Origin: an uncultured Candidatus Saccharibacteria bacterium
GTDB lineage: Bacteria > Patescibacteriota > Minisyncoccia > Phycocordibacterales > GCA-2401445
Direction of reading: 5' to 3'
NCBI GenBank assembly: GCA_964436015.1
Contig: CAYTAR010000002.1
Coordinates: 9,521-73,520 of the forward strand
DNA: 64,000 bases
In this document: positions 1 to 64,000 of the stretch, one piece after another
Layout: the number at the start of each line of letters is the position of its first letter
Position numbering within the stretch: the first letter of the stretch is position 1
Notes under the pieces: generated by a model
Database searches by the model: none
What the model was told of the DNA's origin: nothing
Seen by the model: only the letters and a program-made list of their open reading frames with translations
Made by a program: the position numbers and the translations under genes

Positions 1-1273
1 CTTTTCAATCCTAACACTCTCCCTTATCGCCATAATTGGTGGTGTACTATACTGGTTTTTCATTCTCCCTCAAAGCGAAAATGAAAATATAACTGAAACA
101 CCAGTTGATCTTTTCCCTTTTGACCAAAGTCAGAATGGGGGACAAAATACGAATAATCAAAATGGAGGGGTTGTAATTCCCGACAGAACATCTCCGCTTC
201 CTATCCTTCGCCTTATTACACGTGAACCAGTTGCTGGAGCTACAGCATTTACACAAGCGAGCGCAACCCTCATCCGTTTTAACGAAAAGCGTTTGGGAGA
301 TATTTTTGAAGCAAACAACACCGATACTGTTGTTACCCGTATAGATAGAGAGGTAAGTGAGGGTATCTATGATTCACACTGGGTTGAAAATGGGAGTGGT
401 TTTATATTTAGGTATGTAGATGAGGGAAGTCAATCTATTCGTTCAATATATGGAAAATTGATACTAGAAACCCCTCCACCACCAACAGATGATGCGCCTA
501 TCCCTCTTCCTGAGTGGGTGTTTACCGCAAAACCACTCACGTGGTCCATCACAGACATTGCAGTCTCTCCTGATACCAATTCAATATTTATACTCAATAA
601 AACTACGGACGGTATTGAAGGGATTCTTGCAAAACCCGACGGTACTTCTGCAACAAAAATCTTTTCATCTCCACTCAGTGAATGGCTAGTCTCATGGACA
701 TCTCCAAATACAATACTTCTCATGAATAAACCATCGCACAACATCCCAGGGTATCTCTACACACTAAATACTACAAACGCCCGCCTTACGCGAGTACTTG
801 GCCCACTTCCTGGTCTCACTGGACTCATGAGTCCAGATGGGAAATACATACTCTTCGCGACAGGAGAAAGTAATTCTCTTGAAACAAAAATGATTGATTT
901 ACAAACTAATAACATTTTTACATTTCCCCTTCGCACGCTTCCTGAAAAATGTGTATGGGCTTCTTCCTCAACAACCCTCTACTGTGGAGCAGACCCACGT
1001 ATTGGCCTCAATCAGTACCCTGATGTGTGGTATAAAGGTCTAATCTCATTCTCAGATTCACTATACGAGGTTGATGTGCTCACATTCACACAAAAACAAC
1101 TTATCAATCCATTTGATTTTGCACGTGTAACAATAGATGCAACACGTCCATTTCTCTCTCCGAGCGAAAACTACCTTTACTTTACTAATAAAAAAGACTC
1201 CTCTCTTTGGAGCCTTGAATTAAAAAAAGAAGAAGCGGTAATTATTGAAGACCGAGTTTCTACAGAGAATTAA
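1..1273 (+). CDS. membrane-anchored protein with TolB-like beta-propeller repeats (5' partial; frame is open from the window start, upstream of the ORF-track Met)
   Basis: Frame 2 is open from nt 2 to 1273. There is an N-terminal TM helix (LSLIAIIGGVLYWFFIL), then repeated blades of SPDGKYILFATGE / SPDTNSIFILN type. Confidence 0.5.
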   Translation, partial: FSILTLSLIAIIGGVLYWFFILPQSENENITETPVDLFPFDQSQNGGQNTNNQNGGVVIPDRTSPLPILRLITREPVAGATAFTQASATLIRFNEKRLGDIFEANNTDTVVTRIDREVSEGIYDSHWVENGSGFIFRYVDEGSQSIRSIYGKLILETPPPPTDDAPIPLPEWVFTAKPLTWSITDIAVSPDTNSIFILNKTTDGIEGILAKPDGTSATKIFSSPLSEWLVSWTSPNTILLMNKPSHNIPGYLYTLNTTNARLTRVLGPLPGLTGLMSPDGKYILFATGESNSLETKMIDLQTNNIFTFPLRTLPEKCVWASSSTTLYCGADPRIGLNQYPDVWYKGLISFSDSLYEVDVLTFTQKQLINPFDFARVTIDATRPFLSPSENYLYFTNKKDSSLWSLELKKEEAVIIEDRVSTEN

Positions 1274-1757
1274 TACCTGTCTCTACCACTTCCTTCTTAA
1301 ATTTAACCACTACGTGTCGTGTGGGGCCAACCCCAGCAGATTCTGTCTGTATATGCGCTTCACCTTGAAGAGTATTGTGCACAATAAGGCGTTCGTACGC
1401 ATTCATAGGAGGAAGTTCTACACTATACTCAAAAGATCGAGCTCGCTCTGCTGCAAGTTTTGCCTTCTTCTGTAGTTCGTCTACATGTTTTAGCTGGTAA
1501 TCATTTACATCAACAACGTACTCTTTCATCTCCTCCTCGGTAAGTCCCTCCTTATGAAGCGCAATTCTCTTTAAAAGGTGGTTAAGTGATGTAATGGTCT
1601 CTCCCTTATTACCAATTAGCAAACCAGATTCATTTGTTTTAATAGACAACCTCACTGCTCGCACAGCAGGCATTTCTTCTACAACCACATCAGAGTAACT
1701 GATGCCCATTTTGTTAAGTAATCCTTTTAACGTCTCAATAACTGTTTCTGTTTTCAT
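1260..1757 (-). CDS. jag: Jag/KhpB-like RNA-binding protein (KH + R3H domains), part of the yidC operon
   Basis: GLLIGNKGETITSLNHLL KH motif and a C-terminal R3H-like YERLIVHNTL. Its start overlaps the yidC stop (ATGA). Confidence 0.8.
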   Translation of the reverse strand: MKTETVIETLKGLLNKMGISYSDVVVEEMPAVRAVRLSIKTNESGLLIGNKGETITSLNHLLKRIALHKEGLTEEEMKEYVVDVNDYQLKHVDELQKKAKLAAERARSFEYSVELPPMNAYERLIVHNTLQGEAHIQTESAGVGPTRHVVVKFKKEVVETGINSL

Positions 1758-2512
1758 TTGATTATGCTGTTACTATCATTATTAACCGCATCTCGCTTCT
1801 TTCGCAGGAACATTTCTTGAATAATGGTAAAAATATTACTCGTAACCCAATACAGTGCAACCGCTGCTGAAATGTAATATGCCACAAGAGTAATAACTAT
1901 CGGCATAACATAACGCATCTGTAACTGCATACTATGCATCACATCATCTTTAAATGTAGCATCCGCACTTCGCTTCTTTAACTTCGGAAGTGTAAGCCGT
2001 ATTTGTATGAACTGCGTTATTCCGGCAAGTAGGGCGAGGATAATACTCTTGCCCGTCATGTCTAATACTGAAAGAAAGAGTATATCTACACTTTCCGGCG
2101 CGGAGACAAAAGAATACAGAATATCAGTATCTATAACAGGAAAACCGTTCTTACTAAATACAAAATACAAACCGAGAATAATAGGGATTTGTAGAAATAT
2201 GAGAAAAATTCCCGCGAATGGGTTAAAGTTATTCTTTTTATATAACGCCATCATTTCAAGTGCCATCACTTGATTGTTACCTGCGTGCTTCTTTTGAATT
2301 TCTCTAATTTGGGGCTCTATTTCTTGCATTTTCATCTGAGCCTGAATAGATTTCTTCGTCAGAGGAAAGAGAATAAACTTAACTATAATTGTTAGCAGAA
2401 TAACCGCGACACCAAGGTCGTGAAAAGGAAGTACATCAAGTATAAAAATAAGTCCGTTGTATAAAGGAGTATATACAACGGCATTGAATACGGAAGATAT
2501 CATTGCTTCCAC
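1754..2512 (-). CDS. yidC: membrane protein insertase YidC (short Oxa1-type form)
   Basis: 252 aa, multi-TM, with a conserved YidC C-terminal region (MRYVMPIVITLVAYYISAAVALYWVTSNIFTIIQ). Sits between rnpA and jag. Confidence 0.85.
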   Translation of the reverse strand: MEAMISSVFNAVVYTPLYNGLIFILDVLPFHDLGVAVILLTIIVKFILFPLTKKSIQAQMKMQEIEPQIREIQKKHAGNNQVMALEMMALYKKNNFNPFAGIFLIFLQIPIILGLYFVFSKNGFPVIDTDILYSFVSAPESVDILFLSVLDMTGKSIILALLAGITQFIQIRLTLPKLKKRSADATFKDDVMHSMQLQMRYVMPIVITLVAYYISAAVALYWVTSNIFTIIQEMFLRKKRDAVNNDSNSIIK

Positions 2513-2537
2513 ATTCTACAGAAAAATAAGGTTTTAT

Positions 2538-2867
2538 TCAACCTTTTAAGGAAAGTTCTTTTCGATATTCTGCTACCAATTCTTCTAAAGATATATTTAG
2601 AGCCATTTTTGTAGGATATATAAGCAATATGCCATTTTTAGGAAGTGTAGGGAGTAGTTTGTAGAGAATGGCGTATACGCGCCTCTTAATTTTATTTCTC
2701 TCAACTGCGGTGTGTGCAACACGTTTTGGCAGTACTACCCCAAAACGGCTCGGGGTAGTACTGGTACTAAAGTACGTATACGAAAAAGAGGAAGACGCTC
2801 CGCGTCGCCCTCTTTCTCTGTTTTTCGTAAAAAAACTAGTCGGAACCCTCCTGGCTCGGGGAAGCAT
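2538..2867 (-). CDS. rnpA: ribonuclease P protein component RnpA (start is ambiguous: 2867 or 2876)
   Basis: RFGVVLPKRVAHTAVERNKIKRRV is the RnpA signature. The classic rpmH-rnpA-yidC order is kept. Confidence 0.8.
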   Translation of the reverse strand: MLPRARRVPTSFFTKNRERGRRGASSSFSYTYFSTSTTPSRFGVVLPKRVAHTAVERNKIKRRVYAILYKLLPTLPKNGILLIYPTKMALNISLEELVAEYRKELSLKG

Positions 2868-2868
2868 A

Positions 2869-3003
2869 CTACACACTCAGTTTTGCACGCCCCTTTGCTC
2901 TTCGTCGCTTTATCACATTACGTCCATTTTTTGACTTTGAGCGAACAAGAAAGCCGTGTGTTCCTTTACGTTTTTTGTTTTTTGGCTGGTATGTTGTTGA
3001 CAT
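2869..3003 (-). CDS. rpmH: 50S ribosomal protein L34 (44 aa; absent from the ORF track because it is under 60 aa)
   Basis: Manual minus-strand translation gives [44 protein letters not shown], the L34 consensus. It lies directly upstream of rnpA. Confidence 0.85.
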
Positions 3004-3168
3004 AGGGTCAAGTATATATTAAAGATTATTTTTTGCAACACATACCAACATACACTCGTCTTTGGGTAATCAACAGACTGTACACAGGTTATGAACAAGA
3101 CGTGCGTTTGGTCAAGTCTATCCATTTTTTCTCACACATATATAATAGGTGAACAATAATATATTTAT

Positions 3169-4515
3169 ATGTCTGATCTAAAACAACTTTGGGATAATAC
3201 ACTCGGTCAAATAGAACTTGAAGTTTCAAAGGCAAATTTCAATACATGGTTTAAAAATACAGATATTATTAAGTTTGAGGATGGGGTAATTTACGCAAGT
3301 GTACCTAACCAGTTTGTAAAAGACTGGCTTTCAAACAAATATCACAAGTTTATTCTTAGAATTTTACGAACATTGTCTGATCAAGTTCGTTCACTTGAAT
3401 TTTTAGTTGTTCGTGATGAACAAAAGAAAAAAGAACTGCTCAATCAACGATTTGTTATGCACACCAATGAGCTACCCTTAAACGAGCTCTATATTAATAA
3501 AGATGATAATTTGAACCCACGGTATACATTTGAAACATTCGTGGTTGGTCCGTTTAATGAACTCGCATTTGCTGCCGCACAAGCGGTTATAAAAGAGCCC
3601 GGGATAGCGTATAACCCGCTTTTTATTTGTGGAAATACTGGATTAGGTAAAACACACCTTATGCAAGCGGTAGGGAACTATGTAAAAAACAGTGATAAAG
3701 ACAAGAAAGTCTACTATGTTACTTCTGAGCGATTTGCGCTTGATTATCTAAACGCACTTCAAAATAACAAAGCTACCGTATTCAAAGAAAAATATAGAAA
3801 GTATGACATTTTAATAATGGATGATATTCAGTTCCTTTCAAAAAAAGAAAAAACTCAGGAGGAATTATTCCATCTCTTTAATAGCCTCTACGACAACAAT
3901 AAACAAATTATATTTTCATCTGACAAGCACCCGAACTACTTACCAAATATGGAAGAGCGTCTCAAGTCACGCTTTAGTGCGGGAATGATTGTTGATATTC
4001 CCGAGCCTGACCACGAATCTCGCATGGCAATTTTGAGAGAAAAAGTTAAGGTAAGTAACATCTCACTTGAAAACGATATTATTGATTACCTCGCGCAGAG
4101 CGTAGAAGGGAATATTCGTGAACTTGAAGGAGTACTTAACTCTATTGTGTGCCAAACACGCCTAAAAGCTCGTGATCTCACATTAAATGAAATTAAAAAT
4201 CTAATAAAAGATACCGTAAAGCCAAGAAAGATTGTTTCTGTTAAGGATATAATAAAAACCATTAGTGATTTTTATAGTATTGATGAGGAGATTGTGTACA
4301 AAAAAACAAGAAAAAAAGAAGCTGTTCGTCCACGACAGATAATTATGTATATTCTTCGGGAAGATTTTCACGCTTCGTATCCTTCAATTGGACAGAAGAT
4401 AGGAGGGAGGGATCACACAACAGTTATTCACTCATGTGAAAAAATTAAAAATGAAATAAAGCATGATTCAGTTCTTGCGCAAGAAATTCACCAGATTCGA
4501 ACGATGTTGAGGTAA
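3169..4515 (+). CDS. dnaA: chromosomal replication initiator protein DnaA
   Basis: AAA+ Walker A (GNTGLGKTHL), Walker B (DDIQFL) and a C-terminal DnaA-box-binding HTH. Divergent from rpmH. Confidence 0.95.
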   Translation: MSDLKQLWDNTLGQIELEVSKANFNTWFKNTDIIKFEDGVIYASVPNQFVKDWLSNKYHKFILRILRTLSDQVRSLEFLVVRDEQKKKELLNQRFVMHTNELPLNELYINKDDNLNPRYTFETFVVGPFNELAFAAAQAVIKEPGIAYNPLFICGNTGLGKTHLMQAVGNYVKNSDKDKKVYYVTSERFALDYLNALQNNKATVFKEKYRKYDILIMDDIQFLSKKEKTQEELFHLFNSLYDNNKQIIFSSDKHPNYLPNMEERLKSRFSAGMIVDIPEPDHESRMAILREKVKVSNISLENDIIDYLAQSVEGNIRELEGVLNSIVCQTRLKARDLTLNEIKNLIKDTVKPRKIVSVKDIIKTISDFYSIDEEIVYKKTRKKEAVRPRQIIMYILREDFHASYPSIGQKIGGRDHTTVIHSCEKIKNEIKHDSVLAQEIHQIRTMLR

Positions 4516-4539
4516 CTGTGGAAAGAGTGTTGAGTGTGT

Positions 4540-4710
4540 GGGGAAATTATTGTTAATAACTCGGTATAACTGTATCGGTTATACCCATAAAAATAATATA
4601 AGAAAAATACATACTCATTATTCCTATATCATACATATTTTTTCCCCACATATTTATTTATAAAACCTATGTATACCAACACTTAATTTACTAATCCACA
4701 TATCCCCATG
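4540..4710. promoter_or_regulatory. putative oriC / DnaA-box cluster in the AT-rich dnaA-dnaN spacer
   Basis: TGTGGGGAAA (4546-4555) and its inverse TTTCCCCACA (4642-4651), plus TAATCCACA (4692-4700, one mismatch to TTATCCACA), in a spacer of >70% AT. Confidence 0.4.
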
Positions 4711-4754
4711 TATAGTATTGGTATGAAATTAATTAATAAAAATAAACTACTAGT

Positions 4755-5855
4755 ATGAAAGTTTCTTGCTCAAGAGAAAAAATAATAGACGCTGTATACA
4801 GAACTGAAAGAGCGACGGGTAAAAATTTATCACTTTCCGTACTTTCGTGTATTTTTATAGAAGCGAAAAAAGGTACTTTATTACTCCGTGCAACAAACTT
4901 AGATCTTGGTGTGGAAATATCAATACCTGCTAAAGTTGAATCAGAAGGAGTTGTTGCTGTTCTAGGAAATCTTTTTTCTCAAGTAGTTAATTCTGCAGTT
5001 AATACCGATACACTCCTTTTTGAGTTACAGGAAGGGGGATTAGTTATTACCTCTAAACACAGTGTTACTACTCTTACTACACAACCACACGAGGATTTTC
5101 CCACTATACCTCATATTACAGAAGAATTTTCTTCCTTTTCAGCACCAGCAAATCTTCTAGTTGAAGGGATGAAATCTGTTAATTTTTGTTCATCTAGTAC
5201 TACTATTAAGCCGGAACTTGGATCGGTATATATATATCAAGATTCGGGTGAGTTACTATTTGTGGCTACTGACTCCTTTAGGCTAGCTGAGAAAAAAATG
5301 AAGGTAGCAGTAGGAGAAGATATTAAACTACTTATTCCTAATAAAAATGTAATAGAGCTCATTCGTTTTCTTTCTGGAATTACTGATGATGTTGAGGTTC
5401 GGTATACAGAAAATCAAATTTCATTCTTACATAAAAATTATTATTTCACTTCTCGTGTAATAAATGGAACTTTTCCCGATTACCGACAAATAATTCCTAA
5501 AGAATATACCACCACGGTACGCTTACTCAAACAAGATTTTCTTGATTCACTCAAGAAAGCAAGCATTTTTTCTGGGAAATTTAATCAAATTAAAATAACT
5601 ATCAATCCAAAAGAAGGTTTATTTTCTATTGCAACCACTCAGGCAGATATTGGGGCACACACTGATGCTCTTACCGCTGAGACCACAGGTGAAGAGTTTG
5701 AAGCTCATTTTAATGAAAAGTATGTTTCAGATGTATTACCACACATTACGTTAGATTCGATTGAGCTTTCTTTTGCAGGGAAAGGACGTCCGTTGGTTAT
5801 TAAACCAATTCCACACGGTTCATTTTTGTATTTAGTAATGCCAATGAATAAGTAG
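4755..5855 (+). CDS. dnaN: DNA polymerase III beta sliding clamp
   Basis: 366 aa, three-domain clamp-like, immediately downstream of dnaA. Confidence 0.9.
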   Translation: MKVSCSREKIIDAVYRTERATGKNLSLSVLSCIFIEAKKGTLLLRATNLDLGVEISIPAKVESEGVVAVLGNLFSQVVNSAVNTDTLLFELQEGGLVITSKHSVTTLTTQPHEDFPTIPHITEEFSSFSAPANLLVEGMKSVNFCSSSTTIKPELGSVYIYQDSGELLFVATDSFRLAEKKMKVAVGEDIKLLIPNKNVIELIRFLSGITDDVEVRYTENQISFLHKNYYFTSRVINGTFPDYRQIIPKEYTTTVRLLKQDFLDSLKKASIFSGKFNQIKITINPKEGLFSIATTQADIGAHTDALTAETTGEEFEAHFNEKYVSDVLPHITLDSIELSFAGKGRPLVIKPIPHGSFLYLVMPMNK

Positions 5856-5856
5856 C

Positions 5857-6114
5857 ATGGCACTTCAGGGAATTACTCTTTTTCTTGAACGGTTTAAAAA
5901 ACTCAAAGCGCCAGAGAAGTATGTAAAAGAAGCGGTACAAAAAGCAGTGCAGGATATTTGTCTACTTACTATCCCTGTAGAGCAAATCTCAGTGTCAAAA
6001 AAAGGGGTTTTTATTTCTACTCACCCGCTCATTAGAACAAAAATTCACCTGGACAAGGAGTCCATAGAAAAGAAAATAGAAGAGTATTTAGTGAAAAAAA
6101 TAAATATTCACTAA
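5857..6114 (+). CDS. small DUF721/DciA-like protein downstream of dnaN
   Basis: 85 aa. Position after dnaN and a C-terminal pattern resembling DUF721; family assignment is by pattern only. Confidence 0.4.
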   Translation: MALQGITLFLERFKKLKAPEKYVKEAVQKAVQDICLLTIPVEQISVSKKGVFISTHPLIRTKIHLDKESIEKKIEEYLVKKINIH

Positions 6115-8654
6115 TTCTGCGGAGTGCTTGAAAGGGTAAATGGAAGGGTAACTTCGCTTCTGTTATACACTGAATCGTAACCCACAATTCGTATTGAATT
6201 GCTTTGCTGAATTGAAGGGATGGAACTAGGAATAAATGTGTACGTAAAAGGTGCTCGCTGTACTGAATTTACAAATTCATTATTGATAAAAATATCAATA
6301 CGAGATAAAGGGTAGATATTTGAGTTTGTAACGGTAAAAGAGACAGGGGAATTGTTCTGATATGAAATAGTAGAATCAATACCAGTTACCAGTAGACGTG
6401 GTTGAGTCTCGGGGGTATGAATGGTATCAAATTCAGTGGGGATGGTGCTTGTGCTTGTTTCTGGAATGTTATTCTTTCTCACCCACTCTCGAACTGGGTA
6501 TTCCCACAATACATACTGCGATACTGATGCAGGATTCTCAGGAACTGGTCCTCGTGGATCATTTCTATCTACCCAATGTAAGATTGAATGAATATCAGTT
6601 ACCACACGAACCTCTTTTGTTTCTTCAGGGGTATACTCTGTTGCGAGTTTTTGAGAAATAGTGTCTATGGTGTACGTGGTGCTCCCCCTCCATTCTCCTC
6701 GAATAACTGGCTTTAAATCATTTTTATTCACGATAGGCTTTGGTTGGGGAAAATCTTCTTTTGGGTATGTAGTGAGCACTTCCTGAATAAATGCGTTCCA
6801 CAGTGGCGCAATAATCAACCCAGCAACCTTCTTATCCATTGGTCTATTGTCGTTGTTTCCAGCCCATGCACCAACAGCGATACGTGGAGTGTAGCCAATA
6901 ACCCACGCATCTTTGTAATCATTTGTGGTACCGGTTTTTACTGCTACATCATATTGAGAAAAATGAAGCGGAGAGTTTGATCCGTACGATGGAGCCCGGG
7001 CAACGTTATCAGAAAGAATATCGCTAATGGTGAGTGCAACATCTTCAGGTAAAACTCGATAAGGACGAGATCCTCCATCTTCAAATAGAACACCGCTTTT
7101 ATCTTCAATTTTAATAATGCTTCTATAAGGAACCCTCATTCCTTTGTTTGCAAATACTCCATATGCGCTAGTCATTTCAAGTGGGGTAACTTCTCCACCT
7201 CCAAGCACTAACGTGAGTCCATATTGGTCTACGCCTCCAAGGGTCGAAATTCCCATATCCTTTGCAGTTCGGAGTGAATCCGCAAGTCCTGCCAAATATA
7301 GTGTTTTTATCGCTGGTATGTTGATTGATTGGGCAAGCGCGTCACGTAGTGACATTGGTCCCCTGAACGCATTGTCATAGTTGCCCGGCATATAGCAGTT
7401 GGAATTACTGTATATTTTAGTGCCATCAGGGCGACACTCGGTTGAAAATTCTGTTTCGAGGTCAAACACAACTGTTTCTGGAAGAAACCCTTTTTTAAAT
7501 GCAGTTGCGTACACAAAAGGTTTAAAAGTTGAACCAGGCTGTCGTTTTGCGAGCGCAATGTTATAGTTACCGTCAATTTCTTTATCAAAGTAATCTCGAG
7601 AGCCCACCATTACCAAAATATCTCCAGTAGTTGCATCGATAGCAACAAGGGATGCATTTTCGGCATCAAACTGTTCACTGTTTGAAAGTGCGAATTTTTT
7701 TGCAATTTCTTCAGCTTTAAGTTGTAGATCGTAGTGAAGGGAGGTAATAACTTTTAGTCCGCCCTCTTGTACTGCCTTTTGACCGTACTTTAGTTCAAGT
7801 TGTTCAATGATGTAAAACACAAAGTGAGGTGCTTGTATTCCAATCTCGGATCGTGGGCGAAATTCTACCTCTTCTAAACTTGCGCCGTCGTACTCCTCCT
7901 GCGTTATAAATCCATTTTCAACCATTCGGCGCAACACGAGATTTTTACGATTATTCAAAGCTTCCACATTGTTTCCATATGGTGAGAAATATGTCGGCGC
8001 TTGTGGAATCGCAGCTAAATACGCTGCCTCTGCAAGCGTTACATCGTATGCGCGTTTTCCAAAAAAAGTGAGACTAGCCTGCTCAGCTCCATAAATATTA
8101 CCCCCGTAAGGTATTTCATTAAGGTAAATTGAAAGAATTTCATCTTTAGTAAGAACTTGCTCAAGTTTTAATGCGAGTACCCACTCTTTTATTTTACGTG
8201 AAATTTTCTTTTCTGAAGTGAGAACTGAGTTTTTAATGACTTGTTGGGTTATGGTAGAACCACCTTGAGTGTACCCGTCACGACCGAGGTACGTCAGCAC
8301 GTTTGAGAGTACTGCGCGGATAATTGCCTTGGGTTTAATTCCTTTATGGCTATAAAATTCAGCATCTTCAATTGCAACACTGGCATTTTTTATATTTCTT
8401 GAGATTTCCTCAAAAGGAACCACGGTTCTTCTAATGTCTTGGTGTACATCGTAGAGTAAATGTTCTCCCGTACGATCGTATATCTTGGTTGATTCGGTTA
8501 TTTTGCGCTCATCAAATGTTTGTAGGTCGGGAATAGGAAGTGTTGCAACCCACAGGAGGCCAGCGCCTCCCACCACGAGGCCTGATATGGCGCCAATAAA
8601 GATTAATTTTATTCCTATGTGCTTGATTGCATACCAATGCTTCCTTTTTTTCAT
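6111..8654 (-). CDS. class A penicillin-binding protein (PBP1A-type glycosyltransferase/transpeptidase) with a C-terminal extension
   Basis: N-terminal TM, GT51 motifs (EDAEFYSHKGI, GGSTITQQ), transpeptidase STFKPF (SxxK), plus a roughly 150-aa S/T-rich tail. Confidence 0.9.
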   Translation of the reverse strand: MKKRKHWYAIKHIGIKLIFIGAISGLVVGGAGLLWVATLPIPDLQTFDERKITESTKIYDRTGEHLLYDVHQDIRRTVVPFEEISRNIKNASVAIEDAEFYSHKGIKPKAIIRAVLSNVLTYLGRDGYTQGGSTITQQVIKNSVLTSEKKISRKIKEWVLALKLEQVLTKDEILSIYLNEIPYGGNIYGAEQASLTFFGKRAYDVTLAEAAYLAAIPQAPTYFSPYGNNVEALNNRKNLVLRRMVENGFITQEEYDGASLEEVEFRPRSEIGIQAPHFVFYIIEQLELKYGQKAVQEGGLKVITSLHYDLQLKAEEIAKKFALSNSEQFDAENASLVAIDATTGDILVMVGSRDYFDKEIDGNYNIALAKRQPGSTFKPFVYATAFKKGFLPETVVFDLETEFSTECRPDGTKIYSNSNCYMPGNYDNAFRGPMSLRDALAQSINIPAIKTLYLAGLADSLRTAKDMGISTLGGVDQYGLTLVLGGGEVTPLEMTSAYGVFANKGMRVPYRSIIKIEDKSGVLFEDGGSRPYRVLPEDVALTISDILSDNVARAPSYGSNSPLHFSQYDVAVKTGTTNDYKDAWVIGYTPRIAVGAWAGNNDNRPMDKKVAGLIIAPLWNAFIQEVLTTYPKEDFPQPKPIVNKNDLKPVIRGEWRGSTTYTIDTISQKLATEYTPEETKEVRVVTDIHSILHWVDRNDPRGPVPENPASVSQYVLWEYPVREWVRKNNIPETSTSTIPTEFDTIHTPETQPRLLVTGIDSTISYQNNSPVSFTVTNSNIYPLSRIDIFINNEFVNSVQRAPFTYTFIPSSIPSIQQSNSIRIVGYDSVYNRSEVTLPFTLSSTPQN

Positions 8655-8735
8655 ACTATCCGACTATAGCATAAAAAATCACCATAAAACAGAATATGAG
8701 AGGACAAAGCGGGTTACATATGCTACGCTAGAAAC

Positions 8736-10118
8736 ATGGAAAAAAGGACACAAGTAAGCGACATAGACGAATTGCTCACTAGGGGGGTTGCAACGTTTAT
8801 TGATCCGAAAGGTGAGTTCAGAAAAAAACTTGAAGGAAAAGTCGCTGGAACATATACAAAAGATATTTATATTAAGTTTGGCGTGGATCCAACTCGGCCA
8901 GATATTCACCTCGGACATGCAGTTTTACTGAGAAAACTAAGGCAATTTCAGAATATGGGGTGTAAGGTAATTTTTTTAGTGGGTGATTTTACTGCACACA
9001 TAGGAGACCCGACTGGCAAGAGTAAGGTCCGTCCTGAACTAGAACAGGCAGAAATCGAAGCCAACATGAAAACTTACCTTGAGCAAATTGGTAAAATTCT
9101 AGATACTCGACCTGAAGTATTCACGTGGATTAGAAACTCTGATTGGTTTATTAACGTAACCGATCTTGCACCGCATCAAAAACTCTCAATTAAGTATCGG
9201 ATGATATCTGTGAATCCAAACTCGTTTATAGGTAAGTCTATACTCTTTTCTGAGACGCGAATGCAAAAGACGCATCTCAAAAAAAGCGAAATTACTGCGG
9301 TAACGTTAAAAGGGATGCTTTGGACACTAAAGCATATCACCCACGCTCAGTTAATTGAACGAGATATGTTCCAGGAACGCTTAAAATCTGGACAGGAGCT
9401 ATACATGCACGAAATGTTGTATCCAGTGCTTCAAGGTGTTGATTCATACGTTTTAAGTAAGGTATATGGATCATGTGATATGGAGGTTGGGGGGAGTGAT
9501 CAAGCCTTTAATATGATTATGGGAAGGAATATTATGAAAGTAAATAATATTCCTGAACAAGCGGTATTGAGTACGCATGTACTTGTGGGGACTGACGGAA
9601 GTTCAAAAATGAGTAAAAGCTTGGATAATTACATTTGCATCACCGATGCACCTGGCGACATGTTTGGAAAAATTATGTCCATTCCGGATACGGCTATTAT
9701 TGATTACGCTATTCTTGCAACGTACTTACCAGATAGTGAAATTCAAACTATACAGAAAAAAATTACAGAAGGATCAAAAAATCCCCGGGATATAAAAGCA
9801 GAGGTTGCTGAAGCGGTCGTGTCAATTTACCACGGAGTAGCTCAAGCAAAAAAGGCCCATGAGGATTTTATCAATACATTTAGTAATAAGAGTATTCCTG
9901 AAACAATGCCTCAAATAGAGGCACAAGCAGACCAGTTCCTTATCGATGTGTTAGTTAATTCAGAGCTAGTCCCATCAAAAGCAGAGGCTCGTCGGTTGTG
10001 TAATAGTGGGGCGGTTACGTTCCTTACAGAGAATAAAGTGTGTTCTCCAAAGGATATTGTTCAAGAAGGGGAGTATAAAATTGGTAAACACCGCTTCCTT
10101 CGGGTAACTATAAAATAA
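8736..10118 (+). CDS. tyrS: tyrosyl-tRNA synthetase
   Basis: HIGH-class motif HLGHAVLL, KMSKS present, TyrRS-like GDFTAHIGDPTGKS, and a C-terminal S4-like domain. Confidence 0.85.
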   Translation: MEKRTQVSDIDELLTRGVATFIDPKGEFRKKLEGKVAGTYTKDIYIKFGVDPTRPDIHLGHAVLLRKLRQFQNMGCKVIFLVGDFTAHIGDPTGKSKVRPELEQAEIEANMKTYLEQIGKILDTRPEVFTWIRNSDWFINVTDLAPHQKLSIKYRMISVNPNSFIGKSILFSETRMQKTHLKKSEITAVTLKGMLWTLKHITHAQLIERDMFQERLKSGQELYMHEMLYPVLQGVDSYVLSKVYGSCDMEVGGSDQAFNMIMGRNIMKVNNIPEQAVLSTHVLVGTDGSSKMSKSLDNYICITDAPGDMFGKIMSIPDTAIIDYAILATYLPDSEIQTIQKKITEGSKNPRDIKAEVAEAVVSIYHGVAQAKKAHEDFINTFSNKSIPETMPQIEAQADQFLIDVLVNSELVPSKAEARRLCNSGAVTFLTENKVCSPKDIVQEGEYKIGKHRFLRVTIK

Positions 10119-10148
10119 AACCCCTCAAACTTGAGGGGTTTTATTTTA
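10119..10148. terminator. bidirectional intrinsic terminator (tyrS / small acidic ORF)
   Basis: AAAACCCCTCaaacttGAGGGGTTTTATTTT, with U-runs on both strands. Confidence 0.8.
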
Positions 10149-10307
10149 TAGTTCCTCAGGCTCTACGTCTGTAAGAGGAAGGTCTTCGTCATCTTCAAGG
10201 TCTCCAAAGGTATCTAATTCATCACCCAAGTCGTCATCAATATCTGCATCAGTCGTATCATCTTCTAGTGAAAATGAATGAAATACATTTTGAATGTCTA
10301 ACTCCAT
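10146..10307 (-). CDS. small acidic protein (53 aa), last gene of the ruvB-yebC-ruvC transcription unit
   Basis: MELDIQNVFHSFSLEDDTTDADIDDDLGDELDTFGDLEDDEDLPLTDVEPEEL. Co-oriented with ruvC and ends at the bidirectional terminator. Found only by manual translation. Confidence 0.3.
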   Translation of the reverse strand: MELDIQNVFHSFSLEDDTTDADIDDDLGDELDTFGDLEDDEDLPLTDVEPEEL

Positions 10308-10417
10308 AAAAATTATTTTTTTTGATAATTACGTACGAGAGAGCAACCTCTCGCTATAGTTTTATCAAATCTCGTTTTACAATGCAAATTATTGTATGGT
10401 GTGGATAAAAATAACTA

Positions 10418-10915
10418 TCACCAACGTTCACTCACCATGCAGGTAAGTGCGATTCCAATAGCGTCAAATTCATCATCGGTACGCTTTTTAGAGGGGAGTA
10501 TCAGCATGCGCGTAATCATGTGCATCATAGCGGTTTTATCTCCGCGCCCATCTCCAGTGGTTGCAACTTTTATTTGGTTTGGGGTGTATTCAAAGAGAGG
10601 AATAGAATTTTTTTGAGCGATATACATAAGCGCGCCTCGAATTTCAGCTACTTTTGTTGCAGTTTTTTGGTTTTTTTGGAAAAAAACCTTTTCTAGCGCA
10701 ATCGCAGTGATTGGAAACTCTGCAAGTTGGGATTCAATTTCCGCGCACACTGTGTATAGTCTTTTTTCAAACGGTTCCTTTTTATCAGAGGTAATGCAGT
10801 CTGAGTGTAATACTTTTTCTTTGCTGGTATGTGATTTTTTCTCAAGAACACATATCCCAAGGCGGTCATATCCAGGGTCAATACCAAGAATTAAGATGGG
10901 TGCACTAGATTGCAT
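10418..10915 (-). CDS. ruvC: crossover junction endodeoxyribonuclease RuvC (start trimmed to MQSSAPILILGIDPG)
   Basis: ILGIDPGYDRLGICVL is the N-terminal catalytic motif; the C-terminal acidic residues are conserved. Confidence 0.85.
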   Translation of the reverse strand: MQSSAPILILGIDPGYDRLGICVLEKKSHTSKEKVLHSDCITSDKKEPFEKRLYTVCAEIESQLAEFPITAIALEKVFFQKNQKTATKVAEIRGALMYIAQKNSIPLFEYTPNQIKVATTGDGRGDKTAMMHMITRMLILPSKKRTDDEFDAIGIALTCMVSERW

Positions 10916-11435
10916 TGGTATACACGTGTTGCACCTCCTCATTATCTTCAAGATCATCAATAAGAAGAGAGAGTTTTTCTCCATCTTCCTCGGTAATAGA
11001 AACCGTATTTACCGGAGTCCACTCGGAACCATTTTTCTTAAATGCCCACGTAACCGAACCAATCGCTCCAAGTGCACAGTTGTGCTTTGAAAGAATATAT
11101 TTAACTTCCTGAGCTGCTTTATTTCTATTGCTCGTAAGAGCTTCAATAATAATGCCCACACCACCAGGTCCATATGCTTCGTACTGTATAGTTTCCATGT
11201 GAGTCGTATCAGGGGACAGTCCTTTTTTAACCGCACGCTCTATGTTGTCATTTGGAACATTCTCTTTACGTGCCCGTTCAATAGCAGATCGTAAGTTCGG
11301 AGATTCAGTGTTTCCTCCTGCTATTTTTGCTTCTGTGGTGATTGCTCGAAGGAGTTTTGAAAACACCATGCTTCTCTTCGCATCACTCGCTGCTTTTTTG
11401 TGTTTTATTTTTGACCATTTATTATGTCCTGACAT
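10905..11435 (-). CDS. yebC: YebC/PmpR family DNA-binding transcriptional regulator (short form)
   Basis: MSGHNKWSKIKHKKAASDAKRSMVFSKL is the N-terminal hallmark of this family. Located between ruvB and ruvC. Confidence 0.85.
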   Translation of the reverse strand: MSGHNKWSKIKHKKAASDAKRSMVFSKLLRAITTEAKIAGGNTESPNLRSAIERARKENVPNDNIERAVKKGLSPDTTHMETIQYEAYGPGGVGIIIEALTSNRNKAAQEVKYILSKHNCALGAIGSVTWAFKKNGSEWTPVNTVSITEEDGEKLSLLIDDLEDNEEVQHVYTNAI

Positions 11436-11437
11436 AC

Positions 11438-12466
11438 CTAGAGTAACTTATCTTGTAATGACTCAGGGATAGTGAATCCTAAGTGCTCGTATGCTCTCTT
11501 TGTTGCGATACGTCCCTTTGGTGTTCGTTCAAGGAGGCCGTTTTGTATGAGGTATGGCTCATACACCTCTTCAATCGTGGCGATTTCTTCACTTGTTGCA
11601 GCTGCGATGGTACTTACCCCAACTGGCCCCCCGTTAAATTTAGAAATGATAGTTTCAAGGATAGTACGGTCAGACGCATTAAGTCCGCGTTCGTCTATTT
11701 CAAGAAGAGCGAGAGCGTCTTTGACTGTTTTTTTGGTTAAAGGAGATTTAAGTACTTGTGCGTAGTCGCGACAGCGCTTCAGTAGGTAGTTTGCTATTCG
11801 TGGAGTAAATCTGCTCCGTGAAGCAATCTCAGTAATTCCTTCTGACTCAGCAGAAATACCAAGAATACGCGAAGATCGTTCAATAATAGAACTTATTTCT
11901 TCTGTTGTATAAAATTCCAAACGAAACACACCGCCAGAGAAACGAGAACGAAGTGGGGCAGAAAGGAGTGCGATGCGTGTTGTTGCTGCAATAAGTGTGA
12001 AAGGAGGAAGTTCTAATTGTACGGTTCGTGCGGAAGGTCCTTTACCGATAATAATATCAAGAGACCCAGACTCCATGGCGGGGTACAGTACTTCTTCTAT
12101 CGCTTTATTAAGGCGGTGTATCTCATCAATAAAAAGAACATCTCCTGGTGCTAGGTTAGTGAGTATTGATGCAAGGTCGCCCACCTTTTCAATAACGGGC
12201 CCCGAAGTAATTTTAATGTTTGCGTTCAATTCGCGTGCAATGAGGTGCGCTAAGGTTGTTTTCCCAAGGCCTGGCGGACCATAAAAAAGTATGTGCTCAG
12301 GTGGGTGGTTTCGCTCTTTGGCTGCAGAGAGTAGAATACGAAGGTTTTCTTTGATTGTTTTTTGCCCAATATACTCATCCCAGAGGTGAGGACGAAGTGT
12401 TTGGTCAAGAAAACGCTCTTCTTTTATGGGGTCTTGCGTATTTTTTTTCATAGTGTATAGTGCCAT
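11438..12466 (-). CDS. ruvB: Holliday junction branch migration ATPase RuvB
   Basis: AAA+ [17 protein letters not shown], and the RuvB C-terminal winged helix. Confidence 0.95.
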
Positions 12467-12590
12467 TCTACCATTTTTAGAGAGAGGGTAGAAAAGGTGA
12501 GTTGGTAAACGCGGAAGTAAGGGTACTTGACAAGATTACCAATACATGATAAGATACTCACCAGCTACATAAACGCTCGTTAACAGATTA

Positions 12591-12620
12591 AAAAACCGCG
12601 AACAGAGACGGTTTTTATTT
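12591..12620. terminator. hairpin terminator in the ruvB-pilB intergenic region
   Basis: AAAAACCGcgaacagagaCGGTTTTTATTTT. Confidence 0.5.
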
Positions 12621-12624
12621 TGGA

Positions 12625-12815
12625 ACACTATCCAGAGTACAAATCTCTAAGCAATTGATCCCTTTGGGATTATTAGGGCATATCCACGAGGACGTGCTGG
12701 TTACAGCGTAATGCTGTGTACTGGAGCTATCCTTAAAGACTTGCCTCACTTTTAGTCGTCCGTATTAAAAGTATTGCTTAGAGATTTGTGCGCTGGATTT
12801 TTTTATGAACTCTAG
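12625..12815 (-). ncRNA. candidate structured non-coding RNA (unclassified; 6S-like closing helix). Strand tentative.
   Basis: A 16-bp long-range helix, CAAATCTCTAAGCAAT (12641-12656) pairing with ATTGCTTAGAGATTTG (12771-12786), encloses several local hairpins. No ORF. A minus-strand TGcTAGAAT lies upstream and a terminator downstream. Confidence 0.3.
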
Positions 12816-12859
12816 TGCCATTCTAGCACGTAGAAAAAAAAGAAAAAGTCTTGACTTCT

Positions 12860-14578
12860 CTAAATAACACCAGTACTCGCGGCGGCATCAATGTCAATAA
12901 CGCGACGTACCTCCTTCAAAGTAGTTACCCCTTGAAGAACTTTTACCGCAGCGTCTTGTTCCATAGTAAGAATACCTTGTTTGAGTGCTGCTGCGCGAAT
13001 TTCTCGTTCACTCGGGTTTTCTCGTACAATCTTTTCAATTTCCTCATCCATTAGAATCGCTTCGTACACTCCCACACGTCCTTTGTATGCCAAATGTTCA
13101 GATTCAAGGTCTTCTTTTTCTTTCCATATTGTTTGTGTTTGAATATTAGCCAAGTCCGGACGGTTTGTTATAGTTTTTAATATCAGCGTTAGCACCTCCT
13201 TGTCTTTACCTTCAAGAGGAACTTCAACCGCATTCTCTTTATTAACCTTACGGATAAGGCGTTGTGCCATGGTTGTGGTTACCGCAGAACCAATAACTTT
13301 TGGGTTAATTCCCATATCAATTAAACGGGGGAAGGCACCTGCGGCGGTGTTGGTGTGCAGTGTTGAAAACACTAAGTGACCCGTCAGCGCAGCGTTGATC
13401 GCCATTTCCGCAGTTTCTTTGTCTCTAATTTCTCCAACCATGATAATATCCGGGTCTTGGCGGAGCGCCGCACGGAGACCTGTGGCGAATGTATACTTAT
13501 CTTTTTCAGTTTGTGTTTGAACGATTCCAGGGAGGTGATATTCAATAGGGTCTTCAACGGTCAGGATTTTAATATCTGGTGTGTGCACTTTTCGTAGGAA
13601 TGAGTAGAGTGTAGTTGTTTTACCTGAACCAGTGGGACCAGTGGTAAGTATAAGTCCGTTAGGTCGTTCAATTTCACGCATAAGCACCTCAAAGAGGTGG
13701 GGTTCAATACCGAGAGACTCAATGGTTACTTGAATTGATTTTGGATCCAAGATACGCATCACCACTGATTCGTTGTATGCTCCAGGGAGGGTTGAGGTAC
13801 GAATTTGGATTTCTGAGTCATTTACTTTAATACTGAATCGCCCATCTTGTGCGGAATTTTTTACATTTAACATAACACCAGAGATGAGTTTAATACGAGA
13901 AAGGACGAGTCGATAGGTATTGTTATCAATATGCACAATTTCTGTGAGTACACCATCCAGTCGGTAACGAAGACGGACATACTCTTCTTCCGGTTCAAGG
14001 TGGATGTCTGACGCTTTGAGCGCAAGCGCACCCGCAATTATCATTTCAAACACTTTTGATATTTTGTAGCCCTTTTTTGCCTGTATCACATCAGTAACAC
14101 GGGTAGTAATATCAGCAATAGAAGAAACCTCATTGATCATTGCTCCAATCTCATCATTTGCAATATCAAGAACACCTTCTTTACTCTCAACGGTAAGTGA
14201 AATGTCGGCGTACCTACCCCATGCTCGCTCCAAGCTCTGCTCTGACGCAACAAACATGAGTACTTCAAACCCTTTTCGTTCCAAGTCCGCCTTAACCTCT
14301 TTTAATTTTTCGTTGCTAGGATCCTCCGTTGCAATACCTATTTTCCTTCCAATAAGACTGAATGGAGAAAAGCGGTTTTCTCGCGCCACTTTTTCAGGAA
14401 CTGCACGAAGCGCATCTCCATTAATGGACATTTTTGAGAGGTCTATGTAGGGAATACTGTAGCGGTTTGAAAGTATTTGCGCTAGATCTTCTTGTTCTCG
14501 CGCGCGGAGTTCCGCGAGACGCTTATTTTGCTTTTCATCATCAAATTGAATCATTGAATTATTATACCGTGGAGCCAC
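12860..14578 (-). CDS. pilB: type IV pilus assembly ATPase PilB / GspE family
   Basis: N-terminal T2SSE_N-like region; Walker A GPTGSGKTTTLY, Asp box, His box; 572 aa. Confidence 0.85.
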   Translation of the reverse strand: MAPRYNNSMIQFDDEKQNKRLAELRAREQEDLAQILSNRYSIPYIDLSKMSINGDALRAVPEKVARENRFSPFSLIGRKIGIATEDPSNEKLKEVKADLERKGFEVLMFVASEQSLERAWGRYADISLTVESKEGVLDIANDEIGAMINEVSSIADITTRVTDVIQAKKGYKISKVFEMIIAGALALKASDIHLEPEEEYVRLRYRLDGVLTEIVHIDNNTYRLVLSRIKLISGVMLNVKNSAQDGRFSIKVNDSEIQIRTSTLPGAYNESVVMRILDPKSIQVTIESLGIEPHLFEVLMREIERPNGLILTTGPTGSGKTTTLYSFLRKVHTPDIKILTVEDPIEYHLPGIVQTQTEKDKYTFATGLRAALRQDPDIIMVGEIRDKETAEMAINAALTGHLVFSTLHTNTAAGAFPRLIDMGINPKVIGSAVTTTMAQRLIRKVNKENAVEVPLEGKDKEVLTLILKTITNRPDLANIQTQTIWKEKEDLESEHLAYKGRVGVYEAILMDEEIEKIVRENPSEREIRAAALKQGILTMEQDAAVKVLQGVTTLKEVRRVIDIDAAASTGVI

Positions 14579-14630
14579 GTAAAGACGAAAAAAGTCTTGT
14601 GTACCAAAGGTTTTTGGAAGGGAGGAGACA

Positions 14631-14665
14631 TTGACATTTATAAAAAAGTATGCTATACTGTATTT
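14631..14665 (+). promoter_or_regulatory. sigma70-type promoter: TTGACA, 17-nt spacer, TATACT
   Basis: ttgacatttataaaaaagtatgctatact, about 23 nt upstream of the 14689 ORF. Confidence 0.5.
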
Positions 14666-14688
14666 AGGTATGGGTTTGTCAGTTTCCC

Positions 14689-15291
14689 TTGATAACTGAT
14701 AGAAAGGGCTTTATGAAATTTGTCATTGTGTTGATGATGGGTGTTCTGTTTCTTTTGCCGGTGACGGCGACGGACACAAACCAACTCTCCGCGGTTCAAG
14801 CGGAGATCGCCGAAATGAAGCTCCAAATTCAGCTTGCGAAAGCTGAGTTGGAGCTTGAAAAACTTCGCGCCCAAAAGCAGAAGTTGGTGACTCCGCCGAC
14901 GGTTGTCACCAACGAAATCTCCCCTGTTCAAGCGGAAATTAAGAATCTCAAGGAGCAAGTAGCTCTTGAGAAAGCTCGCACCGAGCTCAAGAAAGTGCAG
15001 GCGCAGAGTCAGCCTGTTCATGCAAAAGTTGCTCAGTTTCCTGAAATTGAGCAACAGCGAGATTTTTATCTCGCTGCCTCAAAGGAGGCGAAGGCGCGTG
15101 CCGATTATTACCGGCACGAAGAGCAGGCGAGTAGGTACGCTCGCCGGGCTCTTGAGGAGCAGATCTCGGGATTCTTCATTGAATCCCCACATCGGAAGTA
15201 CACTATTCCGAATACGCCTTTTAGGGCTTCGTTCCGTAGTGCAAATTACGGATTCACCGCCCGAGGCGGAGTGAAGGTGAATAGCCGATAG
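14689..15291 (+). CDS. secreted coiled-coil protein (likely start at MKFVIVLMMG, nt 14713)
   Basis: Signal peptide, then repeats of SAVQAEIAEMK / SPVQAEIKNLK type. Bracketed by a consensus promoter and a terminator. Confidence 0.5.
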   Translation: MITDRKGFMKFVIVLMMGVLFLLPVTATDTNQLSAVQAEIAEMKLQIQLAKAELELEKLRAQKQKLVTPPTVVTNEISPVQAEIKNLKEQVALEKARTELKKVQAQSQPVHAKVAQFPEIEQQRDFYLAASKEAKARADYYRHEEQASRYARRALEEQISGFFIESPHRKYTIPNTPFRASFRSANYGFTARGGVKVNSR

Positions 15292-15306
15292 AGCAACCCA
15301 CACATA

Positions 15307-15334
15307 AACCAGCGCTACGCGCTGGTTTTTTTAT
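15307..15334 (+). terminator. intrinsic terminator
   Basis: AAACCAGCGCtacgCGCTGGTTTTTTTATT. Confidence 0.8.
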
Positions 15335-15346
15335 TGTCGGGTTTGT

Positions 15347-15358
15347 GTGTGCTAGAAT
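15347..15358 (+). promoter_or_regulatory. extended -10 promoter TGTGcTAGAAT, 6 nt upstream of the tsaE ATG (probably leaderless)
   Basis: gtgtgcTAGAATgcgtgtATG; the -10 ends 7 nt before the A of the ATG. Confidence 0.4.
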
Positions 15359-15364
15359 GCGTGT

Positions 15365-15793
15365 ATGAGAGAGATAGGGAGTGTTGAGGAAATGCGAACG
15401 TTTGCGAGCAAGGTGGTACAAAAGCTCACCAGAGGTTCTACTGCAACCGTTCTTGCGCTGTCAGGTGATTTGGGGGCGGGGAAAACCACATTTGTACAAG
15501 GACTTGCGCGGTCACTTGGTACGAATGTAACCATCACTAGTCCGACGTTTGTTATTCTCAAACGGTATCCTCTGAGTAAGCAAGCGTTTGATACTCTGAT
15601 CCATATAGACGCATACCGGCTTAACAGTAGTAGCGAACTACAAAAGTTAGGTTGGGAAGAAATACTCAAGGACGCGGGGTCGCTTGTGGTTCTGGAGTGG
15701 CCTGAACGGGTGTCCGAGTGTATTCCTGATAATGCGCAGACTATTACTTTTACGCATAAAAATGAGGGTAGTCGAATAGTGTCATATGAGTAA
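15365..15793 (+). CDS. tsaE: tRNA threonylcarbamoyladenosine biosynthesis protein TsaE
   Basis: P-loop SGDLGAGKTTFVQGLARSLG; 142 aa is the typical size. Confidence 0.8.
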   Translation: MREIGSVEEMRTFASKVVQKLTRGSTATVLALSGDLGAGKTTFVQGLARSLGTNVTITSPTFVILKRYPLSKQAFDTLIHIDAYRLNSSSELQKLGWEEILKDAGSLVVLEWPERVSECIPDNAQTITFTHKNEGSRIVSYE

Positions 15794-18158
15794 AAAAACA
15801 GATAAAACAAGAATAATTCTTCTTGATGTACATGCAATTTTGCATCGTGCGTACCATGCGCTTCCCGACTTCTCTACTTCGGGCGGTATTCCAACTGGGG
15901 GCCTCTACGGAGTGTCTCTCATGTTGTTAAAATTGATTGAAGATTTTTCACCCGACTACATTATTGCGTGTTATGACTTACCAAAACCAACGTACCGCCA
16001 CGAGGTATACAAAGAGTACAAAGCGGGAAGGGTAAAGTCTGATGATGAGCTGGTGGTGCAAATTCAAAATTCACATAAGATTTTTGATGCACTTCATATT
16101 CCCATGTACAGCTGTGAGGGGTTTGAAGCGGATGATATGTTGGGAACTATTGTTGAACAGACAAAAAAGCAGAAGGATTTGGAAATAATTATTGCATCGG
16201 GTGATATGGACACACTCCAGCTTGTAGATGATAAAAAGGTACAAGTATACACGCTTAAAAAAGGCATTAAAGATACTATTTTGTATGACGAGGATAAGGT
16301 AAAAGAGCGGTTTGGTTTTGGTCCTGAATTACTCCCAGATTATAAAGGGTTGCGTGGTGACCCGTCGGACAATATTGTTGGAGTGCGAGGTATTGGAGAG
16401 AAGACCGCCACCGAGCTTATTATGAAATTCGGCACGTTGGAGTCTCTGTACAAAGTAACAAAGAAAAACCCCGATGCTCTCATTAAAGAGGGAATTAAAG
16501 AGCGTATGGTTGGGTTACTTGTAGAACATGAAGAGGAGGCATTGTTTAGCAAGATGCTTGCGACCATCAGACGAGATGCGCCTATTACCTTCACGCTACC
16601 AAAAGAGAAGTTTAAAGATATGCTTGATTTGGAGAAAGCAGACGCCTTTTTTCGAGAGTTTGAGTTTAGAACACTTGGTCCGCGGTTGCGTCACGTGCTC
16701 GGTATAACAAAAGAAGAGGAACAGACTCAAAAAAATACTTCACAGGTAACAGAAAACCCAGATGACACCGCGAGGGTTCAGCTGAAATTGTGGGTTTTGG
16801 ATTCAAATCATAGCCACGCGACGGTAGATGATGTGTATGCATACACAAAAACGACAACACTCAATGATGCAGAAAAAATAATTAATGACAGGTTGCATGC
16901 TGAAGATTCATATCGTGTGTATGAAGAGATAGAGAAGCCACTTATTCCCATAATTACAAAAATGCAGGAGAAGGGCATCATGATTGATCGTTCGTACTTC
17001 GCAAAACTTGGTGAGGATTATCACCACAAGCTCTCCGTACTAGAGAAAACCATTCATGCTGACGCGGGAGTTTCATTTAATATAGCTTCACCAAAACAAC
17101 TCGGTGAAATTCTTTTTGAAAGGTTGGGTTTGAAAGGGAAAAACCAAAAAAAGACCGCAGGTGGTGCGCTTTCTACCAAGGAGTCAGAGTTGGAGAAAAT
17201 GCGCGACATGCATCCGATTATCGGAAGCGTACTTGAGTACCGAGAGTTAGCAAAGCTTATTGGTACGTACGTGGATGTGCTTCCAACACTTGCTGATGCG
17301 AGTGATCGTATTCATACCACATTTGATCAGTGTGGAGCAGCAACTGGACGTATGGCATCTCGCGATCCTAATTTACAAAATATTCCGAATAAAACTGAAT
17401 TAGGGAGAGCAATACGAGGCGGGTTTGTTGCGGAGTCTGGATACGCACTTGTCGCGATTGATTACTCGCAAATAGAACTTCGGATTGCCGCGTTTCTCTC
17501 AAAAGATGAAAAACTTATTTCAATTTTTAAGAACAATGAAGATGTACATACCGCGGTAGCGTCCCAAGTGTTTAAAGTAAAAGAGAGCGAGGTTGATTCC
17601 GAGATGAGACGAAGGGCGAAGGTAATTAATTTCGGGATTATTTACGGTATGGGAGTAAACGCACTTAAACAAAATCTTGGGTGTGACCGTGCTGAAGCGC
17701 AAGCGTTTTATGAAGCATATTTTAATACGTTTAACGGGTTGGCAGAGTATTTGGAAAAAGTAAAAGAGTCAGCGCACCGTTTAGGTTACACCACGACTTT
17801 TTTTGGGCGAAGGAGGTACTTTGAGGGAATTCGTTCAAAGATTCCTTTTATTCGTGCATCTGCAGAGCGCATGGCGATCAATGCACCGATACAAGGTACT
17901 GGGGCTGATATTACCAAGCTCGCAATGATTGCGAGTGACGCGTTCATACGAACCCTTAAGAATACAGATGATGTTCGGCTATTGCTTCAGGTGCATGATG
18001 AACTAGTGTTTGAGGTAAAAAGTGATTTGGTTGCAACAATTATTCCAAAATTAAAAGAATCGATGGAGGGGGTAATTGATCCTAGTCAAACCGAAGGGGT
18101 GGTGTGTAAGACTGAGGCGTCAGTGGGGAGTAACTGGGGTGCACTAAAAAGAGTATAA
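15786..18158 (+). CDS. polA: DNA polymerase I (5' nuclease + polymerase; proofreading domain not recognisable)
   Basis: 5'-nuclease N-terminus; polymerase motif B RRRAKVINFGIIYGMG and motif C QVHDELVFE. Only about 80 aa separate the nuclease and polymerase domains. Confidence 0.9.
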   Translation: MSKKTDKTRIILLDVHAILHRAYHALPDFSTSGGIPTGGLYGVSLMLLKLIEDFSPDYIIACYDLPKPTYRHEVYKEYKAGRVKSDDELVVQIQNSHKIFDALHIPMYSCEGFEADDMLGTIVEQTKKQKDLEIIIASGDMDTLQLVDDKKVQVYTLKKGIKDTILYDEDKVKERFGFGPELLPDYKGLRGDPSDNIVGVRGIGEKTATELIMKFGTLESLYKVTKKNPDALIKEGIKERMVGLLVEHEEEALFSKMLATIRRDAPITFTLPKEKFKDMLDLEKADAFFREFEFRTLGPRLRHVLGITKEEEQTQKNTSQVTENPDDTARVQLKLWVLDSNHSHATVDDVYAYTKTTTLNDAEKIINDRLHAEDSYRVYEEIEKPLIPIITKMQEKGIMIDRSYFAKLGEDYHHKLSVLEKTIHADAGVSFNIASPKQLGEILFERLGLKGKNQKKTAGGALSTKESELEKMRDMHPIIGSVLEYRELAKLIGTYVDVLPTLADASDRIHTTFDQCGAATGRMASRDPNLQNIPNKTELGRAIRGGFVAESGYALVAIDYSQIELRIAAFLSKDEKLISIFKNNEDVHTAVASQVFKVKESEVDSEMRRRAKVINFGIIYGMGVNALKQNLGCDRAEAQAFYEAYFNTFNGLAEYLEKVKESAHRLGYTTTFFGRRRYFEGIRSKIPFIRASAERMAINAPIQGTGADITKLAMIASDAFIRTLKNTDDVRLLLQVHDELVFEVKSDLVATIIPKLKESMEGVIDPSQTEGVVCKTEASVGSNWGALKRV

Positions 18159-18164
18159 AAGTAT

Positions 18165-18875
18165 ATGTTACAAGTGTTTTTAGGAAATGATAGGGAATCT
18201 GCTCGCGCGTCCGCAGAGAAGGCGTTTTCTGCCCTCATTTTAAAACGCAAAGAAGCGGAAGTGATACTTTTTGATGCTGATTCATGGGATGTGGAGAAAA
18301 TGAAAGCGCTCGTGGGTGCGCAGGGATTGTTTGAAAAAAAATATATTGTGCGAATTACCTATGCACTTGATACTAAGCTTAAAGCAGAGGAGTTTGAATC
18401 ACTCATAGAAGAGTGTGCTGAGTCGGAAAACGCGTTTGTGGTCTTGGAAGAGAAACTTTCTTCTGCACAAAAGAAGAAATGTCAGAAACACGCATATACG
18501 TTTGAAGAGTACACAGAAAAAAAAGAAGAACAAAGAATCAATGTATTTGGGCTGGCAGATGCTTTTGGGAATAAAGATAAGAGAAATTTTTGGGTGCTAT
18601 ATACGCAGTGCATTCGTGCGCACATCCCCCCAGAGGAGATACATGGTATTTTATTGTGGCAGGTGAAAGGCATTATCGCGACGTACAAGACAGACTCCGC
18701 ACAAGATGCGGGGATGAAGGATTTTTCATACAAAAAAGCGAAGCGGTTTGCTCAAAATTACTCTCTCATAGAGATAACTCATATCTATGACACGCTTATA
18801 GATATGTACCACAACGCACATAAGGGTAAGTATGATTTAAGTATTGCGCTTGAGCGGTTTGTGTTGGGGGTGTAA
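18165..18875 (+). CDS. hypothetical protein, possibly a divergent DNA polymerase III delta (HolA-like)
   Basis: Directly downstream of polA. The C-terminal helical region weakly resembles HolA domain III. Speculative. Confidence 0.3.
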   Translation: MLQVFLGNDRESARASAEKAFSALILKRKEAEVILFDADSWDVEKMKALVGAQGLFEKKYIVRITYALDTKLKAEEFESLIEECAESENAFVVLEEKLSSAQKKKCQKHAYTFEEYTEKKEEQRINVFGLADAFGNKDKRNFWVLYTQCIRAHIPPEEIHGILLWQVKGIIATYKTDSAQDAGMKDFSYKKAKRFAQNYSLIEITHIYDTLIDMYHNAHKGKYDLSIALERFVLGV

Positions 18876-18881
18876 GGGGGA

Positions 18882-19124
18882 TTAAAGAATGCCCCTTTTA
18901 GCCAAACAAACGTTATAAAGGTTCTCAAAATATATATAGCCTTCCTCACTAGTCATAAGTGCTAGCTCGCCACTATATTTTTCTTTCAAAGAACTGTTTT
19001 CCTTAATGACTTTTGAAAAAATACTATAATTCTGCGCGTAACAATTCTTTTTGATAGTTTCTACTCGAAATACAATTACCCATAAGGTGATAGAGTAGAG
19101 TAAACATATAAATAAAATTAACAA
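18882..19124 (-). CDS. small hypothetical membrane protein
   Basis: 80 aa with one N-terminal TM. No homology recognised. Confidence 0.3.
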   Translation of the reverse strand: MLILFICLLYSITLWVIVFRVETIKKNCYAQNYSIFSKVIKENSSLKEKYSGELALMTSEEGYIYFENLYNVCLAKRGIL

Positions 19125-19348
19125 CCAGTATTTTTTAAGGAGGCCATAATCAGAGTAGCTTAATGTATAAATGATATAATTGGTTTACCAATTATATCAT
19201 TTATACATTGCATTGTCAATAAAGAAACCAAAGAAATTAACATACCTGATATCAGTAATGAAGATATTTTAGAATGTATAAAATTTTGCATTAGATATAT
19301 TATAACACGAAAAAAGCATAGTAACAAAGCCAGATTTAAATCATACCT

Positions 19349-19445
19349 AGGAATCGCTCCCTACAGGAACAGTACCCCAATTGGATTTTTTCTTCGTAGA
19401 GTACTACTCGAAAAAATACTCAATAGGGCTTCGATTCCTACCCGC
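19349..19445 (-). repeat. 97-nt tRNA-associated element (mini variant) downstream of tRNA-Lys; terminal inverted repeats GTAGGAATC...GATTCCTAC
   Basis: About 88% identical to 24143-24239. One end is the inverted copy of the tRNA T-arm (TAGGAATCGAAgccc); the other is a direct GATTCCTA copy. Confidence 0.7.
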
Positions 19446-19487
19446 AGACACCCCCGTGTCTGCTTGGCCGAACTTTCGTTCGCTTCG

Positions 19488-19560
19488 CTTACTCAAGTCC
19501 GTCCAGTAGGAATCGAACCTACGACCCTCTGCTTAAAAGGCAGGTGCTCTACCGACTGAG
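19488..19560 (-). tRNA. tRNA-Lys (anticodon TTT)
   Basis: Cloverleaf on the minus strand: acceptor CCGTCCA/TGGACGG, D-arm GCTCAGTCGGTAGAGC, anticodon loop CTTTTAA, T-arm GTAGGTTCGATTCCTAC. No encoded CCA. Confidence 0.85.
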
Positions 19561-19562
19561 CT

Positions 19563-20111
19563 ATGGACGGATACCAAAGAAAAGTAACAAAAAAAACGGA
19601 ACTTGTCCATATCCACCCTCCACGGTATAGTGTCCACGTGAAAAAAGAAATCATCGTAATCCTACCTGACATCAGAAGTGTACATAATGTTGGTTCAATA
19701 TTTAGAACTGCGGATGGGGCAGGGGTTTCAAAAATTATTCTTTCAGGATACACTCCCACACCTTTTGATCGTTTTGGGAAAAAGCGAAAAGATTTTGCCA
19801 AGGTTGCTCTCGGTGCGGAAGATTTTGTGCCATGGGAGTATTCTCTTGATGTGGTAGGTTCCATTTCTACCCTTAAAGCAGAGGGTTTTACGATTGTTGC
19901 TATTGAACAGGATTCGCACAGTACGCCGTTTACAACATATACGTACCCTCAAAAAATTGCGTGTATTTTTGGTAATGAGGTAGGAGGAATTCAAAAAGAA
20001 ATTCTTGAACACGCGGATGTGGTGCTTGAGATTCCCCAGTACGGAGAAAAGGAGTCACTCAATGTTTCAGTAACAGCAGGAATTATTCTTTTCAACATTC
20101 AACAAAGATAG
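19563..20111 (+). CDS. SpoU/TrmH family RNA 2'-O-methyltransferase (the first ~25 aa may be an artefact of the upstream Met)
   Basis: SPOUT motifs GNEVGGI and ESLNVSVTAGIILF. Confidence 0.7.
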   Translation: MDGYQRKVTKKTELVHIHPPRYSVHVKKEIIVILPDIRSVHNVGSIFRTADGAGVSKIILSGYTPTPFDRFGKKRKDFAKVALGAEDFVPWEYSLDVVGSISTLKAEGFTIVAIEQDSHSTPFTTYTYPQKIACIFGNEVGGIQKEILEHADVVLEIPQYGEKESLNVSVTAGIILFNIQQR

Positions 20112-20114
20112 GTT

Positions 20115-21074
20115 CTAGTATTTTTTCTCAGCAATGAGTTTTCCTGATTGGTCGCGTATCTCTATGTGCTCATACTTTTGTTTGTAGAGGGGTTGTGTTC
20201 GGTTGAGATACAAATACCAAGTATTTTTAGTAAATCCAGGAAGGTTTTTGTTGATATTTACACACTCAGTGTAGTTAATTTCTTCCTTAACAAACTTTTG
20301 GCACTCCTGTGAGAGGATGGTTGGCACAGAGGTAAACACCGTACATCGAGGAAGTCGGTTGATGTACTCTCTACATGCATCATTAAAATGGTTCGGGGGC
20401 TCTGGTTGTGGAAAGTTTTTCGGATATGGACACTCTTTGGGAAGTGAAGGGGTAAAGTTTTGGTGTTGCTCAAAAAAACCAGTGCACAGGTTTGTGCGGA
20501 ATGACATGGTATTTGGAGATTTTCCTGTATTGATAACAATACTACTTCCTGGGCTTGCTAGCACTTGGTTGGTGGCGTTTATTTGTCCTAAGAAGGGTAG
20601 ATAGACCGCCTCTCCAACTGTAGCAGTAACTTTATTTACCGTGCTTTGTATCGTCCAGCCAGTTACAGGGATTGACGTTGTTGCTTTAGAGCTTACCGAG
20701 AGGATGATGTATTCCGAATTAGGGTCATCACGCGTTGATTTTCTGAGCGTCTTCCAGGTTACCAAGTCAGCGTAGGGGGAGCGGTCAAGGTTGGTTATGT
20801 ATTCCGCAACCTGCTTTTCAACCACTTTTACTTCTTTTGATACACTCGTTACTTCTTTACTGATGGCTTTTGTTTCTTCCGCTTTGATTTGTTCGGGAGT
20901 TTTAACCGGAGCAGTTTTAGGGGTGCGTTGCGGAGGGTTGAAGAGGCGAAAAGGGGTGCTTGATGCGTTGTTTCCACTTCCTCCACTAAAACCATTTACT
21001 ATCGCTCCAATAACCACAATACCGATAATGAGTCCGGTAAGTGGGAAAGCGGGAGGAGCTTTTTTATCTGCCAT
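20115..21074 (-). CDS. hypothetical membrane-anchored protein with a Cys-rich C-terminal domain
   Basis: N-terminal TM (LTGLIIGIVVIGAIV), a coiled segment, and six or more conserved Cys in the C-terminal half. Confidence 0.5.
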   Translation of the reverse strand: MADKKAPPAFPLTGLIIGIVVIGAIVNGFSGGSGNNASSTPFRLFNPPQRTPKTAPVKTPEQIKAEETKAISKEVTSVSKEVKVVEKQVAEYITNLDRSPYADLVTWKTLRKSTRDDPNSEYIILSVSSKATTSIPVTGWTIQSTVNKVTATVGEAVYLPFLGQINATNQVLASPGSSIVINTGKSPNTMSFRTNLCTGFFEQHQNFTPSLPKECPYPKNFPQPEPPNHFNDACREYINRLPRCTVFTSVPTILSQECQKFVKEEINYTECVNINKNLPGFTKNTWYLYLNRTQPLYKQKYEHIEIRDQSGKLIAEKKY

Positions 21075-21092
21075 AGGTATGTATATTCTCTG

Positions 21093-22370
21093 CTAGTTTT
21101 TCGGTACTGTCAAAAGCTTGGAGAGCTCTTCTCGGGATACCTCTGCATCACTCCACGGCTCTTTGGTGCCGTTGCTTCGCATTATGTAGGGGTCAGTTCC
21201 TTTCCCAGTGATAAGCACCACATCATGGTGTCCTGCAAGAGAAAGTGCCCGAGCAATAGCGACTCTACGATCAAGTATTTTCTCTGGTGTGTGTTTAGTA
21301 ACTCCTCGCGCTACATCATCAATAATATTTTGAGGACTGTCATCATACGGGTCTTCATCGGTAACAATAATATGGTCGCAGTAGGTATCAGCTAATGCCC
21401 CCATTTTTTCTCGCCGAGAGGTGTCGCGACCTCCACCCGCTGACCCAAGTACGCAAATTTTTCTTTTTTTAGAAAATGTTTTATATACCGCTTCAAGAGA
21501 TTCCGGTGTGTGTGCGTAGTCAACGTACACCTCAAATGATTGTCCGCATTCAATTTTCTGCAACCGTCCGTCAATCGTAGAGACGCGAGCGACTCCTTCT
21601 GCGATACTCTGTGCTTGAATATTTCGCACACGTGCCCAAGTAACCGCGCCTAGGATATTTTCAAGGTTGAACTCTCCACGAAGTGATGAGTGAATCGGTA
21701 CTCCTTTATACATACATTCAATACCGGAGTCACTGATTAACATATGCTCGGCATCCTTTTTTGAGTAAGAAACTGTTTTATCAATAGCGAGTGCGGTAAA
21801 GTGGTGTGATTCTGGACTGTCTCCATTTACCACGAGTAGTTTATCTTTTTTTCTACTCCGTTTGAGCTCGCGAGCAATAGATAGTTTTGCGGATCGGTAC
21901 TTTTCAAAAGATCCGTGTGATTCAATGTGCTCTGGAGTTAAGTTGGTAAAGATAAGACTATCAAGCGAGAGGTATTTGTGACGAAATTGTTTTGCTCCTT
22001 CTGAGGTCATTTCAAGTACCACCCATGTACACCCTGCGCGTACCGCTTTTCGAATAAAATGTTGTACAAAAAACCTTCCCGGTACGCTCATTTTATAGAG
22101 GTTGGGCGTACTCACGTCTCCTATTTTGAAGCGAATAGTGTTGAGGAGTGCAGTTTTTTCGCCCGACGCTTCAAGGATGGAAGAGACAAGCTCAACGACC
22201 GAGCTTTTGCCTTTGGTTCCCGTAACCGCAACAATACGGATGTGTCGTGCTGGGAAGCGGTATACGCACGCAGAGAGGGTAGCGAGGAGGCAGTGGTACG
22301 CTGGCTGAAAAAACGCAAACACTGGTTTCGGGATTACTTTTTTTATGGTGCGAAAAAAGGATTCAATCAT
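21093..22370 (-). CDS. Mur ligase family protein (UDP-N-acetylmuramoyl-peptide ligase-like; exact step undetermined)
   Basis: P-loop VAVTGTKGKSS about 50 aa from the N-terminus. C-terminal Mur ligase domain: VVLITGKGTDPYIMRSNGTKEPWSDAE. Confidence 0.65.
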   Translation of the reverse strand: MIESFFRTIKKVIPKPVFAFFQPAYHCLLATLSACVYRFPARHIRIVAVTGTKGKSSVVELVSSILEASGEKTALLNTIRFKIGDVSTPNLYKMSVPGRFFVQHFIRKAVRAGCTWVVLEMTSEGAKQFRHKYLSLDSLIFTNLTPEHIESHGSFEKYRSAKLSIARELKRSRKKDKLLVVNGDSPESHHFTALAIDKTVSYSKKDAEHMLISDSGIECMYKGVPIHSSLRGEFNLENILGAVTWARVRNIQAQSIAEGVARVSTIDGRLQKIECGQSFEVYVDYAHTPESLEAVYKTFSKKRKICVLGSAGGGRDTSRREKMGALADTYCDHIIVTDEDPYDDSPQNIIDDVARGVTKHTPEKILDRRVAIARALSLAGHHDVVLITGKGTDPYIMRSNGTKEPWSDAEVSREELSKLLTVPKN

Positions 22371-22933
22371 TTTCCAAGGTGTTTTAATGCACGCGTTACT
22401 CGTTCGCTACTACTTACTCCTTCTTGAGCGGTATTTTTGAGTGCGTCTCTTGCTTCATTTCGGGAAAAGCCGAGTGCGAGGAGTGCTTCCAGAGCGTCAA
22501 TCTCTTCGTTTGAAGATTGTGCGTTGTGTGACATGTGTTCAAATGAATCTTTAAGTTCCAGTACAATTTTCTCCGCATTCTTTTTTCCGATACCTGATAT
22601 TTTAGTGAGATAGCTTGTGTCTCCAGTACTGATTGCGGTGTGAAGTGTCTCTATTCCTGCGATGTTGAGTATTGAGAGCGCCGTTTTTGGTCCGACTCCT
22701 GAAACGGAGATAAGTAGTTCAAAAAAATCTTTTTCTCGTAGCGAAAGAAATCCATAGAGATCAAGCACCGCTTCTCGTACAACCAGGTGGGTCCAGAATG
22801 TGCGTGTTTCTCCGACTGAGACTTGTGAGATTGTCTCACCGGTGGCAAATATACGGTAGCCAACCCCGGAAACCGAGAGGATAATAGTTTTTTCTTCAGT
22901 GTGGGCAATAGTGCCAGTAAGTTGTCCTATCAT
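22367..22933 (-). CDS. ruvA: Holliday junction DNA helicase RuvA (start trimmed to MIGQLTGTI)
   Basis: OB-fold N-terminus GVGYRIFA, HhH motifs SVSGVGPKTALSIL, and a C-terminal RuvB-interacting domain. Confidence 0.85.
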   Translation of the reverse strand: MIGQLTGTIAHTEEKTIILSVSGVGYRIFATGETISQVSVGETRTFWTHLVVREAVLDLYGFLSLREKDFFELLISVSGVGPKTALSILNIAGIETLHTAISTGDTSYLTKISGIGKKNAEKIVLELKDSFEHMSHNAQSSNEEIDALEALLALGFSRNEARDALKNTAQEGVSSSERVTRALKHLGK

Positions 22934-23049
22934 TCCTCTATGATACTCTGTTGTGGCAGGTAACCACAATAGCGGATGTGCGCTATTGTCAGGTATTGCG
23001 CGATTTCACATCTTCTGGTAGAGTGTCAAGACTTAAAAAGAGATATAGT

Positions 23050-23322
23050 ATGCCAATTACATCATCAGCAAAGAAAGCACTCAGGAATTCAGCGCGAAAG
23101 CGTGTATTTAATGCGCGTCGGAGCAATGCAATGAAGTCCGCAGTTAAGCAGTTTGTAAAGCTTGTACAGGATAAGAAGGTTAAAGAGGCAAAAGAGTTAC
23201 TCTCAACGGTCTATAAAGCGATCGATAAAGCAACTAAGGGTAACACTATTAAGAAAAATACCGCTTCTCGCAAAAAATCTCGCTTGTCCGCATTTGTTAA
23301 AAAAGCAGAACTCGCAAAATAA
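23050..23322 (+). CDS. rpsT: 30S ribosomal protein S20 (start at MPITSSAKKALRNS)
   Basis: SAKKALRNSARKRVFNARRSNAMKSAVK is the S20 signature; a terminator follows. Confidence 0.85.
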   Translation: MPITSSAKKALRNSARKRVFNARRSNAMKSAVKQFVKLVQDKKVKEAKELLSTVYKAIDKATKGNTIKKNTASRKKSRLSAFVKKAELAK

Positions 23323-23326
23323 ACAA

Positions 23327-23355
23327 AAGACCGCCATGAGCGGTTTTTTGTTTTT
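23327..23355 (+). terminator. rpsT terminator
   Basis: AAAGACCGCcatgaGCGGTTTTTTGTTTTT. Confidence 0.8.
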
Positions 23356-23431
23356 GTAGAGTCTGTCTTTGTGTCACGTATTGCAACAAAAGGTTTGAAT
23401 TGCTAACCTTAGCTTTAGAGTAAGGCTTGAT

Positions 23432-23689
23432 ATGAAAATACTATTATTTTTGCTCAATCTGCCGATTCGCTTTTGCTATCGGCTTGATCGATGGTTTTGT
23501 TGTTCGTTGCCCAGACCTCTTCGTTTTTGGTGGGCAAAACAGTGGGTTAGAAAGGATGAGTTTCACCCTTCTCTTAATCTTGATGCGGATTATGCGAGTC
23601 GTCTTTCTCAGGAGGAGCGTGATGCATATTTTGAGAATGTGATGAAGCGCAGAGCAATTGCCCACGAGCGCGATATCGCAACAAGTTGA
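23432..23689 (+). CDS. hypothetical small protein
   Basis: 85-aa ORF followed by a hairpin terminator on the same strand. No homology recognised. Confidence 0.35.
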   Translation: MKILLFLLNLPIRFCYRLDRWFCCSLPRPLRFWWAKQWVRKDEFHPSLNLDADYASRLSQEERDAYFENVMKRRAIAHERDIATS

Positions 23690-23778
23690 ATCCAAACCAC
23701 CACGTCTTTGACCTCTGGTGGTTTTATTTACTCGGGAGTGGTACAGTACAAAAGGAAATAAAAACGAAAGGATAATGT

Positions 23779-24015
23779 ATGTATCTTGTGTATAGTACCT
23801 GTACTAACTGCGGGAATACATTCGGTCATTCTGATGAAGGCGAAACGCTAGTTTGTCCCGAATGCCAAAAGGAGATGGATGAGGAAAAGAAGAGAAAATA
23901 TCTTGATGTTTGTGCCATGCTCCCAACAGAAGAGCGGTTACGCAGAATTGAGGATTGGATGTATGAGCACAAAAAAGCACCTCATGACTTCAGTGGTCCG
24001 CCACGTATTGGATAG
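23779..24015 (+). CDS. small zinc-ribbon protein
   Basis: CTNCGN...CPECQKE (CxxC-x16-CxxC); followed by a terminator. Confidence 0.5.
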   Translation: MYLVYSTCTNCGNTFGHSDEGETLVCPECQKEMDEEKKRKYLDVCAMLPTEERLRRIEDWMYEHKKAPHDFSGPPRIG

Positions 24016-24024
24016 TGAGAGGCA

Positions 24025-24052
24025 AAAAGCACCCACAGGGGTGCTTTTTAAT
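24025..24052 (+). terminator. intrinsic terminator
   Basis: AAAAGCACCCacagGGGTGCTTTTTAATTTT. Confidence 0.8.
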
Positions 24053-24142
24053 TTTGGAAAGAGTTTGGGGGAGGAAGGAGGTATTTGGAAAACGTACATT
24101 GTTCTCAGTAGAATCGGTCACGAGTTACTAAGGATTATTTCG

Positions 24143-24239
24143 GTAGGAATCTCTCCTTACAGGAGCAGTATCCCAATTGGATTTTTTGTTCGCAGAATAC
24201 TACTCCAAAAAATACTCAATCGGGCTTCGATTCCTACAC
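24143..24239 (-). repeat. 97-nt tRNA-associated element (mini variant) downstream of tRNA-Arg(GCG)
   Basis: Homologous to 19349-19445. Separated from the tRNA by a long hairpin GAGCACAAAAAGAAG..CTTCTTTTTGTGCTC. Confidence 0.7.
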
Positions 24240-24302
24240 GAAAGCGTCCCCACGCTTTCTCTCGAGCACAAAAAGAAGAACCCTTTCGGGTCCTTCTTTT
24301 TG

Positions 24303-24374
24303 TGCTCTCGGTAGGAATCGAACCTACATTGCAAGCTCCGCAAGCTTGCGTCCTATCCATTGAACGACGAGAGC
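24303..24374 (-). tRNA. tRNA-Arg (anticodon reads GCG)
   Basis: Acceptor GCTCTCG/CGAGAGC, D-arm GTTCAATGGATAGGAC, anticodon stem-loop CAAGC-TTGCGGA-GCTTG, T-arm GTAGGTTCGATTCCTAC. Confidence 0.75.
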
Positions 24375-24415
24375 ATATCAATTGGCTTTAGCAAAAACAG
24401 ACTACCACAAAGGCG

Positions 24416-24877
24416 TTAAAATCCAAAATACTCTAAAATTTTTTGTGGGAGAGGTTCGCGGAGTTGCCGTTTAGTGAGACGGGATGAAAGAAGTGATTCC
24501 ACCACATCTTCTCCCACCTCTTGTATTGGAATTGAGAGCAGGGGCATGAACATACTCTGTGATTGGAGGAGGAGTGTTGGGGTAACACTCTCATCAGAAA
24601 TGAAGTATGCATCTAGTGTGTCAAAAGGAAATAGTTGTGTTCCGATTCTGATTCCCGTATTGTTTATTTCAAATTCCACGAGTTTTGCAGGCTTGCTTGC
24701 CATAAGCATCAAACTAAATGCACTGATTGCAACCAGAAGTGCCAGCATGATGTTATTAAAAAGAAGTGGAACTATTACCAGCGCGACAGAAATGATACCC
24801 ACCGCCCAGTACCAATCGGCTGTTTTTTTTACATGGATGTACTCATAATCTTTCCAGATGAGAGGGTCTGTAATCAT
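24416..24877 (-). CDS. hypothetical membrane protein
   Basis: 153 aa with two TM helices near the N-terminus. Confidence 0.45.
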   Translation of the reverse strand: MITDPLIWKDYEYIHVKKTADWYWAVGIISVALVIVPLLFNNIMLALLVAISAFSLMLMASKPAKLVEFEINNTGIRIGTQLFPFDTLDAYFISDESVTPTLLLQSQSMFMPLLSIPIQEVGEDVVESLLSSRLTKRQLREPLPQKILEYFGF

Positions 24878-24917
24878 TGCAATATTGTATCATGACTTTT
24901 ATATGTGGGGATGAAAC

Positions 24918-25340
24918 TTGCGCAGAGTGTGTGTGTTCGGTATAGTGCCAAAAGGAGACTGTATTATGTTTGAAAAATTGTTCCTCACGCTCATTTTGAC
25001 TGGCATTATTTACATTGCCGTCAATTTACCACGGTACATCAGGAGGGAACTCAGGCGCCACAATGATTCCGTTGCGTATTGGTGGAAGGCACAGAAGCGG
25101 GTGATGGATGAGGAGCAAGAAATTCTTATTGAGACCTCAAAAGTCCTCGGCCGTTTGTTTGACTGGCTTGATCAGCATCCGTTTGAAAGCATTTCACATC
25201 CCGAGGCGCAGGAGTTGCTTCTTGAGTACATTGGACTCCGTATGATTTACTATGGCACGTACGGAAAGCCGAACCATCGTATATCAGACGTAGAGTCATG
25301 GTTGCCACATATTGAAGATTGGCGTTTCAATGGCCGGTAA
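24918..25340 (+). CDS. hypothetical membrane-anchored protein (likely start at MFEKLFL, nt 24966)
   Basis: TM, then a soluble domain; a hairpin terminator overlaps the stop. Confidence 0.45.
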   Translation: MRRVCVFGIVPKGDCIMFEKLFLTLILTGIIYIAVNLPRYIRRELRRHNDSVAYWWKAQKRVMDEEQEILIETSKVLGRLFDWLDQHPFESISHPEAQELLLEYIGLRMIYYGTYGKPNHRISDVESWLPHIEDWRFNGR

Positions 25341-25371
25341 GTAATTACCGGCTTTTTTTATTTGTTACTTA

Positions 25372-26079
25372 CTACCCGAGAGGTACTTCAATTGCTAGTA
25401 GGAAACTTGGTTTGGTGAGAGAAATAGCACATGAGTCGGTAGTGCTAATTGCGAGTGCATCTCTGTCGGTTAACACTTCTTTTTCTATACACACTACTCC
25501 ATGGATTACAAAAAGAAATACTCCATTTTTGGAATTGTGAAGAGTGTATTCAGTTGTTGGTGTTTCAAATTCACCCCATGAAATATAGGAGTCTTGTGCG
25601 CTTACGAGGTCACTCTTCGGGTTGTATTTTGGGGACACAATACATTCCCACATATTTTTTCTGCTCAACGGCGAAAATTTTTTCTGTGCGTATTGGGGAG
25701 CAATATTATTTTCTTTGGGAGTAATCCAGAGTTGGAGTAGAGAGAGCGGGTTTTTCCCGAGGTTCTTTTCTGAATGAAGCACTCCGCTTCCCGCACTCAT
25801 TACCTGCACTTCATTTTTACCAAGCGTTTCCTCGTGTCCGAGTGAGTCTTTGTGGGTGAGTATTCCTGAAAGCGGAATGGTAATAATTTCCATGTTTCGG
25901 TGGGGATGCTCATCAAAACCGTATCCAGGGGAGATGATGTCGTCGTTAAGTACTCGAAGCACCCCAAAACCCATTCGGTCTGGGTTGTGGTAGTTCGCGA
26001 AACTGAATGAGTGGTGTGCGTTGAGCCAGTCATGGTCCGCCGACCCACGATCCTGTGCTTTGTGAAGTATGGTATCCAT
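25372..26079 (-). CDS. pirin family cupin protein
   Basis: HPHRNMEIITIPLSG plus metal-binding His residues. Confidence 0.8.
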   Translation of the reverse strand: MDTILHKAQDRGSADHDWLNAHHSFSFANYHNPDRMGFGVLRVLNDDIISPGYGFDEHPHRNMEIITIPLSGILTHKDSLGHEETLGKNEVQVMSAGSGVLHSEKNLGKNPLSLLQLWITPKENNIAPQYAQKKFSPLSRKNMWECIVSPKYNPKSDLVSAQDSYISWGEFETPTTEYTLHNSKNGVFLFVIHGVVCIEKEVLTDRDALAISTTDSCAISLTKPSFLLAIEVPLG

Positions 26080-26157
26080 GAGGGTAGTATAGCATATATG
26101 GTATGTACTATACTATATACTACAAGGATTTTTGGAGAGTAATGCTATACTATTCAA

Positions 26158-26880
26158 ATGATTAGTTTATCATCTGGAAAGAGTACAATTATTACAATAA
26201 TAAAGAATGCTGCTCTGGTCTACATGTTGTTGATGGTGCATGCGCTCGGGGTAGAACTTTATACATGGCTTAATCAAACTATTTCGTCATGGGTGGCGTA
26301 TGTGCTTGTTGTGGGATATGCGCTCATGATTATTTTTGGCATAGTACTGGTTACTATAAATAAAAAATCTTCCCGAGTAAGGGAGTTTGCTGAGATTACA
26401 AAAGAACAAAACGGAACGCTGGGCAGTTTTAAAAACACTAATGAGTATTATAGTTACGGAAAAGCGAAATTAGGAATAATATTTCTTATTGCGCTATTTC
26501 ATTTTGTTACTAATCCGCTCTTATTCTTCTTCGCGATTCCTATTGCAGTTGTTATGCAACTCTTTCTTTTTCTTATTGTAGATGGATTTGTTATCAGGTA
26601 TCGGCTTTTATTCAAGGACTCTTTCTTGTTGTTGTGTCACGCGTCTTTCCTTACTTTGTTACTGTCTTTACTTTTAATTACTGTGACATATGGCATATCA
26701 TCCCCTTCAGTACTATATTTTCTTTTCCCAATAGTGTTTATTGCTTCTTATGTTCTGGGATTTCAGTATTTAGTATGGTTTCGTGTAAAAAGAGGCATGG
26801 CGGTTTCTGTTGCTGGAACCAAGTTGTATGTGATTCTTGAATACATATTGTTTGCAGTGTTTTTTTTACTCAAAATATGA
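26158..26880 (+). CDS. hypothetical polytopic membrane protein
   Basis: 240 aa with at least six predicted TM helices. Confidence 0.5.
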   Translation: MISLSSGKSTIITIIKNAALVYMLLMVHALGVELYTWLNQTISSWVAYVLVVGYALMIIFGIVLVTINKKSSRVREFAEITKEQNGTLGSFKNTNEYYSYGKAKLGIIFLIALFHFVTNPLLFFFAIPIAVVMQLFLFLIVDGFVIRYRLLFKDSFLLLCHASFLTLLLSLLLITVTYGISSPSVLYFLFPIVFIASYVLGFQYLVWFRVKRGMAVSVAGTKLYVILEYILFAVFFLLKI

Positions 26881-26946
26881 AAAAACTAACCTGTAAAGAG
26901 TTTGGAGATCCGCATCATCTTGGGAGAATGGTTTGATTTTTTTATT

Positions 26947-26980
26947 AAAACCGCCTCTTGCTTTCGCAAGAGGCGGTTTT
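26947..26980. terminator. bidirectional terminator between convergent genes
   Basis: AAAACCGCCTCTTGCtttcGCAAGAGGCGGTTTT. Confidence 0.8.
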
Positions 26981-26990
26981 AATACGCAAT

Positions 26991-28175
26991 TTATTGCATA
27001 CCTTTTAAAGCACAATCAAGACCAAGAATAATATCTTTAGGATCTTCAAATCCGACTGACAGGCGAAAAAAACCATCAGTTATTCCCAACGATTCCCGAA
27101 TATCTTTTGGAATACTCCTATGACTCATGAGCGGGGGATAGGCAATTATTGTTTCCGGACTCGCCAAGCTCTCACCGTATACAATGGGGCTGTTTTTTCG
27201 CAATAAGTCAACGAATTTTTTAAGTACACGGTTGTTTTTATTTTTAAGGATGAATGACACAACACCACCATACCCTCCTTTGCTTTGCCTTTGTGCCACA
27301 GCGTGATTTGGATGAAAAGAGAGTCCGGGATAGAGTACTTTTTCTATGTGATTATTTCTTTCTAAAAATGTTGCCACAGTGAGCGCTGTTTCACTTACTC
27401 GCTTCCAGCGTAATTCAAGCGTTTTTACTTCTTGGAGGACACGGTAGCATTCATCAGGTGAGAGGATTGCACCCAGTGTGCGGTGTAAAAAAACGAGTTG
27501 TGCATGAAGCTTTTTATTCCGAGTAATAATCGCTCCTCCAATAATATCGTTGTGACCGGCAATATATTTACTTAAGCTATGAATTACAGTTTCTGCTCCG
27601 AATTCAAACGATTGTAGTGCGCACGGTGGAGAAAATGTTGCATCAACCACGAATGGAATTCCCGTTTCTTTAGATACTTTTGCAACAAGCGATAGGTCAA
27701 TGACATGCAGTGATGGGTTTGTTGGGGTTTCCACAAAAAAATATTTTGTAGAAGGCGTAATGCTGTTATGGATAGATTCTTCAGTGCTGAAATCAACACA
27801 ATCAAAGGTTATCCTGAAGCGCGAAAAGTACTGATCGAGTAAGCGAAATGTTCCGCCATATACTTCTTGGCAACAGAGTACGTGGTCACCTGGTGCGAGT
27901 GTAGAAAAAAAGGCTGTTTCGGCTGCGAGTCCTGATGAGTAGACGGTTGCATTACCTCCTCCTTCCAATTGAACCAGTTTTTCTTCAAGTTTTTGTCGTG
28001 TTGGATTTTTCCCACGAGAATACTGGAATTCACTTTCAATACCAAACTCCTTTTGCGCAAATGTTTTTGTTCGCACCAGTATAGGCGCAACCGCACCAGT
28101 TTCTTTGTCAGGCTTCTCTCCGCTGTGGACTAGTTTTGTTGAAAAGGACCACTCTTTTTTGTATCTATTCTTCAT
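26991..28175 (-). CDS. Cys/Met-metabolism PLP-dependent enzyme (MetB/MetC/MetY family)
   Basis: PLP-lysine motif SLSKYIAGHNDIIGGA. It is preceded by a SAM-I riboswitch, which suggests a methionine-biosynthesis role. Confidence 0.8.
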   Translation of the reverse strand: MKNRYKKEWSFSTKLVHSGEKPDKETGAVAPILVRTKTFAQKEFGIESEFQYSRGKNPTRQKLEEKLVQLEGGGNATVYSSGLAAETAFFSTLAPGDHVLCCQEVYGGTFRLLDQYFSRFRITFDCVDFSTEESIHNSITPSTKYFFVETPTNPSLHVIDLSLVAKVSKETGIPFVVDATFSPPCALQSFEFGAETVIHSLSKYIAGHNDIIGGAIITRNKKLHAQLVFLHRTLGAILSPDECYRVLQEVKTLELRWKRVSETALTVATFLERNNHIEKVLYPGLSFHPNHAVAQRQSKGGYGGVVSFILKNKNNRVLKKFVDLLRKNSPIVYGESLASPETIIAYPPLMSHRSIPKDIRESLGITDGFFRLSVGFEDPKDIILGLDCALKGMQ

Positions 28176-28211
28176 AATTATCTTTTGTTTTTATGACTTA
28201 TAAAAACAAAA

Positions 28212-28352
28212 AGCTCTTCCGTAAAGAAGAGATTTTAAATCATATAGATATATTATCTTTCCCTTACGGGCTAGATTGAGCACTTACTTCTTACGAAGAG
28301 TTGCTGGCGGTTCATAGAGCTAGTTCTCTCCCCGCACTCTGGATAACTATTT
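28212..28352 (-). promoter_or_regulatory. SAM-I (S-box) riboswitch with terminator expression platform in the 5' leader of the Cys/Met PLP enzyme
   Basis: Minus strand reads TTATCCAGAGTGCGGGGAGAGAACTAGCTCTATGAACCGCCAGCAAC...GTGCTCAATCTAGC...AAAGATAA. Compare the S-box consensus TTATCAAGAGAGGTGGAGGGACTGGCCCGATGAAACCCGGCAACC...GGTGCCAATTCC...AAAGATGAG. Then CTCTTCtttacgGAAGAG + U-run. Confidence 0.7.
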
Positions 28353-28399
28353 TATTGTACAAAAAGTATACCAGTTTTTTATAAAAAGAAAAGAATCAC

Positions 28400-28825
28400 T
28401 TACCCCTTGTAAGTTTTTTTCATACTCGTGACAGATTTTTTGATGAGTAGTTTGAGTGTTGGTAGGTGTACGTCACTGAGTTTTTTTATGTATAAACAGG
28501 AACCACCACTTATTTTATGTTTTCCTATTTTCTTAAGTAGCTCCGTGTATTCGTTGAATCCAGGCATGATGTAGATAGTGATCCCTGATGCACGAGGAGA
28601 GAATCCAGTAAGTGGCCAATTACCCTCCTGTGCAGAGCGTTCTGATTTGTAATGGTAACTCCCAAAACCAATCATACTTGTACCCCACAGTATCGGTTTA
28701 AAACTAGTTATTTCGGTAAAGATGTGTAGGAGTACCAAGGAATCCTCTCGTTTTTGCTTTTCCGTAACAGTTTTGAGAAAGGTTGTTACAGAATGTTTTG
28801 TTGGTTTTGTTTTTATTTCAGCCAT
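28400..28825 (-). CDS. DUF1801 (YdhG/YjbR-like) domain protein
   Basis: LWGTSMIGFGSYHYKSERSAQEGNWPLTGFSPR...GGSCLYIKKLSDV matches the DUF1801 pattern. Confidence 0.7.
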   Translation of the reverse strand: MAEIKTKPTKHSVTTFLKTVTEKQKREDSLVLLHIFTEITSFKPILWGTSMIGFGSYHYKSERSAQEGNWPLTGFSPRASGITIYIMPGFNEYTELLKKIGKHKISGGSCLYIKKLSDVHLPTLKLLIKKSVTSMKKTYKG

Positions 28826-28855
28826 GGATTAAGTATATTGCACACAGTATGTTTT

Positions 28856-45966: not shown

Positions 45967-46371
45967 ATGTCGTTACTTCATGAGTTTAAAGAGTTTGCAC
46001 TTCGGGGAAATGTGTTTGATCTAGCAATTGGGGTAGTGATTGGAGGCGCATTTGGGAAAATAGTCACCTCACTCGTCTCTGACATCATCAGTCCAATTAT
46101 TGGGAAAATTACGAGTGGGGTTGATTTTAGCACCCTCTCATTGGTCATTGGGGTAGGCAGAGATGGGAGTGATATTGTTATCAAATATGGCTCATTTATA
46201 ACCGCAACCATTGATTTTGTTATTATTGCTTTTTGTATTTTCTTGGCAGTAAAGCAGGTGAATAGGTTTAAGAAAAAGGAAGAAAAGAAAGAATCAGAGA
46301 AAACGGTTGTGCCCCCTGAAGAGGTGTTATTATTGAGAGAAATTCGTGATCATCTAAAAAATACAAATTAG
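45967..46371 (+). CDS. mscL: large-conductance mechanosensitive channel MscL (start at MSLLHEF)
   Basis: [41 protein letters not shown] is the MscL signature. Confidence 0.9.
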
Positions 46372-46432
46372 TGGCATCACTCAGTGTAACCTTGTATACT
46401 ATCTGAGTTATTAATATAGTTATTATCGTAGT

Positions 46433-47122
46433 ATGAAAAAATTTATTATCATTGCTGTGCTCCTTATTCTCGGGTATGTTGCATACTCATTCTTAACTTC
46501 TGGATCAGAACAAGAATTAACGGGTGCTGCGATAGTTACTCCTGGCGGAGAAATACAAGCACCTATTGATCTTTCTACCACAGACCAGTTTGGGGTGGTA
46601 GCTACCGAAAGTAGCATTAAGTGGGAGGGAAGCAAAAAGATTATTCTCAACTATTTTGACCGAGGAACTATCAATGTGTTGAGTGGAACCCTTGGTTTAG
46701 TTGACGGATCGCTTGCGGGTGGTGAGGTGGTGATTGATATGAGCAGTATTGTCGCAACCTCAAATGGTCAAAATGATAATACTAAGAATTCTGGATTGGA
46801 AGGCCATTTGAAATCAGCAGATTTCTTTGATGTTGCAGTGCATCCAACTGCAACCATTGTCATGACAAAGGTTGAAAAGACAAATGGTGCAAATGAGTAT
46901 TCAATCACTGGAGATGTTACCATCAAAGGAAAGACAAACTCGGTTACCTTTCCCGCAACAGTATCGCTTGTGAACGGTGTGGTTACAGGAACCGCTAAGA
47001 TTACACTTGATAGAAGTTTGTGGGATGTACGGTTCGGTTCCGAGTCATTCTTTGATAATCTCGGAGATAATGTCATAAATGACAACTTCACTCTTGATAT
47101 TACGCTTGTAGCAAAGAAATAA
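46433..47122 (+). CDS. YceI-like polyisoprenoid-binding periplasmic protein
   Basis: Signal peptide; YceI-like motifs IKWEGSKKI and VTIKGKTNSVTFPA. Confidence 0.75.
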   Translation: MKKFIIIAVLLILGYVAYSFLTSGSEQELTGAAIVTPGGEIQAPIDLSTTDQFGVVATESSIKWEGSKKIILNYFDRGTINVLSGTLGLVDGSLAGGEVVIDMSSIVATSNGQNDNTKNSGLEGHLKSADFFDVAVHPTATIVMTKVEKTNGANEYSITGDVTIKGKTNSVTFPATVSLVNGVVTGTAKITLDRSLWDVRFGSESFFDNLGDNVINDNFTLDITLVAKK

Positions 47123-47137
47123 AAGTATACAAAGTAC

Positions 47138-47170
47138 AAAAAAACCGAAGATACTATCTTCGGTTTTTTT
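47138..47170. terminator. bidirectional terminator (YceI gene / nucleotidyltransferase gene)
   Basis: AAAAAAACCGAAGATActATCTTCGGTTTTTTTT. Confidence 0.8.
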
Positions 47171-47179
47171 TGTAGCTAG

Positions 47180-47905
47180 TTATTCGTGAGAATAGAGATT
47201 AGAAACTTCCTCAAGTTGCTCTTTGCTTCCGATGTCAAACCAGCGTTCAGTAAAAGGGTATGCATACACACTTCGCTTTTCAACAAGCCAGCGAATAAAA
47301 TCACCTAAATTGTCGTGTGCTGAATATTCTTGCATCATAAGGGGAATGTCTCGCACATCTTCTTTTTTGAAAATGTAGCACGCAGTGCTCGCGAGGGTTG
47401 ATTTCGGATGTTCGGGTTTTTCTTCAAATCCGATAACTTTGTTGTCAGAATCTAGCTCAACAACGCCGAATTTCTTTGCAACTGCTTCTTTTTTCTCAAG
47501 ATCCCGTGATGCCACAACAGAAGCATTTGTTTTTTCAAATACCTGAATTAGTTCAGTAAGTGAGAATTCAAAAAGGTTGTCTCCTGCAATGACCATTACG
47601 TCGTCATCAGTACCAAAAATTTTCGATGCAAACGCAATTGAACCTACCGCTCCAAGCCGTGTTTCATTTGTTTTGGTGCCATCATTGATTATTTCCACCT
47701 TTCGAGGTGAGTGCTCCTTCCACTCAAGAAAATGAGTGTAGAATTTGTCATTGGTTATTATGTAAATATCAGAAATGTCTTTTGGAAGTTTATCCAGGAT
47801 GTGTTCAAGGAGAGGTTTATTTCCAACAGGGAGAAGGGGTTTTGGGGTGTTAAGGGTTAACGGATAGAGACGTGTTGCATACCCGGCGGCAAGAATAAGG
47901 CATTT
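47180..47905 (-). CDS. sugar-phosphate nucleotidyltransferase (start trimmed to MKCLILAAGYATRL)
   Basis: G-x-G-T-R NTP-transferase motif LILAAGYATRLYPLT. Confidence 0.7.
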   Translation of the reverse strand, partial: KCLILAAGYATRLYPLTLNTPKPLLPVGNKPLLEHILDKLPKDISDIYIITNDKFYTHFLEWKEHSPRKVEIINDGTKTNETRLGAVGSIAFASKIFGTDDDVMVIAGDNLFEFSLTELIQVFEKTNASVVASRDLEKKEAVAKKFGVVELDSDNKVIGFEEKPEHPKSTLASTACYIFKKEDVRDIPLMMQEYSAHDNLGDFIRWLVEKRSVYAYPFTERWFDIGSKEQLEEVSNLYSHE

Positions 47906-48077
47906 CATATTCTCCAAAGCATACCATAGCGTCCCTTTTTTGGTAAAGGAATAGTGTAATGCTATCCACATGGAAGACTGTCAAGATATAGGTAAGGGGA
48001 TACAATAGATATATCGACCCCCGAGGTTCGGTATTTGTCGTATCTCGACCCTCGAGATATGGCTTAAATAAAGAAAA

Positions 48078-48506
48078 ATGAAAAAAATGTCAGACAGATT
48101 CATAACACTCAAGGAAGCTGGTGAATTATCAGGATACAGTTCGGACTATATTGGTCAATTAATCCGAAAAGGAAAACTTCCAGGACAGCAGGTGTATTCA
48201 AACGTTGCCTGGGTAACGACACCTGAAGCTGTGCTTGAGTATATGGAGGGGAGTAAGAGAAAAACACAGAGAAACTCGGAAGATCTGTTATTGCGCATAT
48301 TGAGGGGTGCATACATGTGCGCACTCTGGTTAGTTATTGTGATAGGAGGAATGTTCAGTTTATTTCTGTTTTACATGACATCAGTAAGTATTGATGCACG
48401 ACTCCAGTCTGCTATTCAAACAGAAGTTGAAGAACGTATCGTTACTGAGTTTGCCCAAGATACGAATGAGCGTTTTGTTTCATTTTCTTCACACATATTG
48501 CAGTAA
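48078..48506 (+). CDS. membrane-tethered helix-turn-helix protein (excisionase/MerR-like HTH + TM)
   Basis: ITLKEAGELSGYSSDYIGQLIRKGKLPGQQV HTH, then TM LWLVIVIGGMFSLFLFYM. First gene of the surface-protein locus. Confidence 0.5.
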   Translation: MKKMSDRFITLKEAGELSGYSSDYIGQLIRKGKLPGQQVYSNVAWVTTPEAVLEYMEGSKRKTQRNSEDLLLRILRGAYMCALWLVIVIGGMFSLFLFYMTSVSIDARLQSAIQTEVEERIVTEFAQDTNERFVSFSSHILQ

Positions 48507-50447
48507 ATGATAATCGATAGACCAAAACAGCTGAAAACAGTAGAAGATGCTCTCACTATAAATATGAGAAGTTTTTCGGTGTATCGCATATTAAGTAATT
48601 CATTCAGAACAAGTTTTATGTATCGCGGGCTCGGGAGTCTTTTACTACTCTCGGTGTTAGCTCCCTCAGTGATTCCCGTTTTTGTATATGCTGACGAGAT
48701 ACCAGTAGCTACAGTAAGCACTTCAACCAAAGAGTCTATCGTGCAAGTGGACGTAGATCCTGTTGCTAAGGTTGATTCAAAAGCAGAAGAAACCATCGTT
48801 CCTGTAGATGATTCAGATGAAGGGGGTGTTGAGGAAAATGTGTCAGAAGAGAGTGGTGTTGAGATTAATGATTCTAGTATAGAACATGAGGAGATAGAAG
48901 AAGGTGATGTTAAGGAAAGTGTAATAGAGGAAGAAATCCAGCTGATAGAAATTGCAAGCTCAACGTTGTCTGTTGAGGATGTAAGTGCTACTAGTACCCC
49001 CGCAACCTCAACTCCAATAATAATGAATGAGGAGTCTCAAGTTGGTACTACTACAGTTAGTACTTCCACAACAACACTCGTAGCGAGTACAACAAAAAAT
49101 GAAATAGAAATTTCAGAGGATGAGGGAGTGGCAACAAGTTCTAATAAACTTACGGAAGAAGGTAATACTGCGGGCGCGAGCGGAACAAGCTCGCCCATGT
49201 TAACTGTTGATCCGGCAGACCTTATACCTCCTGATATTACTATTGTTGGCAATAACCCGGCGTTTGTGGCTGTTGGTGTGCAGTATGTTGATCAAGGAGT
49301 CCTTGTAAATGACAACAAAAGCAATAACTTGGGCCACACAATTCGTGTAAATGGTATAGAGGTTGATACGGTAACGCTTGATACAAGTACCACCAGTGAA
49401 TACGCAATAACTTATGTGGCGGTAGATCAAGATGGAAATACAGCAGTGGCAGTCCGAACGGTATTTGTTGGTATCGCAGAAAGTAGTATAGGGGAAGGCG
49501 TGTTAATGGAAAATGGTGTTGCGGGAGGAAGGGCTTCTTCAACTACAGATACCGTTGATGTGGTTTTTGAAGAAAACCATGATTTTGTACCCCAACAAAA
49601 TATTGAGTTTAATCTTTTGAATAAACATGTGTTTTCTGAATCTGATTGTGTGGTAGTGGGGAACGGTGAGTTTTACTGCGTAACCTCTGAGGATGCAAGA
49701 ACAAAGACAACAAACAACACTTCTCCAGTAGTGTTTGCAAAAAAATCAGACCAAGGGAATAAAGAAATATATTTCAATAATGGAGAATCACTTGTACAGA
49801 TCACTAACAATGACTTTGATGATGATCGACCCGTGTATGATGCAATTACTGGTATCATTGTGTGGCAATCACTCCGAGGCGATCGTTTGCAAATAGTATC
49901 CTACAATACCGTAACGGGAGTTGAGGTGGAGATTACTAATACTCCATATAACAACAGCAACCCTCATGTGCAGGGAACGACTGTGGTGTGGCAAGGGTGG
50001 GTAAATAATAACTGGGAAATATTTGTTGCTGATGCGACACGGAAAGCAGAAGACACTCTAGAGCCGGTAACGCGTAATGTGTGGAACGATATGTTTCCAC
50101 AGGTAAAGGGAGATATTGTCACCTGGCAGTCACGAGTAAATGATGCATGGAAAGTGTTTATCTATGATATCCGTACGAAAGAAATATCCGAGGTGGCTGT
50201 TCCTGCTGGGGGAAGTATTGAGAATCCCCGATTCGTTATTTTAGTTGAAAACAGACTTACGAATGGTGATGTAGAGACTTATGGGTATGACATTACTACG
50301 AAAGAAACATTTCCACTTGGTGCAGAGCGAAGGGCTACGCAAGAGATTCCAGAAAATCCGGCACAAACGGAGCCAACCGTGCTTCCTGTGGTGCAGGAGG
50401 TTAGAGCTCCGAAAGACGATGAGGGTGGAGTAGATGATACATTATGA
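48507..50447 (+). CDS. secreted surface protein with an acidic region, an Ig-like (DUF5011-type) domain and beta-propeller-like VxWQ repeats (signal peptide probably starts at nt 48618)
   Basis: MYRGLGSLLLLSVLAPSVIPVFVYA signal; DITIVGNNP...YVDQG Ig-like; repeated ...VVWQ...W.IF..D blades. Confidence 0.55.
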   Translation: MIIDRPKQLKTVEDALTINMRSFSVYRILSNSFRTSFMYRGLGSLLLLSVLAPSVIPVFVYADEIPVATVSTSTKESIVQVDVDPVAKVDSKAEETIVPVDDSDEGGVEENVSEESGVEINDSSIEHEEIEEGDVKESVIEEEIQLIEIASSTLSVEDVSATSTPATSTPIIMNEESQVGTTTVSTSTTTLVASTTKNEIEISEDEGVATSSNKLTEEGNTAGASGTSSPMLTVDPADLIPPDITIVGNNPAFVAVGVQYVDQGVLVNDNKSNNLGHTIRVNGIEVDTVTLDTSTTSEYAITYVAVDQDGNTAVAVRTVFVGIAESSIGEGVLMENGVAGGRASSTTDTVDVVFEENHDFVPQQNIEFNLLNKHVFSESDCVVVGNGEFYCVTSEDARTKTTNNTSPVVFAKKSDQGNKEIYFNNGESLVQITNNDFDDDRPVYDAITGIIVWQSLRGDRLQIVSYNTVTGVEVEITNTPYNNSNPHVQGTTVVWQGWVNNNWEIFVADATRKAEDTLEPVTRNVWNDMFPQVKGDIVTWQSRVNDAWKVFIYDIRTKEISEVAVPAGGSIENPRFVILVENRLTNGDVETYGYDITTKETFPLGAERRATQEIPENPAQTEPTVLPVVQEVRAPKDDEGGVDDTL

Positions 50448-53400
50448 CCCTACGCGCATTGAGAAGAATTTGGGTGAATAAAAAAAAATGGGGAGCACGC
50501 ACGGTGGCGGTTTTTATTGTGTTCACTTTTTTGTTTTCTGATATCTCACAGTTTATTCGTATACCATGGGGTACTATTTTCAGAGCTGAAGCTGCACCTG
50601 TTTTGATTGAGGATACACTCACCATAGTAGATGACTCCATGTTGAATACTTCACCCACAACCGTTTTTATCAGTGATACGGTTGGGTATACTTTTTTTGT
50701 AGATAATGGAAATGCGTGTAGGTATGCCTCAACAACAGATGCGGGGGCTACATGGAGTCTGGCATACACCGTTGACTCGGTTAATACGACAGATTGTTTT
50801 CGTGTCGCGGTGTGGTATGACCAATGGACTCCTGGAGATGATACCGGTACGGTGATACATATTGCAACTCTCGATACGGGCGATGATGATATTTTCTATA
50901 CATCACTTAATACCGTAACTAATCAACTTTCCACAACAGTGATCGCGACAAATCAGGCGGGTACATTTGCTGCGGGTACTAACTATCATTCAATTACGAA
51001 AGGTGGTGATGGAAACTTGTACATGGCTGCAAATGATGCATCGGACAGTTGGATAGTTCGGTGTACGGGCACCTGTACGAGTGCGGGTAATTGGTCAGAA
51101 ATTGCTAATCCGTACGAATTACAGAATGATTGGCCACTTCTTGTGCCGCTTTTGAATGGAAACATAATGACCATACGAATGGATTTATCAGGAAATGATT
51201 ATGACTATAACATTTGGAATGGTTCTATATGGAGTGGATGGACAACTATCTTAACAACCGCGGGTGAGAATGCAACTTTTGATGCTCATTTTGGGGCAAC
51301 GATAGATAAGAGAACAGGGGATGTGTACTTTGTTGGGGTAACTGATAATGCGACGTTGGGAACCGATGACGATATTCGTACCGCATACTACAACCACCAT
51401 AACGGTACGTGGAGTGTGATGGGTAATGTGCTTACTAATGATACAAAAGGTATACGAGACGCTAAAATATTTTTTGACCAGAATTCTGGAGATGTGTATG
51501 TTACCTATTCCGCACTCACCACTCCAAATAGTGCGACAACTGGTAATGTGTACTATAAATATTCAACTGACGGTATGGTTTCGTGGAGCAGTGAGGTACA
51601 GGTAAATACCGTCTCAGGCAACTTGTTTGGTGCGGGACACAATAACTTAATGAGTACTGAGCGTGCATATGTTACATGGAAAAACATATCGGGCGATGAT
51701 TTGTTTGGAGAGACTGTAGTTAATCTTTCTCCGCCTGCGCTTGAGCAGTACTCATATCGATGGTACGAATCTGCGACAAGTACTGCTCCAGGTGCACCTC
51801 TTGCAAATGCAAACACGACCGCAACGTCAACAGAGAGGGGTACGCCATTTCGTCTCCGTATCGCTCTCGATATAGACGATTCAAAAATTGCTTCCAGTTC
51901 TCTCTCTTTTAAACTTCAATATGCAGAGCGGAGTGGGATTTGCGATATTTCTTTTACCGGGGAAACGTACACTGATGTTCTTACTTCAAGTGGGGCAGTG
52001 AGATTTTATGATAATACTGGTGTTGCCTCTGGGGTACAAGCGACGGTGTCTGCGAACGAACCTATTCCGAGTGAAGGTTCTTTTTCTTACCAGTCATATA
52101 TTGAAGGTGGGACATTTACTAATACGTATGGAAGTATCGCAACGAGTAGCGACGGCCTATGGGATTTTTCTTTAATCGATATTTCTTCACCTGAAGAAAC
52201 CCGGTACTGCTTCAGAGTGGTGTATGCGGACGGTAGCACGCTTGAATCATACTCTGTAATTCCTGAACTTATTACCCCATCGCGTCCACCAATTGTTACT
52301 CAGGCGCATTTTCATTTCAGAAATGATAACGGAGGAGAGGATGATGCAACGTCAGCTACAGGAGGGGTTGAGGATACAAATCTTTTTGGTGTATTTCCAA
52401 CCACCACAATACGTATGCGTATTGGAGTTGAAAATAGAGGGTTAAGCACATCAAGTCCAATTCAGTATCGTCTTGAGTACGCGGAAAAAGGCGCGAGTTG
52501 TGAAGTAAGTACAGGCTGGACTGATGTTGGAAGTTCTGGAGGAGCTTTCAATATGAATCCAATTGCAAACTTAACAGAGGGAGGAGATACTACAGATATT
52601 GCGATTGCGTTAGGAGGTGTGAGTACTAATGAATCTTATTTCGTAAGTCCAAACGGTGGTGTTCGAGATACAAATTCACAGACCAGTGCCATAACGCTTG
52701 GTCCTGATGAGTATACTGACCTTGAGTATTCAATTACCGCGACAGGTGACTCAAATGAGGGAACAACATACTGTTTTAGGATAACCGATGCAGGGTCGGT
52801 GATTGATAGTTATAGTGTGTATCCACAGATAACTATGGCTGCTTCAGTAGAAGTATCAACTATCGGTAGTCAGGTGACATCAGTCAATGCAGGAACTAAT
52901 AATTTTTATGTGGGTGGAGCTTTTGTGATAACTGATGGAATAGGAGGGCATTCTGTTACGAGTATTACCATTGCCGAACAGGGAACCGTAGATGCTGGAA
53001 GTAATATAGAAAACATACGCTTATACTACGATCTTGATACGACATTTCCATATGATTGTAGTAGTGAGTCATATGGGGGAGGTGAGTTGCAGTATGGCGC
53101 CACAAGTACCAGTTTTTCCTCCGCAGATGGGACCGCAACTTTTAATGGGTCAGTAGGCATCGATACTGATCAGTCATTATGTTTGTATGTAGTGCTTGAT
53201 ATTGCGAGTGGAGCGAGTGACGGCGAGACTCTTGAAATAGAAATTCCAAATGCAAGTACTGATGTTGTGGTAAGTGATAATCCATCAATTTCACCAACTA
53301 CCTTTGTTCGTTTAGCGGATACAACAACCATAAATAGCTCTGTATTAGATATGACTCATTTCCATTTTAGAAATAATGACGGAGGGGAGGGTGATGCAAC

Positions 53401-56400
53401 GTCAGCTACAGGAGGAGTTGAGGATACGCCGGTGACTGATTTGAGAAAAAACACACCAATACGTCTAAGGTTGCAGGTCGCTAATAGCGGAGGAGTGGGG
53501 GCATCTTCCTTGGCACTTCGTCTTGAGTATGGGGTGAAGGTGAGTTCGTGTAGCGCGGTTTCTGTATGGCAAGATGTCGGTGCCACTGAGGGGGATTGGG
53601 ACATGTATGATTCAACATTTCTTACTGATGGAGACAATACTACGGATATCGTACTTGGTATTGGTGGGGTGAGTAATGAGGGGGTAGATTTTCTTGATGT
53701 GAATGGTGGGGTAAAGGATACTTCCTCTCAAACTGCTCCATTTACGTTGGCTCCAAATGAGTATGTAGAACTTGAGTATTCAGTGTTCGCAACTGCTAGT
53801 TCAACAGCAGAGGGTGAATACTGTTTTCGGGTAACGAACCAAGGCACTCCACTTAATGTGTATTCAGTGTATGCAGAAGTAAGTATTGCTCCAAATCAAG
53901 ATTTTTTCATACAACGCGGTTTTGAGATTGTGAGTGGTACCAGTACTATTTTATACGCGGGAATAGATTACACTCCGCCACGGTTGGGTGGTCGTGCGTT
54001 TGTACGTATCACTAATACGCATCACACAGGCGCAGGGGACGATGATGGGGGAGGAACTCAGAATGCTGATGATGTAACCGCGTACATACTGAATCCTCAG
54101 GATATCGCTACCAGTATTACCATTGCGCGACCAGCGGCAGCGACAATAAATACTGGAGTAGCGTGGGAAATAGTTGAGTATCAAGGCTACCCAGGTGGAG
54201 GTAATGAAATGGTCGTACGCGAACAGGGAAATATATCCATGACAGGTTTATTTGCTACCACATCACCAATAAGTGGGGTGAGTAGCGACAGTGATGTAGT
54301 CGTGTTTATTACTGGAGCAATGACTCCTGATACTGGTACCGCTGATTACAATATGATGCAGGCAGTATCATCGTGGGATGTTCAAAGTCAGAGTGCGGTG
54401 TTTGAGCGAGGTGAGTCAGGAGACACTATCACTCTCAGTTATGCGGTGGTTGAATTTACTGGAAGACATTGGCGTGTGCAACGAGTTGCGCATAATTACT
54501 CGTCTGCTGTTGGCGCAGAGACGGAGACAATACCCTCTTCACTTAACAGTGTTTCTCGTGCATTTTTGCATACTCAGAAACTTGCTGGTGTGGGTGAGCA
54601 GGGCCTGGACGAATTTGGGCATACGGTTTGGATTTCTGGGGTTAATGAAATTTCATTTCAATTACAAAGCGGTGTAACCACACCAACCGCACACCGCTCG
54701 GTTGCATGGGTGATTGAGAATACGCAAGTTAATGGAACTCCAATGAATGTAATACAGTCAAGCGGTACTCAAAGTGGAGGAGCGGAGCCCAGCGTTGCAT
54801 CAATTGATATTGGCACTACGGTGGTTAGTATGGATACAACTTCTGTATTTACTAATTCTCGAGTGAATGGCACAAATACTGCATTCCCAAGACCGATACT
54901 CGCCGTGTATTTAATTTCCCGTACACAGTATCAATTTTGGATTAGTGATACAGGTGGGACGGTAACCTATCAAACTGAGGTGGTTGAGTGGCCAACTGCG
55001 CCAAGAAAGATAACCCAAAACTATTACCGAATATACGTGAATCAAGACACACTACTTCCGTCTGATGTGTGGCCGCAAGGAGCATCATCAATCGGGGAAA
55101 ATACAGTACTTTCACTCAATGATGTGCCTATTGATAGTGGAGATGTTATTCGTATACGTATGTCGGTGTTGGTTGAACAGGGGAATTTACCGGTGAACTA
55201 TCAATCATTTCGTTTGCAGTTTGGTGAACGCGAAACAACATGTTCCGCGGTAAGTGTGTGGCGCGATGTAGGACAAGTGGGAAGCACAACTGCATTATGG
55301 CGCGGATACAATAACGGCAGCGTCACAGATGGGGCAACGCTCTCAAGCGATCCTCCAAATGGAGGAGATTTGGTACTATCAGTTTCTGATAGAGCTGGTA
55401 CGTATGAGGAGTCAAATAATTCCGCGGTGAATCCATTTCCGGTATTCGCGGGAGAAGATGTTGAGTATGATTGGGTTGTTGAAAATAATGGAGCTTTGGA
55501 ATTGACACCGTACTGTTTCCGTATGGTTGAAGCAAATGGTTTGATGCTTGATGACTACGCTTACCACCCAACAGTATTTACCGCTGGGTATGAGGCGGTG
55601 AGCGAAGACTGGCGTTGGTTTGATGATGCTGAAAATGAGACTCCTCTATCAGCTCTTTCTCCAGAAAATTCTGCACCTATTGGAGTAGACTATGATACTA
55701 CCGTACAGTTGAGAGTGTTACTACATGAAATTGCAGGAAAAACTGGACCTCAATTAAAACTCCGTCTTCAGTTTGATGAGTCGGCAAGTTTTACCAATCC
55801 GCAGTTCGTCTCGAATGCGCTTGATTGTGCAGAAGGACTATCTCTCTGGTGTTATGCAGACGGTGGAGGAGTTGATAATGCAACCATAACGACCGCAGTT
55901 TTGACCAATGCAGATTCGTGCGTATCTGAAGTTGGTGATGGATGCGGAACGCACAATGAGCTTGCTACAACGAGTAGTTTATTTACTCATCAACCCAATG
56001 CAAACACAGAGTTTGCGTTTACCATTCGACATGTAGGAGCGCGTGCGAATACAGTCTATTTCTTCAGGATATATGATGTAACCAATGATAGATATGTGAG
56101 TGCAAGCACTACAAAAACGTACCCAAGCTTAGTTACTGAGGGCGCTGGACTTACGTTTACATTAAGTGGTGTTTCTTCGGGTGTAATAACTGAAGGTATC
56201 ACCACTGATAATGCAACAACTCCATACCATATTTCATTTGGCACGCTTCCTTTAAATACGGAGGTTGAAGTGGCGCAACGCCTCACCGTCACCACTAACG
56301 CAACCGAAGGATACCAAGTATTTATGTTTGCAAGGCAAGGATTGTTGTATGATACGGAAGAAATTACTCCAATTACTTCACTTAACTCAAACCCTTTGGG

Positions 56401-56665
56401 GTGGTCTCTTGGGTGCGATACTGGTTCTGTAACTGGTTGTTTCGGATATCATACAGGAGACGATACTCTTGCAGGTGGGTCGGTTAGATTTTCAGCAGAC
56501 GATACGTACGCTCGTTTGACTACGTCACCCCAGGAGATTATTTACAGCTCGCGTCCGGTTATAAACGAATCAACTGACGTGATCTTTAAAACGTGGGTAA
56601 ATGCAGATCAGCCTGGAGGGCTTTATGAGAGTAGTGTGGTGTATATTATTGTCCCTGTATTTTAA
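50444..56665 (+). CDS. giant (2073 aa) Thr/Ser/Gly-rich cell-surface repeat protein
   Basis: N-terminal TM/signal, then at least four ~350-aa repeats each containing C...YCFR(V/I/M) and HFHFRN(D/N)(N/D)GGE(D/G)DATSATGGVEDT. Confidence 0.7.
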   Translation: MTLRALRRIWVNKKKWGARTVAVFIVFTFLFSDISQFIRIPWGTIFRAEAAPVLIEDTLTIVDDSMLNTSPTTVFISDTVGYTFFVDNGNACRYASTTDAGATWSLAYTVDSVNTTDCFRVAVWYDQWTPGDDTGTVIHIATLDTGDDDIFYTSLNTVTNQLSTTVIATNQAGTFAAGTNYHSITKGGDGNLYMAANDASDSWIVRCTGTCTSAGNWSEIANPYELQNDWPLLVPLLNGNIMTIRMDLSGNDYDYNIWNGSIWSGWTTILTTAGENATFDAHFGATIDKRTGDVYFVGVTDNATLGTDDDIRTAYYNHHNGTWSVMGNVLTNDTKGIRDAKIFFDQNSGDVYVTYSALTTPNSATTGNVYYKYSTDGMVSWSSEVQVNTVSGNLFGAGHNNLMSTERAYVTWKNISGDDLFGETVVNLSPPALEQYSYRWYESATSTAPGAPLANANTTATSTERGTPFRLRIALDIDDSKIASSSLSFKLQYAERSGICDISFTGETYTDVLTSSGAVRFYDNTGVASGVQATVSANEPIPSEGSFSYQSYIEGGTFTNTYGSIATSSDGLWDFSLIDISSPEETRYCFRVVYADGSTLESYSVIPELITPSRPPIVTQAHFHFRNDNGGEDDATSATGGVEDTNLFGVFPTTTIRMRIGVENRGLSTSSPIQYRLEYAEKGASCEVSTGWTDVGSSGGAFNMNPIANLTEGGDTTDIAIALGGVSTNESYFVSPNGGVRDTNSQTSAITLGPDEYTDLEYSITATGDSNEGTTYCFRITDAGSVIDSYSVYPQITMAASVEVSTIGSQVTSVNAGTNNFYVGGAFVITDGIGGHSVTSITIAEQGTVDAGSNIENIRLYYDLDTTFPYDCSSESYGGGELQYGATSTSFSSADGTATFNGSVGIDTDQSLCLYVVLDIASGASDGETLEIEIPNASTDVVVSDNPSISPTTFVRLADTTTINSSVLDMTHFHFRNNDGGEGDATSATGGVEDTPVTDLRKNTPIRLRLQVANSGGVGASSLALRLEYGVKVSSCSAVSVWQDVGATEGDWDMYDSTFLTDGDNTTDIVLGIGGVSNEGVDFLDVNGGVKDTSSQTAPFTLAPNEYVELEYSVFATASSTAEGEYCFRVTNQGTPLNVYSVYAEVSIAPNQDFFIQRGFEIVSGTSTILYAGIDYTPPRLGGRAFVRITNTHHTGAGDDDGGGTQNADDVTAYILNPQDIATSITIARPAAATINTGVAWEIVEYQGYPGGGNEMVVREQGNISMTGLFATTSPISGVSSDSDVVVFITGAMTPDTGTADYNMMQAVSSWDVQSQSAVFERGESGDTITLSYAVVEFTGRHWRVQRVAHNYSSAVGAETETIPSSLNSVSRAFLHTQKLAGVGEQGLDEFGHTVWISGVNEISFQLQSGVTTPTAHRSVAWVIENTQVNGTPMNVIQSSGTQSGGAEPSVASIDIGTTVVSMDTTSVFTNSRVNGTNTAFPRPILAVYLISRTQYQFWISDTGGTVTYQTEVVEWPTAPRKITQNYYRIYVNQDTLLPSDVWPQGASSIGENTVLSLNDVPIDSGDVIRIRMSVLVEQGNLPVNYQSFRLQFGERETTCSAVSVWRDVGQVGSTTALWRGYNNGSVTDGATLSSDPPNGGDLVLSVSDRAGTYEESNNSAVNPFPVFAGEDVEYDWVVENNGALELTPYCFRMVEANGLMLDDYAYHPTVFTAGYEAVSEDWRWFDDAENETPLSALSPENSAPIGVDYDTTVQLRVLLHEIAGKTGPQLKLRLQFDESASFTNPQFVSNALDCAEGLSLWCYADGGGVDNATITTAVLTNADSCVSEVGDGCGTHNELATTSSLFTHQPNANTEFAFTIRHVGARANTVYFFRIYDVTNDRYVSASTTKTYPSLVTEGAGLTFTLSGVSSGVITEGITTDNATTPYHISFGTLPLNTEVEVAQRLTVTTNATEGYQVFMFARQGLLYDTEEITPITSLNSNPLGWSLGCDTGSVTGCFGYHTGDDTLAGGSVRFSADDTYARLTTSPQEIIYSSRPVINESTDVIFKTWVNADQPGGLYESSVVYIIVPVF

Positions 56666-56673
56666 TACTATAT

Positions 56674-57690
56674 ATGTCTATTTGGTATACTAGAGGTATG
56701 AGATTATTTGTTCTAGGATTCATATGTTTTGTGAGTGCATTTTTTATTACGCCAGAAATTGCATTTGCAAAGTACATACAAGTATCACCTATTGTAATAA
56801 ATAAAGATTTGCAAGCTCGTGATATTATCCGTGAACAAGTGGTACTGAAGAACACCTCTCCTGCAAAGTTAAATGTGTATACATTTGTTAACAATGTTAC
56901 TTCTGGAACGGAGGGGGGTATTGAGGCATTTCTTGATTATCAACAATCAGAAAAACAAAAGTCGTTGGCAAACTGGATTGAGATTTCACGCGGAGTGATT
57001 GAATTGATGCCAGGAGAAGAAAAAGAAATTGAATTTATTATTAAAGTGCACCATGAGGCTACTCCAGGCGATTATCATGCATTGATTTCTTTCGGAACTG
57101 GAACCAATAGAGATGAGGCTGAACAGCGCCTTACACGAGAGTCATCGGTGATGGTTGTTGGGTCAGTAGTGAAAAATACAAGAGAGCTCCTTCAGGTGAA
57201 AAAATTTACCGCGGGGAATTTATTTTTTTCAGGAACTGATGCGGAGTTCACATACACCCTTCAGAATAATGGTGATGAGGTAATTATCCCTGATGGAGAA
57301 ATCTTGCTTTATGATAGGCGTGGAATTGAGATTGGTGCAATGCGCGTTAACGGACAGGGAGAGAGTATCTTGCCAGGGGAAGAAAAGGAGTTTGTTTCAA
57401 CATGGAGCGGTGAATATAGTCTCGGTCGGCACAAGGCGTACTTGAGTGCAGTGTATGGTGCACAGAAGAAAAACTTGACTGATACCACCTACTTTTTTAT
57501 GTTGCCATGGAAGCAGTTATTACTGTTGTTTACTGTACTTATGTTCTTTACGGTGTATGTTATGCATGTGATTCACGATAAATTTTTTCAAAAGAGAAAA
57601 AAACAGGTTCAATTCAACCGTGTATCTCGTCCAGTAACGCCTCCGGTCCCAGGGGTTGGTGTGATTAATCTCAAACAATATGAGGATTAA
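56674..57690 (+). CDS. cell-surface protein with signal peptide and C-terminal TM anchor (DUF916/DUF3324-like architecture), paralog 1
   Basis: Signal MRLFVLGFICFVSAFFITPEIAFA, a beta-rich ectodomain, and C-terminal TM LLLLFTVLMFFTVYVMHVI + KR tail. Confidence 0.55.
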   Translation: MSIWYTRGMRLFVLGFICFVSAFFITPEIAFAKYIQVSPIVINKDLQARDIIREQVVLKNTSPAKLNVYTFVNNVTSGTEGGIEAFLDYQQSEKQKSLANWIEISRGVIELMPGEEKEIEFIIKVHHEATPGDYHALISFGTGTNRDEAEQRLTRESSVMVVGSVVKNTRELLQVKKFTAGNLFFSGTDAEFTYTLQNNGDEVIIPDGEILLYDRRGIEIGAMRVNGQGESILPGEEKEFVSTWSGEYSLGRHKAYLSAVYGAQKKNLTDTTYFFMLPWKQLLLLFTVLMFFTVYVMHVIHDKFFQKRKKQVQFNRVSRPVTPPVPGVGVINLKQYED

Positions 57691-59365
57691 GTCGGCACAC
57701 AACAGTTGGTTTATAAGGGTAGGAATTGTATTAGTTTTAGTGTGTAGTATTGGATTTTTTTCTTCTTACACGCACGCCCAGGCACCCGCGTCGCTCTCAT
57801 TAAGTGTCACCCCTCCTTTGTTCCAACTCACTACTGCTCCAGGAGAGTATTGGGCGAGCAGTATAAAAGTCATCAATGCCAATTCATATCCATTAACCAT
57901 TGTTGCTGAAGTGGTTAGGTTTGATGCGAGTGGGGAAAGTGGTAATGCTAAATTTTTACCTGTACTTGGCACAGAAGGTGAAGGTAGCACACTTGCGGAT
58001 TGGATTACTCTAGAAGAAATTGAGTTAACTATTCCACCTGAGCAAAGTGCGGTAGTTCCATTTTCAGTACGTATACCACAGGACGCTCCTCCAGGAGGGC
58101 ACTATGCGGCGATACTCATTGGGAATAAATCTGTAAAAGAAGCGGGAGCAGGTCCGCAAGTCGGAGTGTCATCTTTTGTCTCCTCTTTGTTATTTGTTCG
58201 TATTGCGGGTGATGTTGTTGAAACAGGTTCTATTAGAGAATTTTCAGCAGATTCTCTTTTTTATCAAAAGCCAGAAACTTCTTTTTCATTACGGTTTGAA
58301 AATACAGGGAATGTTCACTTGTTGCCACAAGGTGAAATCACCATTTACAACATGTGGGGAAAGGAGAGAGGAGTAATTCCGATAAATCAAAAAACAGATT
58401 TTGGAAACGTACTTCCTCGGTCCATACGAAAATTTGATTTTACTTGGGCGGGGGAGCAAAATCCTCTTGAAGTAGGAAGGTTTTCAGCTGTAGCGATTCT
58501 TACCTATGGGCAGGAGGAAAGAAAAAGTGTGTATGCAAATACGTACTTTTGGGTGATACCCGTGATACCGGTGCTGATTGTCCTCGCTTCAATTTTTGGA
58601 ATTATTGTTTTTGTATCATGGATGGTTAAGTTGTATATCAGACGCGCTCTTGAGCTCCGAGGTATATACATGAATCCTGATGATTTTTTGTCTCCACATA
58701 TGAACACGTCAAAGGTGGATATGAAGATGCTGGTAAACCCTGTTGTGGAAGGAGTTATGGATTTACGTTCAGCTACTTTTCGTGATTCTCTTAGACATAA
58801 GAAAGATATTGTAGAGCCTGCCTCTATGACATATAAAGATTTCTTTAAGAAGTACAAGCGTTTCTTTGTGAGTGTGGCAGGACTCACAATGGTTGTGTTT
58901 ATTTTTATGTTTTTCTTTACTCACGTTCTCGTTCCCGAGCGTGCATTTGATATTACCTTGAATAAGGAAGATGGTGAGGTATCTATTAGTTCGGAGGAGC
59001 TCATTAAGGATAAGCTAGATGAGCAGAATAATTATTTTAATTCAAGTCAAGAAGAGGTTTCTTCTAATATTGCTTCTGGCGAGGTTCAAAGGATTACTAT
59101 TGAATTATTAAATAACACGGGAATTCCAGGCAGGGGTGCTGAGATTGCAGTACTACTTGAACAGAATGGATACAGGATTCAGAAGGTCGGTAATAGTAAT
59201 GAAGAAATGGAAGAAAATCGGGTGTACGGTAATTTTACTGATCCACTTATTGTAGAAGTCATTCAAGATGTTGAAAATATTACCGATAAAGTTTTTACGC
59301 AGATTGATTCAGGGTACACTCAAGGTCAAGCAACAAACACTCTTGTTTTTATTATTTCAAAGTAG
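57680..59365 (+). CDS. cell-surface protein, paralog 2 (ectodomain + TM + extra C-terminal domain)
   Basis: Paralogous to 56674 and 62210: LFVRIAGDVVETGSIREFSAD vs SMKIGGDVIETARIREFSSD. Has an internal TM VIPVIPVLIVLASIFGIIVFV. Confidence 0.55.
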   Translation: MRIKSAHNSWFIRVGIVLVLVCSIGFFSSYTHAQAPASLSLSVTPPLFQLTTAPGEYWASSIKVINANSYPLTIVAEVVRFDASGESGNAKFLPVLGTEGEGSTLADWITLEEIELTIPPEQSAVVPFSVRIPQDAPPGGHYAAILIGNKSVKEAGAGPQVGVSSFVSSLLFVRIAGDVVETGSIREFSADSLFYQKPETSFSLRFENTGNVHLLPQGEITIYNMWGKERGVIPINQKTDFGNVLPRSIRKFDFTWAGEQNPLEVGRFSAVAILTYGQEERKSVYANTYFWVIPVIPVLIVLASIFGIIVFVSWMVKLYIRRALELRGIYMNPDDFLSPHMNTSKVDMKMLVNPVVEGVMDLRSATFRDSLRHKKDIVEPASMTYKDFFKKYKRFFVSVAGLTMVVFIFMFFFTHVLVPERAFDITLNKEDGEVSISSEELIKDKLDEQNNYFNSSQEEVSSNIASGEVQRITIELLNNTGIPGRGAEIAVLLEQNGYRIQKVGNSNEEMEENRVYGNFTDPLIVEVIQDVENITDKVFTQIDSGYTQGQATNTLVFIISK

Positions 59366-59564
59366 GCTATCCACAAATAGTAGGGAGGGCATTTTAAAAT
59401 ATCAACTATAATTACAGTAAGGACCATGTCCTTTTCACCGCTTGGTGAATCGTGCCAGGATGTGTGTCCTATGACGTCGTAGGATAGAGAGGAATTTTTC
59501 CTCGGTATCTTATATTATCAGTAGGTAGTAGTGCCACCTACCGCTAGTTCTTAGAAAGCATTAT

Positions 59565-60704
59565 ATGAATAGCACATACGTATTTGAGCACATCAAGACC
59601 CATAAGTATCTAGCACTCATTGTGTTAGCGGGACTCTTAATGTGGTCAGTCGGCTTGCCTGCGTGGGCACCCATGGCGCAAGCAGCAGCACTCACCAACT
59701 TCAGTGATACACTCACTGATTCGGACGTGAGTGCACCATCTAATCACACGATTGCCTATACGACACCAAACGGTGTCTCGGCAGGAGAGACGATTGTGAT
59801 TACGTTTCCTGCAGGGTTTAACTTAAGTGATTTGTCGTTTAACGACATTGACTTATATGCAGGATCGGAACGAACACTTGGGTCTTCACCTTCAGGTGCA
59901 ACGTGGGGGGTTGCGACAACGTCAACCACTATTACGTTCACTTCAGGAACAGACACTATTGCGTCAAGTACTGCAGTCGTGATTGAGATAGGTACACATG
60001 CAACAGCTGGTGCAACGGGGGATACACAGATTATTAATCCAGGGTCACCTGGCACGCAAATTATCAACGTGTCATCGGGATCAGGAATTGATTCTGCGGA
60101 TACCCGCGTCTACATCATTGATGATGTTGTGGTCACTGCTTCAGTTAACACCACCTTCCTCTTCTCCATCACTGGAGTAGCGAGTGGTGCATCAGTTAAC
60201 GGAAGTCCAACAACCACTGCAGATACAACCACATCAACATCGCTTCCGTTCGGAACACTTAACGCGCTTCAGTCAAAAACTCTTGCGCAAGATCTTTCAG
60301 TAACCACTAACGCAGCAAACGGCTTCGTAGTAACAGTACAGCAAGATCAAAATCTTCGTTCCGCAACGAATGCAGATATTGATGGGTTCATTGATGGGGC
60401 GTATACAAACACTCCAGCTGCATGGGTACAACCATCAGGGTCCCTTGGACAAGAGTGGACATACGGTCACTGGGGTTTAACATCAGAAGATGCTGATTTA
60501 AACACTGATGAATTCGGATCCGATTTGTGGGTTGCAGCGTCAACTACACCTCGGCAAGTCTTCTCACACAATGCACCGTCAAATGGTACAACACCAAACA
60601 GTGGTTCTACCCGAGTCGGTTTCCAGATTGAAATTACTTCACTTCAGGAAGCTGGTACGGACTACACGAACACACTGACGTACATTGCAACGCCGACGTT
60701 CTAG
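59565..60704 (+). CDS. secreted surface protein, WxL-like C-terminal domain, paralog A
   Basis: Signal peptide. The C-terminal 201 aa are identical to those of the next gene. The end LTYIATPTF recalls the terminal motif of WxL domains. Confidence 0.55.
   Translation: MNSTYVFEHIKTHKYLALIVLAGLLMWSVGLPAWAPMAQAAALTNFSDTLTDSDVSAPSNHTIAYTTPNGVSAGETIVITFPAGFNLSDLSFNDIDLYAGSERTLGSSPSGATWGVATTSTTITFTSGTDTIASSTAVVIEIGTHATAGATGDTQIINPGSPGTQIINVSSGSGIDSADTRVYIIDDVVVTASVNTTFLFSITGVASGASVNGSPTTTADTTTSTSLPFGTLNALQSKTLAQDLSVTTNAANGFVVTVQQDQNLRSATNADIDGFIDGAYTNTPAAWVQPSGSLGQEWTYGHWGLTSEDADLNTDEFGSDLWVAASTTPRQVFSHNAPSNGTTPNSGSTRVGFQIEITSLQEAGTDYTNTLTYIATPTF
60101..60704 (+). repeat. 604-bp block identical to 61491-62094 (3' halves of adjacent paralogous surface-protein genes)
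   Basis: Spot checks at the start (tacccgcgtctacatcattgatgatgttgtgg), at 60121/61511 and at the end (...cgccgacgttctag) give a constant offset of 1390; no mismatch was seen, but not every base was compared. Confidence 0.9.
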
Positions 60705-60942
60705 ACGTACTTAGAGCACGCAAAAATCCGCTGTAAAGCGGATTTTTGTTTGTCTGAGACAGTGTGTCCTTGAAGTTAAGGTTGTCTTTTATGTTCGTTA
60801 TCCACAACCAGAAAAGAATTTTTGATAAAAGTCAATTATACTGTACATATTACTGGCGTGTGTCTTTTACACATAAGGTGAGTGGTTGTGAGACTGAGGG
60901 TCATCAGTAGCACATAGATTATCAAGTATATAGTTTATTAGT

Positions 60943-62094
60943 ATGAGTACATATTTTATTTTACACCATATGCGAGGAGGCAAGGCGGTAGGAGCAGTGC
61001 TCCTAATCGCGCTTCTTGCGTGGTCAGTCGGTGCGCCGGCATGGATGAATGTTGCACAAGCAGCAGCACTCACCAACTTCAGTGATACACTCACTGATTC
61101 TGATGTGGGGGCGTTAAGTAACCACACAATTGCGTTCACTACTCCAAATGGGGTTGATGCAGGACAGACTATTACTGTTACCTTCCCAGGAGGTTTTGGT
61201 CTTGGGTCTATAACTGAGGATGATGTTGACATTGATAGTGCAGGAACTCCGCTCACTACTGCAGCGGATTGTTCGGGAAGTGAGGAGGCTGGGGTTGGTA
61301 TTTCAGGACAAATTATTACGATTGATATTTGCTCCGGAGATGGAGGGGACATTGCGTCTTCTACTGCGGTGGTAATTAGAATTGGAACGAATGCGGTTGA
61401 TAGTGGAACAGGAACAAACCAAATTACAAACCACGCAACTCCAGGTACATATATTATTGCAGTTGGAGGGACAATGCAGGATTCAGGTTCTACCCGCGTC
61501 TACATCATTGATGATGTTGTGGTCACTGCTTCAGTTAACACCACCTTCCTCTTCTCCATCACTGGAGTAGCGAGTGGTGCATCAGTTAACGGAAGTCCAA
61601 CAACCACTGCAGATACAACCACATCAACATCGCTTCCGTTCGGAACACTTAACGCGCTTCAGTCAAAAACTCTTGCGCAAGATCTTTCAGTAACCACTAA
61701 CGCAGCAAACGGCTTCGTAGTAACAGTACAGCAAGATCAAAATCTTCGTTCCGCAACGAATGCAGATATTGATGGGTTCATTGATGGGGCGTATACAAAC
61801 ACTCCAGCTGCATGGGTACAACCATCAGGGTCCCTTGGACAAGAGTGGACATACGGTCACTGGGGTTTAACATCAGAAGATGCTGATTTAAACACTGATG
61901 AATTCGGATCCGATTTGTGGGTTGCAGCGTCAACTACACCTCGGCAAGTCTTCTCACACAATGCACCGTCAAATGGTACAACACCAAACAGTGGTTCTAC
62001 CCGAGTCGGTTTCCAGATTGAAATTACTTCACTTCAGGAAGCTGGTACGGACTACACGAACACACTGACGTACATTGCAACGCCGACGTTCTAG
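60943..62094 (+). CDS. secreted surface protein, paralog B (3' 604 bp identical to 60101-60704)
   Basis: N-terminal ~90 aa conserved, middle divergent, 61491-62094 nt-identical to paralog A. Confidence 0.55.
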   Translation: MSTYFILHHMRGGKAVGAVLLIALLAWSVGAPAWMNVAQAAALTNFSDTLTDSDVGALSNHTIAFTTPNGVDAGQTITVTFPGGFGLGSITEDDVDIDSAGTPLTTAADCSGSEEAGVGISGQIITIDICSGDGGDIASSTAVVIRIGTNAVDSGTGTNQITNHATPGTYIIAVGGTMQDSGSTRVYIIDDVVVTASVNTTFLFSITGVASGASVNGSPTTTADTTTSTSLPFGTLNALQSKTLAQDLSVTTNAANGFVVTVQQDQNLRSATNADIDGFIDGAYTNTPAAWVQPSGSLGQEWTYGHWGLTSEDADLNTDEFGSDLWVAASTTPRQVFSHNAPSNGTTPNSGSTRVGFQIEITSLQEAGTDYTNTLTYIATPTF

Positions 62095-62121
62095 TGCGCT
62101 TATATACAAAACTATATACAA

Positions 62122-62155
62122 GAATTACACCCGCGAATGCGGGTGTAATTCTTTT
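62122..62155 (+). terminator. terminator after surface paralog B
   Basis: GAATTACACCCGCgaatGCGGGTGTAATTCTTTTG. Confidence 0.75.
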
Positions 62156-62209
62156 GCGAGGACTGAAGAGAGTGGTATTATTGATGTGTTACTAACCAAT
62201 ACTACGTTC

Positions 62210-63289
62210 ATGACATTTATACTACGAAACGATCGCACACTATTCAATATACTATTATTTTTTGTACTGAGTATTATTGGGCTTGCTTGCTTGCCCACTT
62301 CAGTGTTTGGGCAGTCAAGCTCAGGTATTAGAGTGCAGCCTTCGTTTATTGAAGAGGCGGTTAATCCGGGGGATACGTACAGTGAAATACTTCAGATAAA
62401 AAATGAGAGTGATGTTGAGGAAACATACTATGTAAGTGTGAGGAATATAAAAGGATTAACTGGTAATGATAATGCTCCAGTGTTTGCAGATGAAGGTGAA
62501 GTCACTGGGCTTGAAGTTGCTTCATGGGTTACTCTTTCAGCAGACAGTGCGACCGTTCTGCCTGGTGAAACCGCACAGATTCCTTTTAGTGTTGTGGTAC
62601 CGAAAGATGCGTCTCCGGGGAGTCATATAGGAGGAATATTTGTGACACGGACCCCTCCACGACTACGTGAGACTGGAGCAGGAGTGGGTATTCAAGTAGT
62701 CAGTATTCTTAGTATGAAAATAGGGGGAGATGTAATTGAAACTGCGCGTATCAGAGAGTTTTCTTCTGATAAAAACATATACAGTACCCCGAAAGCAGAA
62801 TTTACCGTAAGTGTAGAAAATGAGGGAAATATTCTGATTAGACCACAAGGGTTTATAGAAATAACTAATATGTTTGGCGAGCGGGTTGCTCAGCTTAAGA
62901 TTAATGAACGAGCAGGTGCGGTGTTACCAAAAGCGGAACGTAGATTTTCAGTGGAGTGGGAGGGGGATAGTCTCTCTTTTGGAAGATATCAAGTACATGC
63001 AGGTCTGGTGTTTGGAGATTATGGAAGACAGAATATTGAAAGTAATTTATTTATCTGGGTTCTTCCTATGAAAATTATCACGCCTTTTCTTGGCGGACTG
63101 CTTTTCCTTGTGTTTGTAATTTATATCAGTATTCGGATACATGTCAGAAATAAGTTACGTACTGTAGAGAGAACTCATGCACGATTTGTTCATGATGAGG
63201 CGCCGTTGTCAAAATTGACTTTCATTGCTGTCGCAGTACTTGCGTTTACAATTCTTTTCCTGCTAGGAGTGTTTATCTTTTTCGCATAA
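62210..63289 (+). CDS. cell-surface protein, paralog 3 (start trimmed to the MTFILRNDRT signal peptide)
   Basis: Same family as 56674 and 57680. Two C-terminal TM helices. An upstream terminator at 62122-62155 argues against the longer ORF-track start. Confidence 0.5.
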   Translation: MTFILRNDRTLFNILLFFVLSIIGLACLPTSVFGQSSSGIRVQPSFIEEAVNPGDTYSEILQIKNESDVEETYYVSVRNIKGLTGNDNAPVFADEGEVTGLEVASWVTLSADSATVLPGETAQIPFSVVVPKDASPGSHIGGIFVTRTPPRLRETGAGVGIQVVSILSMKIGGDVIETARIREFSSDKNIYSTPKAEFTVSVENEGNILIRPQGFIEITNMFGERVAQLKINERAGAVLPKAERRFSVEWEGDSLSFGRYQVHAGLVFGDYGRQNIESNLFIWVLPMKIITPFLGGLLFLVFVIYISIRIHVRNKLRTVERTHARFVHDEAPLSKLTFIAVAVLAFTILFLLGVFIFFA

Positions 63290-63290
63290 A

Positions 63291-63692
63291 ATGAGACGAA
63301 AGAGTAACAAAATAGAACATAATATCAGGTATGCACTAGCGATTGGAGCGACCGTGCTGTCGCTTACCTCCCTTGTGTATCGGGTTGATACAAGCATGCC
63401 AGGAGCGTCTACTTTGGTGGGAAATGTAGTTGGTGTTACTGCTCAGATTCCCCCGAATGAATTAAGTAGACTCGCACAACAGTTTGATGAAAAAGATAAG
63501 GAATTGAGTGCTCGCGAAGCTGAAATTGCGGATCGTGAGCGAGCGCTCAATGCACTACTTCGTAAAGGGAATGAGAGGGGTGTGATTGCAAATTATGCTT
63601 TTGCGGGTGCGCTTCTTCTTCTCTTTATTCTTGTAGGAATTAATTTCTACCAAGATTGGAAAGGAAGAAAAATTCCTAGACAGAGTGTATGA
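63291..63692 (+). CDS. small membrane protein with a coiled-coil region
   Basis: 133 aa; N- and C-terminal TM helices around a charged helical segment. Confidence 0.4.
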   Translation: MRRKSNKIEHNIRYALAIGATVLSLTSLVYRVDTSMPGASTLVGNVVGVTAQIPPNELSRLAQQFDEKDKELSAREAEIADRERALNALLRKGNERGVIANYAFAGALLLLFILVGINFYQDWKGRKIPRQSV

Positions 63693-64000
63693 GGGCCTTT
63701 GGTATAACTCTGGTGGTGATAATTGCATCAGTGGTAGTCACAAGTCTTGTAGTGCGTGCCACCGAGTATGTATCTAGCAGAGGATTAACCGCGAACGTGC
63801 ATTCAATTAGCACTATGTGCAAGCGTGGTATGACCTATGTACCAACAGAGCAGGGAGGGTTTTGCATTGATATATTCGAGCGGTCAGCTGGTTCTCGTTG
63901 TGTGTATGATACTCCTGAAAATAGTATTCAAACGGGACAAAATATTCAGATTATGGAATGTGAAAGTGAGTCTGTAAGGGGACGTATTCCATGGGTAAAT
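63689..64000 (+). CDS. membrane-anchored protein (3' partial; runs off the window)
   Basis: ATGA overlap with the previous stop; N-terminal TM ITLVVIIASVVVTSLVV; the open frame reaches the window end. Confidence 0.4.
   Translation, partial: MRAFGITLVVIIASVVVTSLVVRATEYVSSRGLTANVHSISTMCKRGMTYVPTEQGGFCIDIFERSAGSRCVYDTPENSIQTGQNIQIMECESESVRGRIPWVN

Follow-up and report, generated by a model that had tools for sequence, protein, structure and literature searches.

tRNA and tmRNA genes, and the T-loop specifically, are reportedly classical sites of integration, and to our knowledge no chemistry of transposition produces both an inverted and a direct copy of its target. In the current study a window of 64,000 nucleotides from an uncultured Candidatus Saccharibacteria bacterium was analysed, in which all seven real tRNA genes are followed by cassettes. 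These are members of a large and apparently undescribed family of small cassettes of structured RNA, which trail tRNA and tmRNA genes across the ultra-small Patescibacteria (CPR).

Two compact elements lie directly downstream of tRNA-Lys (copy A, 19344-19442, minus strand) and of tRNA-Arg(gcg) (copy B, 24140-24238, minus strand). ARAGORN placed both host tRNAs on the minus strand, and the elements are therefore 3' of the tRNAs, with minus as the relevant strand. An earlier sequence-only reading had reported two similar copies of about 97 nt at these loci, and both are present (19348-19441 and 24144-24237 are 90.4% identical over 94 nt by blastn; identity is 87% by MAFFT with flanks included). 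The 9-bp inverted repeat that it had placed at their ends is exact in copy B (GTAGGAATC...GATTCCTAC, 24143-24237), but the plus-strand left end of copy A is CTAGGAATC, so that its inverted repeat is TAGGAATCG/CGATTCCTA, short of the full GTAGGAATC. The proposed derivation of the ends from the T-arm of the adjoining tRNA held. The motif TAGGAATC occurs seven times in the window (1.8 expected), and six of these occurrences are accounted for by the two compact elements and their two host tRNAs.

T-arm-like ends, in copies that both adjoin a tRNA having that T-arm, might indicate non-canonical tRNA genes (split T-arm, intron-containing or permuted), or the repeats might be due to chance. Either is hardly conceivable. 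The compact elements have no anticodon arm or D-arm, their 5' arm is antisense, and neither ARAGORN nor the Rfam tRNA model called them, even at E<=10; the end pattern of copy B appeared in none of 100 shuffles, and at least 44 homologues show covariation. Both candidates were rejected on these grounds. A tRNA call at these segments was what the sequence-only reading had named as its refutation, a test that it thus passed. Its alternative of a T-arm split by an insert of about 80 nt was not supported: the 5' arm is the reverse complement of the T-loop and T-stem 3' strand (AATCGAA and not TTCGATT), and therefore copies the 3' quarter of the tRNA in inverse orientation instead of supplying the 5' half of a T-arm. 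No family in Rfam 15 was matched by the compact elements.

At the first locus, tRNA-Lys(ttt) (19497-19570, minus; T-arm GTAGGTTCGATTCCTAC) was identified by ARAGORN and by the Rfam tRNA model (73 bits). Sequence inspection and a terminator scan found no T-run terminator between it and copy A. A junction hairpin (19444-19463, minus; GCAGACAC-GGGG-GTGTCTGC; sequence and RNAfold), with equivalents in other type C copies, stands immediately 5' of the antisense arm. This 5' arm (X', 19430-19441, minus) is GTAGGAATCGAA, the reverse complement of tRNA positions 54-65 (TTCGATTCCTAC), according to the sequence and a map of antisense 12-mers. The core (19357-19429, minus) falls within a match to covariance model R2 at 19344-19442 (85.7 bits, E = 7e-22; alignment A3), and is made up of helix P2c (GCCCUAUUGAG / CCAAUUGGGG), a variable hairpin, a GUACUG linker and the P3c hairpin UUCC-UGUA-GGGA. 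Its P2c has U.U at a pair that is G.U or G-C in 43 of 44 relatives. The 3' arm (X, 19348-19356, minus; CGATTCCTA) is a sense copy of tRNA positions 56-64, and the cognate-arm duplex has an energy of -12.1 kcal/mol.

At the second locus, tRNA-Arg(gcg) (24302-24374, minus; ARAGORN, Rfam 62.7 bits) has a T-arm identical to that of tRNA-Lys. The long hairpin reported to overlap its 3' end is real: a terminator-like palindrome (24264-24307, minus; about 20 bp per arm; sequence and RNAfold), in whose outer arms the tRNA-Arg 3' end pairs with an imperfect antisense-acceptor segment downstream, and which has a homologue in L041. The junction hairpin (24240-24259, minus; GAAAGCGU-GGGG-ACGCUUUC; sequence and RNAfold) splits the 5' arm into an antisense-acceptor part and an antisense-T part, and other modules also have a hairpin in this position. 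The arm itself (X', 24226-24237, minus) is again GTAGGAATCGAA, antisense to tRNA positions 54-65. The core (24152-24225, minus; R2 match 24140-24238, 93.1 bits, E = 6e-24; alignment A3) comprises a P2c with a G.U pair, a variable hairpin and a P3c of CUCC-UGUAA-GGAG. It is followed by the 3' arm (X, 24140-24151, minus; GATTCCTACCGA), a sense copy of tRNA positions 57-68, and the arm duplex has an energy of -13.8 kcal/mol. Fused behind copy B is the relic of a type A cassette (24100-24139, minus; ...AAUAAUCCUUAGUAACUCGUGACC, then a degenerate second sense arm, GATTCTACTGAGAACA), which matches the type A 3' motif exactly at 24116-24131 and aligns by blastn with a cassette at 35197-35223.

Judged from sequence, the compact elements are members of a conserved RNA class, here named type C, of which 44 examples were collected from CPR genomes and metagenomes. 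A motif scan with a core-context filter gave 37 further copies on metagenome contigs, and for 27 of these a tRNA lies upstream at a distance of 35-113 nt; where the flank is visible on the contig, this spacing behind a tRNA holds for most type C copies, whatever the isotype. Model R2 also found 28 type C matches in 100 loci that had been picked for type A. Four elements make up the type C core: a helix of 9 bp in which an A is bulged, a variable hairpin, the GUACUG linker, and a hairpin of 4-5 bp whose loop is UGUAA. The internal palindromes and A6/T6 pair seen previously are real, and belong to this fold: CCAATTGG is the P2c helix, and the variable hairpin has the A6/T6 pair as its base.

In alignment A3 of type C, 97.5% of cells are paired, and covariation is 0.405, versus 0.115 in shuffled alignments (0/500) and at most 0.117 when partners were slid; all five P3c pairs covary. 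The type A alignment (A2) is 94.8% paired, with covariation of 0.395 versus 0.119 shuffled (0/500) and one invariant G.U pair. One P2c pair of type C is G.U in 24 of the 44 copies, and the G.U pairs in type C helices fix the strand as that of the tRNA. These data show that the cores are constrained as RNA on the tRNA strand. The suggestion that the compact elements are a minimal or ancestral form was not borne out, since the type A model (R1) gave them no score (E>10), and they have a core of their own with at least 44 copies elsewhere. On direct comparison, made for types A and C only, type C is by its sequence a parallel core class, not a reduced type A.

The other cassettes of the window include at least three core types (A, B and C) behind its tRNA genes, plus one that is unclassified, and the compact elements do belong with these tRNA-flanking repeats, as had been proposed. 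The count of two loci was incomplete: R2 added a third, diverged type C core (36628-36723, minus; 55.2 bits, E = 2e-13), which lies inside a type A cassette of the tRNA-Val array, within its distal hairpin, and a fragment (35440-35480, plus; model positions 20-58; 17.2 bits, E = 0.007) at the end of the tRNA-Arg(tct) array. tRNA-Ser(tga) (30658-30745) is followed by two type A cassettes on the minus strand (30358-30599 overall: 30480-30599 and 30358-30468; R1 44.4 and 47.0 bits). Behind tRNA-Arg(tct) (34781-34853), the plus-strand array (34902-35441) holds an unclassified cassette (34902-35031) and two of type A (35110-35227 and 35310-35441; R1 90.1 and 89.8 bits), and the tRNA 3' end CGATTCTTACCGGGGGCACAC occurs as three repeats. 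The minus-strand array (36576-36950; R1) of tRNA-Val(tac) (37005-37078) consists of a cassette at 36809-36950 and then the composite type A cassette with the nested type C core (36576-36795). tRNA-Leu(gag) (38484-38566) has two type A cassettes on the plus strand (38621-38959 overall: 38621-38750 and 38827-38959; R1 81.9 and 56.9 bits). Behind tRNA-His (42070-42144), a type B plus type A pair (42213-42317 and 42369-42499) is repeated at 42586-42690 and 42742-42872 (plus strand, 42213-42872 overall) as a perfect tandem duplication of 373 nt; R1 scored the type A cassettes at 93 and 92.3 bits and matched type B weakly (20.6 bits).

Beyond the window, the type A 3' motif was found at no fewer than 116 genome loci, overwhelmingly CPR. 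Among the loci listed, a same-strand tRNA, of about 20 isotypes, typically lies 114-400 nt upstream, and the sequence past the motif repeats the 3' end of that tRNA. tmRNA genes are also trailed by cassettes, and a solo copy was found behind ftsZ. Arrays, truncated relics and chimeras all occur; the truncated and chimeric copies resemble decaying selfish DNA. No cassettes were found on viral contigs.

Arm sequences vary with the host gene. From T54 through the T-stem 3' strand, the host tRNA is reverse-complemented in the 5' arm, which often extends through the acceptor 3' strand and trailer with the junction hairpin interrupting; the 3' arm is a direct copy starting at about C56/R57. The antisense arm agrees with the tRNA at 300 of 333 positions. 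The sense arm differs from the tRNA at 64 positions, at 60 of which the antisense arm matches the tRNA and at 2 the sense arm; the latter is frequently degenerate, or merely 4-5 nt long ('ACA' subtype). Median duplex energies are -12.05 kcal/mol for cognate and -6.9 kcal/mol for non-cognate arms. Mismatches between antisense arm and tRNA show no wobble bias (28 G.U versus 29 A.C), and the excess of G.U in the closing helix P1 is weak (21 versus 12). As the arms follow the host gene without wobble bias, they appear to be DNA-templated. RNA-level selection on pairing between antisense arm and tRNA is thus unsupported, and pure DNA-level templating accounts for the absent bias equally well. Empty tRNA-Gly sites have no antisense arm, which therefore comes in with the cassette. 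At tRNA-Arg(gcg), the window and L041 share the terminator, junction hairpin and antisense arm, with a type C core in the window and a type B core in L041. The data show that cores are swapped between loci as cassettes, and that arms behave like copies of the host gene made at the DNA level.

Since each unit is bounded by direct repeats of the tRNA 3' end, sometimes reaching into the trailer, at genes favoured by integrating elements, the repeats could be attL/attR scars, produced by integrases that target the tRNA T-loop, around the remnant of a decayed phage or island. This explanation is close to refuted. The units are 100-200 nt long with a conserved RNA core instead of decayed genes, the intervals between the repeats contain neither integrase nor cargo, the viral contigs are devoid of cassettes, the antisense arm is left unexplained, and no single attP could serve the roughly 20 isotypes behind which the same cores stand.

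A serious rival, although on balance an unlikely one, is that the cassettes are selfish, non-autonomous mobile elements that colonise tRNA and tmRNA 3' flanks and have no host function. On insertion, the 3' quarter of the target tRNA would be copied twice to make the arms, once inverted and once direct, and the fold would be conserved as a transposition intermediate (RNA or single-stranded DNA) or because an enzyme encoded at another site recognises it. That at least three types of core share their boundaries is more simply accounted for by a common mechanism of insertion or recombination than by a common function. The common T-loop boundaries of cores A, B, C and the unclassified one, the different cores between identical flanks at an orthologous locus, the type C core nested within type A, and the arrays, 373-nt duplication, relics, chimeras and ftsZ copy all favour mobility. 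So do the arrival of the antisense arm with the cassette, the strand symmetry of arm mismatches, which points to copying at the DNA level, and the distribution of distal-hairpin variants: a given variant recurs on different tRNAs from one genome to another, and a single tRNA, Gly-tcc, has different variants depending on the genome. However, no transposase, recombinase or reverse transcriptase was found near the cassettes checked, the 10 ORFs scanned in the flanks of both compact copies and of the tRNA-Arg(tct) array are either housekeeping genes or without a Pfam match, and in 185 tRNA flanks no ORF lies between any antisense/sense arm pair. Also against selfish elements are the cassette-free viral contigs and the misfit of an inverted plus direct target copy with known transposition. 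Moreover, orthologous cassettes persist in relatives (tRNA-Val and tRNA-Leu versus L113, tRNA-Lys versus L129) in which neighbouring protein-coding genes are only about 70% identical in DNA, and cores show nucleotide-level conservation between Saccharibacteria and Paceibacterota, whose genomes are under strong reduction.

The best explanation, held tentatively, is that of modular RNA cassettes which act as a co-transcribed trailer with a three-strand toggle and spread by arm copying and core swapping. As a best guess at function, tRNA and cassette would be transcribed together, either through read-through or because the cassette is a spacer within an operon. The antisense arm could then pair either with the tRNA 3' quarter, unfolding the T-arm and acceptor stem, or with the downstream sense arm to form P1, which would leave the tRNA free for folding and excision. 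At the tip of P1, the core probably serves to bind a protein or ligand and thereby bias the toggle; once excised, the trailer RNA would be compact and stable. New arms probably arise when the host gene is copied through fold-back or template switching, and cores are probably exchanged via recombination at the universally conserved T-loop sequence.

For the tRNA with its first cassette, the minimum-energy fold pairs the tRNA 3' quarter with downstream sequence at 81 of 105 loci, with a median gain of about 10 kcal/mol in nearest-neighbour energies, which leave out tRNA tertiary structure and modifications; this would fit the antisense arm as the partner. For tRNA-Arg(gcg), the fold of lowest energy has the tRNA T-arm plus P1, and the centroid has the tRNA paired with the antisense arm. 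Co-transcription is supported by spacers of just 14-20 nt at some loci (L007, L011), by cassettes between tRNAs in L099 and by the terminator-free interval between tRNA-Lys and copy A. No cassette promoter was evident. At many loci a strong bidirectional terminator separates tRNA and cassette, which would limit co-transcription.

The closing helix may also be viewed as a tRNA-minihelix mimic, read by RNase Z, RNase P and the CCA-adding enzyme, that defines the ends of the trailer RNA. This is improbable, even though many copies have arms that recreate the acceptor and T-stem together with the discriminator and a few bases of the trailer, and the junction hairpin occupies precisely the boundary between acceptor and T-stem from which the D and anticodon arms of a tRNA emerge. 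The 5' arm is strictly antisense to the 3' strand and 'corrects' the tRNA's own G.U pair (e.g. in L005); it pairs the discriminator and trailer too, so the helix has no free NCCA-like end. The core takes the place of the T-loop, which is the part that such enzymes read, the acceptor portion is absent or degenerate in many copies (copy A and the entire 'ACA' subtype included), and CCA is encoded inconsistently in the sense arm. Both tmRNA and tRNA genes, which are matured by the tRNA machinery, are trailed, and a trailer with ends defined by tRNA-processing enzymes would be comparable to the t-elements of plant mitochondria and to MALAT1 mascRNA.

The two near-identical repeats that the sequence-only reading had placed behind tRNA-Lys and tRNA-Arg were recovered by blastn, with 90.4% identity over 94 nt (19348-19441 versus 24144-24237); a separate alignment (MAFFT) that included the flanks gave 87%. 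ARAGORN located tRNA-Lys(ttt) at 19497-19570 and tRNA-Arg(gcg) at 24302-24374, both on the minus strand, and both compact elements (copy A, 19344-19442, and copy B, 24140-24238, minus strand) therefore lie directly downstream of tRNA 3' ends. Copy B ends exactly in GTAGGAATC...GATTCCTAC, a pattern that occurred in none of 100 shuffles, and copy A carries CTAGGAATC at one end. The motif TAGGAATC was found seven times in the window compared with 1.8 expected, and six of these seven lie within the compact elements and their tRNAs. The existence of the repeats at these two loci was thus confirmed; the strand, one base of the copy A repeat and the copy number required small corrections. Just 3' of copy A (19163-19219, minus strand), a 22-bp perfect AT-rich palindrome (19163-19210) is overlapped by a sigma-70-type promoter at 19219-19191, which agrees with the consensus at 12/12 positions (TTGACA-17-TATAAT with extended TG).

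On the tRNA strand, each compact element begins with GTAGGAATCGAA, the reverse complement of tRNA positions 54-65 (TTCGATTCCTAC), and its 3' end repeats the tRNA in the sense orientation from position 56/57 on, reading CGATTCCTA in copy A and GATTCCTACCGA in copy B. The idea that a T-arm had been split by an insert had to be abandoned: what stands at the left end is the right half of the T-arm in inverted orientation and not the left half, and in neither copy does the 5' arm correspond to the sense 5' strand of the T-stem plus the start of the T-loop. The view that these segments are repeats and not non-canonical tRNA genes was borne out. ARAGORN called only the neighbouring tRNAs, leaving both copies uncalled, and the Rfam tRNA model gave no match to 19344-19442 or 24140-24238 at gathering score or E<=10. 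Each copy has the other as its nearest relative, also in the variable hairpin, and their arms are alike only because tRNA-Lys and tRNA-Arg(gcg) have a common T-arm. This closeness is expected, since the common T-arm makes the full 97 nt homologous and prone to gene conversion.

ARAGORN detected seven credible tRNA genes in the window, six of which were confirmed by the Rfam gathering scan; tRNA-Leu, absent from the gathering-score set, reached 46.3 bits in the Rfam E-value scan. According to repeat finding and direct reading, all seven are followed on the same strand by one to four modules, forming a conserved structured RNA of 100-700 nt behind every tRNA gene of the window. The order within a module is tRNA, often a terminator-like palindrome, an antisense arm (X'), a conserved core and a sense arm (X), and in each module X' and X are both specific to the module's own tRNA. 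The arms of the palindrome frequently extend back into the tRNA 3' end.

The commonest core in the window, type A, is a three-way junction with the consensus GAA-AGNCGSAG-[hairpin]-CGAGN'CGGGGUCGMGAGUACUUAG-[hairpin]-CUUAGUAACUYGUGACC, the last element (CUUAGUAACUYGUGACC) being its 3' end. A covariance model built from 45 type A copies of other genomes (R1) detected nine strong copies in the window, at tRNA-Ser, tRNA-Arg(tct), tRNA-Val, tRNA-Leu and tRNA-His. Type B cores, which are related to type A, gave only weak matches to this model. A degenerate type A origin was rejected for the compact copies: with filters off, R1 returned nothing at E<=10 on either, and the type A 3' motif was found near them only in a relic at 24100-24139 behind copy B.

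Several individual modules of the window had features of their own. The first module behind tRNA-Arg(tct) (34902-35031, plus strand) has perfect arms (antisense GTAAGAATCGAAC, sense GTTCGATTCTTACCGGGGGCACAC) and a core matching neither R1 nor the type C model R2 described below, and may represent a fourth core type. Behind tRNA-His (42137-42809, plus strand), a 373-nt unit made up of a type B and a type A cassette is tandemly duplicated with 100% identity, which looks like a very recent unequal exchange between repeated tRNA 3' ends. At many loci a junction hairpin with the conserved loop (G)CAAACUGCUUUG(C) interrupts X' exactly at the boundary between acceptor and T-stem, for example at 42183-42212 and 35281-35310 in the window and in L028, L033 and L078 (L numbers denote loci fetched from other genomes).

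Elsewhere in the window, a SAM riboswitch (S-box, 64 bits) was detected at 28250-28349 (minus strand), upstream of a 394-aa ORF (26991-28175, minus strand). The 'tRNA-Pyl(cta)' called by ARAGORN at 57968-58043 (minus strand) lies within a 561-aa ORF (57680-59365, plus strand), was not confirmed by Rfam, has no cassette and is probably a false positive. Two pairs of repeats (60090-60389 and 61480-61779, 98% identical; 59676-59819 and 61054-61197, 76%) fall within two neighbouring ORFs, each about 380 aa long (59565-60704 and 60943-62094), which points to a gene that was recently duplicated in tandem and has since been partly homogenised. A 71-nt repeat (52307/53357) falls within a 2073-aa ORF.

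The compact copies belong to a separate family, here termed type C. Relatives were detected by blastn against the fetched loci behind tRNA-Arg, -Pro, -Cys, -Lys, -Ser, -Val and -His, in MAGs of Paceibacterota and Saccharibacteria. A metagenome scan for TCCAATYGGGRTACTG, filtered on the upstream core motif, yielded 37 more copies, 27 of which lie, on the contig available, 35-113 nt behind a tRNA of their own strand. Both window copies have the type C core, GAAG-CCCGAUUGAG ... CCAAUYGGGRUACUG and a UGUAA-looped hairpin of 4-5 bp, and both are located no more than about 120 nt behind a same-strand tRNA whose T-loop and T-stem 3' strand are copied, antisense and sense, in their arms. The 27 metagenome copies and the copies in the genome loci share this arrangement.

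In an alignment of 44 type C sequences (A3), 97.5% of the cells were paired in a fold consisting of helix P2c, a variable hairpin and helix P3c. P2c is formed by CCCGAUUG/CAAUYGGG with a bulged A, and P3c is a 4-5-bp stem with a UGUAA loop that covaries at all pairs (CUCC/GGAG, AAUC/GAUU, AAAC/GUUU, GUCG/CGAC). Covariation was 0.405 versus 0.115 in shuffled alignments (reached in 0/500), and slid partners gave at most 0.117. At one position of P2c, 24 copies have a G.U pair and 19 have G-C (43/44), copy A alone having U.U; this G.U pair identifies the tRNA strand as the functional one. The covariance model (R2) scored 93.1 bits for copy B and 85.7 bits for copy A, with every helix present. It also detected a third, diverged copy (36628-36723, minus strand), which lies within a type A cassette of tRNA-Val, in its distal hairpin, and a type C fragment (35440-35480, plus strand). 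As R2 found 28 matches in 100 genome loci that had been chosen for type A, the two types coexist widely. A recurrent 1-2-nt insertion relative to the host T-loop was seen in type C sense arms on different tRNAs (GAATCC to GAAATTCC in L050, L122, L147, L166, L182 and L208; GATTCC to GATATCC in L129 and L176), which would produce a conserved bulge in the closing helix formed by X' and X (P1).

The type A 3' motif was present at no fewer than 116 genome loci, almost all of them from Patescibacteria (CPR) among the matches listed, including Yonath-, Nomura-, Campbell-, Vogel-, Zambryskii- and Lloydbacteria, 'Minisyncoccia' and many Saccharibacteria. In the few non-CPR matches among those listed, the nearest tRNA was distant or there was none nearby. 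About 75 loci had an upstream tRNA on the same strand, typically at 114-400 nt and mostly at 125-165 nt, covering about 20 isotypes among the matches listed. The bases after GUGACC are the 3' part of the T-loop, the T-stem and the acceptor 3' strand of that tRNA, and in L040, L053, L075, L103 and L111 the copy is free of mismatches through the discriminator. In the 'ACA' subtype the bases after GUGACC start with ACA, mostly behind Arg, Lys, Glu and Ala tRNAs; the terminator-like hairpin of this subtype bears the CUGC loop that is also seen in the junction hairpin. In the type A alignment (A2), 94.8% of the cells were paired, with a covariation of 0.395 versus 0.119 (0/500) and one invariant G.U pair.

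Genes for tmRNA (ssrA) are also trailed by cassettes (L013, L037, L056 and L074; in L013 on the minus strand, at about 6200-6600 of the oriented locus), in which X' copies the T-arm and acceptor of the tmRNA as GAGTGGAGACGG-[hairpin]-GGGGAATTGAA. Relics (truncated), arrays of at least four cassettes and chimeras were likewise present in the fetched loci. A solo type A cassette was seen in L032 (plus strand, about 4290-4430) directly behind a gene with an FtsZ-looking C-terminus and no tRNA; its closing helix, GGTACC/GGTACC, is unrelated to any tRNA. When all loci were pooled, 99 of 185 tRNA/tmRNA genes had an antisense and/or a sense 12-mer with at most one mismatch, typically at +50 to +90 and +140 to +210, respectively, where we estimate that chance would give about 0.007 for each gene and orientation. 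Across taxa, the cores are shared from Saccharibacteria through to Paceibacterota.

The arms and the cores differed in their pattern of substitution. Of 333 positions compared in 37 relatives, 300 agreed with the host tRNA in X' and 269 in X. X departs from the tRNA at 64 positions, and there X' sided with the tRNA 60 times and with X twice; therefore P1 shows no compensatory drift away from the tRNA. RNA-level selection on X':tRNA pairing was examined by way of wobble bias in 149 antisense arms and found no support, the mismatches comprising 28 G.U, 29 A.C and 104 others, i.e. no bias. The lack of such a bias is a prediction of copying at the DNA level, not of RNA-level selection. In the cores G.U pairs are abundant and A.C practically does not occur; P1 has a weak G.U excess (21 vs 12). 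The copying can pass the end of the tRNA, X running into the tRNA trailer (L003, L103) and X' into the anti-trailer.

Orthologous tRNA-Gly sites in L008, L065 and L093 are empty and have a plain terminator without X', and L059 and L063 have the full cassette; the antisense arm therefore comes together with the cassette. Such gain as a unit, together with arms that follow the DNA of the host gene, could be read as the work of selfish elements with target-templated ends, a serious rival explanation that we nevertheless rate as less likely than not. No ORF of an autonomous version was found between the arms in 185 tRNA flanks. Mobile-element genes were also not seen among the ten ORFs beside the compact copies and the tRNA-Arg(tct) array, six of which are housekeeping genes and four of which had no Pfam match. 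Among the housekeeping genes beside the compact copies are ruvA, a holA-like gene and the genes for a SpoU methylase and a Mur ligase; a Na/Ca exchanger gene comes after the tRNA-Arg(tct) array. An encoded CCA in the sense arm was considered as a sign of the direction of integration and discarded, as its pattern varies among loci.

The boundaries of the cassettes are in the T-loop, the stretch common to all tRNAs (left ...TCGAA, right GAWTCC...), which we infer to be a common microhomology for the exchange of cores. The window and L041 have the same orthologous tRNA-Arg(gcg), palindrome, anti-acceptor segment, junction hairpin and X', with a type C core in the window and a type B core in L041. 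The nested type C copy at 36628-36723, the fused type A relic at 24100-24139 and a chimera in L063 point the same way, namely that the cores act as cassettes. The L063 chimera (6380-6800, plus strand) is an array behind tRNA-Pro, in which a tRNA-Leu 3' end comes after one type C core and the next module has X' for tRNA-Leu and X for tRNA-Pro; its inter-module spacer is 93% identical to the tRNA-Leu spacer of the window (38750-38838). Distal-hairpin variants of type A are common to different tRNAs of different genomes, and tRNA-Gly(tcc) has differing variants in L003, L009, L034 and L042. Cassettes can be old residents too. The tRNA-Val gene is identical in the window and L113, where the array layout is similar, the first cassette matches and the variable hairpins have diverged, and the cassette behind tRNA-Lys is of type C in L129 as it is in the window.

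Taken together, the data establish a conserved RNA fold on the tRNA strand, host-templated arms and a tight coupling to the 3' ends of tRNA and tmRNA genes. The cassettes are presumably co-transcribed with the tRNA. Neither the sequence nor a terminator scan revealed a terminator between tRNA-Lys and copy A, spacers at some loci are 14-20 nt long, and in some cases a cassette separates two tRNAs of a single cluster. In silico, the minimum-energy fold of tRNA-Lys plus copy A had X' paired with the T-loop and 3' strand of the tRNA. For tRNA-Arg plus copy B, the predicted minimum-energy fold kept the T-arm and formed P1 and the centroid had X' paired with the tRNA, so that tRNA-Arg(gcg) looks bistable in these predictions. 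Among 105 loci, 81 had the tRNA-paired fold as their predicted energy minimum, the median gain being about 10 kcal/mol, and the arm duplex amounted to about -12 kcal/mol for cognate and about -7 kcal/mol for non-cognate pairs.

As a working model we propose a three-strand toggle. The tRNA would fold first, during transcription, after which X would capture X' to form P1, and the core at the tip of P1 would stabilise or gate this capture. Enzymes of tRNA processing would then free the tRNA and, as a second product, a compact trailer RNA. Without P1, X' could unfold the tRNA. The package as a whole, i.e. RNA fold, host-templated arms and tRNA coupling together with co-transcription and the three-strand toggle, is put forward as a tentative account that we would somewhat sooner doubt than assert.

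A more far-reaching proposal, possible and still doubtful, is that CPR possess an unrecognised host-templated RNA cassette system at most of their tRNA/tmRNA genes, which would be either a cis switch or a new mobile element. If a cis switch, a candidate ligand- or protein-binding core would gate the maturation of each tRNA genome-wide through the toggle; such control would resemble that of a riboswitch, but would be directed backwards, at a stable RNA encoded upstream. If mobile, the cassettes would be a new RNA or DNA element making its own target-matched ends, and we know of no transposition chemistry that makes target-matched inverted ends.

The compact elements had no match in Rfam 15 (4227 families), which was searched over the whole window at gathering score and over 38480-39000 and 24080-24380 at E<=10; these scans returned only tRNAs, the one SAM riboswitch and spurious long-hairpin (miRNA) matches. 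When the conserved loops were compared by eye with the consensus of the hammerhead, twister, HDV, group II domain V, K-turn and sarcin-ricin motifs, none of these fitted, and Rfam agreed. No description of the cassettes was found in Rfam 15 or in the full-text literature searched, exact motif strings included, and as far as these sources go they appear to be new. A transcriptome preprint on TM7x states that this organism has no validated small RNAs.

The genomes of CPR are among the smallest and most streamlined known, and the cassettes are a cost in conserved RNA for such a tiny genome. They account for most of the 'unexplained repeats' beside tRNA genes of CPR MAGs. Should they have a host function, they would add to tRNA biology a lineage-wide layer, be it maturation control, quality control or an abundant RNP, which is present in no model bacterium and could help to explain how episymbionts translate with a reduced enzyme set. 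Should they be selfish, they would be a mobile element producing target-matched inverted ends. Either way, two well-defined and strongly covarying RNA families are missing from Rfam, and the cassettes can be tested in cultured, genetically tractable Saccharibacteria.

Several known systems resemble the cassettes in part. Like the tRNA 3' external transcribed spacer or trailer RNAs (3'ETS; E. coli 3'ETS-leuZ is one), a cassette is a small RNA directly behind a tRNA gene, presumably derived from the tRNA precursor and freed by tRNA processing. Known 3'ETS RNAs are, however, short, lineage-specific sponges of sRNAs, in which there is no conserved multi-helix core and the host tRNA is copied in neither orientation, and they are not repeated behind most tRNAs of a genome.

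The attL/attR repeats of integrated elements share with the cassettes the direct repeat of the tRNA 3' end from the T-loop, the tRNA and tmRNA sites and the possibility of tandem arrays. This repeat was indeed found in the cassettes, X comprising tRNA positions 56/57 onward and sometimes running into the trailer. In contrast to att-bounded elements, the cassette unit is 100-200 nt long, with an RNA-constrained core and an extra, inverted copy of the tRNA end; one core occurs at about 20 tRNA isotypes, and the cassettes have no integrase or cargo and are absent from viral contigs. An origin from phages or islands was rejected after both motifs had been scanned in viral contigs, where 39/39 matches were due to chance, without core or tRNA.

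MITEs and REP/REPIN/BIME elements are likewise short, ORF-less, intergenic, high-copy sequences with inverted-repeat ends, hairpins, arrays and a frequent position behind genes. Their ends are constant in all copies and are the binding site of the transposase, whereas the cassettes have locus-specific ends and a conserved interior with RNA-type covariation and G.U pairs. Inverted repeats common to all copies were not found, the arms varying with the host tRNA, and the flanks are an inverted duplication, not a direct target-site duplication. A 6-bp TTCGAA target-site duplication was also considered, but fails on non-palindromic T-loops such as TTCGATT (sides ATCGAA...GATTCC).

Riboswitches and attenuators have a conserved multi-helix domain closed by a P1 helix, one strand of which has a mutually exclusive alternative partner, giving a bistable fold. 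The cassettes have a conserved, covarying domain that would be closed by P1, and an alternative pairing is predicted for them in silico, with tRNA-Arg(gcg) looking bistable; the wobble counts give no sign of RNA-level selection on the pairing with the tRNA. In the cassettes, however, the alternative partner would be the upstream tRNA and not the terminator or ribosome-binding site of a downstream gene, P1 is copied from the host gene, and there are several unrelated 'aptamer' types.

The cassettes partly resemble the omega RNAs of TnpB/IscB (IS200/IS605 right end), in that a scaffold is followed by a variable 3' stretch of 9-20 nt identical to a neighbouring target; the X sequence in the tRNA is preceded by the fixed, universal TTC of the T-loop, and ORF-less copies of omega RNAs are known as well. 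Unlike omega RNAs, the cassette has an anti-guide (X'), its target is an intact host tRNA gene of the same genome, and the 'ACA' subtype is almost without a guide-like segment. No tnpB, tnpA or iscB was detected with Pfam among the ORFs flanking the two compact copies, and no Rfam omega-RNA/HEARO match was obtained.

Finally, tRNA-like signals (plant mitochondrial t-elements, mascRNA, the tRNA-like domain of tmRNA, YrlA) also have ends joined in an acceptor plus T-stem helix and a hairpin at the acceptor/T junction. The cassettes differ in having neither a T-loop nor a free NCCA-like 3' tail, their 5' strand is a perfect antisense and not a copy of the tRNA 5' strand, and the mimicry is specific to the host tRNA. 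Each of these systems, i.e. 3'ETS, att repeats, MITE/REPIN, riboswitch, omega RNA and tRNA-like signals, thus departs from the cassettes in at least one tested defining feature, and to our knowledge there is no precedent for interchangeable, RNA-constrained cores between arms that are specific to the locus and templated on the host, one inverted and one direct.

Follow-up and report, generated by a model that had tools for sequence, protein, structure and literature searches.

A SAM-I riboswitch upstream of a Cys/Met-family PLP enzyme gene in a genome assigned to the Patescibacteria

In the DNA analysed here, a 64-kb stretch that is referred to throughout as the window, a minus-strand gene for a Cys/Met-family PLP enzyme is preceded by an intergenic region that an earlier note interpreted as a SAM-I riboswitch. 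The locus raises the question of whether a genuine riboswitch of this class is present and, if so, how it would control the gene and what the enzyme would contribute. The interpretation is upheld by the score against the Rfam model, by covariation, by the presence of a terminator and an antiterminator and by conservation with the gene. It is very probable that the leader, of approximately 183 nt, is a functional SAM-I riboswitch that acts as a transcriptional OFF switch on the PLP enzyme gene by the full mechanism proposed below.

The aptamer and its conservation with the gene

The whole 64-kb window was scanned against all 4227 Rfam families. The RF00162 search that the earlier note had recommended returned a SAM-I match at 28250-28349 on the minus strand (64.1 bits, gathering score 44.4, E value 1.4e-12), and the cmscan alignment covers model positions 1-108 of 108. 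The interval given in the note, 28176-28399, is the entire intergenic region, of which the aptamer accounts for 100 nt only. No other riboswitch in the window reached threshold with the 4227 families, and none was found at E <= 0.5 in a permissive scan; the note's remark that riboswitches are sparse in this genome holds for the window, which has a single one, and is judged on those 64 kb alone. The parts of the aptamer referred to below are as follows.

28250-28349, minus strand: SAM-I (S-box) aptamer, RF00162, 100 nt
28347-28342 with 28257-28252, minus strand: P1 helix, with UUAUC (28346-28342) opposite GAUAA (28257-28253)
within 28250-28349, minus strand: P4 helix, CCC-GUAA-GGG
28323-28320 with 28274-28271, minus strand: pseudoknot between the P2 loop and J3-4, CUAG with CUAG

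It is apparent that the secondary structure expected of an S-box aptamer is present. In the structure alignment, all four helices, P1-P4, and the pseudoknot fit the consensus and covary in relatives. The TTATC/GATAA pairing proposed in the note is that of P1 as listed above; the proposed kink-turn region (GGAGAGAACU...AUGAA) and the GCAAC junction (CAGCAACU, CAGCAAC) are likewise seen on the minus strand, and the aptamer ends at its 3′ side with GGGAAAGAUAA. At the sequence level, P2 carries the kink-turn signature, G20 A21 opposite G37 A38; A21 and G22 are invariant, and A38 nearly so, in an alignment of 17 leaders. Departures from the consensus at conserved positions are all offset in the pairing partner in the cmscan alignment: GGAGGGA/GGCCC becomes GGAGAGA/AGCUC, CAACC/GGUG becomes CAACU/AGUG and the pseudoknot, cuGG/CCug in the consensus, becomes CUAG/CUAG.

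The nucleotides of the ligand pocket (the A-U and U-A pairs of P1, AGAG of J1/2, GCAAC and GUGC of P3) match the consensus in the window aptamer, and A6, U7, A10-G13, G46, A49, G67-C70, A94 and U95 are invariant among the 17 leaders. The pocket positions are taken here to be the SAM contacts, following the solved SAM-I structure. By its RF00162 score and its covariation, the element at 28250-28349 is a genuine S-box riboswitch, and its aptamer would be expected to bind SAM.

Orthologous loci were collected from species-representative genomes (19 loci) and from metagenomes (31 loci). Of the 19 genome loci, 13 have an RF00162 match at or above the gathering score immediately before the orthologue; a 14th (L017) also has one, upstream of an inserted gene, and two more have full-length matches below the gathering score. 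A covariance model was then built from these RF00162 matches. It recovered 41 aptamer sites, representing 34 distinct leaders, 33 of which, that of the window included, precede CPR orthologues. The element is absent in eight related loci with sufficient upstream sequence. Contig ends cut three others, two of which (L010 and L095) still show the terminator, while L085, with 142 nt upstream, shows none; L091 is rearranged at the terminator.

Covariation was assessed in two alignments, with pair counts based on the Rfam-derived structure, pseudoknot included. In a plain MAFFT alignment of the 17 leaders, 92.8% of cells are paired, compared with 30-45% when the partners are slid; double-sided changes occur in 15 pairs, among them pairs of the pseudoknot, and none of 500 shuffles reaches the covariation score. 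In an alignment of 32 distinct sequences, which was fitted to the model and is for that reason biased towards the structure but agrees with the unfitted one, 95.7% of cells are paired, with compensatory changes in 17 of 28 pairs, and again none of 500 shuffles is as high. For the pseudoknot, 89.7% of cells pair and two of the four pairs show double-sided changes (CUGA/UCAG in L015 and UGG/CCA in L011).

The genes flanking the locus are conserved only among very close relatives, and the riboswitch and its gene therefore act as a self-contained unit. Close homologues of the enzyme (57-82% identity) are found in MAGs labelled Paceibacterota, Taylorbacteria, Parcubacteria or Patescibacteria, and the Taylorbacteria fall within the Patescibacteria/Parcubacteria group. 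Judging from these relatives of the enzyme, the host genome belongs to the Patescibacteria (CPR; Parcubacteria/Paceibacteria).

Terminator, antiterminator and start codon

The features of the leader outside the aptamer, together with the strand of the aptamer that enters the antiterminator, are these.

28365-28373, minus strand: candidate promoter, extended -10 element TGGTATACT, recognized from recurrence of the motif in relatives
28350-28358, minus strand: short A-rich 5′ leader ACAAUAAAA, just 5′ of P1; ACAACAAAA in most relatives
28255-28269, minus strand: 5′ strand of the antiterminator, CCGUAAGGGAAAGAU, comprising the P4 loop and 3′ half, J4/1 and the beginning of the P1 3′ strand
28219-28233, minus strand: 3′ strand of the antiterminator, AUCUCUUCUUUACGG, comprising the terminator 5′ arm, its loop and 2 nt of its 3′ arm
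28231-28214 and 28213-28202, minus strand: intrinsic terminator from a consensus scan, CUCUUC(U)-UUAC-(G)GAAGAG and the U-run CUUUUUGUUUUU
28182-28213, minus strand: hairpin 2 of the predicted fold, U-run CUUUUUGUUUUUAU with AUAAAAACAAAAG (28194-28182)
28177-28185, minus strand: AAAGAUAAU, an exact copy of the P1 3′ strand region (28260-28252), adjoining the AUG

In 17 of the 33 leaders, the aptamer is preceded at 15-16 nt by the end of a TAnAnT hexamer, generally one extended by TGn; with 14-18 nt allowed, the number is 23. The same type of -10 motif precedes many other genes of the window. From the position of TGnTAnAnT, transcription would start near 28358. The A-rich 5′ leader is kept in about 24 of the 33 leaders, while the neighbouring promoter spacer varies in sequence. 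Pairing of the 5′ leader (ACAACAAAA) with the terminator U-run was considered but found no support in the window (-2.5 kcal/mol, with 157 of 300 shuffles equal or better); this pairing stands out only in L014, L019 and L002.

The earlier note had described a CUCUUC-uuuacg-GAAGAG hairpin and a U-run, and both are present at the positions listed. The distance to the ATG, given there as about 35 nt, is 38 nt when measured from the end of the stem and 26 nt when measured from the end of the U-run. The stem is short and weak, with 6-7 bp, three G-C pairs and about -7.5 kcal/mol. A strict script that requires a hairpin and a U-run between the aptamer and the start codon was passed by 27 of 34 related leaders, and those that failed it show weaker terminators in RNAfold; from the end of the terminator to the AUG there are usually 25-35 nt. 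Of the terminator cells in a fixed-column alignment, 83% pair, compared with 52-68% with the partners slid. This covariation is weak because the arms are low-complexity pyrimidine and purine runs, and energies calculated for each sequence were therefore relied upon.

When the 5′ part of the aptamer is omitted, RNAfold yields a 14-bp antiterminator in which CCGUAAGGGA.AGAU (28269-28255) pairs with AUCU.CUUCUUUACGG (28233-28219). The same helix also forms in the full leader, where it is part of the minimum-free-energy fold. The duplex in the window has an energy of -16.0 kcal/mol, which none of 300 shuffles equals, and the mean z across 27 leaders is -2.6. Moreover, covariation links the second position of the P4 GNRA loop to a nucleotide of the terminator loop (CG in six leaders, AU in five, UA in three, UG in three and GC in one), for which the antiterminator is the sole explanation. 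Since it is built from parts of P4, J4/1 and P1 and from parts of the terminator, the antiterminator is incompatible with the SAM-bound aptamer as well as with the terminator. In a GC-richer subgroup (L011, L096, L097 and L101), the platform has a different solution, the 5′ arm of the terminator (CUUGAUAC) being complementary to the P1 5′ strand (-10.8 to -12.1 kcal/mol).

There are thus two competing helices in the leader, conserved together with the gene, and termination in vivo may be expected to depend on the choice between them. In the proposed mechanism, transcription would begin about 9 nt upstream of P1, from the extended -10 promoter. At high SAM, the four-way junction would be bound, with P1 and P4 locked and CCGUAAGGGAAAGAU barred from pairing downstream; with that strand sequestered, the hairpin at 28231-28214 would form and RNA polymerase would terminate in the U-run at 28213-28202. 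At low SAM, CCGUAAGGGAAAGAU would pair instead with the 5′ arm and loop of the terminator, giving the antiterminator, and read-through would allow the enzyme to be made. A classical platform that sequesters a Shine-Dalgarno (SD) sequence is unlikely, because no such sequence precedes the AUG.

The region around the start codon has further features of its own. An SD-like motif was found for only 6 of 54 ORFs in the window, and in 17 of the 54 the ATG comes 4-9 nt after the end of a -10-like hexamer, with a sharp peak at 6 nt. Most genes of the window therefore look leaderless, and a long riboswitch leader that lacks an SD sequence is accordingly exceptional among them. The GATAAT just before the ATG, flagged by the consensus scan, was considered as a second promoter and rejected, its spacing being 1 nt, compared with 6-8 nt at the leaderless-type genes of the window.

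The partner strand of the U-run in hairpin 2, AUAAAAACAAAAG, stops 6 nt short of the AUG. Hairpin 2 is predicted whether the leader is folded freely or with the aptamer constrained, and about half of the related leaders have it too. Its duplex has an energy of -10.2 kcal/mol in the window, where 11 of 300 shuffles are as good; the corresponding figures are 2 of 300 in L006 and 3 of 300 in L014. The second element, AAAGAUAAU, is complementary to the P1 5′ strand (-7.6 kcal/mol, matched by 2 of 300 shuffles). In the whole 64 kb, the 9-mer AAAGATAAT has two copies only, both of them in the riboswitch leader and 75 nt apart. A search from the end of the aptamer to +90 placed the strongest partner of the P1 5′ strand on the AUG in 10 of the 33 leaders, which represent at least five lineages.

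As a separate observation, the ligand-free fold of the full leader buries the start codon, P(unpaired) for positions -12 to -1 being 0.03, compared with 0.39 in the SAM-bound fold. The simple OFF-switch model does not account for this burial.

The two elements near the AUG raise the alternative that the leader acts also, or even mainly, after transcription, with hairpin 2 and the AUG-adjoining copy of the P1 3′ strand coupling the state of the aptamer to the translation, processing or stability of the read-through mRNA. We consider this improbable. In the half or so of the leaders that have hairpin 2, its G-C pairs are kept in register (UUUUAUUUUG/CAAAAUAAAA in L014, and two G-C pairs in L083); yet neither element is universal, hairpin 2 beats shuffles in some leaders only and many leaders do no better than their shuffles. 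The helix between the P1 5′ strand and the AUG covaries among the leaders that have it (CGUAUC/GAUAUG in L014, AUAGUUAU/AUAACUAU in the L009 group) and the repeated 9-mer is confined to the leader, but a simple translational OFF switch would have the opposite sign: the helix needs an open P1, that is, low SAM, and yet it would hide the AUG. An organism largely without SD sequences and leaders might be thought to favour a layer of this kind. However, the A-rich tract before the AUG is also found in L085, which lacks the riboswitch, so that it may simply be a translation signal, and thermodynamic folding predicts long-range A-U helices poorly. To our knowledge, a platform working at both the transcriptional and the post-transcriptional level has not been described for SAM-I.

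One further candidate was the purine-rich 3′ arm of the terminator, GGAAGAG, as a hidden SD sequence brought near the AUG by hairpin 2. It was rejected because the purine arm is forced by complementarity to GGGAAAGA of the aptamer, and because the implied spacing ranges from about -3 to 11 nt among the leaders.

The regulated enzyme and the ligand

26991-28175, minus strand: gene for a Cys/Met PLP enzyme of 394 aa, CGS/CBL/CGL group, PF01053

The assignment of the controlled gene to the Cys/Met family of PLP enzymes, made in the earlier note, was confirmed by a full-length match to PF01053 (378.6 bits, residues 12-391 against profile positions 1-381). The transcription unit is monocistronic, since the next gene downstream is convergent. 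The upstream neighbours on the same strand encode a DUF1801 protein and a SAM-dependent methyltransferase, and the window also encodes dnaA, dnaN, a class A PBP, TyrRS, RuvAB, PilB, PolA and PilM/N-like genes.

The full-length PF01053 alignment extends to the solved enzymes CGL 6K1O, Helicobacter-type CGS 4L0O, CGL/homocysteine desulfhydrase 7MCB and CBL 6CJA. The enzyme shares with them the PLP lysine, the YGG tyrosine and the YSR...NPTR motifs, the lysine lying in HSLSKY, which aligns with HSATKY of the solved enzymes. The nearest solved relatives, CGL, CGS and CBL, have E values of 1e-87 to 1e-80; those of the four named structures are nearly equal (1e-87 to 1e-82), and no choice of subfamily among the three is therefore made. 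Similarly, none of the NCBIfam equivalog cut-offs for specific CGS, CBL and CGL was reached; the best models were those for beta-lyase, gamma-synthase and gamma-lyase, and the top scores, at 351 bits (cut-off 627), 347 (513), 339 (642) and 336 (594), amount to about half to two-thirds of the thresholds.

A methionine gamma-lyase was also considered. The segment LHRTLGAILSP of the enzyme is presumably the KD site, as placed by the Pseudomonas putida sequence. In a published screen, the YGC and KD motifs were treated as required for methionine gamma-lyase (PMC11568061). Both are absent from the enzyme, which has VYGGTFR (YGG) and HR instead, and the score against TIGR01328 is 292 bits, with a cut-off of 550. 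A methionine-degrading role thus appears unlikely, given YGG in place of YGC and the missing KD pair, and it would contradict an OFF switch.

Operon variants among the relatives are informative as to the pathway. In L017, the riboswitch is followed by a gene for a bifunctional ATP sulfurylase/APS kinase (Sat-CysC) and then by that for the PLP enzyme; L015 has metK immediately after the PLP gene and a gene for a PF00291 enzyme nearby. The logic of the riboswitch and the linkage to metK suggest that the enzyme stands on the supply side of the methionine/SAM pool. Its product would most likely be homocysteine or methionine, formed in a reaction of the gamma-synthase, beta-lyase or sulfhydrylase type. 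In a reduced CPR genome, de novo synthesis of methionine and a salvage or partial pathway are equally likely. Of the role in methionine biosynthesis put forward in the earlier note, the tie to SAM and methionine supply stands; the particular reaction is not fixed by the riboswitch.

The same associations bear on the identity of the ligand. Rare variants of altered specificity exist and still score as SAM-I, as one report describes for spermidine (PMC10853860), and the window aptamer might in principle respond to spermidine, SAH or another compound. In that report, the spermidine variants depart from SAM-I at J1/2 and within the internal loop of P3, and polyamine genes follow them (PMC10853860). 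The window aptamer is identical to the SAM-I consensus, which is the standard used for this comparison, in both J1/2 and the P3 loop, and a spermidine-sensing variant is disfavoured. J1/2 (AGAG; A10 G11 A12 G13), GCAAC and GUGC are, furthermore, unchanged across the 17 leaders. The associated genes are those for the Cys/Met PLP enzyme, metK and sat-cysC, and no polyamine genes were found near the riboswitch in the window or in the operon variants. A specificity variant is consequently very unlikely, and SAM remains the expected ligand.

That the element is a decaying relic of a horizontally acquired gene, regulating nothing now, is scarcely credible: CPR genomes are reduced, the gene neighbourhood is not conserved and some orthologues lack the element, but the full aptamer is kept in 33 distinct leaders, with compensatory change in 17 of 28 pairs, the terminator and antiterminator are kept although protein identity drops to approximately 57-60%, and the closest sampled non-CPR homologues have no SAM-I upstream. 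Those homologues are from the Clostridia (42% identity); in the sampled loci, SAM-I was absent upstream of them and of the archaeal relatives, and recent co-transfer from the Clostridia is for that reason not indicated. Among the non-CPR homologues, SAM-I was found only at two Bacillales-type loci and at one unassigned metagenome locus of 40% identity.

Comparison with known systems

SAM-I is among the most widespread riboswitch classes (PMC5473149). Our literature searches found no report of natural riboswitches in Patescibacteria, of which the Rfam full alignment may already list some, and nothing specific on leaderless genes in that group. Riboswitches have been named as promising for inducible expression in Patescibacteria in a recent perspective (PMC11665869), and the element described here would be a natural ligand-responsive switch that evidently works with the transcription machinery of the CPR. 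A lineage of minimal metabolism appears to have retained feedback control by SAM over one transsulfuration-type enzyme, in 33 distinct leaders. This retention would point to the PLP enzyme as a genuine node in the methionine/SAM supply of Parcubacteria, and the variants in which metK or sat-cysC occurs with the riboswitch offer a lead on how methionine is acquired there.

SAM-I, SAM-IV and SAM-I/IV are regarded as types of one general class (McCown et al. 2017, PMC5473149). SAM-IV (RF00634) and SAM-I/IV (RF01725), of clan CL00012, have the architecture of their SAM-binding core in common with the window aptamer. In clan competition, however, SAM-I was the best and only reported match, over the full model, and the window aptamer has the P4 and the P2-loop/J3-4 pseudoknot of the SAM-I type. 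The spermidine variants (PMC10853860) have the same fold and the same terminator/antiterminator platform as the window riboswitch. The SAM-I pocket, as set out above, distinguishes the window aptamer from them.

The closest systems are the S-box leaders of Bacillus subtilis metI-metC (yjcI-yjcJ), yitJ and metK and the SAM-I aptamer of Thermoanaerobacter tengcongensis, the structure of which has been solved. SAM-I control of PF01053 enzymes is classic. Like these aptamers, that of the window has a P1-P4 four-way junction, the kink-turn signature in P2, the pseudoknot between the P2 loop and J3-4 and consensus nucleotides in the J1/2, GCAAC and GUGC portions of the pocket. Like the B. subtilis S-box leaders, it would follow an OFF logic, in which the 3′ part of the aptamer forms an antiterminator against an intrinsic terminator, and it would control a transsulfuration-type enzyme of PF01053.

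The differences concern the host and the details of the leader. Unlike the S-box riboswitches of B. subtilis, that of the window belongs, on the evidence of the enzyme's relatives, to a member of the Patescibacteria/CPR, and its leader has no SD sequence before the AUG. Its P4 is minimal compared with known S-box elements, with 3 bp and a GNRA loop, and its pseudoknot is a palindrome, CUAG/CUAG, offset on both sides, in contrast to the G-C-rich consensus. Additions to the known S-box design are hairpin 2, the P1 3′ strand sequence repeated at the AUG and the 5′ leader ACAACAAAA; the PLP gene stands alone, unlike the metI-metC pair. Taken together, the RNA class and its logic are those of the textbook; the mild surprise lies in their conservation in ultra-small Patescibacteria, the genes of which, judging from the window, mostly look leaderless.

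Predicted pairing near the start codon in the SAM-I leader

An exact 9-nt direct repeat, AAAGATAAT, was observed in the leader of the Cys/Met PLP enzyme gene, together with a second stem close to the start codon. The elements concerned, all on the minus strand, are as follows.

28252-28260, minus strand: first copy of AAAGATAAT, the 3′ strand of P1, the helix that closes the aptamer
28177-28185, minus strand: second copy of AAAGATAAT, adjoining the ATG
28182-28213, minus strand: 'hairpin 2', in which the A-rich tract a short way 5′ of the start codon pairs with the terminator U-run
28350-28358, minus strand: ACAAUAAAA, the window form of a conserved A-rich motif

The P1 5′ strand is complementary to the copy of AAAGATAAT that adjoins the ATG, and the sign of this pairing is opposite to that of simple feedback. 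Of the 33 distinct CPR leaders with the aptamer, that of the window included, 10 have the best pairing partner for their P1 5′ strand at the AUG.

Roughly half of the related leaders also have hairpin 2, and its G-C pairs stay in register. The hairpin is not universal, and its energy is better than that of shuffled sequences only in some leaders.

The A-rich motif, ACAACAAAA, comes after the predicted transcription start and before P1. It was found at the same position in L001, L002, L006, L008, L009, L019, L082-L084, L086, L090, L093 and others (related loci from other genomes or metagenomes with orthologues of the PLP enzyme), and the promoter spacer adjoining it is not conserved. Pairing of this motif with the terminator U-run was tested and was not supported.

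A variant platform, operon variants and a possible rearrangement

A different expression platform was observed in a GC-richer subgroup of Parcubacteria (L011:3699-3790, L096:2899-2982, L097:250-340 and L101:2918-3000). In these four loci the 5′ arm of the G-C-rich terminator carries CUUGAUAC, a segment whose complement comprises the P1 5′ strand and the P1/P2 junction (J1/2), with pairing energies of −10.8 to −12.1 kcal/mol. Because of this complementarity, the switching strand in the subgroup would be the other P1 strand.

Two operon variants were also found. In L017:2137-5149, a fused ATP sulfurylase/APS kinase stands between the riboswitch and the PLP enzyme, and in L015:3815-8735 the PLP enzyme is followed directly by metK, and then by TspO, a HAD hydrolase and a 452-aa PLP enzyme of PF00291. 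When L091:1-240 was compared with L090:1537-1720, the common sequence was seen to start at the terminator U-run, the upstream part of L091 being unrelated and GC-rich. Since the likeness to L090 begins only there, a rearrangement or an assembly breakpoint exactly at the terminator is indicated for L091. In the Taylorbacteria contig L010 (2271-2628), a group I intron model matched over its full length at a sub-threshold score (40.2 bits, where the gathering score is 50; E value 4.7e-7).

Other features and gene starts in the window

Further features of the window are listed here.

3169-4515: dnaA
4755-5855: dnaN
50444-56665, plus strand: ORF of 2073 aa
56674-63289, plus strand: several ORFs of 338-561 aa, following the 2073-aa ORF
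26881-26896, 26080-26095 and 33319-33335: example regions upstream of ATGs, from the survey of −10-like hexamers and SD-like motifs

Over the first 2 kb the GC skew amounts to −0.17, and beyond that point it is zero to positive; together with dnaA and dnaN, this skew suggests a replication origin near 2-3 kb. A Pfam scan of five ORFs downstream of the 2073-aa ORF gave no match at E≤1e-5.

Literature searches returned no description of leaderless-type gene starts in Patescibacteria. Among the 54 window ORFs of at least 120 aa, an SD-like motif precedes only six, and 17 have a −10-like hexamer, TAnAnT, whose end is 4-9 nt from the ATG. These distances peak sharply at 6 nt, and eight of the 17 hexamers carry a TGn extension. 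Judged from these sequence motifs, therefore, many of the window genes look leaderless.

Follow-up and report, generated by a model that had tools for sequence, protein, structure and literature searches.

A Paceibacteria surface-protein locus with WxLIP homologues probably encodes a Pam-type pilus

Introduction

The general view is that CPR bacteria (Patescibacteria) live attached to other cells, but their attachment organelles are largely unknown. A CPR filament, the Pam pilus, has been described from one Saccharimonadia species, Candidatus Mycosynbacter amalyticus, in a 2026 preprint that includes cryo-EM structures of the filaments and reports most Pam systems from Saccharimonadia and Microgenomatia (Troman et al., bioRxiv 10.64898/2026.03.03.709456). 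According to the same work, PamA and PamB are two-domain proteins with a nine-strand N-domain, a linker and a C-domain, linker and C-domain being the most conserved parts. NCBIfam contains the Pam families NF058581 (CPR_Pam_pilin_C) and NF058579 (PamT).

In Firmicutes, WxL/Csc gene clusters containing WxLIP genes have been described (Hassan et al., 2023; PMC10599100; PDB 9i1y, 9i25). An AlphaFold prediction for WxLIP shows a strand filling a gap in the beta-sandwich of its partner (PMC10599100), and a WxLIP–WxL complex is deposited as PDB 9i25. Here, we compare both systems with a locus from an ultra-small CPR bacterium assigned to the class Paceibacteria.

Results

Gene inventory of the locus

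The ORF listing of the window (the whole stretch of DNA that was analysed, 64,000 nucleotides) revealed nine consecutive, co-directional ORFs on the plus strand at 48078-63692 (Table 1). In order, they encode 142, 646, 2073, 338, 561, 379, 383, 404 and 133 aa, which sum to 5,059 aa of exported protein. A previous interpretation made without database searches (the sequence-only reading) had proposed a cell-surface protein locus in this region, and both the ORF listing and the feature checks bear this out. Its count of eight co-directional genes with about 5,300 aa has to be corrected, as the gene for the 133-aa protein had been omitted. Also, the cluster continues beyond the end at 63692 given there. 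A further ORF starts at 63689 and leaves the window; its translation is homologous to a secreted protein with an FGE-sulfatase domain (E 6.5e-10) in the nearest relative (locus L004, 12756-13580), where the cluster extends for another 9 kb or more.

Table 1. Features of the locus (positions in the window)
Feature	Position	Strand	Description
142-aa protein	48078..48506	+	N-terminal helix-turn-helix, one TM aa 71-89, short C-terminal tail
646-aa secreted protein	48507..50447	+	hydrophobic N-terminus, acidic T/S-rich spacer, Ig-like domain aa 244-321, beta-propeller aa ~370-640
2073-aa giant protein	50444..56665	+	signal/TM aa 20-38; N-domain aa ~50-430; five ~180-aa repeats; two unique inserts; C-terminal pilin-type domain
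Pilin-type C-terminal (putative acceptor) domain of giant	56150..56662	+	aa ~1903-2073
chapA, 338 aa	56674..57690	+	signal peptide, two beta-sandwich domains, TM helix aa 279-315, basic tail
chapB, 561 aa	57680..59365	+	WxLIP-type ectodomain, TM aa 292-310, cytoplasmic loop, TM aa 395-413, C-terminal LytR_C
Pilin 1, 379 aa	59565..60704	+	signal peptide (predicted cleavage between ...AQA and AALT), variable N-domain, conserved linker, C-domain ending ...ATPTF
Linker + C-domain module of pilin 1	60095..60704	+	DNA-identical (1 mismatch in ~610 nt) to 61485-62094 of pilin 2
Intrinsic-terminator-like hairpin with T-run	60720..60752	+	16 nt past pilin 1 stop codon
Pilin 2, 383 aa	60943..62094	+	N-domain aa 40-188 (nine strands), linker aa 189-201, C-domain aa 202-383
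Intrinsic-terminator-like hairpin	62120..62156	+	15-bp stem in predicted fold, then TTTT; 3' of pilin 2 stop codon
chapC	62210..63289	+	signal peptide, two beta-sandwich domains, two C-terminal TM segments
133-aa protein	63291..63692	+	weakly hydrophobic N-terminal stretch, coiled-coil-like middle, C-terminal TM aa 99-117
Further gene, 5' part	63689..64000	+	runs off window; ATGA overlaps stop codon of 133-aa gene

The first protein matched HTH_17 (E 0.005) and an excisionase-type HTH (E 0.02), both below cut-off. With its TM segment, assigned by hydropathy, it fits the earlier description as a membrane-tethered HTH protein and is a possible membrane-tethered regulator. Its membership in the system is weak, since a homologue adjoins chapA-like genes in only two of 79 related loci. 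The 646-aa protein, which would have a more typical signal peptide if it started at Met38 (nt 48618), contains the Ig-like domain (Bact_surface_Ig-like, PF16403, E 6.7e-10, above gathering score) and the beta-propeller repeats (TIGR04275, E 1e-11) that had been recognized before. Its propeller part is kept directly upstream of homologues of the giant protein in 30/79 pilin loci, and by this gene order it is a conserved partner of the giant. At the other end of the locus, the N-terminal stretch of the 133-aa protein was read by eye and is below the hydropathy threshold, while its C-terminal TM segment was obtained from hydropathy. A homologue is located directly 3' of the chapC-type gene in 32/79 loci, which points to a conserved companion of chapC.

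Elsewhere, the window encodes PilB and PilM; 'PilN/O' are two small ORFs only, without family hits. It is plausible that the locus and the pil genes together would serve as adhesion apparatus, as suggested in the sequence-only reading.

Three anchored paralogs are related to WxLIP

The sequence-only reading had described three anchored paralogs. Signal-like N-termini, two beta-sandwich domains, C-terminal TM segments and mutual identities of 23–32% support this description. However, the single-anchor plan is incomplete for chapB, which has two more TM segments (from hydropathy) and a LytR_C domain (match over aa 471-516, beginning at nt ~59090; E 1.2e-5, above gathering score). ChapB is 23% identical to chapA and 32% to chapC; in BLASTP searches, chapC matched chapB with E 2e-48 and chapA with E 4e-25. 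The chapC ORF is callable from TTG 62075 (404 aa), but its start is most likely ATG 62210 (359 aa), because the second terminator hairpin would lie inside the extension from TTG 62075. In most related loci, a chapC-type gene is located immediately 3' of the pilin gene.

Relatedness to DUF916/DUF3324 proteins, also proposed earlier, is confirmed by profile comparison. None of the window proteins by itself reaches the Pfam WxLIP gathering score of 27.3 bits, the best obtaining 20.2 bits (WxLIP_PGBD: E 0.0016 for chapA, below cut-off, and E 6.6e-4 for chapC). In hhalign comparisons with WxLIP, the single sequences of chapB and chapC gave P 6e-5 and P 5.7e-5, respectively, and the family gave 97.4% with E 9.7e-12. 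Against eight Firmicutes WxLIPs, the family reached 98.5% and E 3.2e-15 over 261 columns, covering both domains. Upon searching PDB with its profile, the top match was the WxLIP of Enterococcus faecium (EfmWxLIP1; 9i25/9i1y; E 1.4e-7). By these profile data, the three anchored paralogs are true DUF916/DUF3324 WxLIP homologues.

Foldseek agrees with this assignment. The AF2 model of chapA (pLDDT 88) consists of the two beta-sandwich domains and the helix given in Table 1; its best match is RbmA (1.8e-11), followed by the E. faecium WxLIP (9i25_C, 2.8e-10) and the chaperones CfaA, CsuC, Caf1M and YadV (1e-9 to 1e-7). ChapA is a candidate pilus chaperone. As RbmA is the best match, one or more of the anchored paralogs could be PamR-like anchors instead of chaperones.

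Pilins and giant protein share a C-terminal domain

The two proteins which we call pilins have hydrophobic N-termini with an AQA/A site and are predicted to carry Sec signal peptides. In the AF2 monomer of pilin 2 (pLDDT 88.3), nine strands are found within aa 44-188, while the linker shows no secondary structure (pLDDT 64). Despite being unstructured in the monomer, the linker belongs to the best conserved segments of the pilin family: in 119 divergent pilins, the top residue accounts for a fraction of 0.59-0.65 in the linker and of 0.70-0.83 in C-domain blocks, compared with 0.27-0.40 in the N-domain core. The C-domain is always located at the extreme C-terminus. Pilin 1 has more than 1,500 relatives, all of them from CPR.

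The only recurrent family match is CPR_Pam_pilin_C, obtained for 92/134 relatives, all below cut-off: 41 of the 62 close relatives (best 2.5e-6) and 51 of the 72 distant ones (best 1.5e-10). Pilin 1 (E 0.0014, 18.8 bits) and pilin 2 (E 4.3e-4, 20.4 bits) do not reach the curated cut-off of 55 bits. The window pilins are thus distant relatives and not members by the NF058581 model.

The previously noticed secreted paralogs with a common C-terminal domain are these pilins, which are 77% identical overall and 100% identical in the last 204 aa. On the DNA level, the linker and C-domain modules are nearly identical in the single metagenome assembly from which the 610-nt repeat is taken, whereas the 5' halves of the genes are just ~45-55% identical (windowed DNA alignment, repeat finder). 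We interpret this as probable gene conversion that homogenizes the linker plus C-domain, the putative polymerisation module, while the N-domain at the surface can diverge freely. Each pilin gene is followed by a terminator-like hairpin (−27.4 kcal/mol, z −6.9, at 60720..60752; −27.3 kcal/mol, z −6.7, at 62120..62156), and for both of them none of 200 shuffles was equally stable.

The 2073-aa protein is a repeat protein as described earlier. Its five internal repeats of ~180 aa map to aa 435-612, 618-799, 968-1149, ~1500-1713 and ~1715-1880 by phmmer (R2 versus R3, E 5e-53). The N-domain is weakly BNR/sialidase-like (BNR_2, E 0.016 only) and is conserved in 35/79 pilin loci. The C-terminus aligns with the pilin C-domain through the last residue in BLASTP (27% identity, E 1e-6) and with positions 3-184 of 184 of the C-domain HMM (E 3.9e-13). 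The layout of one large and several small proteins sharing a C-terminal domain is thus real and extends to the 2073-aa protein, which the sequence-only reading had overlooked. Upstream of this domain, HMM searches of the giant gave no match to a pilin linker strand or N-domain. Giants of the nearest relative and of loci L033 and L076 likewise contain the C-domain without an N-domain or linker match. As the giant has the acceptor C-domain without detected N-domain or linker, we propose that it is incorporated first, at the tip; it is a candidate tip adhesin.

Related loci and a donor-only protein

Comparison with related genomes shows that homologous gene sets recur in other species. In 58 related pilin loci with a length of 15 kb or more, we found a homologue of the anchored paralogs (52/58), the pair of 646-aa and giant protein (29-32 loci) and a TM-anchored cohesin protein (51/58). 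The recurrence of the anchored homologue and of the pair argues against an arrangement by chance. The pilin family comprises 1,445 clusters at 50% identity, with 316 loci among GTDB species representatives; it is apparently related to Pam, much larger, and widespread in Paceibacteria.

In the nearest relative, one protein has the pilin N-domain (HMM E 5e-26) and the linker, with a dockerin (Dockerin_1, above gathering score) replacing the C-domain. Its gene adjoins that of a TM-anchored cohesin protein. Dockerin domains were found in both loci examined (L004 and L001); dockerin and cohesin genes are seen in relatives only, at positions corresponding to beyond the window end.

Discussion

Most likely, the product of the locus is a thin filament of Pam type that serves in adhesion at the cell surface. 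We estimate a probability of roughly 60% that it is the form taken in Paceibacteria (Parcubacteria) by the CPR Pam pilus, which is assembled with the help of chaperones and without an usher. Common features are the CPR lineage, subunits exported by Sec without an usher, the domain plan of nine-strand N-domain, linker strand and C-terminal Ig-like domain, the preferential conservation of linker and C-domain, and two pilin paralogs in one operon. Both systems have two-domain chaperone-like proteins with a C-terminal TM helix, and an RbmA-like fold occurs among the anchored proteins. The three PapD/FimC-like paralogs of the window are set beside PamC and PamD by description only; NCBIfam returned no Pam chaperone family.

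There are also distinct differences. Sequence similarity is sub-threshold (19-20 bits versus a cut-off of 55), the anchored paralogs are three in number with one of them fused to LytR_C, and the pilin paralogs have a virtually identical polymerisation module. The neighbourhood consists of propeller, FGE-sulfatase-like and cohesin/dockerin proteins instead of the ATP synthase, CorB and MFS genes near pamA. The class is Paceibacteria, in contrast to mostly Saccharimonadia and Microgenomatia. No window protein matched the PamT model NF058579 at E ≤ 0.1, and a single-domain PamT is absent from the window; the giant protein, having the acceptor domain without a detected N-domain or linker match, could fill the PamT role in another form.

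From the genes present, their homologies and domain plans, the pattern of conservation and the synteny, we infer strand complementation, polymerisation, a subunit order, anchoring and adhesion as follows. All components would be exported by Sec. ChapA, chapB and chapC would hold newly exported subunits via a beta-strand inserted into the subunit C-domains, and in donor-strand exchange the linker of an incoming pilin would take the place of the strand that the chaperone had inserted into the preceding subunit's C-domain. The 2073-aa protein would enter first and act as adhesin at the tip. In the shaft, the two pilins would be interchangeable, having virtually identical linkers and C-domains while exposing different N-domains. 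A dockerin-bearing subunit with N-domain and linker, as seen in the nearest relative, may end the filament and be tied to the membrane-anchored cohesin protein. The hairpins 3' of each pilin gene would keep pilin transcripts above chaperone transcripts. The only indirect signs of polymerisation are that the linker is conserved but unstructured and that some relatives are acceptor-only and others donor-only; a series of acceptor-only giant, donor-plus-acceptor pilins and donor-only dockerin protein would make sense for a polar polymer.

The same inferred logic of acceptor-only tip adhesin, donor-plus-acceptor shaft subunits and donor-only terminator is known from chaperone-usher pili (Pap/Fim, CFA/I, Csu, Caf1), whose two-domain chaperones are among the top structural matches. 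The hairpins behind the major-subunit genes are likewise reminiscent of pap and fim, where a hairpin after the major-subunit gene favours pilin over chaperone transcript. In contrast to these pili, there is no usher and no outer membrane, the putative chaperones are membrane-anchored, and the donor strand would be internal (the linker) rather than an N-terminal extension. Locus proteins had no Pfam hits to PapD or usher families.

The WxL analogy of the sequence-only reading holds for the anchored paralogs and for the layout, but among the systems described so far, the Pam pilus of CPR is closer. According to the current picture for Firmicutes, WxLIP-like proteins hold a C-domain protein one-to-one by strand complementation without polymerisation, and we know of no WxL cluster that forms filaments. 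A non-filamentous complex of this kind is supported by the solid WxLIP homology of the anchored paralogs over both domains and TM helix (the DUF916 plus DUF3324 plus TM arrangement required of WxLIP), and by the layout of WxLIP-type genes next to one large and two small secreted proteins with a common extreme C-terminal domain (PMC10599100). The locus also resembles two enterococcal clusters compared in having an adjacent HTH gene. Motifs of the C-domain (FG, G[WF]xVTV and the C-terminal Y..LT[WY]) resemble WxL, and hhalign aligns the first two at P 0.06. However, Pfam PF13731 had no hit in the locus and in 134 relatives, the C-domain profile no hit to the WxL chain of 9i25, the HMM ~0 bits against E. 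faecium WxL, and hhalign P 0.06-0.12 against 16 WxL domains (controls 0.14-0.65). WxL/Csc clusters are defined by at least two PF13731 proteins within four genes of a WxLIP, and neither these nor an LPXTG protein were detected here. The small proteins are more than bare C-domains, as each combines an N-domain with a linker of strong conservation. Moreover, some relatives are donor-only and others acceptor-only, and matches to the C-domain of Pam pilins recur below threshold. We therefore consider the non-filamentous complex rather unlikely. The organism is also different, being a CPR bacterium, not a Firmicute.

Still less probable is a scaffold or coat, cellulosome-like or S-layer-like, in which cohesin–dockerin contacts display the giant and the abundant T/S-rich 'pilins', with the anchored paralogs as Ig-domain spacers. 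Cohesin proteins accompany the pilin gene in 51/58 loci, dockerins occur in L004 and L001, and the nearest relative has, as in cellulosomes, a dockerin on the donor-only subunit and a cohesin on a TM-anchored protein. In contrast to cellulosomes, glycoside hydrolases and scaffoldin repeats are missing; the dockerin and cohesin genes lie beyond the window. The pilins and the giant have no dockerin, and similarity to cohesin does not exceed that of a generic beta-sandwich. The scaffold leaves the WxLIP homology, the Pam pilin C-domain matches and the conserved linker unexplained. Cohesin–dockerin contacts may rather anchor the pilus. A sortase-assembled Gram-positive pilus or a type IV pilus component, for which PilB and PilM could be quoted, is highly improbable, being contradicted by the pilin sequences: these end with ...TLTYIATPTF, without LPXTG, hydrophobic stretch or basic tail, and start with an ordinary Sec signal with AXA site instead of a class III prepilin signal. 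Also, no sortase was found among the locus proteins.

The statistically solid link is that between the CPR anchored 'chaperones' and the WxLIPs of enterococci, listeriae and lactobacilli, the mechanism of which is debated. Two surface systems earlier described apart are now linked via WxLIP relatives. It is conceivable, although tentative, that Firmicutes WxL/Csc clusters and CPR Pam pili have branched from a single ancient system of monoderms, in which secreted subunits have their C-terminal domain completed by strand insertion from a WxLIP-type chaperone anchored in the membrane. The Paceibacteria family would be a bridging form, with clear WxLIP homologues and a Pam-like C-domain carrying collinear WxL-like motifs. 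If this common system is true, WxLIP would be an assembly chaperone rather than a host-binding protein, WxL proteins might follow a similar route of assembly or even polymerisation, and giant adhesins could sit on the tips of CPR pili that are anchored via cohesin–dockerin pairs. The WxLIP link itself predicts that WxLIP acts as a chaperone and that PamC and PamD are WxLIP homologues. The Paceibacteria family provides a parts list of its own: a giant with C-domain as proposed tip adhesin, three paralogs as putative chaperones, N-domains that vary on a common polymerisation module and, in relatives, a putative cohesin/dockerin anchor.

Architecture of the locus

The locus consists of nine close-packed ORFs, which encode 142, 646, 2073, 338, 561, 379, 383, 404 and 133 residues in the ORF listing; a tenth starts at 63689 and continues past the window end. 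Hydropathy analysis revealed signal-like hydrophobic N-termini in all locus ORFs but the first (142-aa), that of the 133-aa protein being only weakly hydrophobic, and C-terminal transmembrane (TM) segments on the anchored proteins. Every element of the gene-by-gene description in the sequence-only reading was borne out, and three points had to be added. All eight described genes are present, and the 133-aa gene had been left undescribed. The 561-aa paralog is anchored as stated, and also has a LytR_C domain and two TM segments more than described. The proposed start of the cluster was confirmed, because the upstream neighbour is a nucleotidyl transferase gene on the minus strand, whereas the proposed end was not: the cluster goes on past the window.

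The window is chromosomal, encoding dnaA, dnaN, PBP1, PolA, RuvABC, a PilB-type ATPase and PilM. The closest public relative is a ‘Candidatus Paceibacterota’ MAG, and the relatives are all Patescibacteria/CPR. The genes dnaA and dnaN lie close to the start of the window, across which cumulative GC skew climbs steadily; this start is probably not far from the replication origin. Two small ORFs after PilM (182 and 187 aa) matched no family and may be PilN/PilO. Within the locus, ARAGORN reported a tRNA-Pyl (anticodon CTA) inside chapB on the opposite strand; it is probably a false positive, and Rfam shows no tRNA there. A Pro/Ser-rich antisense ORF of 161 residues, which overlaps the pilin 2 gene at its 5′ end together with the intergenic region, is probably no gene.

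Features of the window and of related loci
Feature	Sequence	Position (strand)	Remark
dnaA, dnaN	window	3169-5855	
Type IV pilus genes	window	12860-14578 (-), 32200-34437 (+)	PilB-type ATPase (T2SSE E 3e-108), PilM (E 2e-35)
Cys/Met-metabolism PLP enzyme	window	26991-28175 (-)	
SAM riboswitch	window	28250-28349 (-)	64 bits, above gathering score; upstream of PLP enzyme gene
645-aa ORF	window	40070-42007 (+)	no Pfam match
Nucleotidyl transferase	window	47180-47971 (-)	
Locus	window	48078-63692 (+)	
Giant protein	window	50444-56665 (+)	
chapA	window	56674-57690 (+)	anchored paralog
chapB	window	57680-59365 (+)	anchored paralog
tRNA-Pyl prediction	window	57968-58043 (-)	
Pilin 1	window	59565-60704 (+)	
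Pilin 2	window	60943-62094 (+)	
Near-identical pilin gene ends	window	60095-60704, 61485-62094	
Antisense ORF	window	60867-61352 (-)	
chapC	window	62210-63289 (+)	anchored paralog
First FGE-sulfatase-domain gene	window	63689-64000 (+)	start only, cut by window end
Two FGE-sulfatase-like proteins	L004 (nearest relative)	12756-14453	
Cohesin/dockerin genes	L004	14458-16302, 16803-18287	beyond window end
Cohesin/dockerin genes	L001	12178-16364	
MacB-type ABC pair	L001, L002 (type II pilin loci)	1624-4381, 2751-5283	ABC_tran + MacB_PCD/FtsX; upstream of pilin
WxL cluster with adjoining helix-turn-helix gene	L085, L091 (enterococcal plasmids)	7430-8950, 2718-3722	

The secreted paralogs as candidate Pam-like pilins

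The two secreted paralogs, pilins 1 and 2, are 77% identical overall in a mosaic distribution: their genes differ at one position in the last ~610 nt, share ~45–55% DNA identity in the 5′ halves, and have unrelated flanks. The family is confined to CPR and comprises >1,500 proteins (90% clustering); its shared C-terminal domain (C-domain) falls into 1,445 clusters at 50% identity, and 316 loci lie in GTDB species representatives.

No Pfam family was matched by the pilins of the window or of relatives. The sole recurrent match was NCBIfam NF058581 (‘CPR_Pam_pilin_C’), a model with a curated cut-off of 55 bits, derived from a 2026 preprint on the Pam pili of Ca. Mycosynbacter amalyticus. It was matched below cut-off by 92 of 134 pilin relatives (best E 1.5e-10) and by the window pilins (19–20 bits). 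Pam pili are assembled without an usher, via PapD-like chaperones with a C-terminal TM helix (bioRxiv 10.64898/2026.03.03.709456). Pilin 2 as modelled by AlphaFold (pLDDT 88) follows their pilin plan of N-domain, linker and C-domain, with nine strands in residues 44–188, a linker (189–201) and the C-domain (202–383). In this monomer model, the linker lacks secondary structure and is the segment of lowest confidence. Among 119 divergent relatives, linker and C-domain blocks are among the most conserved segments and the N-domain core is variable. Such a strongly conserved segment without structure in the monomer would fit a donor strand.

Pilin sequences and profiles found nothing relevant among PDB sequences, and the hits of fold searches with the whole model, all generic Ig-like adhesins and pilins, were uninformative. 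Both a sortase-pilus and a type IV pilin reading were ruled out by the protein termini.

Reading and folding of the intergenic regions revealed a strong hairpin with a T-run after each pilin gene (−27 kcal/mol, z ~−6.8, equalled in stability by none of 200 shuffles). A consensus promoter/terminator scan missed both and found no more sites than in shuffled sequence. The hairpins would fit high pilin output with read-through into the downstream genes. Owing to the one after pilin 2, the start of chapC likely moves to ATG 62210.

The anchored paralogs are homologues of WxLIP

The proteins chapA, chapB and chapC are mutually 23–32% identical. AlphaFold models chapA (pLDDT 88) as two beta-sandwich domains plus a TM helix. 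Foldseek matched this model to Vibrio cholerae RbmA (1.8e-11), to the Enterococcus faecium WxL-interacting protein (WxLIP), alone or with a long WxL protein (9i1y, 9i25; 2.8e-10), and to the chaperone–usher chaperones CfaA, CsuC, Caf1M and YadV. Among weak matches in the family, Pfam WxLIP_PGBD was the commonest, at 19 of 58 (best 1.1e-5) and always under gathering score. Homology to WxLIPs was settled by two profile comparisons: EfmWxLIP1 was the top match of a broad family profile among PDB sequences (E 1.4e-7), and hhalign aligned both domains with eight Firmicutes WxLIPs from plasmid WxL clusters (98.5%, E 3.2e-15, 261 columns). The DUF916/DUF3324 likeness suspected earlier therefore holds for these proteins. 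NCBIfam scans of them returned no Pam chaperone family, and WxL and DUF916 go unmentioned in the Pam preprint (bioRxiv 10.64898/2026.03.03.709456). The conserved basic residues R49, R106 and K254 of chapA were weighed as PapD-like carboxylate anchors and set aside, being conserved in neither chapB nor chapC.

Published AlphaFold models of WxLIPs show the WxL beta-sandwich with a gap that is filled by a hairpin strand (PMC10599100). As modelled, this is strand complementation of the chaperone type.

The C-domain and the WxL domain

The main rival explanation is a WxL-like surface complex without polymerisation, which we consider rather unlikely. The WxLIP homology agrees with it, and so does the gene layout, which had rightly been called WxL-cluster-like. 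In the enterococcal plasmid WxL clusters used for comparison, a helix-turn-helix gene adjoins the cluster, comparable to the HTH-TM gene that opens the locus. The WxL component of that analogy was not borne out. Pfam gave no WxL match for the C-domain in the family members scanned, C-domain profiles did not match the WxL chain of 9i25, the C-domain HMM scored about zero on E. faecium WxL, and hhalign against 16 plasmid WxL domains was non-significant (P 0.06–0.12, slightly better than controls at 0.14–0.65). By these four tests, the C-domain showed no significant homology to WxL domains. An ‘FG ... G[WF]xVTV’ region, aligned by hhalign and similar by eye, is a lead only. Pam, the closer known system, had been overlooked.

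The C-domain recurs in the 2073-residue giant protein, where the final ~171 residues match that of the pilins end to end (BLASTP E 1e-6; HMM E 3.9e-13, positions 3–184 of 184), and neither pilin N-domain nor linker was detected in this protein. The remainder comprises a ~400-residue, weakly BNR-like N-domain, five ~180-residue repeats and two unique inserts. Lectin-like or propeller modules (Laminin_G_3, LVIVD, choice-of-anchor B) occur N-terminally in other long proteins of the C-domain family. Bearing the acceptor alone next to a large presumed binding part, the giant protein would follow the logic of tip adhesins such as FimH or PapG.

Related loci

Gene order past 64000 was taken from the nearest relative (pilin identity 76%), which has the order of the window and then further genes. 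The 133-aa gene is followed by two paralogous secreted FGE-sulfatase-like proteins, for which a pilin-modifying role is conceivable; 24 of 79 pilin loci have homologues of them. Next comes a 614-residue protein that has the pilin N-domain and linker (HMM E 5e-26), lacks the C-domain and ends in a dockerin scoring above the Pfam threshold. It is followed by an HSP20, a cohesin protein ending in a TM segment, and a 5,649-residue protein. Dockerin-bearing proteins are present in both loci examined, L004 and L001, one carrying pilin N-domain and linker without C-domain.

Of the 58 pilin loci compared from other species, each at least 15 kb long, 52 contain a WxLIP-type gene, most commonly right after the pilin, and 51 a homologue of the TM-anchored cohesin protein. 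The 646-aa/giant pair is found in 29–32, the donor-only protein in 24 and the 133-aa gene in 22. The window cluster joins modules that are often apart in other genomes. A module absent from the window, a MacB-type ABC transporter pair and a weakly WxLIP-like gene of ~320 codons, precedes the pilin in many Paceibacteria.

A proposed chaperone-assisted pilus

From the homologies, domain plans, conservation and synteny observed, the locus is best read as encoding a Pam-type pilus in a Paceibacteria form, assembled by chaperones without an usher (probability about 0.6). The membrane-anchored proteins of the WxLIP family would act as chaperones in strand exchange. As to subunit order, both pilins would polymerise through one shared module and expose different N-domains, and the 2073-residue protein would be the tip adhesin, mediating adhesion. 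Anchoring in the relatives would rely on the membrane cohesin, holding the donor-only dockerin subunit. Such a pilus would tie WxLIP to a role in pilus assembly and greatly widen the Pam-like family.

Follow-up and report, generated by a model that had tools for sequence, protein, structure and literature searches.

The question raised by this locus is what a predicted exported protein of 2073 aa, encoded by an uncultured, ultra-small bacterium of the Paceibacteria (CPR/Patescibacteria), would do outside the cell and by what means it would be held there. Its gene lies at 50444–56665 (stop codon included) of the window, the stretch of 64,000 nucleotides that was analysed, and, like all the features given below, on the forward strand. 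The initial annotation had seen in it a filamentous adhesin built of internal repeats of about 350 aa, extracellular and beta-rich or S-layer-like, whose repeat number may vary between strains. With moderate confidence, a different reading is proposed here: the giant protein would be a Sec-exported modular adhesin whose C-terminal domain (CTD) is docked via donor-strand complementation, probably at the tip, on a fibre of the Pam type, that is, one of the chaperone-assisted donor-strand-exchange fibres of CPR bacteria (Troman et al., bioRxiv 10.64898/2026.03.03.709456), or directly on membrane-anchored partners.

Modular architecture of the giant protein

The gene is an intact single open reading frame, so that the splitting into pseudogene fragments initially considered did not materialize. 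From N to C terminus, the protein comprises a signal peptide, a BNR-like propeller, a set of variable modules and a constant half formed by Mid, D4, D5 and the CTD. The signal peptide, read from the sequence (aa 1–50, 50444–50593), shows a basic n-region, a hydrophobic core and a site reading AEA followed by AP, in which A50 is invariant among the orthologs compared and A51 at least 90% conserved. The T/S/G/N-rich composition described earlier was confirmed (T 11.9%, S 9.7%, G 9.3%, N 5.7%, with K at 1.0%), and the signal peptide, the conserved Cys pair and the all-beta AF2 models of both domains modelled (D2 and the CTD) agree with an extracellular, beta-rich adhesin. The S-layer-like character found no support: neither Pfam nor NCBIfam gave any S-layer/SLH-type domain in the giant protein and 24 orthologs.

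The internal repeats are well founded, as self-comparison by BLASTP gave similarity far above chance, and the motifs reported for them are present: the nearly identical HFHFRN at aa 622 and 972 (nt 52307 and 53357), and YCFR at aa 588, 776, 1126 and 1690, with a degenerate YFFR at 1872. The repeat unit is, in fact, not 350 aa long; it is a beta-sandwich of about 185 aa, the D domain, present in five copies which were delimited by self-BLAST, together with domain mapping for D1, D4 and D5, motifs and AF2 for D2, and motifs and DNA comparison for D3. D1 (aa 424–611, 51713–52276) is a divergent copy running from YRWYE to YCFRV, and is followed by D2 (aa 617–805, 52292–52858; HFHFRNDNGGEDDATSATGGVEDT to YCFRI), D3 (aa 967–1151, 53342–53896; HFHFRNNDGGEGDATSATGGVEDT to YCFRV) and D4 (aa 1519–1720, 54998–55603; ending in YCFRM). 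D5 (aa 1723–1890, 55610–56113; WRWFDD to YFFRI) is degenerate, holds four conserved Cys, and its final strand, YPSLVTEG, adjoins the CTD. The Cys pair of D1–D4 was invariant in the 182 of 182 instances checked, and the AF2 model of D2 is an all-beta sandwich (pLDDT 95.3) for which the structure search gave no close match among either solved or viral structures. This disulfide-containing beta-sandwich is a novel domain, without a Pfam model, in a family of 2444 clusters.

The spacing of 350 aa (1050 nt) between the HFHFRN motifs arises because D2 and D3 are separated by Ins (161 aa, aa 806–966, 52859–53341), which by self-BLAST is unrelated to D, has a conserved Cys pair (C872/C913) and matched nothing in Pfam, either in the giant protein or in 24 orthologs. 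Self-BLAST found one copy of Ins in the giant protein and no second one after D3, whereas most orthologs have two, in a genuine (Ins-D)x2 tandem of about 350 aa whose first Ins is replaced here by D1. Mid (367 aa, aa 1152–1518, 53897–54997), delimited by domain mapping, is conserved in every relative that reaches about 1500 aa, is absent in the minimal forms and has neither a Pfam nor a PDB match by sequence. The propeller (aa 53–423, 50600–51712) is BNR/Asp-box-like, an Asp-box-like TTDAGATW being seen in its sequence; its Pfam BNR_2 (PF13088) match is weak (E 0.0014, 18.5 bits, below the 31.4-bit cutoff), the same model matching 8 of 24 orthologs (best 4.8e-6) and being precomputed on several relatives.

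As regards the age of the repeats, D2 and D3 align by BLASTP with E values of 1e-23 to 1e-27 at about 47% identity and the remaining D pairs with 1e-5 to 1e-10 at 24–38%, the identity among D copies being 16–46% overall. Each of D2 and D3 is 51–55% identical to ortholog domains versus 46% to one another, and similarity at the DNA level is confined to 71 nt at 90% identity (52307–52377 against 53357–53427). Because of these two facts the repeats must be ancient, and the assembly artefact initially considered was not borne out; moreover, so short a stretch of DNA similarity makes slippage-type variation unlikely. Judging from the sequence comparisons, the D2/D3 duplication predates the divergence of the orthologs, and the pair seems to be stable in this gene.

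The C-terminal domain and its genetic neighbourhood

The CTD (183 aa, aa 1891–2073, 56114–56662) is proposed, from homology, HMM comparison and AF2, to be a Pam-pilin-type donor-strand acceptor and docking domain. It aligned end to end by BLASTP with the C-terminal domain of a 379-aa pilin-like protein encoded in the same window (27% over 215 aa, E 3e-6), and hhalign matched it to the pilin profile with 99.7% probability (E 3.4e-25, 171 columns), the match beginning exactly past the pilin linker. NCBIfam holds Pam models (NF058581, NF058579), of which NF058581, CPR_Pam_pilin_C, was matched along its entire length, below its curated cutoff of 55 bits, by 28 of 28 ortholog CTDs (best 1.2e-11) and at positions 4–148 of 148 by the giant CTD (E 2e-5, 24.7 bits); the PamT tip-pilin model matched 6 of the 28. 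With the AF2 model (pLDDT 87.9), the best Foldseek matches in the PDB were weak (E 3e-3 to 5e-2, TM 0.26–0.58, identity 7–13%). The PapGII pilin domain came top of a list including the tip adhesins CupB6 and CsuE as well as CsuA/B, FimA/G/H, PapA and TasA, the top matches being almost all donor-strand fibre subunits, with no Pam structure among them.

In the pilins, the CTD is preceded by an invariant linker, D-D-V-x-V-T-A-x-V, with alternating hydrophobic positions (V188, V190, T191, A192). The giant protein and every minimal form carry xSYPSLVTEG here, which is the strand that closes a D domain, and alignment with the pilins showed the donor linker motif to be absent from the giant protein. 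Since the donor linker is missing, the giant is no rod pilin of the PamA/B/E type and fits an acceptor-only, tip-type subunit. The YPSLVTEG strand is itself highly conserved and might conceivably have a donor role of its own, a point against the proposed reading.

The cassette begins with a 142-aa membrane-anchored HTH protein (48078–48506; weak HTH_17/excisionase matches, one TM at aa 70–90), a homolog of which stands upstream in many related loci. It continues with P646 (646 aa, 48507–50447), a secreted protein to which Pfam and NCBIfam assign a Bact_surface_Ig-like domain (E 6.7e-10) and TIGR04275 beta-propeller repeats (E 1e-11). Its stop codon and the start of the giant gene overlap, and its homologs lie upstream of giants in 29 of 32 loci versus 1 of 8 for the minimal forms. 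After the giant gene come a 338-aa chaperone-like protein (56674–57690), which comprises a signal peptide, a pair of beta domains and a TM at its C terminus (281–302) and matches Pfam WxLIP_PGBD (DUF916) at E 0.0016 and 18.9 bits, below the 27.3 cutoff, and a 561-aa paralog (57680–59365) with TM segments at 287–321 and 394–421 and a C-terminal LytR_C domain (Pfam, E 1.2e-5). About 3 kb downstream of the giant gene lie both pilin-like genes, whose final 604 nt are identical. The first encodes the 379-aa protein (59565–60704; signal peptide, N-terminal beta domain, linker DDVVVTASV and CTD; CPR_Pam_pilin_C, E 0.0014) and the second a 383-aa paralog recognized by homology to it (60943–62094). They are followed by a third chaperone-like gene, known by homology, a 404-aa frame (62075–63289) whose true start is probably near 62210, with a signal peptide at aa 54–80 and C-terminal TM segments, and by a 133-aa membrane protein with a coiled-coil region (63291–63692), which locus comparison identified as a conserved member of pilin cassettes.

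The three chaperone-like proteins are mutually homologous, each with a signal peptide, a beta-rich ectodomain of about 250 aa made up of two domains, and a C-terminal TM helix. Among 17 members of their family, WxLIP_PGBD matched 8 (best 1.3e-6) and fn3_5 matched 7, with no match to DUF3324; by sequence, the family profile gave no PDB match, neither to PapD or FimC nor to the E. faecium WxLIP, and no NCBIfam Pam model matched these proteins. An usher-like gene was found neither in 48–64 kb of the window nor in the related loci.

Members of the family of the giant protein occur in no fewer than 119 Patescibacteria species genomes, with 62 near-full-length orthologs in Patescibacteria/Paceibacteria MAGs. 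Proteins bearing the CTD span 380 to 3357 aa, the number of modules differs between species-level relatives, and the minimal members lack the propeller entirely. Of 43 related loci, 40 have a chaperone-like gene after the CTD gene (in 52 of 64 it is within 300 nt downstream), while pilin genes are present no more than 10 kb downstream in 10 of 43 and in 4 of 27 for giants of at least 1900 aa. The link with a fibre may thus not be general, since pilin genes are nearby in just these 10 loci. The pilin family (at least 1741 clusters) is nevertheless very abundant in Paceibacteria, where its cassettes can stand alone elsewhere, and a full pilin cassette directly follows that of the giant both in this window and in the closest relative. 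In syntenic loci there are also donor-only proteins, carrying either a TM helix or dockerin repeats, which are candidate anchors.

A proposed adhesin on a donor-strand fibre

In the proposed mechanism, the N-terminal 1890 aa or so (propeller, five D domains, Ins and Mid) would serve for binding and as a spacer, and the CTD would be an incomplete-Ig, pilin-type domain as in Pam pili. After export, its groove would be occupied by a strand of a co-encoded, membrane-anchored DUF916-like chaperone, which the pilin linker strand DDVVVTASV would then replace. Having an acceptor domain and no donor linker, the giant could therefore only occupy the distal end of the fibre and would serve there as a tip adhesin, much as FimH or PapG does, and donor-only proteins with a TM helix would close and tether the fibre. 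What we infer for this protein is donor-strand exchange, a place at the tip, and adhesion to a glycan or a host cell; it is thereby a candidate for how Paceibacteria attach to other cells. In favour of this reading, the D domain also occurs, in 11–13 copies, in giant proteins starting with a type IV prepilin N-methylation motif, and has thus been reused as pilus cargo.

The published Pam system comprises PamA/PamB pilins, PamC/PamD chaperones, the tip pilin PamT and the anchor PamR; its pilins have an NTD-linker-CTD layout, its PapD-like chaperones are TM-anchored, its tip pilin is a CTD only and its terminator is TM-anchored (bioRxiv 10.64898/2026.03.03.709456). The likeness extends from the putative truncated-Ig CTD, which the Pam model detects below its cutoff, to the NTD, linker strand and CTD of the window pilins and the signal peptide and C-terminal TM of the chaperone candidates, as well as to the restriction to CPR bacteria and to the lack of an usher or envelope-spanning machine. 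However, Pam was described in Saccharimonadia and Microgenomatia and the giant's lineage is Paceibacteria; PamT is a bare CTD, whereas here the CTD is fused to about 1890 aa, which is absent from the preprint; for the chaperone-like proteins the match is to DUF916, none of the NCBIfam Pam models recognizing them; and the anchor candidates combine a pilin NTD with a TM helix or dockerin repeats and are not RbmA-like.

With FimH, PapG, CsuE and CupB6 the giant would share an N-terminal receptor-binding part and a C-terminal pilin domain without donor strand, which leaves only the place of the first, distal subunit, and PapGII, CupB6 and CsuE were all in the structural list of the CTD. Nevertheless, its system has no outer membrane or usher, its chaperone-like proteins are membrane-anchored, its adhesin part is about 10 times larger and multi-domain, and sequence similarity is nil (7–13% in structural alignments). 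From this comparison, the resemblance to chaperone-usher pili would be one of working principle, not of membership.

Alternative and wider readings

A complex independent of any fibre is the alternative that deserves most attention, even if we regard it as rather unlikely. Here the two membrane-anchored DUF916-like proteins encoded downstream would hold the giant without a shaft, the strand of one of them filling the CTD groove for good. The model is the WxL/Csc cluster of Firmicutes, with a large WxL protein, a small one and WxLIP (DUF916-DUF3324-TM), for which an AF2-predicted insertion of a DUF916 strand into the WxL docking domain has been reported (PMC10599100, PMC9772566). The two kinds of cluster are organised alike: each has a large protein in which binding domains at the N terminus precede a docking domain at the C terminus, small proteins carrying that docking domain, and a partner of about 340 aa with signal peptide, two Ig-like domains and TM. 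In addition, of all the partners the chaperone-like pair, not the pilins, keeps most tightly to the CTD gene, its DUF916 matches extend weakly to L083, and the LytR_C domain of the 561-aa paralog is extracellular and could bind the wall. Yet no Pfam WxL (PF13731) match with an E value of 1 or less was obtained for any of 28 ortholog CTDs, the dual W-x-L motif is not preserved (W109 is kept, the following x-L varies), the solved WxLIP escaped the chaperone-like profile, and WxL is thought to bind peptidoglycan, not to build fibres. The adjoining pilin cassette of this window and its closest relative also speaks against a shaftless complex, and in the other loci the pilins, abundant and with cassettes that can stand alone, may be encoded at another site.

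The giant might also be mainly an enzyme, the propeller being a putative sialidase or glycosidase acting on the host envelope and the rest a carrier; the weak BNR_2 matches and Asp-box-like motifs point that way, but the score of the giant falls well short of the Pfam cutoff, the family profile matched no sialidase structure and the minimal members do without the propeller, so that we consider it improbable. Such an activity is compatible with either anchoring model. A generic filamentous or S-layer-like adhesin with a strain-variable number of 350-aa tandem repeats suits the composition, the all-beta predictions and the differing module number of species-level relatives, but self-BLAST, ortholog identities and the DNA comparison have largely refuted it: the unit is of 185 aa, its copies are divergent and older than the split of the orthologs, slippage is unlikely, no S-layer-type domain was found, and the pilin-type CTD and its operon would be left unexplained. 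We give it hardly any credence, and retain the modular adhesin with a Pam-pilin-type domain and a donor-strand fibre operon.

A wider proposal, which we hold to be doubtful, is that Pam-type fibres and WxL/Csc clusters go back, as two branches, to a single ancient donor-strand system, chaperone-assisted and usher-free, of bacteria with one membrane. If so, a C-terminal pilin-type tag would dock cargo of 380 to about 3350 aa on fibres or membrane anchors, the giant would be the host-recognition head of Paceibacteria, and D would be a general pilus-cargo module common to type IV pilin fusions.

Modular type IV pilins, such as PilB of Streptococcus sanguinis, join a pilin module to a functional one (PMC8179133), and the giant resembles them in its bulky functional domains grafted on a pilin module. 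It differs in carrying that module, of the donor-strand type, at its C terminus, in place of the type IV pilin helix at the N terminus, and no N_methyl motif is present in it.

Repeat unit and domain architecture

The giant protein is encoded by one unbroken ORF, 50444..56665 (+), of 2073 aa, where HFHFRN is found at aa 622 and 972 (nt 52307 and 53357) and YCFR at aa 588, 776, 1126 and 1690, with a degenerate YFFR at 1872. The motif positions and the T/S/G/N-rich, K-poor composition (Lys 1.0%) pointed out in the initial annotation are thus real. The ~350-aa repeat proposed there has to be replaced by a shorter unit. Whole-protein self-BLAST gave the diagonal only; windowed BLAST against a masked copy resolved five copies of a ~185-aa domain, D, namely D1 (aa 424-611), D2 (aa 617-805), D3 (aa 967-1151), D4 (aa 1519-1720) and D5 (aa 1723-1890). 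In the same searches D2 and D3 were ~47% identical (E 1e-23 to 1e-27) and the remaining pairs 24-38% (E 1e-5 to 1e-10). The spacing of 350 aa corresponds to D2, an unrelated 161-aa segment (Ins, 806-966) and D3, and self-BLAST revealed no Ins-like segment after D3. The D2/D3 duplication is old, since each domain is nearer its ortholog counterparts (51-55% identity to the matching domains vs 46% to each other) and similarity at the DNA level between the repeats is restricted to 71 nt at 90% identity. These same identities and the 71-nt similarity rule out a recent expansion as well as an assembly artefact, which the initial annotation had raised together with a splitting of the gene into fragments, and the single ORF shows the gene to be unfragmented.

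The AF2 model of D2 is a very confident all-beta sandwich (pLDDT 95.3). Foldseek comparison of this model with the PDB yielded no close relative, only generic Ig-like sandwiches (cohesin, RhoGDI, RbmA, TRAP) at E >= 5e-3, and comparison with viral structures, again with every E-value >= 5e-3, gave neither a close relative nor a tail-fibre link. No Pfam model matched D in the segments of the giant or in 24 orthologs. Nevertheless, a D profile retrieved 2444 clusters at 50% identity from 1.84 billion representatives, 1146 of them at E <= 1e-10, with up to 21 copies of the domain per protein. Ten columns were conserved at >=80% identity over 244 instances: D, E, the R of an R-x-R strand, L, C, W, E, and the Y, F and R of Y-C-F-R. 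All five classes, D1-D5, share the first Cys without exception. The Cys of Y-C-F-R is invariant in D1-D4; D5 has Phe at this position and, instead, three further Cys that are conserved. The Cys pair of D1-D4 probably forms a disulfide. In addition, the type IV prepilin N-methylation motif stands at the N-terminus of three multi-copy proteins of the representative library (P0160, P0236 and P0256, with 11-13 D copies, one from Chloroflexota), and D is therefore also a cargo of type IV pilin fusions. As judged from sequence, D is common to the cargo of two unrelated pilus types.

The giant has 62 near-full-length relatives, all of them from Patescibacteria/Paceibacteria MAGs, and a pattern scan with one genome per species found relatives of its last 183 aa (the CTD, 1891-2073) in 119 genomes, whose labels include Paceibacterota, Parcubacteria, Kaiser-, Nomura-, Harrison-, Yanofsky-, Sung- and Jorgensenbacteria. 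The nearest locus, L004, from a Ca. Paceibacterota MAG, encodes a protein 65% identical to the giant in the same gene order. According to domain mapping, the common architecture consists of a signal peptide, a BNR-like propeller (aa 53-423 in the giant), two Ins-D units, a middle region (Mid, aa 1152-1518), D4, D5 and the CTD, the first Ins being replaced by D1 in the giant and its closest relative. Some relatives have two propellers (~2450 aa) and others one Ins-D unit (~1700 aa), and a genome scan showed that CTD-bearing proteins range from 380-460 aa, with one D and the CTD, up to 3357 aa; the Mid-D4-D5-CTD half is constant among the large forms. In some genomes (loci L001, L006, L011 and L016) two CTD-bearing giants stand in tandem (e.g. 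2146 + 2060 aa), followed by a single pair of chaperone-like genes.

A pilin-type C-terminal domain

The CTD aligns end to end with the C-terminal half of a 379-aa pilin-like protein encoded 3 kb downstream (27% identity, E 3e-6, BLASTP); profile-profile comparison gave 99.7% probability and E 3.4e-25 over 171 columns. This pilin and its paralog show a weak match to the NCBIfam model CPR_Pam_pilin_C. The CTD of the giant aligns with the whole of this model (E 2e-5, below the curated cutoff), as do 28/28 ortholog CTDs (best 1.2e-11, all likewise below the cutoff), 6/28 also matching the PamT tip-pilin model. AF2 modelled the CTD with confidence (pLDDT 87.9), and the PDB matches of this model by Foldseek, weak as they are, were almost all donor-strand fibre subunits, with the pilin domain of the PapGII adhesin in first place and the tip adhesins CupB6 and CsuE as well as CsuA/B, FimA/G/H, PapA and TasA among the others. 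PDB-sequence profile searches with alignments of the CTD, D, the full-length protein and the chaperone-like proteins gave no match.

Pam is a CPR fibre system whose pilins are composed of an N-terminal sandwich, a linker strand given to the next subunit and a truncated-Ig CTD, and which also comprises PapD-like chaperones with a TM helix retained at the C-terminus, PamT as a tip pilin consisting of the CTD alone, and a TM-anchored terminator (bioRxiv 10.64898/2026.03.03.709456). The same preprint places the system mainly in Saccharimonadia and Microgenomatia, and mentions neither adhesins nor Paceibacteria. In the pilins studied here, the segment before the CTD carries a conserved alternating-hydrophobic D-D-V-x-V-T-A-x-V in 12/12 sequences, with V188, V190, T191 and A192 invariant across 26 pilins, which looks like a donor strand by analogy with the N-terminal extensions of Fim and Pap pilins. 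At the same position the giant and every minimal form have xSYPSLVTEG, the counterpart of the final strand of D domains (cf. YPQITMAA, strand 179-182 of the D2 model), and giant-pilin profile homology begins only after it. Moreover, the far end of pilin cassettes encodes proteins that combine the pilin N-domain with a linker-like strand and lack a CTD, where the linker is followed by spacer domains and then by a C-terminal TM helix or dockerin-like repeats. Judging by these sequence features, the giant and the minimal D+CTD proteins would be acceptors only, the pilins both donors and acceptors, and the anchored N-domain proteins donors only; such a split would follow the grammar of a donor-strand fibre that is polar and carries the giant at its distal tip. 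An identity of the pilin N-terminal domain with D was ruled out (hhalign probability 0.3%). The dockerin-like endings were seen in L003, L005, L023, L082 and L083, with a faint cohesin match nearby in L082, hinting that some fibres may be tethered in the cohesin-dockerin manner and not by the TM helix.

Gene neighbourhood and alternative readings

From 48078 to 59365, start and stop codons overlap or almost abut. This cassette encodes a membrane-anchored HTH protein of 142 aa, a secreted Ig-like/propeller protein of 646 aa (P646, 48507..50447 (+)), the giant, a 338-aa chaperone-like protein with a signal peptide, two beta domains and a TM helix, and its 561-aa paralog, with an extra extracellular LytR_C domain. 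The genes of the 379- and 383-aa pilin-like proteins follow (59565-60704 and 60943-62094 (+)), then a third chaperone-like gene (404 aa, 62075-63289) and, last, that of a 133-aa membrane protein. The 338-, 561- and 404-aa proteins are mutually homologous, and 8/17 members of their family match Pfam WxLIP_PGBD (DUF916), the best at 1.3e-6; the 338-aa protein alone had no PDB match, and a homolog search with the family profile retrieved CPR proteins only, reaching no Firmicutes WxLIP. Across 80 related loci, a chaperone-like gene lies within 300 nt downstream of the CTD gene in 52/64, and a P646-like gene precedes giants in 29/32 and minimal forms in 1/8. Pilin cassettes, in the order pilin, chaperone, 133-aa protein and protein with pilin N-domain, elsewhere stand alone or follow a minimal 440-aa D+CTD protein; the pilin family itself comprises at least 1741 clusters of uniform length. 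As the pilin cassettes are separable and few loci have pilins near the CTD gene, the window represents the less common layout of two adjoining cassettes.

Taken together, the giant is probably a secreted adhesin of modular build, which its pilin-type CTD docks by donor-strand complementation, with the tip of a Pam-type fibre as the favoured place; Sec export, the exchange of donor strands, placement at the tip and the binding of a target are all predicted features. Within the 43 loci with >= 9 kb downstream, a chaperone-like gene follows the CTD gene in 40, and pilin genes are present in only 10 (4/27 for giants >= 1900 aa). Both the tight linkage and the frequent absence of nearby pilins speak for the principal alternative, an arrangement in which two dedicated membrane-anchored DUF916-like partners hold the giant directly, without a shaft, as proposed for Firmicutes WxL/WxLIP complexes. 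Nevertheless, no WxL domain was matched in the CTDs of 28 orthologs, and in the window the pilin cassette adjoins that of the giant, so this arrangement is considered rather unlikely. Pfam searches with the whole giant, nine separate segments and 24 orthologs returned only a weak BNR_2; an enzymatic role of the propeller is regarded as improbable. Less credible still is a generic ~350-aa-repeat or S-layer protein, as read in the initial annotation: the unit is of ~185 aa, and the S-layer-like reading found no support.

Few bacteria are as abundant, and few so little understood, as the Paceibacteria (Parcubacteria), whose way of recognising and holding on to other cells is, to our knowledge, not known. 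A giant adhesin with a pilin-type docking domain and assembly genes represents a concrete, conserved candidate for this recognition. The Pam fibre system and the tip-adhesin principle are already known; in the literature searched, no description was found of this CTD fused to ~1900 aa of mostly unannotated domains, nor of a Pam-type system throughout Paceibacteria, a modular series of 380-3357 aa or the D family. A fibre system described only in 2026 is extended to another large CPR class, with a suggested component for its business end. Two families are defined, one of a widespread domain lacking annotation and one of modular tip proteins (380-3357 aa). Furthermore, the variable N-terminal parts of the tip proteins could be compared with host range, and a link that can be tested is offered from CPR fibres to the WxL clusters of enterococci and lactic acid bacteria, themselves poorly understood.

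Further observations in the cassettes and the window

The pilin paralogs are 100% identical in DNA over their last 604 nt (60101-60704 = 61491-62094), covering the linker and CTD, and their N-terminal halves have diverged, with a 144-nt stretch 76% identical; this suggests gene conversion, or a recombination substrate for swapping the exposed N-domain. The listed TTG start of the third chaperone-like gene (62075-63289) overlaps the end of the pilin gene, and its true start is probably at ~62210, since the beginning of the signal peptide is close to residue 46 and the ortholog in L004 has 362 aa. Genes of FGE-sulfatase (formylglycine-generating-enzyme-like) proteins are found within pilin cassettes of L003 (21572-22411) and L082 (12765-14468), and these enzymes might modify fibre proteins; PamA bears an unexplained modification at Ser356 (bioRxiv 10.64898/2026.03.03.709456). 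Scanning for promoters and terminators yielded numbers of sites no higher than expected by chance.

The window is cellular DNA, with dnaA, dnaN, a class A PBP, TyrRS, PolA, a Mur ligase, a PilB-like ATPase, seven tRNAs and a SAM riboswitch. The position of dnaA and dnaN at its left end, together with a rising cumulative GC skew, places it near the replication origin, and the PilB-like T2SSE ATPase shows type IV pilus machinery to be present in this genome as well (3169-5855 and 12860-14578). A 645-aa ORF at 40070-42007 (+) had no Pfam match at E up to 1e-5. The tRNA-Pyl (anticodon cta) called by ARAGORN at 57968-58043 (-), inside the 561-aa chaperone-like ORF and absent from Rfam at the gathering threshold, is probably a false positive. 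The SAM (S-box) riboswitch, at 28250-28349 (-) with 64 bits, lies upstream of a gene for a PLP enzyme of Cys/Met metabolism (26991-28175 (-)).

Follow-up and report, generated by a model that had tools for sequence, protein, structure and literature searches.

Bacteria of the CPR (Patescibacteria) are believed to live attached to the cells of a host, by means that are largely unknown. A pilus of these organisms, the Pam pilus, has been known only since 2026; it is a donor-strand pilus of "Ca. Mycosynbacter amalyticus" built from the pilins PamA and PamB, each of which has a signal and a nine-strand beta-sandwich as its N-terminal domain (NTD), joined by a linker (donor) strand to a C-terminal acceptor domain (CTD) (Troman et al. 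2026, bioRxiv 10.64898/2026.03.03.709456). The pilins polymerize via donor-strand exchange, aided by membrane-anchored PapD-like chaperones; PamC and PamD are likened to the chaperone-usher chaperones FimC and PapD, and PamR to RbmA. Homologues are reported mainly from Saccharimonadia and Microgenomatia, and Paceibacteria are not among the reported hosts (10.64898/2026.03.03.709456).

A second point of reference is the WxL clusters of Firmicutes, which code for small and large proteins with a common C-terminal domain beside DUF916-DUF3324-TM proteins, and in which the predicted mode of contact is insertion of a WxLIP beta-strand into the WxL C-terminal domain (Hassan et al. 2023, PMC10599100).

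Here we describe a locus on a metagenome-assembled contig from an ultrasmall bacterium of the Paceibacteria, analyzed as a stretch of 64 kb (the window), that suggests a distant and very abundant relative of Pam in Paceibacteria, accessory proteins akin to Firmicute WxLIP, and two co-encoded subunits whose assembly halves are held identical by gene conversion while their exposed halves diverge.

RESULTS

Two tandem genes share an identical 3' segment

Gene A (positions 59565 to 60704, + strand, 379 aa) and gene B (60943 to 62094, + strand, 383 aa) lie in tandem, with B 3' of A. Gene A is described as a Pam-pilin-like subunit from its open reading frame, an AF2 model, a weak match to the profile NF058581, and its family membership, and gene B as its paralogue from its open reading frame and alignment to A. 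An initial annotation had called the two adjacent paralogous surface-protein genes, with which the tandem reading frames and signal peptides agree. The segments 60101 to 60704 and 61491 to 62094 (both + strand) are identical at 604 of 604 nucleotides, a maximal exact match with no mismatches at an offset of 1390. Both edges are sharp: five of the six positions preceding the block mismatch (60095 and 60097 to 60100; 60096 matches), and at the 3' edge positions 60705 to 60710 all mismatch, with unrelated sequence beyond. The block begins at the third base of gene A codon 179 and ends with the TAG stop codon of both genes, so that it comprises the last part of the final NTD strand, the linker, the entire CTD, and the stop; from aa 184 on, protein B is identical to protein A. 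The identity up to the stop codon, and the divergence immediately after it, are therefore as initially described. An exact repeat of 604 nt cannot have originated by chance, although its perfection could be partly an effect of assembly.

Upstream of the block the genes are much less alike. Nucleotide identity is 47% over codons 1 to 30 (the signal peptide), 74% over codons 31 to 60, where the conserved motif AQAAALTNFSDTLTDSDV opens the mature protein, 62% over codons 61 to 90, and 47 to 51% over codons 91 to 180. The similarity initially proposed for the N-terminal ∼90 codons is thus present from codon 31 onward but not in the first 30 codons. The strong divergence of the middle codons is borne out, both peptides quoted for it being present in the translations, as is the overall combination of a conserved C-terminal domain with a divergent exposed segment, the NTDs sharing 56% aa identity. 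The NTD of B contains a Cys pair that is absent from A and is kept in its orthologue B2 at locus L001 (described below).

Protein A has a Sec-type signal (helix 4 to 28, AQA-A) followed by a mature all-beta protein. The AF2 model (pLDDT 89.3) predicts a nine-strand beta-sandwich NTD at aa 44 to 184, a conserved linker at about aa 185 to 220, of which aa 185 to 197 are without a strand partner, and an all-beta CTD with strands within aa 198 to 377; the protein ends in ...LTYIATPTF. Which segment of A and B is the donor strand is something that we infer. Searches of the 64-kb window by blastn and tblastn with A, B, and their parts found no third copy of the block and no silent or partial cassettes, the only matches being A, B, and a distant CTD in a giant protein encoded upstream.

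Each gene is followed directly by a terminator-like hairpin on the + strand. That after gene A (60720 to 60749) has a U-rich tail and a folding energy (MFE) of −27.4 kcal/mol (z = −6.9), and that after gene B (62120 to 62153) is followed by UUUU and has an MFE of −27.3 kcal/mol (z = −6.7). Both were missed by a consensus terminator scan and revealed by folding, and their sequences are unrelated to each other, the hairpin after A being unique to A. In chaperone-usher pili, papA-type genes have a hairpin directly 3' of the major-subunit gene, and the hairpins here, directly after the presumed major-subunit genes, have the same placement.

Flanking genes code for membrane-anchored two-domain proteins and a giant secreted protein

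The giant secreted protein (50444 to 56665, + strand, 2073 aa) has a homologue of the pilin CTD in its last ∼170 aa (about 56066 to 56662), detected by tblastn (E = 4e-6) and hhalign (probability 96%, E = 3.7e-9). It ends in ...VVYIIVPVF, is conserved in L001, and, judging from these alignments, is a candidate adhesin subunit with the same assembly module as A and B.

It is followed by a gene (56674 to 57690, + strand) for a 338-aa protein with a signal, two Ig-like beta-sandwich domains, and a C-terminal transmembrane (TM) helix at residues 279 to 314 (AF2, pLDDT 88.9). Foldseek matches the model to RbmA (4e-12), to the Enterococcus faecium WxLIP chains 9i25_C and 9i1y (E ∼1e-10, TM 0.3 to 0.4), and to the fimbrial chaperones CfaA, CsuC, and YadV, making it, at the level of a predicted fold, a candidate pilus chaperone or anchor that is both PamC/D/R-like and WxLIP-like. 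Two paralogues are encoded nearby. The first (57680 to 59365, + strand, 561 aa) aligns with the 338-aa protein by hhalign with a probability of 99.7% and has a C-terminal extension with a LytR_C domain (PF13399, E = 1.2e-5). The other is a third protein with two Ig domains and a TM helix, which shares 25 to 32% identity with the 338-aa and 561-aa proteins by BLASTP; its mechanically called reading frame opens at a TTG at 62075, inside gene B, but the likely true start is the ATG at 62210 (MTFILRN..., giving 62210 to 63289, + strand), and its L001 orthologue begins downstream of B2. All three match PF06030 (WxLIP_PGBD) weakly, with E values of 7e-4 to 0.03 that are under the gathering score, and none of the three matches DUF3324.

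The genes belong to a large family with a probable distant relationship to Pam pilins

A and B belong to a large, unnamed family of more than 1,700 Paceibacteria proteins. The named sources are nearly all Paceibacterota, Parcubacteria, Kaiserbacteria, Nomurabacteria, or Patescibacteria metagenome-assembled genomes (MAGs), i.e., CPR. "Saccharibacteria" is the label of many TPA bins among the sources, and a single MAG (L081) bears the label Candidatus Azotimanducaceae.

The representative-library search gave the best 150 matches, and NCBIfam scans of divergent members were used for the question of a relationship with Pam. The profile NF058581 (CPR_Pam_pilin_C) has a curated cutoff of 55 bits, below which A (18.8 bits) and B (20.4 bits) both fall. 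It matches 29 of 52 close family members (best E of 9e-6) and 30 of 37 divergent members (best E of 1.5e-10, 41 bits), all of these scores, at 19 to 41 bits, being under the cutoff; in the divergent members the alignments run mostly end to end (2 to 148 of 148) and lie at the extreme C terminus. Neither A nor B has a match in Pfam, querying PDB sequences with the family profile turned up no relevant entry, and fold searches of the pilin model, in PDB copies that contained no Pam structure, matched generic Ig-like surface proteins only (YweA, sortase pilins, MSCRAMMs, and a TasA-like protein). From the profile matches, the CTD of A and B appears to be distantly homologous to that of Pam pilins, at a level under the threshold, and the two proteins are probably pilus subunits. 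The C-terminal domain had initially been taken as a conserved "anchor"; its conservation stands, but this distant homology makes a pilin polymerization module more likely than a wall anchor.

Other features of the locus also resemble the Pam system. The host is of the CPR; the proteins have a Sec signal, an NTD predicted to contain nine strands, and a conserved linker leading into a C-terminal beta domain; two pilin-like paralogues are encoded in one operon, together with neighbors that have two Ig domains and a TM helix at the C terminus and whose predicted fold is similar to those of fimbrial chaperones and RbmA; and a further subunit bears the CTD. The differences are that the host class is Paceibacteria, that the locus also codes for the giant CTD-bearing protein (2073 aa) and for three chaperone-like paralogues, and that the linkers and CTDs of A and B are identical via gene conversion, PamA and PamB having little identity to each other along their whole length. 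Pam pilin genes have a conserved neighborhood with ATP synthase genes, but no ATP synthase subunit was found among the subset of window ORFs scanned. Pam filaments have been described, whereas the A/B locus is known from genes and predicted folds.

The 3' segments evolve in concert and the 5' segments do not

Locus L001, from the nearest related genome, is syntenic with the window locus, belongs to a different species, and was assembled independently. It contains a tandem pair, A2 and B2, with the gene order and neighbors conserved. Rather than diverging uniformly along their length, A2 and B2 step from 52% to 92 to 100% nucleotide identity at the same alignment column and codon as A and B. 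Their 3' copies are 80 to 100% identical, with 41 differences in 600 nt, and the mismatches are clustered, leaving an exact run of 155 nt that was reached in 0 of 20,000 permutations. Since an independent assembly has the same two genes and neighbors, with copies that are not fully identical, both the presence of two copies and the homogenization of the CTDs are biological. The P0006 and P0007 contigs have no such pair.

Neighbor-joining (NJ) trees of the two halves are incongruent. NTDs group by orthologue, with bootstrap values of 100 for (B,B2) and 0 for (A,B), whereas the linker plus CTD groups by genome, with values of 100 for both (A,B) and (A2,B2). For the C-terminal half, dS is 0 between A and B and 0.19 between A2 and B2, but 1.3 between genomes. 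Beyond the signal peptide, orthology between the A and A2 NTDs is weakly supported (bootstrap 43; dN of 0.44, versus 0.43 for A and B), and the signal peptides of A and A2 are 84% identical in nucleotides, versus 47% for A and B. The dN/dS check initially proposed for the variable segment gives, over the NTDs, values of 0.08 to 0.32 with dS saturated (1.7 to >3), which thus leave room for episodic positive selection.

Trees, dS, and the step in L001 agree with the initial attribution of the 3' identity to gene conversion, and recent intrachromosomal conversion of the 3' 604 nt of A and B is strongly supported by these comparisons. The trees likewise show that, by sequence, the same segment has been homogenized independently in the sister genome and that the NTDs of A and B persist as distinct orthologous lineages. 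Because B and B2 are orthologues, the A and A2 signal peptides are similar, and gene order is conserved, A and B are, on this evidence, an old tandem pair that predates the species split. The conversion boundary lies within ∼5 residues of the NTD/linker junction in both lineages. Across the family, the CTD is more conserved (0.54 to 0.93) than the NTD (0.49 to 0.72), and concerted evolution is clear in the tandem pairs alone, paralogues that lie ∼35 kb apart or on other contigs showing no clear sign of it.

DISCUSSION

We propose, with a probability of roughly 60%, that A and B form an ancient tandem pair of Pam-related pilins whose assembly halves are homogenized by conversion while their outer domains stay distinct. 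Under this proposal, both would be secreted, two-domain, all-beta subunits of a large Paceibacteria family distantly related to Pam pilins. The linker and CTD, being identical, would offer the same surface from either subunit to the assembly machinery, presumably the three flanking two-Ig-domain membrane proteins, and to the other subunit, and the giant CTD-bearing protein would meet a related surface on A and B. With a shared assembly surface, A and B could build into the same or equivalent filaments and display two different outer domains. The converted tract probably ends where it does because the NTDs are too diverged for homologous exchange, and homogenization of the NTDs may also be selected against.

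Another account of the same data, which we consider less likely, is neutral concerted evolution limited by homology, in which conversion occurs between adjacent paralogues wherever sufficient identity survives, as it does in the CTD under purifying selection but not in the NTD, and the block has no functional meaning beyond conservation of the CTD. That the CTD is the more conserved half family-wide, and that concerted evolution is clear only in tandem pairs, fit a process driven by proximity and homology, and homology dependence alone would explain conversion limited to the CTD with no need for a selective role. It is less readily reconciled with a boundary that falls within ∼5 residues of the NTD/linker junction in two lineages separated by a dS of more than 1, a position also expected under selection on a shared assembly module; the neutral and selective readings are not mutually exclusive. 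An unlikely alternative on the functional side is a nonfilamentous surface complex of the WxL/WxLIP (Csc) type, in which the two small and one giant CTD proteins would be held at the wall by the WxLIP-like proteins through beta-strand insertion, without polymerizing. The locus layout parallels WxL clusters (PMC10599100), the three neighbors match PF06030 weakly, and Foldseek aligns to 9i25_C and 9i1y at E ∼1e-10, but no Pfam match to the WxL domain or its motif pair (dual Trp-x-Leu) was found at E ≤ 1 in A or B, nor any in the 37 divergent relatives; the top fold matches listed for the pilin model include no WxL chain, and the CTD has a significant match to one family only, that of the Pam pilin CTD.

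The cassette-like exchange for antigenic or adhesive variation that was initially suggested, with the 3' block serving as a recombination anchor for the variable segment, is very improbable. Two expressed-looking genes with divergent exposed segments do adjoin a perfect homology block, and such blocks can in principle drive deletion, duplication, or the formation of chimeras. However, the converted segment is the conserved linker and CTD and the window is without silent or partial cassettes, so variation of this kind is unsupported; moreover, the variable NTDs persist from genome to genome as stable orthologues, with dN/dS below 0.33, both copies are full length with their own signal peptides and terminators, homology confined to one side of an internal cassette gives no means of swapping it, and upstream similarity is only 47 to 74%. 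We give equally little credence to an assembly artefact, either a collapsed repeat traversed twice or a spurious duplication, that would make the identity or the second copy unreal. The source is a metagenome-assembled contig, and an exact repeat of 604 nt exceeds short-read k-mers, so graph-based resolution would make both copies identical by construction, and a single graph edge threaded through both could erase a few real differences; the flanks of both window copies are nevertheless unique and coding-consistent, and the independent assembly of another species has the same pair and neighbors, with 41 differences between the copies. Least credible of all is a recent tandem duplication of the whole gene, after which one NTD was replaced or diverged very fast. 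The A NTD, being about equally far from A2 and from B, has indeed evolved fast or been replaced, but the B and B2 NTDs are clear orthologues, the signal peptides of A and A2 are far closer than those of A and B, and gene order is kept; with a pair that predates the species split and CTDs that group by genome, two independent identical events would be needed.

The proposed Pam-related pilin pair can also be set beside the WxL/WxLIP and chaperone-usher systems. Like WxL clusters, the locus pairs small and very large CTD-sharing secreted proteins with proteins that have a signal, two IgG-like domains, and a TM segment, and these neighbors match WxLIP by fold and weakly by PF06030; it differs in that the CTD of A and B matches the Pam pilin profile and that the host belongs to the CPR and not to the Firmicutes. 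In chaperone-usher pili (Pap/Fim, CFA/I, and Csu), the chaperones resemble the 338-aa neighbor in fold, and assembly here would, by analogy with Pam, likewise proceed by donor-strand complementation. However, the chaperone-like proteins here are membrane anchored and the subunits are two-domain. No usher was matched by Pfam or NCBIfam among the locus proteins scanned, and CPR bacteria are not expected to have an outer membrane of the Gram-negative kind.

Concerted evolution by partial conversion is familiar from bacterial tuf and rrn copies and from fimbrial or opacity-protein gene families, and A and B are a variant of this known biology, the conversion itself being ordinary molecular evolution. 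As in known tandem paralogues, there is segment-specific incongruence, a sharp boundary, and independent homogenization in sister lineages; the difference is that the tract coincides with a structural module, the linker plus CTD. Unlike in antigenic variation of the pilE/pilS type, the variable domain is spared and not shuffled. If the proposal is confirmed, two surface-distinct subunits would be predicted to be interchangeable in assembly, and an abrupt rise in identity between paralogues where the NTD meets the linker would be a signature that locates the module boundary in uncharacterized pilins.

A broader and more tentative idea is that Paceibacteria have a very large unnamed branch of Pam pili, of ∼2,500 clusters at 50% identity, with WxLIP-like assembly proteins, and that the Pam, WxL/WxLIP, and chaperone-usher systems form one ancient strand-complementation family of monoderm-type envelopes, in which conversion may keep the donor-strand/acceptor module identical so that one set of chaperones builds filaments with different outer domains on display.

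Most other Paceibacteria genomes have two separate pilin loci. We considered, and make no claim, that the tandem A/B pair corresponds to these two loci; going by topology, the NJ trees assign the NTDs of A and B to distinct clades, in keeping with such a correspondence.

Tandem genes A and B share a homogenized 3' half

Two adjacent paralogous genes, A (59565-60704, 379 aa) and B (60943-62094, 383 aa), are transcribed from the same strand and share an identical 3' block. The longest exact match spans 604 nt with no mismatches (60101-60704 and 61491-62094, offset by 1,390 nt); in A it begins on the last base of codon 179, and in both open reading frames (ORFs) it ends with the TAG stop codon. 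Immediately 5' of the block, five of six positions differ between the copies, as do all six following it (60705-60710 in the A copy), and sequences farther downstream are unrelated. In the region preceding the block, identity between A and B is 47 to 74% per 30-codon window; it is highest where the mature protein begins, a conserved segment, and lowest in the middle. The initial annotation, which described an identical 604-nt block with divergence right after the stop codon and a divergent middle segment in the genes, was accurate, and no further copies or fragments of it, or of the N-terminal parts of A and B, are present elsewhere in the 64-kb window. A strong hairpin with a U-rich tail lies directly 3' of A and a separate one directly 3' of B, suggesting that each is either the last gene of a transcription unit or lies before an attenuator.

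The nearest genome (GCA_040879725.1) contains a related locus, L001, with the same gene order as the window: a 2,073-aa giant protein, proteins of 330 aa and of 569 aa (the latter with LytR_C), the tandem counterparts of A and B (A2 and B2), and 382-aa and 132-aa proteins. In a codon alignment of the four genes, A2-B2 identity rises from ∼52% to 92 to 100% at the very column where A and B become identical, and between the two genomes the C-terminal half is only 64 to 84% identical. Synonymous divergence in this half (dS, Nei-Gojobori) is 0 for A-B, 0.19 for A2-B2, and ∼1.3 for any between-genome pair. Neighbor-joining trees of 24 family members (100 bootstraps) conflict: the N-terminal domains (NTDs) support (B,B2) at 100, (A,A2) at 43, and (A,B) at 0, whereas the linker plus C-terminal domain (CTD) supports (A,B) and (A2,B2), each at 100. 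A2 and B2 differ at 41 positions, which cluster so as to leave an exact run of 155 nt; none of 20,000 permutations of the mismatch positions reached this length. Together, the identity step, dS values, tree conflict, and clustered mismatches show that the tandem pair is older than the split of the two species and that its 3' half was homogenized independently in each lineage, apparently repeatedly or less recently in L001. The gene conversion originally proposed for the 3' identity is thus borne out by the coincident step in L001 and the grouping of CTDs by genome. The converted tract takes in the tail of the last NTD strand together with the linker and the complete CTD, and the NTDs of A and B remain distinct despite it.

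Graph-based short-read assembly could render near-identical copies exactly identical, but the independent sister-species assembly has two non-identical copies with the same pattern; both the duplication and the homogenization must therefore be genuine, with doubt limited to roughly the final percent of identity. Cassette-like antigenic variation, also suggested initially, is not supported, as the converted segment is the conserved one rather than the variable one, there are no silent cassettes within the 64-kb window, and the variable NTDs are vertically inherited, with B and B2 grouping in every bootstrap. Crude dN/dS values are well below 1, although dS is saturated.

Homogenization accompanies tandem arrangement

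With 84 full-length copies from 80 further loci included in the comparison, the step-like identity pattern is confined to the window and L001. Two-copy genomes mostly carry their copies at separate loci, and these CTDs are old paralogues, with within-genome amino acid identity of 0.52 to 0.66 versus mostly 0.7 to 0.9 to foreign orthologues. The sole other adjacent pair, at locus L065, has more even similarity along the genes. Homogenization thus accompanies the tandem arrangement. Two-locus genomes include CAYOAM (L011/L017), CAZKFF (L018/L031), JACKGE (L030/L054), CAYGJY (L053/L070), and JAYSUD (L062/L078); in most two-member Paceibacteria genomes the loci are ∼35 to 40 kb apart on one contig without concerted evolution, JACKGE being a possible exception (CTD identity of 0.79 within the genome versus 0.69 to foreign copies).

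A and B are probable distant relatives of Pam pilins

A family search recovered >1,700 relatives, all unnamed proteins and nearly all from Paceibacterota/Parcubacteria metagenome-assembled genomes. Neither A nor B has a Pfam domain, and their single NCBIfam match is a weak one to NF058581 (CPR_Pam_pilin_C, Pam pilus system pilin subunit). This profile also matches 29 of 52 close relatives (best E value, 9e-6) and 30 of 37 more divergent relatives picked from an exhaustive profile search (best E value, 1.5e-10, 41 bits), with alignments usually covering all 148 profile positions and ending at the protein C terminus, although every score is under the curated 55-bit cutoff. These recurrent end-to-end matches indicate, at the level of sequence, that the family CTD is homologous to that of Pam pilins, but they do not place it within the family as curated.

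Cryo-electron microscopy of Ca. Mycosynbacter amalyticus filaments led to the 2026 description of the Pam pilus. In its pilins, PamA and PamB, a beta-sandwich NTD of nine strands is followed by one linker strand and then by a truncated Ig-like CTD, which accepts the linker strand of the neighboring subunit; the linker and its binding site are the most conserved parts, and single filaments contain both pilins (bioRxiv 10.64898/2026.03.03.709456). An AlphaFold2 (AF2) model of A (pLDDT 89.3) likewise has a signal helix followed by exactly nine strands (aa 44-184), then a conserved segment without a strand partner (aa 185-197, IDDVVVTASVNTT) and an all-beta CTD. Across the family, the linker and CTD are the most conserved regions, with a maximum at the C-terminal LTYIATPTF. 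Fold searches with the model, in a PDB copy that has no Pam entry, returned only generic Ig-like surface-filament and adhesin folds. B-type NTDs, including that of B2, contain a conserved cysteine pair (…DCSGSEE…IDICSG…; 61260-61330, B aa ∼109-131) that is absent from A-type NTDs and may form a disulfide, such as has been reported for PamA and PamB.

The upstream giant ORF (50444-56665), which is kept at 2,073 aa in L001 and has no Pfam domains, is homologous to the pilin CTD over its last ∼170 residues (∼56066-56662; tblastn E value, 4e-6; hhalign 96%, E value, 3.7e-9) and has a similar C-terminal motif. By these matches, several proteins encoded at this locus share the CTD as a module, which is what an assembly domain would be expected to show, and the giant is a possible adhesin subunit belonging to this system. 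Many of the related loci L003 to L080 contain a 600- to 650-aa ORF 2 to 6 kb downstream (e.g., L001 15841-17692) whose match to the pilin profile is restricted to the NTD portion; library protein P0202 (3,077 aa) has ∼10 tandem NTD-like domains, and several proteins of 570 to 1,022 aa terminate in the full pilin module. The proteins considered here include P0202, P0291, and P0308. The NTD and CTD thus both behave as mobile modules.

Flanking proteins resemble WxLIP and pilus chaperones in predicted fold

The A/B pair is flanked by three related paralogues (56674-57690; 57680-59365, 561 aa; and ∼62210-63289), all weakly matching Pfam WxLIP_PGBD. In its AF2 model (pLDDT 88.9), the first combines a signal helix with a pair of beta-sandwich domains and a transmembrane helix, and the best Foldseek matches of this model are Vibrio cholerae RbmA, Enterococcus faecium WxLIP (recently solved both by itself and in complex with a long WxL protein), and the fimbrial chaperones CfaA, CsuC, and YadV. 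This parallels the Pam operon, which codes for PapD/FimC-like chaperones with a C-terminal transmembrane helix (PamC/D) and an RbmA-like anchor, PamR (bioRxiv 10.64898/2026.03.03.709456). The resemblance to WxLIP further connects the locus with Firmicutes WxL/WxLIP clusters, where a beta-hairpin of WxLIP is predicted to be inserted into the WxL domain (PMC10599100). The mechanically called ORF of the third paralogue starts at TTG 62075, within the identical block of B, but its first 45 codons are probably untranslated, with ATG 62210, after a terminator-like hairpin (62120-62153), the likely start. An ARAGORN 'tRNA-Pyl (cta)' call within the 561-aa coding region (57968-58043, minus strand) is probably a false positive, since Rfam reports no tRNA there.

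From distant homology and genomic context, we propose that A and B are pilin-like subunits joined by strand complementation, that the membrane-anchored two-Ig-domain proteins assist their assembly, and that the identical half would be a polymerization and chaperone-recognition module. Sharing it would let a single machinery build filaments on which the cell presents two distinct outer domains, and A and B may even occur within one filament, as for PamA and PamB. Conversion could then be kept by selection for compatibility of A and B, although substantial weight belongs to a neutral alternative in which it is confined to the sole part that has kept enough similarity for recombination.

That tandem genes for surface proteins undergo partial gene conversion is well known, and the Pam pilus is published; the paper describing it mentions neither Paceibacteria, WxL, nor gene conversion (bioRxiv 10.64898/2026.03.03.709456). 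New here are the presence in Paceibacteria of a very large Pam-like family with sub-threshold scores (a profile search gave 2,522 clusters at 50% identity, E ≤ 0.001), the WxLIP-like accessory proteins of this family, and the finding that the conversion tract coincides with the predicted assembly module.

Other features of the window

At 32200-34437, PilM, a gene for type IV pilus assembly (Pfam E value, 1.6e-35), is followed by two small ORFs that could be PilN/PilO, in which case the genome would encode a type IV pilus besides the Pam-like system. A SAM riboswitch (28250-28349, minus strand; Rfam RF00162, 64 bits) sits upstream of a Cys/Met-metabolism PLP enzyme gene (26991-28175, minus strand), and ARAGORN calls a tRNA-Leu(gag) at 38484-38566 that is missing from the Rfam gathering list.
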